Below are positions 1 through 64,000 of a stretch of 64,000 nucleotides of DNA, piece by piece; within the stretch, counting starts at the first letter, position 1; every line of letters starts with the position of its first letter. The stretch spans positions 557,884 through 621,883 of the forward strand of contig MU008180.1 in the NCBI GenBank assembly GCA_010909165.1, read 5' to 3'. Made by a program: the position numbers and the translations under genes. The notes beneath the pieces were generated by a model. The model made no database searches. It had not been told where the DNA came from and saw nothing but the letters and a program-made list of their open reading frames with translations. Source of the DNA: Anthoceros angustus. Taxonomy: Eukaryota; Plantae; Anthocerotophyta.

Positions 1-10504: not shown

Positions 10505-13220
10505 TCAAGAATCCATTACGGAGTCAGCAGAGTGGTGGCATACCAGCTGTGTCGCGTTCCGAAGGTTCGCGATGTTCAGCAGCTTACCAAACCTGGCCCG
10601 CGATGCGTTAACTCGGATCTGTTGGATTGCAATTCGTTCCTGCAACTTACTGATGCCTACTGCATCAGTCTGGTCCAATTCTCTCAGTTCACTCTCCAGC
10701 CTCTGCAGCTCTCGATACTCCCCCTGCATCACCTGATTCTTAGCTTCCAACTCTGCTGCCGTAAATACCAGAGGCTCAGCTCTTTCCCTCAGAGCCGTCA
10801 GCCTCTGCTTCTCTTTATGTACAAGTAGCCGGGATGCGGAAGCCTTTTCACACTTTTCTTTTGCAGCATCCACTGCCATCTTCAACTGCTCCTCGGCCTC
10901 CTGGAAGCACACCCTCTTTGCATCTGCCACTTTCTCTCTTTCACTCCACTCTTTATGATCTTCATCTGCAAGTTTTTGCAGCTGGAATACTCTGACCTCC
11001 AGCTCAAGCAACTCTTTTTCACTTTGTTGCAGGTCGGGCACCAACTCATTGCTCTCACCTGCACAAACAGAGACCTCCATGCCATCACAATCCGATTGGT
11101 GGCCATTGTACGAGCCTAACAGAAATGAGACCATGGGACACGGAAAACGAAATTAAAATAATACCAGCAGTTAGCTGATTAACTCCTAGAGAGTCAAGCT
11201 GTTGCTCAATTTGTTGAAGCAAGCAATACACTTCCGGATAGTTGGAACCCTGTAACAGCACGTTATACGCCTCCTCCATTCTTTCATGGAGGGGAGCATA
11301 GTGATTCCTTTGTGACCCTCTCAACACAGTGACAGCAGACTGTATGTGCTTCTCAAGGCTGGCTACATCCTTGCTTGCTATAGCTCCATGTACTCGCTCC
11401 CTCCAGAAAGGAAACAGATCCATCTTGCAGTTGCAAAGGGAACAAAAAAACTCCACATCCAGCGCTACCTCTTTCACTACTCCAGCACATTTTGTCTCAA
11501 CTGCACAATCCAAATGAAACAGATGCTGGCAGCTGGAACACTTCACAACCCTCCAAGACTCTGCAGGAGAAGCAAGGGTATTGCATATTCCACACACACA
11601 CCCCCGACAGAACTTAGCCTCGCTACTACAAGCTTTACAAAAGCACACATTTCCGCGTGGTGCATTCCTTCTTGTCCTCCGACCCTCACTGACAGGCTCA
11701 AGTTCCCCACCCTTGGATAGTGAGGAACATTCATCAGCTTGTCCCAGCTTCGTGTTCGTCTCCTCCCCTGTCTGAACGATTTGCCCCGTTTCGTGGGCAG
11801 CACCTGCGGCCATCCCCCCATTCTGTAAGGGATAAGCCGTAGCTTCATCCTCAGCCCCCATAAGCCTCCACAAGGTCTCTTTGTCAAGCCTGGCACTGCT
11901 GAACGCCTCCTTGTCCATCCTGCACTGCCTCATGCCTTGAATTCTCCCCTCTTCCAGCAAGCAGAAGTACCGCCTGTGCTTACACCTCCAGTTGCAGCAC
12001 AAATCTGCAAGATCAAGTCTTCCCAAAAACTCAGGTGCCTCCTCATTCCTCAAGATTCGGACGAAAGTGTGAAGCACAGGCTTGGTGTATCTCCTCATGC
12101 TAACTGCATCATGAGTCCTGGACAGAAGCAGCCTCCGATACTCGAGCATTTCCTCTTCACTTCTCTGCCCCAAATGTTCTGACTCTTCCATAAACCTTCG
12201 GAGATCGTCACTTGTGTCAGTCAGCCATTTATAACTTGTCACCGTTGAAAGGATGGTGGTAAATGTGTGATCGTCCACCGACGACCGAGGCCTGCCTCGT
12301 TTCCTCTTGACCGGAGCGGGGAGGGCAAGCGGGACAATGGCCTGCTCAACGGTGGGATTGCCCTCATCAGCCCGGTCCTGAGACAGAAACGGCAGTGATG
12401 TGTAGGCCTGAGGTTCAATCTTGGGTTCAGTACTGAACGTGGAACTAACCTGCAGAGAAGGCTTGAGAGCGTCAGAAGGCACAATCAGCTCTCAGAAATC
12501 TGCAGGAACAGACAAGGCAAGAATTTCACCATGAGCATCTTCCTCGCTACATCTTTCAGCTTGGCTTTCTTCTCTTCCTCGTCAAGATCCATTGCAGCAC
12601 TGCGATCAAGGTCTTCTACAGCTTTCCGTTTGTATCCACCTCTCCCTCTACCACCTCTCCCTACACCACCCCTCCCCGCACCACCTCTCCCTCCACCCCT
12701 ACCTGCACCTCCTCTCCCCCTTCTTGAAAGCCCACCCCGGGGTCTCATGTTGTACGGCACCCCAGGAACTTCCCCTGTCTTCAGATCTGTGCACCCAAAA
12801 GGCAACAATCAGCATCTCCGTATGGATATTTTGGCAATCGCTACAAACACTGGCCTCGCTCAGCTCGTTCACTCTAACCATCTAACACGAATACGGATTG
12901 GACACAACCCCATTGCGCCAGTCACCCAGAGCAACAACCATTACAACAGCAAGACGGGACTTACAATAAGCAGGAGCCTTCCAGTGGAAGTCCTCCATGC
13001 GAGGGCCGTCAGGCAGCTTGTCCAAGTACACTTTGAGCTCGGTCTTAGAGCGAAACCTCTCGCCATTGGGCCCTGGCGCTGTAAAATACATGTCTTGCAC
13101 CCTGTTGCCTGTTCTCCAGGTCCATCCCGGGGGACAAAAGGGCTCACCCTGCCCTGTCCTGCCACCGATTGGGTTTCTGTCGTATCCACGAAGCGGTTCT
13201 TGCTGCACTGCGTCTGCCAT
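10505..13220 (-). CDS. Chromatin protein: MBD-like N-terminus, RGG box, AT-hook, Oberon/VIN3-type PHD finger, C-terminal coiled coil
   Basis: Exon 1 CPPGWTWRTGNRVQDMYFTAPGPNGERFRSKTELKVYL (MBD signature); RRGRGGAGRGGGRGG; KRKRGRPR; FCRGCVCGIC...C..CQHLFHLDCA...LDVEFFCSLC; then a heptad-rich exon. 3' end approximate. Confidence 0.8.
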
Positions 13221-13976
13221 GTGCACTCCCAGGCCAGGCGGGCTGTATACACGGGCTCTCTTCTTGGCTCACACCCACTTCTTCACAACGATAGCTGCAA
13301 ATTGCGACTCAAAACAGCAAGCTTGTCGCAGCGCAGCACACGAAACCATCTTCTTCCGAAAACAAATACAAGGCGCGGACTACAATGCTCCAACTACAAT
13401 CGCTGTGCTTCAGCACAAGCTCAAGAAAACGCACTCTCCTTCCGCCCAAAGATGAGTTTATCAAGAACTGTTTTCCTTCCGTCGGTGCTTCCCAATTAGC
13501 CAAAGTCGGAGAGACAGTCCAAGGGCAGCACCACAAGGCAACGCAAGCAAGGCTAGGAAGAGATGAATTAGCCGACGGCACCCACGAAAGAACAGCAGAA
13601 GACCGCTTACGGGCAATCTCTGGAGACTCGTAAGAACACAACGCTACCGGGTTGTTATTCTGTACATTCGTCTTTAACCGCGACGCTAGCTTCTCTCACG
13701 CACCTCTGCCTCTCTGTTCCTTTTTTACATATGTACATAGGTAGGAAATTGAAAGAGTAGATGCTCTGGTGTTCCTTGTACTTATTCAACCACCGTCATA
13801 TCCTTTCACGAAAAAGTTTGGATTTAGATTTTTTTATCATTCAATTTAAGAAGTTAGACTTTACATGAAATCTTTATTAATTTTATCTATACAATCTTAT
13901 CATTTACAATCTATTTAAGTAATCATACTCTTGGTTGAAGATCTTAAATATTTGATCATTTCTATCTATTTACGTT

Positions 13977-15060
13977 TGAAATCCAATGTCCACTTTGCCC
14001 TAATTTCTAGCCGCCCTACTCCAGTAACTTCTAGCCGCCCTACTCCACTAACGTTTATATTTTGAAGGAAACCCTAAAGCTTTTGAAATCCATTGTCCAC
14101 ATTACCCTAATTTCTAGCCGCCCTACTCCACCAACTGTCATATTTCTAAAAAGAGAACTTATTGCTCCTCGTACCCTAATTCTACCCAAGCCGGCGCCGG
14201 AAAATCTTCCAATTAGAATCAAGTGTGGCTGACCCCAAAAGTAATTTACCAAACCAACGGTCATACTTTTAAAAAGAGGACTTATTGCTCCTCATACCCT
14301 AATTCTACCTAAGTCCGCGCCAGAAAACGTTCCAATGACAATTAAGTAAGGCCAGGCGCCGGAAACGTTCCAATGACAATTAAGTAAGGCCAGGCGCCGA
14401 AAAATCTTCCAATGAGAATCAAGAGTAGCTGACCCCAAAAATGTACGACTGAGAATCAATTACAGCAGCGCCGCATAACGATCCAATGAGAATCAACTAC
14501 AGCCAGCGCCGCATAACGATCCAATAAGAATCAACTACAGCCGGCGCCGCATAACGATCCAATAAGAACTAATTCCTGACAGCTTTGAATAACGTTTCAA
14601 TGAGAATCAACTATAGTCGACGCCGCATAATGTTCGAATAAGAATTAACTACTAACGGCTCCGAACAACGTTCCGATAAGAATCAACTATGATTATTAAC
14701 GGCTCTGAATAACGTTTGAATGAGAATCAACTACGATCCGTATTGAGTAACATTCGAATGAGAATCAACTAAGCCAGGTGCTAGATAAAGTTCCAATGAG
14801 ATTCAACTACGGTCGGGGATAACGTGCCAATGAAAACCCCTTATGTAATTGATTCTCATTGGAACATTAAGTAACACTACAATTGAGAATCAACTACCCA
14901 GAAGGACTTGAAAGAGTTGCTATGAGAAAGCTGAGAATCTTTTACATAGATTATTCTCATTGGAACATTATGCAACACTCCAATGAGAATCAACAATGTA
15001 TAAGGACTTGAAAAAGTGAGAAAGGTGATGCTACATAATATTTCAAGAAGAATCAATTAC
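13977..15060. repeat. Hierarchical minisatellite: ~106- and ~123-bp duplications, then a ~38-bp array with core AACGTTCCAATGAGAATCAACTAC, with inverted copies at the right end
   Basis: About a dozen direct ccaat(g/a)agaatcaactac-like cores at 14320-14835. Inverted gattctcattggaacatt-type copies near 14850 and 14953. Confidence 0.85.
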
Positions 15061-16339
15061 GTAAATACTTGGGTAAGTCATGCCATTATAAGGATTGAAA
15101 GTCACTCAAACTATCACTTAAACCGTATTGCCAACCCTCGTTCTCCTCCTATATCTTCTCTATCTTATCACATTGATCATTTCCCTCTCCCATGGATTTT
15201 AACTAACAATAGCTTTATTTCTTTATACTTCTAAACTATAACTTACTCACAATCTTCTTAAAAGGTTGTAAGAAAAATGGTTACACAAATAAATTTTCAG
15301 CTCTTTTCTAAAATATTTTAAATTTTTTGAAATTTTTTTAAACACATATGTTTTGAACACATTACAATTATAGATAACACTATAAGTAAAAATAGTGCCG
15401 AACAAATTTCATTCTTGAGAGTAAAGAGAATTGACATAGGGAAGGAATACAAAGACATTCATTCTTGAGATATAGTAAAGGAGTTTGGAGATGTGAAAGA
15501 GACTTTCCATTCGAAAGGTGGCAAATTAAACAAGGAAGACGCATGACCTCGGGATTTCCACATAATTTTACAAGTTAGCATACCATGAATGGAAAAAGTC
15601 ACTCTTCATTTTTTCTACTTATGAGCTATCATGTCCAGCCCTCAATATAGCCATTATAACAATCATACATAACAAAGCATGACAACCATATATTATATAG
15701 CCATTATTGAATGTGAAAACCCTATACATAGTAACTTTCTTAGCACTACCGTACTTGATATAGCTATTAAGCACTTAGATGCCTAATGGATTATTTTATC
15801 TGGGTGCAAGCCATTAGGCAAAGTAAAATTAAGTTTTAAAATCAGGCAGTTCAAGAAATAGATATAATTATATATATAGTACATAACTACAACCAAAAAG
15901 TTTTGAAGCACACAAATTTGGAGGAGTTCCACACATACCATAATAATATCTATATTATTAAGAAAAATAATAATTAATTATGTTATGTTGAATGAACGTA
16001 TCGACTACGCGTAGAGATCTTTAGTGGAGAACCACTTATGAGTAATAAATAGGGTCCTCCCATAGTTATTAATTAATTCAAATTGGGTTCTTGCAGGTTT
16101 CTAAATTATATTTTGCTCAACCACAGAGAGGAAAGCAGGGACTTCATAAAAAATCAGAGATGGGAAGTCCCATCCACAACAAGGTGGAAGGGGAAAACCC
16201 ACAAAAGGGCCCCGAGCCAAGGGAATTAGCCCCGGTCGTTGTATACTCTGAAGCTACCTACCACCCTAAAGATATCATAATCAGGAATGAGGAAGGGCCA
16301 ACCTACCTCCGGAGTTTAATATGCCATATTTCCCGCACT

Positions 16340-16727
16340 CGAAATTGTCCTGAAAATTACATTCGCCAATGCCCTCTATAAGGTGATGAATACACGTTAC
16401 TGGAAGAAAGTCAACATAGAGGATAGGGGGAGACCTACCTCGTTCTTACGGATGTAGTAGGCTTTAGCGCAATCCTTGATGAATCCTCGAAAAAAACCTT
16501 GTCCAATGGCCCCATGAGTCTCAATAGCAAGGGAACCATCCTCCATGGGGGTGTACTTGTGTACTTTGGTAGTTGTGCAGCCTTCCCAACCCGAAGGATT
16601 GATGATGACATGCTCGCATTCAGTATTTTACGTAGGGTCTATTACAACCACATCTGCGATAGAGGTGTCGCACGAGGTAAGCACTTGAATTCATATAAGC
16701 ACTTCCTCGACAAACAACCAAGCAAAA
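16340..16727 (-). pseudogene. Remnant of a non-LTR retrotransposon restriction-like endonuclease domain (CRE/R2-type)
   Basis: Minus strand reads IADVVVIDPT*...KVHKY...LAIETHGAIG...FIK...FFQ*RVFITL*RALA, fitting the DV.V.DP / K..KY / A.ET.G..G / R.S..LQR pattern. In-frame stops; cut off at the TIR at 16728. Confidence 0.65.
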
Positions 16728-18659
16728 GGGTGTTGCATGGTTTGGTGCTCACTTTGGTGCGTAACGGTTGAAACATCCTTCTTTTGTCCTCTTATATTGA
16801 ATATAATTTTATATAATTGATTTCATTTCCAAAGCAGTGCAGTATTTTATAGATGATAGTATTCTTATGTATGTATCGAGGTTAAAATATGAAATTAGAT
16901 TAGGGAAAAAAAGACCTTGAAAAAAAATGCCTTGGTCCGGGTATGCTAAGACGGGCAATGTCCTCGACACTTGTCCATTGTGCCATGTTATTTTACGAAC
17001 CGGGGAGCGAAGGAACCGGGGAGCGAAGGAGGGAAAATGGTCCGTTACCTTCTTGGCGCCCCACGACGCCGCGGCACTTGTTAATTTTATGGTGACATCA
17101 AGCATCTCGGTTTCATCAAGTACTTCAAACACGGTAGGAAGCCGTGCGAGCATAACTGTAGGTGATCTTGATGGCGCCGGTGGTGCTTCATTGAAGCCAC
17201 AAACAAGTTGGCTCGGTGGAGGTAGGCATCTACACGCAACAATCCGCCAATGGATGCACCATGAGGCGGGCTCGGGGAATGTACCCATTTGTTGCGTCGA
17301 GGCCGCGGTGGGTGGGTGAAATCTGAACCATGTAGAACTGGGTCCAAGCTAGATGTTTAGGGTTTGGTCTCACACGGGCGCGCATGGTTGCTGCAGGCCA
17401 TGTGAAGACATCGTTGTGCAGGAAAGGTCGTCTGAAGATCGGGCTTGGTGACTCTCTAGCGGGCAGACACGCATTTTCGGCCCCCTCAAAGAGGTATGGC
17501 ACGTTCACCGGGAAGCCAGAGGCGAGCATGGGCTGAGAGCAAGCGTCGCCAGGTCTGCACAAAAAGCTGTAGTGGCGAGCAAATCTGGAAGGACGGATGC
17601 ACAGTGTGATAGAAGTGGGCTATCTGAAAGCGTGGGGGCGGGGAGGCGGAGGGGGATGCGGTTGGAGACGGGCGAGGATCAAGCAAGGCTTGGGGATGTT
17701 GACCCTGTCTCACGGACCTCAACACAACGAGTCAAGAAGTGGAGAGCAGTGCAGGGGGCCTTGAGCGAATCGACAGGGAGCGTGGAATGCTCACTTCGTG
17801 TGAAACAGAGGGTGGCTCGGGAAATTGGTCAACATTTCTTGCATCTCACTTCTAGATACACCTCTGCGAGCAAACAAGACATCTTGGCGCTCTTTGGTCA
17901 CCGCTGAAAGAGTATCGGTGAGGCGCAAAGGCTGAAGGATAGCGAGGTGGCAATGATCATGCGAACTTGAAGGTTGCATGCTCAAGTTTGAAGGACGTGC
18001 AATTTGGAGACCATTTGGGCACTAACACGCTCTTCAACATGATTACATCTAAAGATATCAAAGGGAGCCACCTTGTTTCCTCGTTGTCTCGCCAAATAGG
18101 AGTTAGGGGAGGCATGTCGACGAGCCTTGGGTTCTCGGCAAGGAGATGTGCATGGTGAAATATCTCCGGTGTGGTGCGGTAGGAAGACACGGAGTGACAC
18201 AGGCGTGTGGTATGAAAGGCGTAATTGTTCGCTTTTGGGAACTCGCCTACTCATCATCGAACACCAAGGACACAAAGCGGTTCAATCGCTCCAAAGGCGT
18301 TCATCACATATCACTCGTTTCCTTGATATGTCTCGAGGTTGGCGCTAGGTCCATTATGTTAGTACTTGTGCTTTTTCCCTCAAGGCCGTGTTAAGGTGTC
18401 GAATCGATGTTCGATGTTGTTCCACAATGCTCTTGGGGGTGCATGTTGGGCATGATTTGCGTTAATACATCTCAAGTTTTGGTTGTCCCTTGCTTGAGCT
18501 GCCCGTTCGATGCTTTCTTTTCCTTTGGTCACCCTCGACTCTGTGGCCTCTTGGCATCCAGCCTCCCAAGACACAATGGTCACAGTGTGGGCAGGGACAT
18601 GTGCAATGACAGGTGCCCACTACGTGTGGACACTTGCTTGGTCCTGCATGGTGTCATGG

Positions 18660-21600
18660 TGTTACGAAATGGATAATCTGTCCGTAACCTCGCCGTCCAA
18701 CTAGTTACCGTAGATCGTAACTAATAGTAATTAGTAATTACGAACGGGTGTGCCTCTTCGGAAGAGACACCCACAAACACTATTTAAGACGATACTTTGT
18801 ATACATTTTGACATAGAGAGAATACCACAAAATATCTTCGAGAATGTAGCATCTCAATCATGCTAGACTAGATGCAAGGGATGCACAATCCCTTAGGATT
18901 TTAACATGGTATCGAGCATGGTTCACGCTTATGATCCTCTGAGTCTAGGGGAGATCACGTGCGGCCATCGTAAGCTCTCAACATGGAGAGTCGCTGGCGC
19001 AAACCAAGGCACATGGCTGCCTCGACGAAGAATGACCCACGAGCCTACAATAGCCTTGTGCACCCGCGCCGTGAGGCTCCATCGCGCCAGCCCACCACCG
19101 CAGCGCAAGGCGAGATGATTTCTTCACAATTTCTACCACGCACCGATCTGGACGCAAGCAAGCTTGGACCTCGGCCCACCAATTACACCGCAAGACAACA
19201 TGATCGTGAATTCCATCAATAGGCTGGAATTCAACAAACTTCTGCATTGAAGTCCTCCTCCGGATTGAAGCTATCTTGGTGCGCGTCACTTGTTGCGGGC
19301 ACACGAAAATCGAGATTTGGCCAGCAATTGCGGGCGAGAGGAGGCAATCCTTGCCTCCCTCACCCCAGCCATGAGCCAGAGAGGCAGCGCCCTCACCTCG
19401 GGGTGAACGGCGCGCTCCACAGACCCCATTTAGGGGTGTGTGCATGCAGCAATGCGGCCGAGGCGCTGTACCCTGCCTGATTGCGCACACCGTGCGCCGC
19501 GTGGCGCTCCGGTTGCGGGCGCAGGAGGTGCGCCCTGGCGGGGCGACCTCACCTCTGAAACCGCAGCGCTGAATCGTGCCCGGAGCACGGTGGGCAGGGT
19601 GCGTGGGAGGCGCACCGCGAGGATCCCCGGGCGCTGGTGCGCGTCAGAGCCACGGCCGAAACGGCGTGGCAGCGCCCAGCGCGCAGGCGGAACAGGCGCG
19701 CGCGCGGAACGGAGGGCGCGACCCGGCGGAACAGGCGCGCCCGCTCCCGCGGAACAGGCGCGCGCTCCGCGGAACGGGCCTCCCGCTTATCCCCACTGGT
19801 TTCTTTTTCAAAATAAGGTTTCCTCTGAGGCTTGCAGGTTTTGAACCTGCAACCTCCGCCGGTCAATGGACTTGCCACCAGACTAACCTGTCTTGGTTAC
19901 AATTGCACGGTTTTCACTTCTACTTAAAGAGTTTCAAAGTGGCATATATATGTATCTCTACACATATATATTCACCTGAAATATAAAGGCATATAGCGGA
20001 GCCAAAAAAAAAGGACAAAGGAGCAAGGAAGCAAGCCCCAGTGGAACACGAAAAAAAAAAAAAAGAGAAGAAAGTGGAGAGAAGTTAAAAGCCAGCAAGA
20101 GAGGGACTATTGTTTTCTTCAAGGATCTTTTGTCGGCACTCGTGGAGGAGAGATTCCTTTGTTCACCTGCCACACCAACAACCCGCGAGGATTCAACTTG
20201 AAGTTTTATGACCACAACTTACGAGGCGTGGTGAATCAACTTATACAACACTTCAACTCGCTTTCGCCATCGCTCCCATGGCTAGCATTTCCTCCGTGAG
20301 AAGTTCCTTCACCGACGGATCAAAGAAAGATAGATTCAATGGCCAACACTACCACATGTGGCGAGTTCGCATGAAGTCCATCGATAGGTCGAGGTGTTTG
20401 GAAGATTGTTGACGCACCCTTCCAAGCCTAACTCTTGACCACACCTCCCACTGTTGATATTGAGATGGGACTACTTGAATGGGATTGCAATTGCCCTCCT
20501 CATCAGCGGACTCGACTCAAGCCTGGTGCCTAGCGTGGAGTTCCTCACGGAGGCTTCTGCAATCTGGGACCAGTTGTCTAACACCTACAATGTTAAATAA
20601 TGTTCTAACCTTGTACAGTGTACGGCAGGAATTCAACTCCTTGAGGATGAAGGAGACCGATGCGATTTCTGCCCACACCTCGAAGTTCGACCAAGGGCAA
20701 CTCGCCTCCCTTGGCTCAACCATGTCGGAGACCGATGCCACGCAAGTAATGAGCTTACCACCGTCTTACCACAACCGTGACCACCGATGTTGGTATCGAC
20801 TCATGGTAAGTCGGTACACCCTCCACCCTTACGGTGGAAGATATTATTGGTGCTCAGACCAGGAGCAGCCGCCTTAGCTCGCAGGAGGGTCCAAGCCCGA
20901 TGCACGTAGCCCACCCATTTCAAGCCGGAGGAATTCAAGGGCAAGGCGAACTCACCCTAAAGGTGACTCAACCTGCCTCCTCGCCGATGGGTAACCGCAT
21001 CGTGCGGAGCTGCCATTGGGCACGAGTGCCGCAAGAAAGAGGCGGAGAGCCGAAGGCGAGAGATAAGCTGGCGGCTTAAAGGGAGCGCCAAAGACAACGG
21101 AGAGAGAAACCGTAAAGATACTTATGGTTTGCCTCAACACCGAGTTGCATAAGGATGCGGGTATCTCGGACTGGAGCCACCGACGTAGTAACCACTGTAC
21201 TGCTCACCAAGTGAATACTCATCCTCTCAAGGAAAGGGTGTTACTCGGATTGAGTAGATCTAGCCCGCCAATCGCGGGACAAGGCACTGCAATTTCCTCT
21301 CAAGGATGGTTCGCTTACCTTGGAGCCTGTGCTCCTCGTCCATAAATGGGCAAGAACTTGATCTCGATGACTCATCAAGCAAGGCGATCTTGAGATGCTT
21401 GTTTCAAGGGGTCATGCTACTTCTTCAGGACCACAAGTCGACTGTGCCTATTCGGTCTGGTACCTCAAGGCGGCTTGTCAGCTTTCATTACCCTTCAAAG
21501 GGAGCCAAAGAGGAGCATCGCTCCATGGGAGATAGCTCCCATTCATGAGGTTACGCCAAATTTTAAGAGAGGAGTGTTACGAAATGGATAATCATGTAAC

Positions 21601-21819
21601 CTCGCCGTCCAACTAGTTACCGTAGATCGTAACTAATAGTAATTAGTAATTCTGACGGGTGTGCCTCTTGGAAGAGACACCCACAAACACTATTTAAGAC
21701 GTACTTTGTATACATTTTGACATAGAGAGAATACCACAAAATATCTTCGAGAATGTAGCATCTCAATCATGCTAGACTAGATGCAAGGGATGCACAATCC
21801 TACTGCTAGGATTCTAACA
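18660..21819 (+). mobile_element. Non-autonomous Ty1/Copia LTR element (gag plus protease remnant only; TR-GAG-like), TSD CATGG
   Basis: LTRs 18660-18906 and 21575-21819 (TG...CA); PBS tggtatcgagc; PPT aagagaggag; CATGG on both flanks. Gag motifs FNGQHYHMWRVRM, FNSLRMKE and knuckle GHWARECRK. No integrase, RT or RNase H. Confidence 0.9.
19826..19890 (-). promoter_or_regulatory. tRNA-like Pol III A/B-box module inside the Copia leader
   Basis: Minus strand: A-box-like TAGTCTGGTGG, perfect T-arm GCAGG-TTCAAAA-CCTGC, and a T4 run shortly downstream. No full cloverleaf. Confidence 0.5.
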
Positions 21820-24800
21820 CATGGTCACCTCAAATGTAACATGGTGACTACCTGGCAATTTATGTGACTCTATGGTCTTGTTGTAATCACATGGCCACGG
21901 ATACTGTGCATATTCTGACAGGTGCTACTTGTCCCGATGGTCATGCACGTAGGTGGCCAGCCCGTTCTGTCCGAGTGGGCTTGGGGTCATGTCCTTGGGA
22001 TACGTGGGTAGTGGGTCACTTTCCCTATGACCCACTGCCCACTCGGGGCTGGATACATTCAGCAAGCCTGACACAAGTCGTTGTGGTGTCTGCAGACAGA
22101 GTTCTATCTCCGCTTTTGTCAGGAGCACCCGGACGTCCATGTTGGGCAAAGGACATTTGAGAAGTTGAAGCCTTTTTACGTGAAGAGTTTGCAGGAACGT
22201 AATCTTTCTTTGTAGATATCACGTAGAGATGGCATTTTAAAGGATGCTTTGAATGGCTGCGTGGTTCGATTTCGAGATTCACTCCGTGGCCATTGCCTTT
22301 GTTCTGCATGGTATGTGCCCTATCGACCACACCAAGCCTTCCATGTAATCTGCCTCCATACATGCAATCGGTGAGGGAGCTATGTGAGCGTTGTTGTGTC
22401 CAAAGGGACGGATGAAGCTGGCATGCCCTTGCATGCGAAACTTGTGACGGATGTGGGATTCCCAAGCTTTTGTTACATCCATCGAGACCTCGTAGACATT
22501 CAACCACAAGCTATTCTAAAGTGGCGTTGTTTCCGATGCAGTGGTTGGTCGAGCCGGATGGGAATGATAAGAAAGCGTATCAAGCTTGTGTTCATGGAAA
22601 CACACCCTCGAGTTTGTGTTTCACTTCAAGGTAAAGCTCAAGGAGTTTGTCTTTGCATGATTTTGTGCAGTGGCAAGGGATAGAGTTCGGTGCTTGGAAT
22701 GGTTTCCACAAGGCGTAGTTGTTTACATCATGGACTTCTCCCAGAACTATGCATTTGGTGTCTAGAATGAGATACAGTCTATGCACTGGCAAAATGATCA
22801 GGTATCAATCTTCGTGTTGGTGTTCTACCGTGGAATAGCTCTGTGGATGCGAGATGATCCTGCTGCATCCATCGAGAAATACTACCATTTTTACATTAGT
22901 GATCATGATGATCTTGTTCATGACACGCTGTTTGTGCAACATTGCTTGCTCAAGCACTGGCAATGGATGCAGGATGCAGGGTTTCCCAGACCCCGGGAAC
23001 ATTGGTGCTGGTCGGATGGGACTGCAAGCCAGTTCAAGGCATGCCGCCCAAGCTATTTCATTGCTCGCTACCCAAGCCTCACAGATGGGTGTAACATGCT
23101 CTGGTCATACTTTGGGAGTGGCCATGGGAAGGGGGAGCACGATGGTGCAGGTGCGATCTTGAAGCGATCGCTACGGGCAGCGGAGTCATCTCCGACAGCA
23201 AGGCGAATGCAGAATGCAGCGGATGTTGTGGAGTACTTGTCCGCAACCATATCGGGCGGGGCAGCAAGTTCATATGCCTCTAGGCAGCATGGGGTGTGAA
23301 GTTTTGGTTAATTGGTAAACATGAGGTAAGCAGGAGGGCCAAGCATGGTTGTGATCCTATTCACGGTTCCAAGACAATGCAACCTCTACATGGCACCAAC
23401 GCATTTGTTGATGCGGCGCTGGCATGCTTTGTGTTGGCTTAGAGCAACCATTCAAAGCGTGAAGTTCCACACCAGGCTGTTGGGCCTGTGAGGATCAAAC
23501 CTCATGCCCGAGCATTGGTCCCAGCGTAACTCGAGGCAGTAATCACGCAACATTGTTGGAGGATGCGGTCCTCCTTCCCCCTCCTCCTAATCTCGTTGAA
23601 AATGACATCGACATGATGTGTCGGACATGGCGGATGTCCTCAGTCGGGACAACTTCCTTGTACTTGCCGACCATGAAGATGAAGGTCGAGCTTTTACCTA
23701 CTTATTTGTGTATTCACACATTGCTTCACGATTCTTTGCCCATGGTCTAATGTCACTTACAAAGCGGGGATTACGTAGTGCGTCATTACACTCAAGAGGA
23801 CACACTTTTGTTGATTGTCTGAATGGATATGGACAACATGCATTCTTCCAGCCCATATTGTTCAGACATGCAAGTTTGAAATGGAGGTGCATGGACAACA
23901 TGGTGATGACCTTTTGTTTGTGCTCACAAAAGAGGCCTTACAGGTAGTGAAAGGTGTTGTGCAAGAAAGTGTACAAGATGCTTCCGTCATGGGCCCTTGA
24001 ATGTCACTTGCATACTTGTCACTGAAAGACCCAAGGATGATATGATAAATCCACTGGCTTGAAATCCATTGTGGAGCACATGAGTGTAATCGTCTCCTCC
24101 GAATTCGTATGTCTCGATTGATATCGTGCATATGCTTGGCGTGGCTAGTGTGATGTGGAACATGACCAAACACGGCGCCATGTGCATCCTGTGACCCATC
24201 GATACTTGCAGCGTCCCCATGAGCTACCTCGTGGCCATAATGTCCCAACATGTGGGTAGTGATTAATCATGGACCCACGCGTGTGTAATAGCAAGTCTTC
24301 AATGTGGCAACCTTGATGGCATCGTGTGCATCATGTCATTGAACTCAATCGTGACTTGTCTTCCCCTTGAGCCACGCGGGCATTGTGCACCAACTTGTTC
24401 TTGTCCTTTGCGTGGCTCCGGGTTCTCCGCGCCATGGCATCCGTGGTTGAGGCGGAGGGATGGTGGATGCCTTAGGCATCCGCCTCGGCACCGACTTGGT
24501 TGCGCAGCTCGCCTCGTCGAGGCACTTGCTCCCCATTCCAGTTATGCGGTGTGGCGGTGAACTATTTGCAACGCATGGCGGTAAGCGCGATACTCCGGAT
24601 GCAAGAGGAATTGTTGCTAGCGCCCTATGTGAGGGCGGGCTGCGCTGCCCGCCCTCTGTATGTGGGAGGAGGCGGCGTCTCCTCCCACCTCCTCCCGTGG
24701 ATTCGTGCGTGATGCGACATGGGCGTGGTGGATTGAGGAAGGCCAAGCGCGTCAATCCTCTTCGCAGGTAAGGCACCAATGCCATTTGTGTATTTGCTTG

Positions 24801-26369
24801 CCATCCTCGATCCACGTGAGGGTCGGGACAAGCTTAGGTCTTGCTAGGCATCGTGGTCTAGTAGTTCACGATTGTAAATGAATAGCATCTTGTGCTCCAA
24901 ATCTAGAAGTTCATGTTTGATCGATGGTCGGAATGGTGTCCTTTAGATTCAAGCTTCTTTGGATTCCATCCCTTGTGTGCGAGTTCAAAGCATTGCGTAT
25001 AATGCAACGCATTGCACATATTCGTAGTACCACGCAATGCCCGACAAGATCAACTGAGCTTTCATGTCACATCAATCTAAGCGGCTACGATGGATCGAAC
25101 TTATGAAGATAGCTTTACCAATGCGGAGGCTTAATTATTCGGTCTTAATTAATCGGTCAATTAATCAATCATGCTCAATGTTTCGGAAAGGAATTTGTGC
25201 CAGTCATTGAGTGTTACGTGAGCCTGCCGCGATCTCTCAAGCGTTGTCCAAAAGCGGTATTCAACTACATCGAGCACCACAATACCGATGTACCGCGCCT
25301 TGCCTTGTGCCCTCAAAACTCTGCGCGGAAACATTTGCCACATCGCCTTCTCTTCATGTTGCTGCCACTTCGTTAGATGCTCCAACCAGCATCGTGTGGA
25401 CCAAGCCAATACAATTGCTTCTCTTTCTTATCATCTAGCTTGTCTTTCTGCACCTTCACCATTTCGAACTTGGTGGCAACTATCATGTCAGGCGATACCA
25501 GAGTTGGCACACCACGCTTCCCAGAATCCATCAGTTGATATAGACCAGGCGTTTTGGTTCTGCTCATAATATAAAGCCCTTGCAACAGATTCTCCTGCTT
25601 CCCACGGTCCAGAACCCCATACAGTATCGGTGTAGTCCTCTTGCAAGGGCTCCCATGTCGACACGCACTTGAGAACATAGAACAAAACTTTCTCCTTGTT
25701 ATTTGGAAGTGCAAGAACCATGAAGTTATCCCCCACATCCAGCGATGCTGCATCATGTTCTACACTTGGAGGGCACTGCAAATCCTCCACTGCCACAGCC
25801 TTCTTTTTTCCACGCCCTCCCTTAGCAGGCTTTGAGACCCTACTAGAAATGGCCACCTATGTTACACTTTTTGTTAAGATTTGAACCCCCCCTTGTTGCA
25901 ATTATGTTAAAATCTTGGGGTCTTGTTACACTTATTTGGCCCCTTGTTATAGTCAGGCTTGGTAACCAACCCTCCATCTTGTTACAATTCTGATCTTGTT
26001 GCAATTTTGTTGCGATGTAGTGAGGCGGTATTTGGCCCTTTCAAAATTTCAACATATTTGCAACAACCAAAGTGTTACACCCTCTTTTATTCTGATTTTG
26101 CGAGGCTTGGTACGAACCTCCTTCCCATGTGGGTTTGCCATTATTGCTTTCATTCCTTTGTTTTCCCTGCCTTTATTGTTGTCGTGTACGGACTATAAGT
26201 ATATAATATGCCTTGGCTTCCAGTGCGTATTGCCCGATGTCATTACTCAAATACATATCGATGCCTTTTCAAATTATGTACACGTACAAGTGGTATCGTG
26301 TTGTGCACTCCGTTTTGCAATACGTGCGGCCCGCAAATTTCTGGCGTTTGTTTCCACCCTATTACTGCG

Positions 26370-29300
26370 GTGCCTTTTCACGTCACTCGTATTTCGTGCC
26401 CTTGTGGGCGTCCCGTATAGGGTACTTGTTTTGGAAACCCTTAGTCTACAAGAACAACGAAGGCGTAGTTTCGTGCACCCTACGGATAACATGCGGTTCT
26501 TTGCGCATCCACATCCAAAATTGGCGTCCTCCCTCGCCAGCGGGATGAATCTACCGGCATCCGCATCGCGGTGTCCGTGCTCCCTCCTCGCGGGAGGAAT
26601 GAACCGCAATCTCCATCCGCGACCTCCGTGCTCCCTCCTCCTCTGGAGGGTGAATTTGGGGTTGTGGTTGGCATTCTCTGTTGCCCGCCCGTTCGTTTGG
26701 TGAAGGCCTACTCCTCGTCGTATGTCACGGCGCCACCTCCCACCGGTTCGATTTTGCCCTTCCTTCCTCAAGCGGTGCTGGTTTTCCTTCCGTCTTCCTG
26801 ACTCCGCGATTCCACCTGTTTCCTGGGATTTCTGCAAGAACAGATGACCCCATGCCATTCCCATGGCCCTTGGCCTGTAAGCATAAACAGCTGGCCAGGA
26901 GTGCAGTTGCAATTTGCAGGCTTACCTTCTCGGCCTTCTCTTTGTTTTGTTTCCGCCCACTTCCTGCCTCCAGTTGCGTGCTTGTCACCGTCCCTTGGGC
27001 TGCCACAGCCCTCGACCGTGTAACTCTTCCTTCCCCATCTGCCTTGCCGGGCATTCCCCTTCCTTTCCTCTTCCGGCCTCCTCCATCCTCCATAGGTTGC
27101 GTCACCTTTTCTGGAGCCCCGCTGTGCAGGTCCATGCTCTCGGCATCTGACTCGGCCAGGTATGTGTCGGGTACAAAGTTCGCAGGCGTTCACATCTCCA
27201 TCCTCTTCCGCCACCTCCACATGCTCTTCCTCATCGTCACCATGTCGTGGCCGTCGATCTGTCCATTGGAGGCTGGATCCCGTGAGATGTCTCATTTGTC
27301 TCGCGCCTCCATTCCCTGCCCGATGGCGTTTTTGGCACCATTGCGCATGTCACCCACGGTCCCCCCTGCGCCCTCCATTGTCCATCACGCCCATCGTTGC
27401 GCCACTACCGGCCTTGATGTCATCGCCATTCCACGGATGTGTACGGCCCCATGTACAACTCACTTCGGTGGCGCCCCTCTCCCTACCATGTTCTTCGTTG
27501 CCCCGTTTTCCCGAGTCACCCACACCACCATGCCCCCTCTCGATCATGACCCGCTATGTTCGCCACAACCACGGCCGTTCGTGGTGTCGCTGGGACCACC
27601 ACCTCGCCGCCCTCGCCATAGTCGGCGATGTCGATCGCCTGCCTGGCTGCCGCACTTGTCATGTTTGCCCCACCGTGTAGCGTTTCCTCTCTCGCCCCAC
27701 CCTGTTTTGTTTGTTACATCATTTGGTGCTCCATGGCCTACCACGCCTTGATGTCCTGTCCTCCCATGGTTGATCGTTCACCTCGTGGCGTCCCTCTCCA
27801 TGTCGGGTTCCCCACGCCTTCTTGTCCCGCCATTCGTCCTTCCTTCGCACATTTGTGCGCGTTTTCTCCACCACATGCTTGTGGCTCCCTGCTGCTCGAA
27901 TGCCTTCCGCCTCACATCTAGCGCCCCTTTGTCCGGGAAGGATTGACCCATTCCACTATCCTCCTCCTTGGAAAACGAGATCGGGATCCTTCTCCAACTC
28001 TATATCATTCGACCAGCGATCCTTTCCCGCGTTATCGCAATCTCTCTGGGTTCTCATACTTTGCCTCCCTCACACGTCCCGAGGAACTCCGGCGAATCGC
28101 CCTCGCGCGCCCATAGCACTTCCATGTTTGTCGTTTCTAGCATGCCATACTGCCGTCATCTGCGGGATACGTGCCATACCGTTGTGAAACCGCAACACCC
28201 CCCCTCCCTTTCCCCACGGGTTTGGACCCATACCGCCAGCTAGTCTCTCCTTTTGCTATTTCATGCTTGGATGGTGGTCCTTTTCTCTGTCGTGCCCATG
28301 CTAAGGCATCTTCCCACTCTTCATCGTCCACCATGGAAGGTTTCCTATTGAGGTAGTTCCCTCTCTTCCCCTCGGCCTTGGCAGCATCCACACATCGGCA
28401 TTCCGTCCGTCATTTGAGAGAAATGTCTACTTATGACTTGACTCTGGAAGGCTTCCGCCACACACTTGATTAACCGGGCCTTCTCGCTTTTGGGCGTCCC
28501 TCCACCTTGTCGGTACCCCGTCGTTCACAACCTTTGTCTGACTAGCTCCAACATTTCTTCGTGTCTCCTTTGCTTAGCCCACGAACAACGGTGCCCTGCC
28601 GACGCCTTTCACAACTCATCGTTCCTCAGCCATTTCACTCCATGCTTGTGCAGCAAAGCATTCACCAAGGCCTCGTTATCAACACCATTTACGAGGGCAT
28701 TCACATCTATTGTGCCCTCCTTCCCCGCGGTTGATATGACACCTCCACCGCAACAAATTCCGCCCGCCATTCCCTTTCTAGGGCCTCTGCACCCGTCGGT
28801 CCTTCCCTGTCCTCCTCCCTCCGACCGTCGTTGCTGCATGCATACCTTCTGCATTCCCGCATTTCGTCCTCCTCTCTTACATCCAACTCCCTCCATGATC
28901 GGGCGTGGTTGTTCTCCTCTTCCACTTGATAGTTCCCATTCCCCTACTTGCCATCCATCGTCGCACATCCATTGCATTCACACAATGCACATGGAAATGA
29001 GCGTTCATCCCGGATCTGGTCTATATCGACCGTACAATGTGTTTGGCGTCACGATATCATCGTGCCACAACACACTAACACGGTCCGATTTCGCTTTCTT
29101 GGTCCATGTCCTGCGGCTCGGCTGCATTGCTCAGTCGTCGTCGTCGGGGATGGAAGGTGCCAAGTTTCGGCGTCGAACTGAACCTACACTGCCGCCATCG
29201 GCGTCCCTCCTTCACGCTTTGTTGCCTCCTTTGCGCGGCGCCTCCTCCCACCGTGCTCGCCGATTGAGCGCGGAAGGTGGATGGGGCGGATGAGGAGGAT

Positions 29301-29450
29301 AGGCAAGGCGACCTACCCCTCCTCATCCCCTCCACCTTCCCACGGTCTCCTCTCACGCCGGCGTCGACGCCTCCCGATTTGGTAGGTTTCGGCCGCATAC
29401 GGTCGACATCCTTGGCCACCTCTATCCGTCTCCGCCATTTTACGTGCATG
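26370..29450 (-). pseudogene. Probable CACTA TnpA-like second ORF, fragmented
   Basis: Coding-like fragments downstream of TnpD on the same strand (e.g. RKPSMVDDEEWEDAL; terminal PIRDAHKGTKYE resembling the Tnp1 C-terminus). Confidence 0.4.
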
Positions 29451-29699
29451 CGTTCACCTTCCTTCCCTGCAATTTTTGGCTCCCTCTGTAGGCAACCTTT
29501 TCCTTCCTTCGTCCCTCATGGCGGTGTATCGTGCACTCGTCCATACAAGGCTGGCCTTAGATTTGAAACATATGAGCCATCCTTGGCGTCCTTGAGGCAA
29601 TTCGAAACATGGCCAGCGCGCTTCTGCACTCATATCCCTTGTTCATTGACTTCCTTAGCCTACCATCGGCAGCGTCACCAATGTGCATTCGAGGCATTT

Positions 29700-32545
29700 A
29701 GTGTTCATTGTCTTTGGCACGTTTATTCGTTTCATATCGATGGAGGATTAATGTGCAAGCCCGCCATATTATGGAGGTCGGCAAACCCGTCACTTGCCGT
29801 CATCATCTCTACCCCAATTACGATCATTCCTATCCTCAATCCATGGGTTCCTACCCCTCCATCCCGTCTTTGGTGAGCCGCCCACCCGATGTTTTCATCC
29901 TCGCCGGATGTAGCATGCATTGGGTTACCAGGCCACAAATGGGCCATCGATGGGGCGCACTGTATGTGCAAAGTCTCTCCATGTTCACGGTCGAATCCGA
30001 TTTACGATGTCCATGATGGCACAGGTCCACTCGGCTCACCTTACGAACCTTAGACAGCTTGTACTCCTCCCAGTGCAGCGCAAAATTTCCTGTATGTGAC
30101 CATAAAACACTCGCTCTCCTTCACAACCTTCATCCGTCCGCTCATTAAAAATTTTGCGAGCACCGCCTTTGTCCTTAGTGCTCGGCGTCTATCTGCCTCT
30201 ATAGTTCTAAGGTGGCTGCCTTTGTTCCACATATGCCGATAAGCTCGCCTCCATTCGTGGACCGTCCATGATAGCGCGCACTTCATCATAGCCGGGTGAT
30301 TCTCCCATGCGTTGGCAGCCCTTCCTGCAGCAAACCTTGAAAGTTCGCCGTTCTCCACGGGCACCATACCTCCTGACCTCTTCCTCGTACATATCTAGAA
30401 ACGGCTGCATCACCTCCATGTGGTACAACACATACGTGTGCGCCTGCCGTGCCTCCACGGCATCCAATTTGTACGGCCTCCCACCGAGCACCTTCTCTCC
30501 GTCTCGCTCGCTCGCACTCCATAGCCCTCCAACGTGACCATAATAACGCCGCAAAAATGCCATCCCATAGTGCATGCTCTCCTCCTTCAAGTACCCCAAC
30601 GCTATACTGGCCTCCGGCCTCGCGCGCTGCCGGACAGTCCGCTTCCTCGTCCCAAGGTATCTTTCGACAGGATACATCCACCGCGTGTGCACCGGTCCGA
30701 GCACAGCTACCTCGTCCACTAGATGGATTATCAGGTGAGTGGATATATCAAACATTTTTGGAGGGAATTGCTTTTCCAGATCGCACATTACCCTCGCTGC
30801 CTCCTCTTTCATTGCTTGGATTTCATGGCCCGGTATTGTCCGCTGGCAAATCCACCTGTACAGCCGGCCTAACTTGACCACCGCCTTGTACACATCGGGG
30901 TCTATGCACCCTCGGAGGACAATCGGGAAGACTACTTCCATCATTATGTGCTCATGGCACTTGACTCCCAACCTTGCGCTCGCGATTTTGCAGCTATGTT
31001 AGATCCGTACCCGTTGGCGCTTTATGCGTTTCATTTCCATAACCCGTTTGATTCTCGACCTGGACATATGCGCCGGGGGCAATGGCCATCCTCTCTGCCA
31101 TAACCACCCTTTCCCTCCACTCGCTTCCATGTCCATCCTGAGGCTATGTCATCTCGGTCTCCACATCAGCGTATGCCAAATGGCGTTGTTTTCTCGGCGT
31201 GCATAACGTCCTTTGGTGCCCATTTCGGCAAAACCGCCCGGATGGGAGGTCTACAAACAAGGCCGACCTTCGGGTTCCAAACCGGCCTCGATGGCGCAGT
31301 CCGCCGGTCGCGTTCACTCGCCATATCTTCGATGACATCGACGAAGATGGCGGGCGGTGGGGGCGATACTCGCCACTCCATTGTACCAGCCCGCGTCATC
31401 ACCGTCCGCCGTCCGGAAGCCACCTCCTCCGCATATATTTCTTTCTTCAAGTCCGAAGAATACTGAATCCAAGTCCTCCGAATCAACACATGCACGGCCC
31501 CTCACTTGCAATCCCGTGGTCCCAAGGCTGGGTCTGCTATGACGTGCAAAATCGCTGCTCGTAGTTTGAAATGCCTGTTTGGATGGTTGACGGTTTGGAG
31601 AAGTCTTCCGTGTCCATGCCTCTCCAAAGGTGCAGTCCTCGATTAAAGGCGCCATAAAGACATCGAAATTCTGGCGATGCGGCCCAATCAACGGCATAAT
31701 CACATTCGCATCCTTTGTGCTGGCCCATGGTGGCATATTGTGCACGAACAACAAAAGCCATATGGATGTGTTTGCGACACGGCCAAATGGATTGAAGCCA
31801 TCATGCACAATGCAAACCTTACGTTTCGTTGCTCTTCCCAAAGCCGTCTACTCCATCAAGAGCTGTCTGGTGTGTACCATGATGGTCATGTCGTCCCGGC
31901 TCTGTTTCCCCACATACCATGTCATCATCTCTGTATGTGGCATTTGAAACATAGCGTGCCTTCAACGGAAAATGCCAAAGCACCTTACGGCATCTTATTT
32001 CCTCTTCCTCATCAAACCCTTCCCTAAACCGTGGTGTGTCGCATTACAGGCAATGCGTGTAGTCGTGCTCACCATATAAAACTCCCTCTCACGGGATTTT
32101 CTCGTACCTTGGCCCAAACATGTATAAAAGTGCCTTGGCCTCGTACATGTCTTTGGGCGGCGATTCGGTGGCGGAATATATTGGCATTAGCCGCAAAAGT
32201 CCTGTCATGGCGCTCGATGTCATACATTGATTGCCAAGACAACAATAAGAGTGTGGCGCTTTCCTTCGAACCATGCCCTTCGGGATGTGTACAAGGCGTT
32301 TCACGCCGCACGCATCGGCATCGCTTGCCCTCCGTTCGCCGGTCGGTTGCCGCCAACAACTCATCCACTGTGTACCCGGTGGGCAAGTCCTCACCATCCG
32401 TCTCCTCTTCCGAACTGTCTAATTCGCTGCTATCACTATTAGCATCGCTTTCGCTGTTGACGGTGCCCTCGGACATATGTGACACCGTGTCCGGCGGGGA
32501 TGCATGGTGCCCACCATACGGTTGCCCATGCCCATCGTCCTGCAA
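29700..32545 (-). pseudogene. CACTA TnpD-type transposase (Transposase_21 and DUF4218-type regions), frameshifted
   Basis: HDGFNPFG...NMPPW...DVFMAPLIE; KCHEHI; LEKQFPPKMFDISTHLIIHLVDE...GPVHTRWMYPVERYL...RPEASIALGY. Ends approximate. Confidence 0.88.
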
Positions 32546-35429
32546 TTATTGCATGGGCGGCTGCCATTAACCACAACAATTGAACCATATGGAGATCGTG
32601 AAGGTCACAATGGTCCGTACCGCTGCATTACTTGGCGCAATGAACTCGAGACGTGAGCGAATACGGCCCCGCGGCGCTGCACTCTCGGCAAGGCGAACAT
32701 GTACATGCAACATCGCATCTCGTGGCATTCTCCCGCTGCGTGACTGTGGATGACGCGGAAGAAGAAGCTGGCGGGGAGGAAGAACTTCATTAAAATGGGC
32801 GTTCCGCACTTCAAAGCGGTGAAGCCCATTAAAAGAAGTCTGCCGTGCGAAGCGGTACTTTCCACCATGGACGCGCGTGGACTCACGACTCGACCTCGTT
32901 GCCTGGGAGCAGGGGCTCGGAGGATGCGTCGGCTGCGAGCTAAAGCATCCGCAGCTATGTGTCGACAATGGAAGCCTCCGGCACCCTATGGTGTTCTCAC
33001 TGAATCAGCGTTGCGAGACATCACCGGCATGTCTCGCGCCAAATGCCACCGCCGGACTCAGGCCCGAGCCATCGAGTGGCATGGAACGGACTTGTGGGTC
33101 CGTGTTTGGATTACCGTCGAGCTCCAGCGGTGCGGGGAAGGAGTTCATGCGAGATGTCTTCCGGATGGACGCCTCGGTCGTCGCCGGCCACACCAATTCG
33201 CCCTTGGCGAGCGATGGGATAGAAAGGGATGACGGTCGATCGATATCGAGGGTTGGGGACAACGGTGGAGCAGTTACGCTCGTGGGTGACTCCACTTCGG
33301 CAACATTCAATGTCATATGTTTGGCGGACGATTACATTGGCGTGTCATGCCTTGTGTCAAGAATGCGGTGAAAGGCAAAACATTTCGGCGCGCCACCATC
33401 GCTAGTGTGCATAACCTCCTTTATCGCACTTTGTCTCTACGGCGAGCGTGGAGCTCATGCTCTCGAAATCTCGGTAGAGCTCCCAAGCGGCGCCGGAAAG
33501 CGGACACAATGGCTGCAAATCGCGTCCCATGCCGCCGTCCTCCCTCTCCTGTGTCCATGCCTCGGTGTGGATCTTCATCCACGGTGGGCGTGCATCCGAT
33601 GTGAACCCTCCACATCTGCAGTTCATTCGTCCAAAAAGCACGACTTAGCACAACATCTCCGACGTGCACGGCCTTTGCAGAATTTCAGTTCGGTCTCGGT
33701 GTGCCTCTTCTTCCTGGAGTCCCCTCGGCCGAGGGGTTGCTGCGCCAGCGAGCCCCGCCTCTGCGCATTCAACCCATCGATTTCCTCTTTCCTTCGCCTC
33801 ACGGGGGCGGCCTCGGACGTCGCCCTCGGCTCCCCGTCTTCCCTTTGGACCTCCCCCGTCCTTTCTTTCTGCGGCTGCGGATATGAACTCCTTCCTTTCC
33901 TAACGGGTCCATGTGCGCGACACATTCCGACTCGGTTCCTTTTAGAGCGGTGTGACCTTACGTTTTTGGGCAATGTGCGGAATTAGTAGCCTTTGTTTAA
34001 TTCATGTCCATCCTCACTAAGACCGGCACAATCGGAATTGAAGGCAATCATGACCCACGTAACACGGAAATGTCATGTGCGGTTGCTGTGGTGTCTGCGA
34101 GCGGTATGGAGGCACCACTCCATACCCTCCATTCCGCCAACCCACCTCACAGCGTTTCTTTATTTCCAGCCACCTTTGAAGTGTACAGATTCCATTGGAA
34201 AGGACATTCCGGCAAGGCGTTCCACATTACCTGCACGCACCTCGAGGTGTACACCTCCCTCCCTCCACCCGGCATGTACCTATGAAGAGGCAGTACGGCC
34301 CGAGGGAGCGAGGACCGTGCATAAGTCCTTGATGGCAGGAGAGCAACCTTCCGTCTGTCGCCGGGGCAATGGACGGAGAGCAACCTTCCGCATCGCCCTG
34401 ATGGCCATCGTCGTGACCGCTGCCGGTCCAATCCTTCATAGCCATACTCGGTGCCTATGGAGCCCACAACCTCCGCAGCAATGTTGAAGGAAGATAGTTG
34501 AGCACGGAAGGAAAAGGCGGCCGCATGCGGAACCAAAACTATTGAACGCAATGAGTGAAAGGGAATCCCGCGACACCTTGGGCGGCACAGGTCATGGACG
34601 CTTTCCACACACAAACTAACCCCGGCGAGATCCGGCAGTGGTGGCACGAACTCAAGGCGTTGGGAGGCTTCCACTTGGCCATTGGAACGGGGTTCCAAAA
34701 GGCGAGGATACACACGGTTGGCACACGGGTCCATGACCGCCAGCCAGTTCGTGGAGGTGTCCAAAGTGCAAGCCAGCGTATGCCCAACCCATTCATGTAG
34801 GAAGGTGTCAACCGGGCAATACATCTGGCGGTCACACGTGGACACTAGGGCTCGGGCATACCGTGCCAAGGCGGGGGCGCGGGGGAGGAGCAGGTGGAGG
34901 CAGCGGGGTGGGGAGGGGTGGAGGGGATGTGGGGTTCACGGTAGGCCTCAAACCGAGGAGGAGACTTAAGCAAGAGCTGGAGCTTTTCATCACGTGAGTT
35001 CAGTTAAAGCAAATCTCGGGAGAAGAGCCGATTTCTACACGCAATGTTGGGAACATCGGTTTACGGTTGGGAGAATCTGCGATATCGACCGTCCGCAAAC
35101 TTGCGAGGCGAGCATTGGCAGACGGCCGACAAGCCTGCCCGCCATGGCGACCTTTGGCGGTGGTGTCGCCCGGATGGCGTGAGTAGCGGGGTTTTTCGCA
35201 TAACGCTAATTACCCGTACATCGAACAATACGGTATAAACCTTGACAATGGTGCAATGAGATGGATGCCTAGGATCATGGCGACCACCCCAAGTGCACGG
35301 TAATTGTGGTATGATGACACATATTCATTTCACACCACGCTATCCACGATGCACACCCGTTTGCAGGTGCCTCACAAGGGTGCCTTTGCGAAACGTCTCG
35401 TGGTCACCGGGATTGTCTTTGGTCCATGA

Positions 35430-37035
35430 TGAGTCAATGCATGTCATGGTCCTTGGATTGGGAAATGCCCATGTCGTGCAGTCATTTGTCCTTCGCCATG
35501 ACATGTACATGCATGACATGGTCCACGGACATCGCATGACTTGGGCCATGACATGTATATGCATGTCATGGGCTTGACCATGGCATGCATTTACATGTCA
35601 TGGCGACATATATAGTCACGAATATCTCGCTCACATATAGCGGCGGCCACATTACGGCATTTCGAGGGCCAAGGACAAATGCGACCTCCTGTCATTGCAC
35701 AAGGATTTATTTGTCCTTGGGCCTCGACATGTGCATGTCATGGCCCATGGTCTTCATGTCCTTGGCCCATGGCGTGCATATACATGTCATGGGCCAAGGA
35801 CATGCATATGCATGTGTCCATGTGATGGTCAAGGAAACATTTTTCCTTTGACCATGAAATGTATATGCATGTGTCATCTTGCGCGACATTTATATAATAG
35901 CCATGGGCCAAGGACATTTATATAATTGCCATGGGCCAAGGACAAATTTGTCCTTGGGCCATGACATGTATATTACAAATTTTCATGCAAGGACCCTTGG
36001 CCCATGGCATAATGGCATGGTCAAGACCAGGACATGAACGCCATTTCGTGGGCCAAGGACACATTTGTCCTTGGCCCACGCAACTATATACATGGCATGG
36101 TGTGGCCCAGACATAAATTTTCATGCCGTGGGCCAAGGACAAATTGTCCACGGCCCGGGACATGTAAATTCATGTCATGGAAGGATTTGTCCTTGGCCCG
36201 GAAAGGCGATGCCACATATTGGTGTCTATATATGTATAGCAGATGAGTGTGGTGTAGACTTCATTTGGGAGGACATGCTATTATGAGGACTTAAAACACA
36301 AGGAGCGCATGATGAGGTGGCCAAACATGCATGGGGATGGGCCTAGTTGTCATGGGCCAAGGACAACTTTGAGCTTGGCCCATGACATGTAAATGCATGG
36401 CATGGTCTTAACCATGACATGCATATACATGGGCCAAGGACAAAGTTGTGCTTTACATGACATATGGATGTCATGGGCCAAGGAAAACTTTGTCCGCCCA
36501 TGACATGCATGCATGCATGCATGTGAGGACATGCATATGCATATATATGACATGACATTTATACATGCCATGGGCCAAGGACAAAGTTGTCCTTGGCCCA
36601 TGATGTCATATATATGCATGTCATGGGCCAAGGACAACTTTGTCCTTGGCCCATGGCATGTATATGCATGTCATCAATGACACATGTATACATGACATGG
36701 TCCAATGAAAATGTTTCCTTGGACCATGTCATGTATATCATGGTCATGTCATGGTGGGCCATGACATGTATATGCATGTTATGGGCCAGGACATGGACCA
36801 TGGGCCATGACATGGACGATTTCGAGGCCCAAGGACAAATAGTTCCTTGGGCAATGACAAGCGGCATATGTCCTCGGCCCTCGAAATGACTGTGAATGTT
36901 CTTGGCCGTCGAAATGTGTGCGGAATTTGGTGACTATATATGTCTACGAGTGATAAGTGTGGTCATCGATTGATTAGGTCCCACTTGTTATAATGAGGAG
37001 TTGAGACATAAGGGGCGATGAGGTGGCAAACTTTG
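35430..37035. repeat. Foldback-like array of CATG-rich motifs (catgtcatgggccaaggacaa and inverse) with ~120-bp imperfect inverted arms
   Basis: Many gggccaagga/tccttggccc copies in both orientations. Arms begin gacatatatagtcac (35605) and end gtgactatatatgtc (36944). 36220-36330 is a diverged direct repeat of 36928-37035. Confidence 0.85.
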
Positions 37036-39840
37036 AATGGCGCCGTGATGCAATGTCGATGCGGCATCGCATGCACGGTCAGAGACATGGCCTATTACTT
37101 ACTGACCACAGTGTTACTTCCACTTGCATCTTCAATCAATCTGCAGTTGCAATCTTTTGTCTCGGTTCGCTCTCAAGCTTTCGACTTTCTTGGCTTACAA
37201 AGATGGTGTGGGGCGTGGACTTGAGGATTTGGTGAGGCCTCGCACCGACTTCAACTCGCCGTGACACAGCCGGTGAAGATGGCGTTGCGCTCGGAGGCGT
37301 CGCCGTCTGCGCGAGCAATGGCGATATGGCGGCAGAGCGGCTGGTGGTGGGCAAGCACTGAGTGAGGGACCACGTGCGGCACGTGGTCATGGAAGTGTCA
37401 CGGCTCGGCGGTGGGAAGCAGCGGAGGTGGAAAGCGGTGGGTGGACCCATAGACTCCATCGAGGCGGCAGGGAGGCGTGGCGGAGGGTGGCACAGTGACA
37501 ACAGACACAGGGAGCGCCACCATGAAGATGGGCGGGCAAGTGTCCCTTCCAAGGTTGCGGAGGCGGTGATGGCGATGCCCAGCAAGTTGCACGAGGGTGG
37601 GGATGGGAAGGAAGATGCTTCCACCATCAACCCCCTGGGAGGGAGCGCACCGCTCCTATGGGCGATTCGGCTGCTCGGAGGGTTTTGGTCCTCTGGAGTG
37701 GCGGAGGTGGCCCTTCCTGGAGCAGTGGTCCTGGGAGCGAACATCGGTCCCCCGCCCTTGTGGCATGGATGCCCTAGCAAGTGCGCTCACGGGCCGCCCA
37801 TCCCACTCCCGGGAGGGGACCACTTGCCTATGCCTGCAATGCGAGCGAGGTGCACGCGAGCCAAGGGAGGAAGGGCATGCTCCCACCTCCACCGTGAAGA
37901 ACAAGGATGTGGGAGATGAGGACAGGTTGAGGGGCAAGCCCGGAGGCCGAGACGCCGACTCGAGGCGGATGGAAATGGCGAGGCGAGGACAATTGCGAGG
38001 ATGAGAGGTGGGTGACATGGAAGAACGGGTGGCGAGGGGTCCCCACCGCAACTCCGGCAGAGATAGGAGAACTCACCACACTGCCGCTCGGCAACTCGCC
38101 ATTGTCGAGCTCCACGGGCGGGGAGGAGTGTTTATGGTCATCACCTGTGCGATGGAGGTTGGGTCGAAAATGAGGATCGGTGATCGGTGGAGGATGAAGA
38201 AGGCTGAGGAGGGCCTTCCATCCGTGTCTTGGAGCTAGTGTGTGCGAAGATGGCGTTGATGGTGCCGTGGACAAGCCATGACGAGTCCGAGGGTGAGTAT
38301 GGTAGAGATTGAGTTTCCGGTGTCGAGGGATGAGATTGTGGCGAGGTTTGCGGTGCATCACGGACAAGGAACCTAGCGAAGAAGGTGAGGCAAGGCGCAT
38401 TGATATGGAGGGAGAAGGGTAAGGATGCGAAATGGCTCCATCCGCCGAATGTCTAGAAGGCATGGAGGAAGGCCGTGGGCGAGGTGGTTCGTTGCACAAG
38501 AATGGGGGTGTGGCCAACACCTCCAGCTGCAACGTCTGCAAGGCTGCAAAAGCATGATCAAGGGACCAATCCCTTTGGTCCACTAGGGGCGAAAGATTTT
38601 GAAAGGAAGTTCGTACAGCGGTGGGGAGGGCAGCGGTGAGGAGGCTGTGGGCAGCGAGGAATGGCTTGGAGAACATGCCGGAGTATTGAGAGGTAAGGGA
38701 AAAGGCATGGTGGCGGTGAGAGGGCAAGTGGGCGAGGCAACGCTTGTCGTGATGTGATCACAGGTGGCATGTGCGGGATGCTTGGAGCAGGAATGCAAGA
38801 GGAAGCAATGGGCGAGGCGGGCGGTACACATGCAGGCGTTGAAGAGGGTGGGGGGACAACGAGGGAGAGGGAGGAAGGCGGTTGCTGGTGGGCAGGCTGG
38901 AAGAAGGGGGACAAGGTGGAAGTGGTGGCACACGGAGGATCACACGGGCGTGTCGAAAAGTGTAAGTGCAAATGTGTAACATGTCATGCAAATGGCGATG
39001 CAATGGGCGAAATCGCTGTGCTTTCTTGCAGCCATGGTGGTCGTAAAAGAAGCCGGTGGAAGGATGTGTGGGAAAGCAGAGCACATGAGGCGTGAGCAAG
39101 GGAAGCGGGCACCAAGCATGACACCAACAAGCAAAGGAAGAAAAGCGGGTTCTACACGGAAGAAGAAGAAGAATCCTCCGAGGACAACCAATGAGTGTAG
39201 GGTGTCCAAGAAGCCTAAGTAGCATAGGATTTAGTTTTATGTAGGAAGAAAGTGAGGGCTTCGAGTTAGCGCCATCTAGATGAATGTGTGGTTCGGGCGC
39301 GGTGGTGATGTGAAGGCGAAAGGGAGAAGCTTGGCTGCACGAATCGATGACTCGATGTGAGACAATTGTGACATTCTTGTTTTGTGACAAGCGAATTCTT
39401 TGGTAGGTGTGGGTTGAAATACGATTGCTAGGTTTCTTTGCATGTGTGAAAAAACGACCAGCGAGGGGTTAAGCGTGACGCCATTGCTCATGTGCGGACA
39501 AAAGCATGGGATTAGTCCTCATGTACCACCCTTTCCCAATTTCGGGACATCAAGGTATGTATGTATAAAGGAACCTAGTTGTCCATGCACTCGCGTTGGT
39601 GGAGTGGAGGAGGCGGATGGTGACGAACAAGCGGTCGCGTGTTGAAGCCCGAGTCAAGCGATTTTGCAAGCGCAACAACAAAAGAGGTGAGGCGGTCGAC
39701 AATATGCGATATAGCCGCTCGGCGAGAAACGATATCATCGAAATAAAAATCATAATCCTGTTGTTCATGTATGTCCGTATCTACAAGTAGGTACGTACGA
39801 AGGTAATGTGTATTCTATCTCTACCAGTATATCAGGCAAA

Positions 39841-39923
39841 AGCCATAAACAAATAGTATACAAGCCAATAATAGCTATGGTAAGCCATAAACAATTAGTA
39901 TACAAGCCAATAATAGCTATGGT
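39841..39923 (+). repeat. 42-bp tandem duplication in the CACTA right arm
   Basis: aagccataaaca(a/t)tagtatacaagccaataatagctatggt twice. Confidence 0.9.
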
Positions 39924-41131
39924 AGGGAAAACAGGTTGATATAGGAATTATGGCTGTCAGGTGGTAGAGGAAGGAGACAATTAATGAGAGACAATTAATG
40001 AGCATGTTAGTGTGATATCCAGGTTTGGGCGCCATTAACAATAGTTGTGAGAGAGTGCAATGAAGAGCAATAGGAAAAACATTAACTAATTGTACTTCCA
40101 ATGGGGTGTAATAAAGGGGGATAGAGAGAGAGGGTCCTTGTTATCATGTTGCATTTGCATGAGGGAATTCATAAACAATGCGTATGAGAGGGATGTAGTT
40201 AAGAGGGTGAAGTGGTAGGAGAGAGAGCAAGGTTCGTGTTAAGATTGTAGGCCCAATGGAAAGAAATGACAAACTTAATACCAAGCCTCCAAATGATGTT
40301 GCAAGTTACAAGTGTAACATAAAATTGCAACAACGATAACATAGGGGCCATTTCTAGTAGGAGAGTGGCTTCGCTTCAATGGTCCGGGCCTTCGCCCGCA
40401 CACCCATGGGATTATGCTCGTCGAGTCCACCGGTGGCATAACCATTTTTGGGTCTCCTCCTCGAGCTTGGTGCACTGTCACCAACTTCTCCTTCTCAATG
40501 ACCTTGGCATGAAGCACAGGGGTGACCACGTCGATCTTAGTGGCATGCTGGTCACGGCAAAGTGCCACCAGAGAGCACGAACTCACCACGTCAGCTCGGG
40601 CATGCTGGTCATGGCAAAGTGCCATTAGTGCACGAGAAGTGACCACTTCTTGTCGAGTGTCCACTGGCACACATATCCCCATATGCCGTCGTGCAGCACT
40701 TCGGCATCCAGTGCCTGTGCATCCACATGTGGGCCTAGGGGTCAACATCCGCTTGAATAACTCCCATCTCATGGCGAGGCCATGGGTACTTCTGTTTTTC
40801 TCCTTCACAACTACACAATGCGCACTTCAAGAGGGTGTCAAATTCCACATCCAGGGCTTCCCTTCAAGCTCCACTCTTGCCGCAATCAAGTGCAAGGCCT
40901 CCCAGTTGGAGTGAAAGGCCCGTTAACCCGGCCCGCAATGGCTCCTGCATGTTGATCTCGCCAGCCATTGTGCACAAACCCGTGGAAGAGCAGTTCTTCA
41001 ACCGTGTTGTTCTCACTTGTTGCTCCTAGAGTTGGGGCTGCCACACATGTTGCCATAAGGTGCATCATCTTCAACTACCTGTGGTGTGGCGGGATGCCTC
41101 GGCACATAGTCAGCCACCGGGAGGGTTTGCC

Positions 41132-44100
41132 CAAGATTTTATGCCTAATGTAGATCAATTATTATAGAATAATTACATTGTTGGATCAAGAAAGAAGTAA
41201 GTTGCTTATGCATGAAAGACAACTAAACTAGATTTAATGAAGCGTTGTGTATCATTCACTTAGAGATCGTAACCCTAATGAAACGACACCATGTATCTAG
41301 AAAATGAAACCCTAGCATATCTTGGTATATATGGATAACTTAAACCCCTAAACCCTAACTATGATATCAACATTGTATATCATTACTCCCACTTGTTGTA
41401 AATAGTTAAATGGCCCCTTCAAAACAACTGCTCGTGAGGAGTTGAGCTCCGGGTTTGCCAATCTTCCGTTTTGCCATCTAGTGGTGGTAGAGCTTTACGC
41501 CCATCTCGCATGTCTTTACGGACACTATATGGAATGTCATGTGTTGTACGAAGGTGAAGCCCGAGGGCCGCTCCTTTATAATTCTCCTTTACGCCTCGCC
41601 TCATGACCGATCGCCTTGAGAGAAGGTTTGCAATGAGCCATATCGAGATGGCGTCACCGTCTTCAGTCGAGGGGTACTTTGCCCAAGAAGTCAGCCTTCA
41701 AAATGCTCTAGGGCTTGCCTGCTCGTACGAGGAGACTTCTACCGATAATTTTGAAAGGGGAATATACTAACCCCTTCTCGACACAAGACCCCTTGTCAAC
41801 GAAGAACACCTTACCTAAAACAAGATATTAGCCCTACTTTGATAATGCACACACCCTTTCTCGAGGTCATACCATGATAAATGCCGCACTTTCAAGTGAA
41901 CACCCTAGAAATGGAGCAGGAGAGGGTGCGGGCCGTGCATTTTGTAGAATGTTTAGAGGGCTGCCATTTTCATATGTTTGGCAACCGAAAACTTTTACTT
42001 TGAAGTGGTGGAACACAATGAAAACAATCTCCTACTGAGGAGTCTCATTTTAATCATCGTAAGAACATTGCAACAAACATCCGCTAAAGGAGGAGTGGTC
42101 ATCGGCATCGACATAGTCATTGAAGAGTGCGGCGACTCACATCCATGCCTTGCATCGACACCGAGTCAAGAACCACCGCCATATATTAGGATGCGGTCCA
42201 TATCGTCGCCTCAAAGTTATCGTTCTCCTCCATTGCTTGCTGCCTTCAATAGTATCATTTCACAGGCCCACCATCGACGGTGTGGGCGCCACACAAAGAT
42301 CTAGGGTTTCGCGACCCTCATCCAAAAGGTCGTCGTAGTCTTCAACCTTCCGCTCAATGCAACCACTTGGGCTTTAAGGCAATGCCAGCGTCCTTAAAAT
42401 GAACAAAGTTAGTTGCCCATGCAAGCATCCTTAAAATCAACAAAGTTGAGTTATTAAAAAGATATAGGTTTTGAACCCTGATCCTATTCATTACTAATCC
42501 TTTTTCCCAAACACTAGACCAACAATCCCAAGTTGGAAACCAATGGAGCCACTACATATTTATTTTCTCAAAGACGATATGAGGAGGGCCTGGGCGGCCA
42601 CTGGCAGTATGAGCGGGTGTGCTAGGGGAGGCGGCCTGGCCAAGGCGTGGCGTGTTGGTGGGGCGCGGCCGGCGGCAAGGCGGGGGCGTACCGGCCAGGC
42701 GCCCATGGGCAAGGTGTGCTAGAAGTGCGCGGCGGCAGGCGCCATGGGCGAGGTATGTGGGAGGGGCGGCCGGCCCGGCGCCCATGGGGTGTGCGGGGGC
42801 GCTGAGGCCGGGCAGGGCAGGCGTGTTGAAGTCTTGGCCGGCCGCCCATGGTGGTGTTAGGGGAGGCGGCCGGCGGGCGGCGCCATGAGTGGCTGGCTCT
42901 TGGGGGCACGGCGGCCGCGCCTCCCTAGCTCCACCCTGACCGGTGGTGCTTGGGGAGGCGCCCGGCCGGCCGCCGCAGCCTGCTTGCCGTGGTGGCCGAT
43001 GGGTGGCGTGTGTGGAGGGAGGCGGCCCGTGTGCGCCAACCACCGTGGGGTGGGCAACGGAGTGGCGCCTGGCGGGGCGGCCGGCCGGCGCCTCCTCACG
43101 CGCCACCGTGGTGGGTCGTATGGGTGGTGCGTGGAGGGAGGGCCGCGGCCTTCCGAGCCCTCCACCCGTCAGCGCCGGTGGTGGTGCGAGGCGGGCGCCG
43201 GCCGGCGCCATCCCTCCCGCGCGCACCACACAACCCCGGCGGGTGGTCGCGCGGATAGGGGCGCCGCCGGCCGCCGCCTCCTCCACGTGCCACCAGCATA
43301 AGGCTGGTGGTGCAGGGAGGGCGCCGCCGGCCGCCTCCTCCACGCGCCCATTGTGGCCCTCCTTCCACACCCCATCGTGGCACCGCGAATTCGGTGGGCT
43401 AACCTTAGAAGCAACCTTGGAATGAAGCTAACCTTAGAAGCAAATGCGAAATCGAGCTTGCCATTCAAGAATCTTTTTTGACATCAAACATTTGCGATTC
43501 ATAGTCCTTATAGGGGTGTGCACATAATGCTCGTATGGTTGGCGAGTTTCACAACCTGAGCGAATGTCTCCAAATAGTCCAAGCCTCGGAACTTGTGAAA
43601 ATCCACGAGCCACTAGTCTTTGTACCTATCGAAGGTACCATCAGCCTTGACTTTCAATTTGAAGACCCACTTACAAGACACCATTTTCAGGAGGTAATTT
43701 TGACAACTCCCATGTGCCGTTCTCAATCAATGAGTCATATTAATTTATAGCTTTCCACTCCTTGTGATCTCGTGCTCAAAGCCTCGGCATAAGACCGTGG
43801 TTCTCTGAGTGGTCGAGGTTAGTAGCGACCTTCATGTGAAATACGATAATCGAGGCACGATAATAATCAGGAGGTCGACGTTCTCGAGTAGGGTAACGTC
43901 GAGCAAGCTCTGGCTCAGGTTCTTGTTCAAGTTGAGGGTCTAGATCTTGTTCAAGTTCAGGTTCTGAAACATAATCTTCTTCCTCGTCAGTTGCATTCTG
44001 ATCAGCTTCATCGTCAGCTGTTGCATCAGCAAGTGCTTGATCTGGTTGAGGAATGTGATCCTGTACATCTGGCAGTGGCATGTCAAGTTGAATTCGTGTT

Positions 44101-47100
44101 GAGTTCTTCTTCAAACACCGATTTTCCCTCCTGCGGAACATTTTCATCACTGCACGAGTACCATGATCTGTCAGATCATAATGAGAAAGCTCAAGACTAT
44201 CCTCAGGGTCATCAGGTTCAGGAGCATGAACATGTGCTCCCCAAGCCCAAGTCTTTGTTTCATCGAAGGTAACACTTCAGCATAAATGACCTTGTTAGAA
44301 GGAACATCATATAGTTTATATGCTTTTATCCCTCCGTGTCAACATGAGCAACTGCTGCAGCCGCGAAAGCTTGGTTCGCCATCCGGTATGAAGGCATATG
44401 CAAGGCAGCCAAACGTCCTCAAGTCTTTGGATGGATGGCTTTGCTGTAAGCTTCATAAGGAGTTTTGCCTTCTTGGCATGGTGGGTAACCGTTCGAAAGG
44501 TTGAGGTCATCAAAGCCTACGCCCATGGGTAAAGGCGGTTGAGCATCATCGAATGAGGAGACCATCTCCTGCGGTGTGAGATTCAAACTGCCACTCCATT
44601 CTGGGGAGTGTATACCTTTGTGAGTTGGCGTCAATGCCTTCATCTTTCAGGCTGAATTCATTAGAGGTGAATTCCCGCCATTGTCACGATCTTAGTGTCT
44701 TGAGCTGCTTTCCGTCCAACGCGTTAACTTGATGTATTCCTTGAAATAGGGCTTATTCGCTCTTGTTCTTGAGGATGTAGGTGGTGACAAATCGCTTTTG
44801 TCATCATAAGCGTTAAGAAATAACGCCCACCACCTATGGACGCTTGATAAGGGTCCACACAAATCAGATACAAGCTCAAGTACATCAAGCACGGTGAGGT
44901 GCTTTGTTCTTGAAAGCGTGTTTCTTGACAAAACACAAGCCTCACATAAGGGTATAGGAGTCAAGGGGCCAATAGGTCCATCTTGATCTGTGTCACCATT
45001 TTTTAGCTTTGCCATGGAGGATGACTAGGCGTGCATGCCACGAGCCTTTCTTTGTTTGTTGTGCGAGATGCAAGAGGCGTCTTGTGTCGGTGGGACTCGC
45101 TACTCCATGCAAATGGAGATGGGACATATCATGGTCCAAGACCCATGCGCAAGTACCTTTCTAGGGTCAAATGCATCTATGATTACATTTCTTGTGATAC
45201 GACATGGTATTGTGATTCAATCTTATAACGATCGGGTTTCTAGTCATCTCGGGCACATAGTAGACATCTTCTTGAGTGTGTTTCCGAGGGAACTATTAAC
45301 TCAAGCGCCACGACCCGGTGAGACTAGAGACCTATCGTCCCCAAGGTAAACATATTGATCGAAGCTATGTTTTAAATTCATTCCTATCAAAGCATGTGCG
45401 AGCACCGATTCTAAGAACCATTCGATGTTGGTTTTGATTCACTTTGGAGGAAAGACAAGGCGACAATGGACTAGCAAACTCCCTAGTCCCAATAGAGCCG
45501 ATGGGGTATTAACCTTTTTACCACAACATTTGATTCAAAGACCGGTTCCTCCTTGCGAGGAATTCCACTGCTTTTGCGGCACTCTTTTCCCAATGGCTGT
45601 GCAGCGATTGCACCACGGTGTTCACAGCTTCTTTTTTTTCTTCCCGGTGAGGATCCAGAGCTACCTCCCCGAAGAGTTTCCACCACCTCCTTTGGAGAAG
45701 GGCTTCTTCCTCCTCCTTGCCCTGGTGTGGGGCCTGTTGTTTTCCTCTTATGGTTGGTCCTGGCCGGCTTTTCAAAGATGGAACTCACGAGGCATGAGAA
45801 GCTCATTTCATTTCTATGCCTTGCTTTTAACTAACGAGCTTGTGTTTGAGCAGAGTGAGAAGTCAGGAAATGTGACCATGACTGCGAAGCGAAAGAAGGA
45901 GCCTCATCATTTCATCATCTCCGGCAACTTTGAGGCACCACAGTGAGGCTAGGGTCCTCAAGGTACTATGATAAAGACAAGCATATATTGAAAATAAGAG
46001 CATAATACAAAAGTAATCGTCGTCCATGTTTAAATAGTATATTAAGGATAACCTAATCAAACTAATCTACCACTAACCGAAAGTTAGGGTAAACACAATT
46101 AACTCTAACACCCCACTTAACCTAACGAGGTTAAAAGGAGTTAAAGCCACAAGAACACCACACCAAGTCCAGTAAACACGAGGAAACACAGCACAAGCGT
46201 GCAAACTAACTCCACCCGCGAGGACACATTTCCTCGCGATGGCGGCCACCAAGAATTATGCACGGTGATCGAGCTTAAAAGCCGCACCCATAGCACACAA
46301 ACCCGGGCACCACCGCTCAACACCACGAGTCCATCAGGTGATGCTCGCCACGCGCTCCATGAAAAATCCATGCCGCGACTCCGATCGACAATCTCAAGCC
46401 GATGGCGTCCGATAGTGCGCCAAGAACCACAAACGGTATGAAGCCGGGCGTGATCGATTCTCCACCAAGATCATCGCGCCACACTCGCACTCCAGCGCCA
46501 CGGAAAAAGGCGCCACGACGATCACGGTCGGCACCAAGTGACGGATGGCCCGCGACGGCGGGCTTACTTGCCGGGCGACAAAAAGCGAGACCGGTGGCGT
46601 CCGAGGCTCAATCAACAAAAGACGATCGATCTTTGTCAACGCCGGATGAGACACAAGCCGAGAACCACTCACGCGAAGAAATTACAAAAGGCGGTAGCGA
46701 GTCGAAGATGAGAGCAAAAGGGACCCGAGGACTTCGTGTTACACACAGTCGACACACGCCTTTCAAAGCATTTTGTTGTTGTTTTCGTTTGTGTTCGATT
46801 TGTGTGTGATCTGACTGGATTAAATAACAAAGTGTGATGCTTCACCATGCCAATCTCATTTCACTTATGTTCAGCATTTTGCAGGTCCATAAATCCCAAA
46901 AATACATAGGAGAGTATAGCTGAAAATTAGATAGTAATTCCATATTGTAGAAAACCAAGTGTCACTCTCCTCATATATATAAAATCGATTTTGATATAGG
47001 GGTTGGGAGCTTAAACTCCCTTAAACCCAAACTAGCAAGATGCTTAAAATGCCTAGGTTGTGAAAGACCCTTTGTCAATATATCGTGCGTTTTACGAAGT

Positions 47101-50100
47101 CGCCACATATTGCACCGGACCAAACCACGTTACGCAACATCCCTAATATAATGATGATAAAGCTCGATATGCTTTGTTCTCGCATGAAACCTAGGATTAG
47201 CAACAAGAGCGATAGCCGACATATTGTCACAAAACAAGGAAGTGGCATCCTCCTGTGTCAACTTGATAGAATCCAAAAATTGCCGTTCCCATTATTCCAC
47301 CTCTTTACAAGCATCAGTTAGTGCCTTATATTCGGCCTCCGTAGAAGAAAGTGCCAAGGACGCTTGTTTCTTGCATGACCGTCAAGCTAAAATGCACGCC
47401 GCCGACAAACTCCTTCTAGTGTCGACATCACCGCCATCCCGCGCAAAGGATGTAAGAGTAAACTCTTTGCTGCCACTTGATGTATAATGAAGACCATAAG
47501 CCAATGTACCCTTGAGGTAACGATATATCCTCTTCAGATTCCGGTGAGGTTTACCCGGGTTCTTAAGCGAGAAACAACGATAAAATATGGCCTAGTCAAT
47601 TAGTACGGAAAATCAAACACCCAATTGCTTGAGAAGGCAGTAGACATATCTTCCTTATCGCTTCATGCGGAGGCTGCTCTATCGTAAGCTTCTCCCCGAA
47701 TAAGGAGTTGTTGCGTCGAGCATCCTCCAAATGGAAGCGTGTTAATATTTCCTTAAAATATTTTGTTTGATGAAGAACAATAACCCTTGTGTCTCTAAGG
47801 ATTTGAACTCCTAAACAAAACTCCAGAGGACCACAGTCGGTCATCTCGAACTCCGACATAGCCTTGACTTCATCCATCTGCATACTATTACTAAGTAGGA
47901 TTGCATCATCCACATACAAAGCTAAGATTACAAACAAGGCGCTGCTAAAAGATAGAAAACATTTGTATGTCGCCAGATCGAATGAACCCTAGCGTTTCAA
48001 AAACTTCATAATCCGCTTAAACCGGGCTCTCGGACTCTTTAATCCATATAAAGTCTTGAGCAACTTACAAACCTTCTTTGGAAACTTCTTACTAACAAAC
48101 CCTTATGCGTCATATAGAGAACCTCCTCAAGTTCACCATGCAGACAAACATCCATTTGATGAAGTTCTAAATTAAACTCCACCATAGCTAAAAGTATGCG
48201 GATGATGGAGGCTTAACAACTGGACTAAAGGTGTCTCCATAATCAATTCTGGAATTTGACTAAAGCCCCTAGCAACCAATCTAGACTTATATCTAGCAAT
48301 GGTCCCATCACTTTAACTTAGTTTTGAAAACCCATTTACAAGTTATAGGCTTTCTCCCAGTGGCGATCCACAAGCTCCCAAGTGTTATTTTTAACAAGAG
48401 AGTTATACTCATACGCTATGGAGACCGCCAATGTTCCCCATCGGGCCATCTAAAGCTTCTCTATGTGAGGATCCGGTCTAACCTCGTATGGAAATAAATG
48501 CTACATTATTTGAAGACTTCCTAAAGTCTATAGAATCGATACATTCAATCCAGCGATCACGAGTACGACGCTCTCTCAATGAATATACCGGGCGGGATCT
48601 GCTGCGGGAGGGGAACAATTCATCAAGACCAGCAACCTCATCATCAAGGGAAGCATGAGAAGAAGTGGACTGCACATCATTAGAAACAGGTGAATCAACC
48701 ACACCAGGTATGGCAGCCGTATCATCTACCGCAACAGGTTCTGGAGCTAAAGGAAACTGTTCACCATCCAACGCTCCATCCGTCTGTGGAAACATAACCT
48801 GAACAGGGCCACTCATATCCTCCTGCACATCATCCATAGCGTCAGGAGCTAAAGCAGTAGAATCAGGCTGTGGAGAAGTGATCTCCTTAAAGGTAACACT
48901 CCCCGCGTCATCTTATAGGTCGTAGGATCAAACAACTTGTATGCTTTGGATTCTTCCGAGTAGCCAAGAAAAATAAGAGGCTTCGACCTTGCATCTAACT
49001 TCCCCCTCTTGGCCTCGGGAATGAATGCAAAAGCAGGAGATCCAAAAACACGTAAATGAAGAAGACTTGGCTTGCGCCCCCAAAAGGCTTCATAAGGCGT
49101 GCAACCAAGAAGTCACAACTCTATTCAAAATATAAGTAGCTGCAACTACGGCCTCAGCCCAAAAGGATTTAGGAAGACCTGCCCAAGCCAACATGCTCCG
49201 AGTCATTCCCATCAAGGTTTGATTCTTCCTTTCAGCAACTCCATTCTGTTGTTGTGTATAAGGAACAGAAAGTTGACGTATGATCCCATACTGCTGAAAA
49301 AGCTCATCAAACCTATGGCGATCTCTCCACCATTATCGTCAAAGCACTTGACCAAATGTCTGTTTGTCTTTGAACCATAGGAATCCATGAGGAGATATGC
49401 TCAAAGGCGTCACTCTTCAACGCAAGGAAAGGTCCATGTATAACGTGAAAATCATCTGTGAGAAAGATAATACTCGGACCCACCAAGTGATTTCACCGGA
49501 AGCTTTCCGCTAGATCTGCATGTATCAACTCCAAAGCTTTAGCTCGAGTAGTAGATTGATTCTTAAGGCTCCTTCGCTTGGACAAGATACACGCATCGCG
49601 ATCGCGATGCGAGGAAGGCCAGATCTTCACCGCCTCCCTTGCCATAAAGTCTCGAATTGAGCGCAATTGACAGCCCGGTAACCGCACATCGAGTAGATGA
49701 TTTCCGCCCCTTGACTCACCAAATCTCCAAGAAGCTGCAATTCTAACGGTAAAGCAATCGAGACGGGTCGCCGCCTAGCCTCGCCATCCAGATGCGCCTC
49801 GAAGCCGATCTTTGTCGGAAAGAAACGTGAATTGTGCTCTCCTCCTCCTCCGATCAAGTTAGGGAAATCACTTAGGGATTCTTCCCGAGACACGATCCCA
49901 TCATAGAACAAGTCGCGGTGACGGAGCATGTTGTGATCTCCTACCACGGCCCGATCTCACTGATTCTACAAGCTCGCCAAGAACCGAGAATGAATCCGTC
50001 AAAACACATCTTCCCCACGCGCCATCAGGAGAAATGAGGCATTTATCACGAGATAAATACACCAGCAAATCTCCACAACATTTTTCCATAGACAATGGCT

Positions 50101-52042
50101 AGCAAATCATCTACAAAATAATGGATTGTGGCAAAAAGAAATTCCATGGCTCATACCATGATAAAGACAACATATATTGAAAATAAGAGCAATAATACAA
50201 AAGTAAATCGTCCATGTTTAAATAGTATATTAAGGATAACCCTTAATCAAACTAATCTACCACTAACCGAGTTAGGGTAAACATAATTAACTCTAACAAC
50301 TCACGTGTTTCTCCGAGTCACCGTCCTTCATCCTTAGGTTCTGAAAATTCCTTAGATTGCATTGCGCTTACCATGTTCGCTCAGAGAGTTCCTTTAGACG
50401 ATTCATGATTTCTCAAGTATTCACCTCATGCCTCAACATCTCGGTTGTCGCCACCTGCGTATGAGGTATTTGGCTCCGCAGCTAACCATTCTTCCTCTCC
50501 AAGATCCTCGTCTGGTTTCACTACTTTTCCAAGAGCATGTTTGAGGAGGCCTCTCATTTCGAGAACGCCCTCCATTCTTATAAGCGATGTCAAAGTCATT
50601 TCCGTTGAACCTCCTTCTCCTTGAAGGACTCACGCTTCCAAAATTATGTGTAGAGGATGTGTCACCCATTTTGGGTTCAACTCCTAAGAGTTTGTCCTCC
50701 TCTGTTGAAGAAGCTTTCTAATGTGTCTTCTTCACGGTCACTAGCATGAACACTATCATGCACTGCGGCCACTATTCTCACCATCCATACATTCTACTTA
50801 CAATGCGTGTTGGTTTTGTGGTTGCTCCCAGCTCTGCGTGCGCTATGGTTTGTTCCCAAGTGCGACTATCTTAGAGTTTCTCATCTCAAACTTATTGAAT
50901 GCGTAAGTGGAGCATGAAGGGCAAGAGTTAGGTGTATCAAACTTCCTTTCATGCTTAGTTTTACTTACGTGCTTGCATCATGCCTCGAATCGGGTTGGCC
51001 AACAACTCTGGTTTCAACATTACAAGCTTGTAATCTAAGTGTGTTAGCTCTTTCAAATCCTGCGGATCAATGCTAGCTAGCGACATGACCAATCGACGAC
51101 ATCCTGTATTCCTATTGTTAGCCTCAAGACGCTGAACAATTGTGTTTACACCTCATTGTACAACGCTTTGTGAGGAAGCGTTGGTGTATGTTCTCGTAGT
51201 GGGCGATGTTGCACCGTCTCAATTGTGAATGTCAAGTCAAGCTCTGGGACAATTCGAGAAGTGTGTTGAAGGCTCCCAATGTGTCTCCTTGTGCTTGATT
51301 TGGGCAAGTTGCTCCACGTAGGATGCGCCCATGTAATTGATGTGCCGGTTTGTCTCTCGGCATTTCGTCGATCCCGCTTGGATTTTGATTGTTCCTCCTA
51401 GGATTCACCGGGATTTTGGTAGATGTAATTTTCCATGGCTATGTGCCACGATTGTATATACAATGCGTAATTCCTGCATTTTTCTGTTTTCTTTATATGA
51501 TTTTACATACATTTTGCACTGCTCTAGTGTGCCTCCATTGAATTGCTCAAGTAGCAACTCAACTGAGTGCGACTATCCTCTCGATCTTGCGTAATCTATA
51601 TGAATTCATCAAAATAAAAATAGAAATAAAACAAGAATGCACCCATTCTTTTTCTATCTTATGTTTCTTGATTTTAACTTATTTATAAAACAAGAAAACA
51701 ATCAAAGAAAACATTGTGCATATTTTATGCACAATTTCAATGTGCATTCATTTGAATGCAACCTACACTAGGTAACGATACCATGAAGATTTTATGGACT
51801 AATGTAGATCAATTAAACATTATAGAATAATTACATTGTTGGATCAAGAAAGAAGTAAGTTGCTTATGCATGAAAAGACAACTAAACTAAATTTAATGAA
51901 AGCGTTGTATCTATTCACTTAGAGACGTAACCCTAATGAAACGACACCATATCTAGTAAACCCTAGCTTATCATATCTTGGTAATATATGGATAACTTAA
52001 ACCCCTAAACCCTAACTATGATATCAACATTGTATATCATTA
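41132..52042 (-). mobile_element. Ty1/Copia LTR retrotransposon with TA...CA termini, TSD TTGCC; gag-PR-INT and truncated RT
   Basis: LTRs 41132-41385 and 51784-52042; PBS tggtatc next to 51783; PPT caagtgggag; TTGCC on both flanks with empty site at ~55686. Gag begins MGDTSS...FNGNDF (50669); integrase LELVSDLCGP; RT stops after FLNGKLD (~43455). Confidence 0.9.
45969..50298 (-). mobile_element. Ty1/Copia element with ~140-bp LTRs, nested in the gag of the previous element; pol present, gag absent
   Basis: LTRs 45969-46110 and 50159-50298 (TG...CA); PBS tggtatgagc; PPT taagtgggg. LELIHADL, QQNGVAERKNQTL, ALYVDD, FEMTDCG, ALSSTEAEY. TSD ACTCA, one base missing on the left. Confidence 0.92.
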
Positions 52043-52980
52043 TTGCCAACAATTGTGTGACACTGCACCGAGCAGTTCTGACATCATCCATTGGACCAGC
52101 ATTGTTCCCCATTGGAACGACAAGGTCAGGTGTGTGTAAAACATATTTTTGCATTTCCATCCAGGGGCGTACGGGTGGTGTTCGGCTCAATGGAATAGGT
52201 AGTCGCTGAGCATGTGGTGGCGTTGCAGTGACATGGGTATCTTCATGAGACAGCCGAGAGGCGGCAAGCCAAGCACGCTATATGTGCCTACAATAACAGT
52301 GCAAGCAACACTCCTGAGAAAGATAAATAGACACAAAAAAAAAAGGGTCCAAGGTTCAATGCGTAGCTGACCTGGTGACTCTAGCATGTTCTTCCTGTTC
52401 ACAGGCAGGATCTCACTTTGTCGTGGCAATGGAGTGTTTCCCAACCCTCTGGCAAAACGTGCATCCATGCTTTCGTAGTCCCTGAGAAGTTCAATGTATT
52501 CCGCTGTCCAGTCCTCTTCTTCATCTATATGCCATGAGTCATTGGGCATGGTACTTATAAAAGGCCACCCTCTTGATTTAATCCATATTGGGTGCACATC
52601 AAGGTTGCACAGCGAGGCGCACGCGCTCCCAATGCTGGCTCGAACGCGGCTACGATGGATCGAACTTATGAAGATAGCTTTACCAATGCGGAGGCTTAAT
52701 TATTCGTCTTAATTAATCGGTCTTAATTAATCAATCATGCTCAATGTTTGGAAAGGGCGTCGGCGTCCCGCTATGAGTGTTCGAGCTGTGCACGATCTCT
52801 CAACGGCGTTGTCCAAAAGCGGTATTCGCCGGGCGATCACACAATACGATGTACGCCCGCCTTGTGCCCTCAAAACTACCGGACGCATGCCCAACCTTTC
52901 CCCACCCTGCATCAAACCCACACGACACATCTACCTTCCGCCGAAAACATGGCAACCGAACCATGGCTTAAAGCACAGCG

Positions 52981-55900
52981 TCATGGACAAGATGATGACC
53001 TTTTGTTTGTGCTCACAAAGAGGCCTTACTGGTGAAAGGTGTTGTGCAAGAAAGTGTACAAGATGCTTCCGTCATGGGCCCTTGAATGTCACTTGCATAC
53101 TTGTCAATGAAAGACCCAAGGATGATATGATAAATCCAGCTTGAAATCCATTGTGGAGCACATGAGTGTCTTGTCTCCTGGAATCGCTCTCTATGTCTCG
53201 ATTGATATATGCATATGCTTGAAACCGGCTAGTGTGATGTGGAACATGACCAAACACGGCAGCCATGTCATCCGCGTGACCCATACATCGATACTTGCAC
53301 GCGTCCCCATGAGCTACCTACCGTGGCCATAATGTCCCAACATGTGGGTAGTGATTAATCATGGACCCACGCGTACAGTGTAAGTAAGCAAGTCTTCAAT
53401 GTGGCAACCTTCAGTGGCCTGATGCACACTCGTGTGCATCATGTCATTTGAACTCAATCTGACAGACTTGTCTTCCCCTTGAGCCACGCGGGCATTGTGC
53501 ACCAACTTGTTCTTGTCCTTTGCGTGGCTCCGGGTTCTCCGCGCCATGGCATCCGTGGTTGAGGGGAGGGATGGTGGATGCCTTAGGCATCCGCCTCGGC
53601 CAAACTTGGTTGCGCTCTGCCTCGATGGTCGAGGCACTTGCTCCCCATTCCCGGTTATGCGGTGTGGCGGTGAACTATTTGCAGCGCCGGCGGTAAGCAC
53701 GCCGATACTCGGATGCAAGAGGAATTGTTGCTAGCGCCCTATGTGAGGAGGCGGGCGCCGCCCTCACCGTATGTGGGAGGGAGGCGTCTCCCTCCCACCT
53801 CCCGTGGATTCGCGATGCAAACATGGGTGGTGGATTGAGGAAGGCCAAGCGCCGTCAATCCTCTTGGCAGGCGACCAATGCCATTTGTGTATTTGCTTGC
53901 CATCCTCAGTCCACAGTGAGGGTCAGGACAAGCTTGGGTCTTGCTAGGCACTGTCGTGGTCTAGTAGTTCACGATTGTAAATGAATAGCTCTTGTGCTCC
54001 AAATCTAGAAGTTCATGTTTCGATCGATGGTCAGGAATGGTGTCCACTTTAGATTCCGAAGCTTCTTTGGATTCCATCCCTTGTGTGCAGGTTCAAAGCA
54101 TTGCGTATAATGCAACGCATTGCACATATTCGTAGTACCACGCAATGCCCGACAAGATCAACTGAGCTTTCATGTCACATCAATCTAAGCGGCTACGATG
54201 GATCGAACTTATGAAGATAGCTTTACCAATGCGGAGGCTTAATTATTCGTCTTAATTAATCTCTTAATTAATCAATCATGCTCAATGTTTGGAAGGGCTG
54301 TCGGCTCCTGAGTGTTGAGCTGCGCAGTGATCTCTCTCAGCATTGTCCAAAAGCGGTATTCAACTACATCGAGCGATCACACAATACGATGTCTGCCCGC
54401 CTTGTGCCCTCAAAACTACGCATATCTTTGAAACATTTGCCCTGTCGCCTCTTCATGTTGCTGCCCTGTTCTTCGTTAGATGCTCCAACCACTGTCTGTG
54501 TGTAGGACCAAGCCAATACAATTGCTTCTCTTTCTTATCATCTGGCTTGTCTTTCTGCACCTTCACCATTTCGAACTTGGTGGCAACTATCATGTCGAGC
54601 GATACCAGAGTTGGCACACCACGCTTCCCAGAATCCATCAGTTGATATAGACCAGGCGTTTTGGTTCTCGCTCATAATATAAAGCCCTTGCAAGATTCTC
54701 GCCACCTTCCCGAACCCCATACGATGTCGGTGTAGTCCTCTTGCAAGGGCTCCCATGTCGACACGCACTTGAGAACATAGAACAAAACTTTCTCCTTGTT
54801 ATTTGGAAGTGCAAGAACCATGAAGTTATCCCCACATCCGCCGATGTCGCATCATGTTCTACACGGAGGGCACGCAAATCCACGCCACGCCTTCTTTTTC
54901 CACGCCCTCCCTTAGCGGCTTTGAGAGTGGCTTCCGTTTCAATGGTCCAGCCTTCGCTCCGCACACCCATGGGATTATGCCTTGTCGACCGTCCACACCG
55001 TGGCATAACAGGGTCTCCTCCTCGAGCTTGGTGCACCGACCAACTTCTCCTTCTCAATGACCTTGGCATGAAGCACGGGGGTGACCACGTCGATCTTAGT
55101 GGCATCCCGGTCACGGCAAAGTGCCACGAGCACGAGCGACCACGTGTTCTCGTGGCATCGGTCATGGCAAAGTGCCATTAGTGCAGTGACCACTTCTTGT
55201 CGGTGTCCGCACACATATCCCCATGTCCACTGCACTCGCCGTCGATCAAAGGCTGCATCCACATGTGGCCTAGGGGCTGCAACATCTGCTTGAATAACTC
55301 CCATCTCATGGCAGAGTGCCATGGGTACTTCCTCGTGTTTTTTCTCCTTCACAACTACACAATGCGCACTTTCAGTAGGTGTCAAATTCCACATCTGTAG
55401 GGCTTCCCCTTCAAGCTCCACTCTTGCTGCACAATCAACAGTACCAAAACCCTCCGTTGGAGTGAAAGGCTTCGTTAACCAGTCTGGCAATGGCTCCTGT
55501 GCATGTTGATCTGCCAAAGCCATTGTGCACAAACCTGGTGGAAGAGCAGGTTCTTCAACCAGGTTGTTCTCACTTGTTGCTCCTAGAGTTGGGGCTGCCA
55601 CAACACATGTTGCCACATAAGGTGCATCATCTTCAACCATCGGTGGTGGCGGGATGCTCTGTCCACATAGTCACCGCCGAGGGTTTGCCAACAATTGTGT
55701 GACACCGCACCGTGAGTTCTCGATCATCATGGACCATTGTTCCCCATTGGAGCGACAAGGTCGGTGTAAAACATATTTTGCATTTCCATCCGGGGCGACG
55801 GTGGTGTTCGCTCATCGGAATAGGTAGTCGAGCATGTGGTGGCGTTGCGATGACATGGGTATCTTCAAGTGTAACAAGGAGAGCGGGCAAGCTCGCTATA

Positions 55901-56205
55901 TGTGCCTACAAAAAGGCAAGCAACACTCACGAGAAGGATAAGCAGACACAAAAAAAAGGGTCCAAGGTTCAATGCGTGATTGGTGACTCTAGCATGTTCT
56001 TCCTGCTCATGTGGTTCTCACTTTGTCGTGGCAATGGAGTGTTTCCCAACCCTCCGCAAACGTGCATCCATGCTTTCGTAGTCCCCAGAAGTTCAATGTA
56101 CCGCCCTCCTCTTCTTCATCTATATGCCATGAGTCATTGGGCATGGTACTTATAAAAGGCCACCCTCTTGATTTAATCCATCTTGGGTGCACATCAAGGT
56201 TGCAC
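52981..56205 (+). repeat. Direct duplicate of 23890-25837 + 40362-41131 + 52043-52610, without the two insertions
   Basis: Colinear near-identity throughout, reading straight across both insertion junctions. Confidence 0.92.
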
Positions 56206-58303
56206 CCCCTGTGAGGGCAGGACACGGAGGCCTGTAACGCTTGGAACAAACAAGCATCGTGGAAGCAATGCCCGCATGGCAAGAAGACCTGCTCATTACA
56301 TGAGAACCACCTGGTACAAACGCAACACCGTGTAACCTGCAGGGGCGCGGCAGCACTTGAGTGGCTAGGAGCTGGAATCCACTGTGGAATTGAGCCATCC
56401 ATCTTCCTCATTGCATGTATGCGTTTGAAAGCATCGGTCAGCTCCTTGGCCGATTGACATCGTTGTTCAAGCTCTTGGTTTTCTATTGGTGAGGAGGCCG
56501 CGCTTCCGTAATGTTAGCGGCTCGAACGTACACCGCAGCTGTGAACCGAAATTACCTTGTAGGTTAGACCTCGCGGAAGGCAACAAGGCGAGGCCGGAAA
56601 GTCAAGAGGTGAGCAAACTCGTCTTTGCTTGGTCGCCATCCCAGTGCACAAATAAGCTCACCACAAAGAAGCTTCGCGTTAGTCAACTTGGAATGCTCCT
56701 CCGTGCCTTTCTTTGTGAAACGGGCTTCTTCTGACAACCTTGCAAGCTCTAACATCGCTTGAGATTGGACCTTGGTCTCACACTCATCGTCTCCCAATTT
56801 GGCAAATCCAATGCTGGAAGCAAGGAGGGAAATTAAAACCGTGATGGCACATCGGGTGATCACGTGACCAAGAACTCATGGGAGGTGACCACCGGATAGC
56901 ACCACTGGTCACGGGCCATGAGTGGCCACGACCACCGGCTTTAATGCGGTGATCGTGGTATGAGTGGGCACCTCACCACTGACTTCACAGATGATGGTCA
57001 GGTGACCATATATGCCCAAGCACACACAAGCAAAATCAGAAAACGGTCAAGCATTGATGAATCCATATTGTGACCATGTGAATCTGTGGCTGTGTCAAGA
57101 CCACCACCACAGTGCCCATATGGGACAGAACCCACAGTGATACAACCAGCAGTTCAACGCTTAGCCTTGTCGTGACGCGTGGCACAGGATCCAAACATTC
57201 GGGCACACCATGTAAAGCGACACGCCGATGGAAAAACAAATGAAACTCATCTGCTCGCAGCTGAAGGGTCGAATTGGAAGCCTGCCTCAGGAATGTGCCC
57301 GCATCACCCACAACCCACAACACTCACAACCACCAAATTAGCATGGTCCCGCTGATTCCAATAAAACCCGAGTGAGAACTCTAAAATCGCAGGAGAACAA
57401 AACATCGCAAGTAAGTCACACCAAGCCGATGGAAGCATGAACAAAACTACCAGACGCAAAGATGCCCAACCTTTCCCCACCCGACCTGCATCAAACCCAC
57501 ACATGACACATCTACCTTCCGACGAAAACATGGCAACCAACCATGGCTTAAAGCTCATGGCCATGGACAAGATGATGACCTTTCTCCACGCTTGGCACCT
57601 CAAAGATCATCCACGGTGGCATCACTATACCCTCCGCCTCTCCCATCCCGCCTGGCCTCCTGAACATCCCTAGCAACCTCAGGCTTGGTGTGCTGGCTTC
57701 CTCGGCTTTGTGACCTAGTCACAGGGCCCTGGGAGCCACCATGTGGCTGCACGGGGTTAGCTGCCCCGTTCTCCCCCTTCTTCCCTACCTTCTCTTCCAC
57801 AAGTGCCACCTTTCCAGTTTTTGCTTCCTTGCTCGCTTGCTTGTTGGCCTTCCTTCCTAGAACCACCGTTTTATAGGCTTTCTTACGCCTTCCAGATCTT
57901 CCACAAGAAAACCCAAAGCCATACATCGGGGAATCTTTTGGCCCGTGTTCGTGCTGGCACGTTTCCCATATACGGCAAACACAAGGTCGTCCAAACTTTG
58001 CCAATCCTCCTTTGACACCAAGTCGGTGGCTTCAAAGCTGTAGCCCTCTTGCGGTTGCAGAGGCACGCCAAAGTGATTTGTCACAACGTCCTTCCCACCA
58101 ATGCGCTCCTTCAGGCCTTGGACCAACTTGTCATCCCTAACATTCAATCCAACCTTTCGAAGATGATTATCACCATCATGCCACCTCCAGGGTCCATCCA
58201 ACACCGGAGCTTCTTCCAAGGCTGCCGTCACACGGTCGAATCTCTTGGTTGCTGAGAGGTTAGCACGTTTCGAATTTCGTGCGACATTGTAAGCGGTTGC
58301 CAT
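54268..58303 (-). pseudogene. Second (accessory) gene of the Sola2-like element with a RING-H2 finger; multi-exon, frameshifted as assembled
   Basis: Starts MATAYNVARNSKR; contains CCVC-x12-CGHCFHDAC-x10-CPHRGC; later WKCKICF. The C-terminal domain is best read in the other copy (25373-25856): VGDNFMVLA...FYVLKC...LQGLYY...IVATKFEM. Confidence 0.6.
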
Positions 58304-59315
58304 AGGAAGACGTGAGACAAGCCTACATGGAAAGCTTGGGGCGTGAGATGGTGGGTGCAAACAGAGAGAGGAGAGCATAAATGGAACAAAGGAGATGGCC
58401 TACTGCGGTTGAGCGTAGCGATGAGAGGAAAAGGCATGAGAAAGTAGATGAGAGGAAAGATCGGCAGAAGTAGGGGAGATTCACGTTTCCCAAATGATGA
58501 ATTAATGAGGTGTACTAAGTCAACCATAATCTAATATAGATATATTTACCCTTTTAAACTACCTTTTAACTTCCATAGGTTAAACAATAATATAAATACA
58601 CAGGTAAATTATAGGACAAAAATATAATATTTAAAACTTCAGCACTGATCATTTTATTACTCTATCATAGTAACCAAGTGTTCATGACTCTTTGGTCCCA
58701 AAGTGTGGCACCAAACCATGCCTCTACCCGTATTGTGCTACGGCGTCTGGATGAGGATGCTCATGTCCCTGGCTTCTGCCTGCATGGTGAGCGGGTGCTC
58801 ACTCTAAACGTGTATGTGGTTGTTGGGACAGGAGGGGCGTAAACCACCGGTCAGACATCTTGACCGCCACAGGCGTTTACCAGTGGTTCCTTCGAATAGG
58901 AGCGGGCGCCTATCCTCCGCAAGTGGTGCTGGAGGAGATGAGCGAGGCGGAGGCCAGAGCATGGAGGGAGGAGCACACGGTATGGTTGTCCAGCGAGGAG
59001 GAGCGGGACAACGGACATAGAGGTCACAGGCGCGCAACGTCCGCGGGAAGGCGCGAGGGAAACTCAGGCAGTGAGAGTGAGGTGGAGGTTGTGGGGGAAA
59101 ATCGCTCGGATCAGAGGCGAGGCCGAAGAGCGAGAGGGGTCCCCATGGGCCGTAGGCGAGGCAATCAGCGGAGGCGGCGAGATTTTAGGGAGTCGCGATA
59201 GCCTAGGACCGGGGTTTTTCGGCGAGGGATAGGGAGTTCCATCACCGAGAGCTGTTGCTTAGATTGGTAAGGCGCTCGTGGTAGGAGCTACAATTTTAGA
59301 CCTAAAGAGAAGTGA

Positions 59316-60033
59316 TGTTGGACCTCGGCCGGATGTATAAGAGACCCTTTGGGTGTCTCTCAAAGATGATTTCAGTGTGAACTTCCGTGTATCGAATCCT
59401 CGTGTGGGGTTGATTGGAGACGCTCGTCAAGATCAAGCGCGCGCACTGCCTTCTCACAAGAAGACCGGGAAGATCCTGGATAGTCGAGGCGAGTGGCCAA
59501 GCTCACGCCCGGGGACGAATGGTGAGGGGCGCCCAACATGCGCGAGAAGGGGCAAGGGTTGCTGCGGAAAGTCGGGTGAGATCGGCAGTGAATCGCCTGG
59601 CATCGACTGCAGTTTCCTCGCCTCCTTCCAACAAGCTGCCCATCGAGCGTGTTTAATTCTATGAGGAGGGGTCTGTGTGGCCCGTGGTGAGGTCTGTGGC
59701 ACAGGAAAAGGAGAGAGACGGGTATACATGTGCGGTGAGAGGTTCTCGGAAGAAGAGGGTGAGTATGCTGTGGTAAGGGAAATTGTGGTTGCGTTTTGAG
59801 GAAACGCGGAGTAATAGAAAGAGGGGGGGGGGAAAAGCGAGGAGTGAGACCAGTAGGGGTCGACACCGGGCGAGTCGTCGCGGCATTCCTGATCAGAGTG
59901 CCTAATTCCCGGGAAGTTCTGAGCACGGACCCCCCTAGGAGTGAATTAGAGTAGATGTGAGTCTATGTGTGCGTGTGTGTGTGGGAAGACCTGACCCTCG
60001 GAGACCCGTCAGGCCGGGTGGCAGGTAGTCACA
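59316..60033. mobile_element. Possible LTR-like fragment
   Basis: TGTTGG...GTCACA segment preceded by purine-rich aaagagaagtga. No partner LTR or TSD in the window. Confidence 0.25.
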
Positions 60034-60076
60034 GCGCCGTGCGTGCGTGGGCGCCCGATGGTTGAGTCAACCATCG

Positions 60077-60203
60077 CGGTGGCGAACGCCACCACGGTGG
60101 CGAGCAGCGCCACCACGGTGGCGAACGCGCCACCACGGTGGCGAGCAGCGCCACTCACGGTGGCGAACAGCGCCACTCACGGTGGCGAGTCCTCCACGGT
60201 GGT
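60077..60203. repeat. ~20-bp tandem repeat of GC hairpins GGTGGCG-N2-5-CGCCAC
   Basis: Five full hairpin units and partial ones, separated by (T)CAC. Confidence 0.9.
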
Positions 60204-61139
60204 CGGTTCCGTAGAGTGGGTGGTTCGTAGGGTAAACGCTTGTGGTAGGTTAGACAATCGAGATTAGCTCATCTTGACACAAAACCATTCCCTTGGGATC
60301 GAATCCTAGGACTATAACGACATAGAGGGTAAATGTGGCCTCCTTGCGTCTTTGGATGCAAAAAACCCATTCCATAGGGAGTGTACTATAGGTCTTTTTT
60401 TAGGCACATGAGAATTTTTCCGGGTAGGTCGAGACCGGGACATCGGAATGGGAAACGGATCCCATACATGATTCCTGTGATAAATAATGGGTTGAGTGTC
60501 CATGGAAACTAGATCCAACCTAGAGACCTTTTACTTCTAATTTTCAAAAGGCATCCCATGGCGGTTTGCGGTGCCTACCTCGTCTTCTTGGCCACACGTC
60601 TCCTTGCCCGCTCTTCTTCTTTCTCCGTGCTTGGGACTTTTCTTGTAGATCCACTCACCATGTGGCCGCTTAGTTTACAACCAATACCAGGAGGACCACA
60701 GCGCTCAACACCATCTGTCATCGTAGGGAATCATCGCTTTAGTCTGCACCAAGTATTCACCACAACAGGACCAAATTTGAAATACTTCTCAAATCCTTGT
60801 TCCTGGTCATTTCCATGGCATAGCAAAGAGGACAGAGGGGACAGGGCACATATTTTTTCACACCAAACTTTTCTCCGAGCCATACGTTTGCCTACATGCT
60901 ATATTGTGTCCGCTTTGGTAATTGGCGGAACCGAGGATGCCCAAAGTGGATGCACCAAAGCAGCCACTTTGAAGCATATACACAAACCAAACCCAACCTC
61001 TTTTTTTAGGCACCGAACTTCCTTCCGTGCACTCGGTTCAAGTTTTATCTTTGCAGACCGAAGTTGTAGCATGAGTGAGCGGGCTGAGTTTTCGAGAAAC
61101 TCGGCCCTCTAGCACCCTTCACTTCAACCCTTCCACGAG

Positions 61140-61450
61140 GCTGGCGGGGCGACCAGTCGGGGCCGGGTTGGGGTAGGCTTGGGCGGGCACTCGCGGCTGC
61201 GGATTGGGGTAGCAGGTTGGGGCGGGGCTGCGGGTTGGGGTAGGCACAGAGGCGGCGAGCAGTCGCGACTACGGATTGGGGTAGCAGGTTGGGGCGGGCT
61301 GCGGGTTGGGGTAGGCTCGCGGGCGATCGCGATTAGGGCAGCAAATTGGGGCGGGCTGCAAGCTGGGGTAGACTTGGGCATGTAGTTGCGGGTTGGCGGC
61401 GAGTTAGGGGCGGGCTGGATGGGGCGGCAGGTTGGGGTGGCCACTTGGGG
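61140..61450. repeat. GC-rich degenerate repeat (gcggattggggtagcaggttggggcggg units); Pro-rich if read on the minus strand
   Basis: Repeated GGTTGGGGTAG and GGGCGG motifs inside a degraded coding-like region (60560-62350). Confidence 0.7.
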
Positions 61451-62634
61451 GGGAGCTTTTGAGCTTTATAGAACAGGAAGAAACAAGATCGTGCTCATAA
61501 CGAGGAGACATCGGTAAGAACGGCAGAAAAGGCTTCGAGCATGCAAGGCGGGTAGGCCAGACCCGCAGGATGCCGAGGACCCCGCAGCCACAGCTTGAAA
61601 AGGCTTCAGCTTTTCTCTCCACTTTTGCAACTCATCCTCGCTAAGGCAACCTCCAATAGAGGGACCTACATTGGTGAATTGTTTCACATTCTCCTTTGCC
61701 AAGTCTGCACTTGGCTTCTCTGGTGCCTCTTTTGCCCAAGCACAGCAAGCAGATCAAAACTTCGAGGGTGGAAGCCACTGTAAAAGAATTGAAGCAACAC
61801 TCAAAACACGAATAGCAGATGGCAACTATCTAGGTGACACAACAAAGGATTCCTCACCTTGATAATATCCTCATATTGATACATGGACAACAATTCTATA
61901 CCCAACTTCTTAGCAGAAGTCCCCAAATTCAGGTAGTCAGTAGAAAGTTCGGCCGCCATGTAATTGCATTGAACAAAAGAGAATCTTATTTTCAGAGAGA
62001 CTATGAAAACATAGGTCACAGTCTCTAAAACCATAGTGATTCTTGTTTTCAGGTTGACACTTTTGAAAGCACCTTTGAAAGAGAGACACGTTTGAAAGAA
62101 AAGAGAGTGTCTGACCACTTTGGTGCATGACCGCTCTTGGTGAGGGCGCCAAAGCGGACATATGAGCATGTGTGATGAGGTAGCACATCCGTACTAGATT
62201 CGTTAGTATATTCGTATAGATGTCTACATATTTTAGCATATTGTTCGAGTTGCCATGCATTTCCAATAGCATGATTTCCAACATGCTTGGCTTTCGGACT
62301 CTACTGGTGATTTTAGGTCCTCGCATCATGGAGCCTAGCTCCTTCTTCTTCCCACAGTTTGTCCTATGCTGTGCTGGTATGAGCTGTTCCCTATTCCTTT
62401 TCTATTAAATCTAAGCTTTCTCTTGTTTGATAGAGCACAATATTTTCTTAAATTCTATGGACTAAATTAAAATAGGTAAATAAGTTAAAGAAGATGTAAA
62501 TTTACCCTTCCTTACAAGGAACGCAAAAAAGATTCACATTATACCTACCTATAATTAGTTGGAGGGGAATCCACTTTCCTTCCGCTGGTATGGGGGATGG
62601 AAAGTTTTCCCCACCTCTGCATTTCTGATCGACG

Positions 62635-64000
62635 ATGGCTGTGATGCGAGCTCGAGTGCTGATCCTCTGTGCCCTACGTAAGTCCATCTTCACTGCAAAT
62701 TGTACATTCGGCTTCTCTTTCGTGGCTCCACGTCTTGCGTTGCAGGTTCTTGTGTTGGGCCGGTCGAATTTTGCAGTGCTCAAAGTTCTTGGCTCTCGGC
62801 GGATTGTTGCAGGATCTCGAGCCGTGCGTACAAATTGTTGGCACTGCCAAGTCCAGCCACTCGGGGCTCACCATTTGTATGTGGCACCTGAGGACCAAAG
62901 CCAGTTGAAAGACCGGCAGAGTTCACCTGAAGGCCAGGTCGCGCAAGCTGGCGGGTCTGGCCGTGACAACCCTTCTTATGATAAAGAGCTTGTTAAGCAT
63001 GGCGCCAAGGATGCAAGCAAATGGGGAGAGCAGCTGGCGTGGATCACCAGCATTATGGAGCCTGTGCTGAAGCTTTATCGGCGCGCTTTGCCGCCAGGCA
63101 TGCCACCAACTTGTTTGCACCTGCTTGCATCCTACCATGTGGCACTCGTTTATGGTCTCTCCCGGTTGTCCTCGATAACAGGTCTTGTGGGCCAAAGGAG
63201 AGGCACATTCTTAAGTTGCTCAGCTTCAACTGCGTTCTTTCTATGATGTGCGGGTTTGTGATTCCAATTATGTGCTGGGTAGGTGCAATTGAAAGAAACA
63301 AGGGGCCAGCTAGTACAAGATCTCTTGTGGATATCGCCGCAAGCCTCCATAGGAGCTCTGCTGGCATGCAGAACTGGAGTCTTGCTGATCTTACGCTGGG
63401 CCTGTACCTACTTTCTGTGCGTCATGACACAGAGACGGTGGCTGACACCATACCTGGTGTCGAAGTGACATCAGATCTCGTGGTAATGACCACTTTCGAG
63501 AAGACAGGAAACATGCCTAGCCATACCTTCTTGGTGCATCATGCACGAGTTGTCCTCTGCTGATATGTTGTCCCAAATCGCTGTTGCATGGTTTGCATGG
63601 CTATGGTCCGTTGTAGCTGTGCCTGCTGTATGCCTTGGAACAGCAAAAGCTTCAGATGGCCTTCTCAACTCTGTGGATCATGTTGGTACAGGTCCTGGAG
63701 TGCATCTATCATGTTGAACTGGCCAAGGGAGCCTATGCCAAAAATGTCGCTGGGCTTGCTCGGTCCTGCATGCTCCGTGAATGCAACGTTGTCAAGTTTG
63801 TGGGAGAAGCCAGTGTTATGCGGCCTGCATACTACATTGGTCTTGATACCCGGCACAAGCTAGTAGTTATGGGCATCCGAGGGACACATTCAGTCCACGA
63901 TGTCATCACGGATCTGGCTTCTCATGGTGACCACTCGGCGACCTTTGAAGGGGGAAGTGTGCATTATGGCAGTGCAGAGGCCGCACGCTGGTTCCTGCAA
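62635..64000 (+). CDS. Class 3 lipase / diacylglycerol lipase-like protein (5' part, runs off the window)
   Basis: NWSLADLTLGLYLL...IYHVELAKGAY...MLRECNVVKF...SVMRPAYYIGLDTRHKLVVMGIRGTHSVHDVITD...VHYGSAEAARWFL. Start codon and first exons uncertain. Confidence 0.88.

What the first reader, a model, noticed from the sequence alone, without database searches (positions are those of the whole stretch)
16728..58729. A two-gene Sola2-like DDD transposon in a plant-lineage genome, carrying a RING-finger accessory gene
Seen: GGG-starting imperfect TIRs sharing GCATGGTTTGGTGC..CACTTTGG enclose a plus-strand transposase (DFSQNY / SDG..QFK / HGKGEHDG) and a convergent multi-exon gene with a RING-H2 finger. 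Removing the insertions and the duplication leaves ~10 kb. Known: this motif set and GRG termini fit Sola2, mainly described from animals and protists; RING-H2 domains are typically E3 ligases; Arabidopsis VANDAL elements encode VANC anti-silencing accessory proteins. Inference: this may be an undescribed transposase-plus-E3-ligase system that manipulates host silencing or transposase turnover.
Basis: partly seen in the sequence, partly recalled or inferred. Interest (0 to 1): 0.85.

Follow-up and report, generated by a model that had tools for sequence, protein, structure and literature searches.

The report
Two-gene Sola-like transposon with RING partner
This is a real but broken copy of a cut-and-paste jumping gene. 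In mosses and liverworts its relatives keep a second gene that joins a fold resembling known plant anti-silencing proteins to a ubiquitin-ligase-type RING finger, a pairing I found in no paper; what the second gene does is untested.

Summary
Observation mostly confirmed. GGG-starting inverted ends (16728, 58729; 0 of 100 shuffles) enclose a DDD transposase and a convergent RING-H2 gene. The core is 9,745 bp once three insertions and a 3.2-kb partial duplicate are removed. This copy has no target-site duplication and a stop in the catalytic region.

The pairing is conserved. Three of three long loci reached from the RING side carry a convergent related transposase (Riccia, Ceratodon, an apparently intact 12.2-kb element with three different flanks). 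A fourth relative has near-identical ends and a 4-bp duplication. RING and N-terminal domains show dN far below dS. The gene is not universal: some related transposases lack it.

Added here: the accessory N-terminal domain is modelled closest to the Plant Mobile Domain (TM 0.58), the fold shared with VANC anti-silencing proteins; the direct VANC21 match is weak (Z 2.8). The transposase C-terminus, duplicated in this accessory gene, is BAH-like (Z about 7).

Sola membership is likely; Sola2 was not tested against Repbase. E3 activity is unproven, and the RING lacks the usual Trp and linchpin Arg. The scan had already noted this family elsewhere in this genome.

The parts
16728..16757 (+). left terminal inverted repeat, starts GGG; left flank AAAA
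17450..18340 (+). transposase 5' exon in frame-shifted pieces; boundaries approximate, assigned by eye against the first exon of the intact relative L092/L095
   Evidence: tblastn did not detect it, so inferred
18660..21819 (+). nested internally deleted LTR element (Copia-like by eye), TG..CA ends, 5-bp TSD CATGG, LTRs 1.7% substituted; lies where relatives have the transposase intron
22095..24000 (+). transposase main exon: Cys-rich region, DDD core (D 22733, D 23015, D in HGKGEHDG at 23141), TAG at 22763, degraded BAH-like C-terminus
   Evidence: (43% to intact L092 over 227 aa, E 2e-40)
23890..25837 (-). duplicate copy A, part 1: transposase 3' end plus 3' part of the accessory gene with a BAH-like domain at about 25376-25763
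25838..40361 (.). nested 14.5-kb CACTA/EnSpm-like element (CCCTA-type ends, 3-bp TSD AGA, DUF4218 at 30210-30971) inserted in copy A
40362..41131 (-). duplicate copy A, part 2
41132..52042 (-). nested LTR retrotransposon (about 260-bp LTRs, 5-bp TSD TTGCC) holding a second, Copia element at about 45964-50304
52043..52610 (-). duplicate copy A, part 3; ends just before the RING core, which is deleted in this copy
52611..53003 (.). duplication junction: three short pieces copied from elsewhere in the element (56494-56529, 54189-54419, 57442-57583), joined at microhomologies
54456..58303 (-). accessory gene, complete copy B: PMD-like N-terminal domain (57860-58303), coiled coil (about 56350-56900), RING-H2 plus HPxW..G tail (56150-56327), low-complexity linker, BAH-like domain (54456-54851)
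56150..56327 (-). RING-H2 finger, spacing C-x2-C-x13-C-x-H-x2-H-x2-C-x10-C-x4-C, with the family tail HPxW-x3-G
58698..58729 (-). right terminal inverted repeat, ends CCC; right flank GTAT

Best explanation
The locus is a decayed member of a bryophyte family of 10-12 kb Sola-superfamily (probably Sola2-type) cut-and-paste transposons that encode two convergent genes. Shown: GGG-ended TIRs, a DDD transposase, 4-bp TSD in a relative, and a conserved accessory protein built of an N-terminal helical domain, a long coiled coil and a RING-H2 finger. In this lineage the accessory protein also ends in a copy of the transposase's C-terminal domain. Inferred from predicted folds: the N-terminal domain is PMD/VANC-like and binds DNA, probably the element's own sequence; the coiled coil oligomerises it, as modelled for VANC; the BAH-like domain docks on nucleosomes or repressive histone marks; and the RING recruits ubiquitination (or acts as a scaffold) against chromatin or silencing proteins at the element. 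The most likely job is a locus-directed counter-silencing factor that keeps the element expressible and accessible. The window copy is probably immobile on its own (stop codon, 32 kb of insertions and duplication, no TSD).
For: TIRs beyond chance. Linkage from both sides: L001 with near-identical TIRs, 12.1 kb, TSD TTAG; L089 Riccia sorocarpa and L091 Ceratodon purpureus, reached from the RING protein, each with a convergent transposase; L092/L095 with long open frames, TIRs and three different flanks; L080 convergent. Five zinc ligands invariant and three at 90% or more across 26 sequences of 16-29% identity. dN 0.38-0.93 against dS 1.4 to saturated. N-terminal model pLDDT 94, top atlas hit PF10536 PMD, TM 0.58 over 113 residues; VANC21 9lnk is listed with 116 of 135 residues aligned. 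PMD and VANC share a fold and oppose silencing (PMC13547354; 10.1101/2024.09.27.615353). C-terminal model pLDDT 95; the top 10 and top 18 structural hits are all BAH-domain proteins, Z up to 7.4. Many Marchantia transposons carry H3K27me3 (10.1101/827881).
Against: The fold matches are moderate or weak: TM 0.58 between predicted models, VANC21 Z only 2.8 with rmsd 5.3, BAH Z under 8; there is no sequence-level hit to PMD, DUF1985 or BAH. The folds were predicted from relatives (P0131, L092), not from the noisy window copy. The RING lacks the usual E2-contact Trp and linchpin Arg. Related transposases in L002, L003, L004, L005 and L062 have no such gene nearby. No expression data. No experiment.
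Confidence: 0.5

Rival explanations
1. The accessory protein is a transposition cofactor or dosage regulator, like MURB, CACTA TnpA or the Harbinger second gene. It binds the ends and the transposase, and its RING may ubiquitinate the transposase to limit it, without touching host silencing.
For: The convergent two-gene layout is like MuDR, where MURB binds MURA (PMC12973397). The window's accessory gene shares the transposase C-terminal domain, which could mediate a partnership. A DNA-binding fold plus coiled coil also suits end-bridging.
Against: Close relatives lack the gene or have other neighbours, so it is not obligatory for the clade. Most family members lack the shared C-terminal domain. 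PMD/VANC-fold proteins of known function act on silencing.
Confidence: 0.3
2. The RING is a structural zinc finger, not an active E3; the protein works only by DNA or chromatin binding and oligomerisation.
For: The Trp of the central helix is present in 2 of 26 sequences, there is no Arg after the last Cys, the last pair is spaced CxxC or Cx4C, and a family-specific HPxW..G tail follows.
Against: All eight ligands of a C3H2C3 RING are kept; Pfam zf-RING_2 matches; from my own knowledge, active RINGs without Trp or linchpin exist; some members carry a second, C3HC4 RING.
Confidence: 0.3
3. The RING gene is a captured host gene fragment carried passively (Pack-type cargo) or a host gene lying between unrelated ends.
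For: Other Sola-like loci have other neighbours (SET domain, RNase H1 N-terminal domain); this copy has no TSD.
Against: Three of three long RING-side loci lead to a related transposase; the layout recurs in a moss and a liverwort; purifying selection; tandem paralogs inside an intact multi-flank element.
Confidence: 0.05
4. The 42-kb span is not one element but two partial copies (or an assembly chimera) joined at 52611-53003, so the two TIRs come from different insertions.
For: No TSD; copies A and B differ by 3.6-5.8% substitutions; the assembly is noisy in repeats.
Against: All junction pieces are copied from within this element at microhomologies. Three insertions with their own TSDs are specific to copy A or the intron, which a simple assembly duplication would not give. 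The two-gene layout holds either way (L001, L095).
Confidence: 0.25

Closest known systems
Sola superfamily DNA transposons (Sola1/2/3; Bao et al. 2009 as summarised in PMC10741241, PMC4455052)
   Same: DDD transposase without a Pfam match, TIRs, 4-bp TSD in relative L001, size within the reported range; Sola is known from Physcomitrella.
   Different: A conserved second gene with PMD-like, coiled-coil and RING-H2 parts, and a BAH-like transposase C-terminus; I found neither described. Subgroup not tested against Repbase.
Sola1-1_Ec32 of Ectocarpus (PMC12477816)
   Same: Giant Sola element with an accessory gene on the opposite strand, proposed to act on its own chromatin state.
   Different: That accessory gene is ParB plus amino-methyltransferase, in Sola1; here PMD-like plus RING-H2.
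VANDAL/VANC (DUF1985) anti-silencing system and PMD proteins MAIN/MAIL (PMC5735166, PMC13547354, 10.1101/2024.09.27.615353)
   Same: Transposon-encoded accessory protein with a PMD-related fold and a coiled coil.
   Different: VANDALs are Mutator-like and VANC is described as dicot-specific, with no RING known to me; here only a domain of about 120 aa resembles PMD, and the direct VANC21 match is weak.
MuDR mudrA/mudrB, CACTA TnpA/TnpD, PIF/Harbinger two-gene elements
   Same: Two genes inside TIRs, convergent in MuDR and Harbinger.
   Different: Unrelated transposase and unrelated accessory protein; none has this RING family.

Membership tests
Sola superfamily | DDD catalytic triad in the transposase | tested here: met
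   D in DF(S/A)(Q/E)NY, D in SDG and D in HGKG.HDG, conserved in the window and relatives; catalytic role inferred from motif conservation
Sola superfamily | Terminal inverted repeats | tested here: met
Sola superfamily | 4-bp target-site duplication | tested here: inconclusive
   absent in this copy; present (TTAG) in L001, which has near-identical TIRs
Sola superfamily | Transposase groups with Repbase Sola proteins by profile or tree | not testable with these tools
   no Repbase sequences available; nearest atlas clusters are unnamed mollusc, rotifer and arthropod proteins, score 0.95-0.96; the tree holds only relatives
Sola2 | 5'-GRG termini | tested here: met
   GGG in the window, L001 and L095; the rule itself is recalled from memory, and the primary paper was not held
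Sola2 | Transposase motifs closer to Sola2 than to Sola1 or Sola3 | tested here: inconclusive
   the SDG..QFK and HGKG..DG motifs fit Sola2 by recall only; no reference alignment
RING-H2 E3 ligase | C3H2C3 zinc-ligand pattern | tested here: met
RING-H2 E3 ligase | E2-contact Trp and linchpin Arg/Lys | tested here: not met
   Trp in 2 of 26, no basic residue among the common ones after the last Cys
RING-H2 E3 ligase | Ubiquitin ligase activity | not testable with these tools
   needs an assay
PMD / VANC (DUF1985) proteins | Sequence match to PF10536 or DUF1985 | tested here: not met
PMD / VANC (DUF1985) proteins | Shared fold | tested here: inconclusive
   TM 0.58 over 113 residues to a PMD cluster; VANC21 Z 2.8
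BAH domain | Shared fold | tested here: met
   top-ranked hits all BAH-domain proteins, Z 6-7.4, rmsd 2.4-3.9, about 86 of 124 residues; Z below the tool's safe level of 8
BAH domain | Pfam BAH match or aromatic cage for methyl-lysine | tested here: inconclusive
   no Pfam match; cage residues could not be mapped without coordinates

The most novel reading that the evidence does not exclude
A second, independent plant transposon anti-silencing system, in Sola elements of bryophytes. A PMD/VANC-fold DNA-binding domain targets the element, a BAH-like reader engages repressive nucleosomes, and a RING E3 ubiquitinates host silencing factors or histones there. This would put PMD-fold counter-silencing far earlier than dicot VANC and add targeted ubiquitination as a transposon strategy.
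Probability: 0.3. Interest if true: 0.85.

Novelty: new variant of a known kind. Interest (0 to 1): 0.62.

Why it matters
Proven anti-silencing proteins of plant transposons are rare, VANC being the main case, and VANC is thought to derive from host MAIN-like proteins in dicots. A conserved PMD-like, coiled-coil, RING protein in a different superfamily, in mosses and liverworts where H3K27me3 marks transposons, would show repeated recruitment of this fold and a possible ubiquitin-based route. The apparently intact 12.2-kb relative (L095) makes this directly testable in Physcomitrium or Marchantia. The BAH-like end of these transposases also suggests chromatin-guided target choice in Sola elements.

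Tried and rejected
Pfam found nothing for the transposase core, the accessory N-terminal domain or the C-terminal domain; PDB sequence searches likewise. Foldseek against PDB and viral structures gave nothing significant for the N-terminal domain. The feature-based atlas search gave only scores under 0.8. A region search for N-terminal homologs returned only the query. No sequencing run was listed, so read laying was not used and expression is untested. No bacterial or archaeal relative in genome contigs. The primary Sola papers and the VANC21 structure paper were not held. Paper searches found no description of a Sola plus RING pairing; most subscription journals are outside the library. Considered and rejected: programmed readthrough of the TAG at 22763, because 15 of 18 distinct sequences have Gln there and the three stops fit C-to-T decay of a CAG codon; TIR chance match; copy A as a pure assembly duplicate, because it holds its own insertions with TSDs. 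For the tree, tblastn pieces were projected on a relative with X at stops.
Full report
OBSERVATION. The two ends are real. Position 16728 begins GGGTGTT and position 58729, read inward, begins GGGTAGAG; both continue with GCATGGTTTGGTGC, a 1-2 nt spacer and CACTTTGG. The pattern occurs exactly twice, once per strand, and in none of 100 shuffles. The four bases outside are AAAA and GTAT, so this copy has no target-site duplication. The transposase motifs DFSQNY, SDG, QFK and HGKGEHDG are on the + strand at 22733-23146, with a TAG at 22763. A C3H2C3 RING is on the - strand at about 56150-56327.

ANATOMY. Self-comparison resolves the 42 kb. An internally deleted LTR element (18660-21819, TSD CATGG) sits where relatives have the transposase intron; an acceptor-like CAG lies at about 22095. 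A 3.2-kb stretch from the last codons of the transposase to just before the RING is present twice. Copy A (23890-25837, 40362-41131, 52043-52610) holds a 14.5-kb CACTA-like element (TSD AGA, DUF4218) and an LTR element (TSD TTGCC) with a nested Copia. Copy B (52982-56205) is uninterrupted and continuous with the rest of the accessory gene. Repeats in this assembly carry 3-7 indel events per 100 nt even between LTR pairs that differ by under 2% in substitutions, while a neighbouring host gene has a 465-codon open frame. Many frameshifts may therefore be assembly error, and exon borders in the accessory gene are not established. Copies A and B differ by 3.6-5.8%, more than the LTR pairs (1.6-3.4%), consistent with duplication before the insertions.

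IS THE PAIRING CONSERVED? From the transposase side: 102 relatives and 80 loci. L001 is a 12.1-kb element with TIRs close to the window's (GGGT..GCATGGTT), a 4-bp TSD TTAG, a transposase 50% identical and a convergent RING gene. L080 is also convergent; L087, L065-67 and L035 have a RING gene nearby in other arrangements; L002, L003, L004, L005 and L062 have none in the DNA held. Most other contigs are too short to tell. From the RING side: a search of 1.84 billion representatives yielded, among generic RINGs, a distinct family with a coiled coil before the RING and an HPxW..G tail after it. All three loci long enough to test held a convergent related transposase: Riccia sorocarpa (L089, KAL3676315.1), Ceratodon purpureus (L091, KAG0597150.1) and an ENA assembly contig of unnamed host (L092/L095). 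L095 is a 12.2-kb element with GGGTCCATGC ends, long open transposase exons (285 and 673 codons), two tandem accessory paralogs, and three different flanks in three contigs, which indicates recent movement. The window's first accessory frame aligns with the family's N-terminal domain. Between relatives, dN is 0.38-0.93 and dS 1.4 to saturated for RING and N-terminal parts, similar to the transposase. In the transposase tree the window falls in a supported 24-row clade with L001, L091 and L093, but the RING label is not significantly clustered and the window's branch is long (L089, L080, L087 and L065-67 dropped out for short coverage).

WHAT THE PROTEINS LOOK LIKE. The accessory N-terminal domain (modelled on P0131, pLDDT 94) has no sequence match anywhere. 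Its best structural neighbour in the ESM Atlas is a Plant Mobile Domain cluster (PF10536; TM 0.58, 113 residues), followed by three unnamed streptophyte clusters. In the PDB nothing stands out; VANC21 (9lnk) appears at Z 2.8 with the longest alignment in the list, 116 residues, which is a hint only. PMD and VANC are reported to share a fold, VANC is modelled to oligomerise by a coiled coil, and both oppose silencing (PMC13547354; 10.1101/2024.09.27.615353). The transposases end in a domain of about 120 aa (model pLDDT 95) whose top structural hits are all BAH-domain proteins: EBS, AIPP3, SHL, DIM2, Rsc2, DNMT1, ZMET2, ORC1, with Z 6-7.4. The window's accessory gene ends in a second copy of that domain (E 7e-21 in copy A), and so does L088; the moss and liverwort members do not. 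The RING keeps all eight ligands but usually lacks the central Trp and the linchpin Arg of canonical E3s.

MECHANISM. Shown: a mobile two-gene unit with a selected accessory gene. Inferred: the PMD-like domain binds the element's DNA, the coiled coil multimerises, the BAH-like domain engages nucleosomes, and the RING ubiquitinates or scaffolds. I put locus-directed counter-silencing at about 0.5, a transposition cofactor or transposase regulator at about 0.3, and passive cargo at about 0.05. That the RING is catalytically silent is an overlapping possibility at about 0.3. H3K27me3 marks many transposons in Marchantia (10.1101/827881) and several of the best BAH hits read that mark, but no binding is shown here.

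COMPARISON. It works like a Sola element (DDD, TIRs, 4-bp TSD in a relative; PMC10741241). Membership of Sola2 rests on GGG ends and motifs recalled from memory and could not be tested against Repbase. Sola is rare but known in plants. An opposite-strand accessory gene is known in Sola1 of Ectocarpus, but it is ParB plus methyltransferase (PMC12477816). I found no paper on a Sola element with a RING or PMD-like gene, within a library that lacks most subscription journals.

EARLIER NOTES OF THE SCAN. The same family was noted on several other pieces of this genome, including the shared C-terminal domain and a guess that it is BAH-like. Other notes call the genome a probable hornwort; I did not test that. 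These notes are unchecked; the evidence above is my own.

PROCEDURE. 

VERDICT. Real, conserved and apparently undescribed architecture; a new variant of a known kind; dead or damaged copy here; function untested. Interest 0.62.

Noticed in passing
window 10505-13300 (-): Host-like gene with AT-hook, PHD_Oberon finger (Pfam E 2e-16) and coiled coil, with long open frames, outside the element.
   Followed up: partly
window 13975-15010: AT-rich array of 38-bp and 123-bp repeats upstream of that gene, possibly the subterminal region of another element.
   Followed up: no
window 25838-40361: 14.5-kb CACTA-like element whose ends read CCCTA rather than CACTA; it holds a 1.4-kb array of palindromic units at 35420-36870.
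   Followed up: partly
window 41132-52042: LTR element whose LTRs begin TA rather than TG when read on the - strand.
   Followed up: no
L003 17138-20690 (-): Pre-SET/SET gene convergent with a related transposase; unknown whether cargo or host gene.
   Followed up: no
L002 12163-12486 and L004 12030-12353 (-): Cauli_VI (RNase H1 N-terminal-type) domain convergent with related transposases in two copies; a possible different accessory gene.
   Followed up: no
L095 1-12214: Apparently intact element with two tandem accessory paralogs, one with a second C3HC4 RING; three different flanks; best candidate for experiments.
   Followed up: yes
L035 3658-4917 (+): A more distant transposase is followed on the same strand by a 420-codon frame with coiled coil and RING but a different N-terminus.
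   Followed up: partly
L089 14765-16583 (-): Extra gene between the RING gene and the transposase in Riccia, with no Pfam match; may be an insertion or a third gene.
   Followed up: no
window 22763; L001; L037: The same Gln codon near the first catalytic Asp has become TAG in three sequences, consistent with decay of methylated CAG.
   Followed up: yes
window 60071-60202 and 61182-61454: G+C-rich 22-bp and 72-bp tandem repeats in the right flank, probably ends of another element.
   Followed up: no
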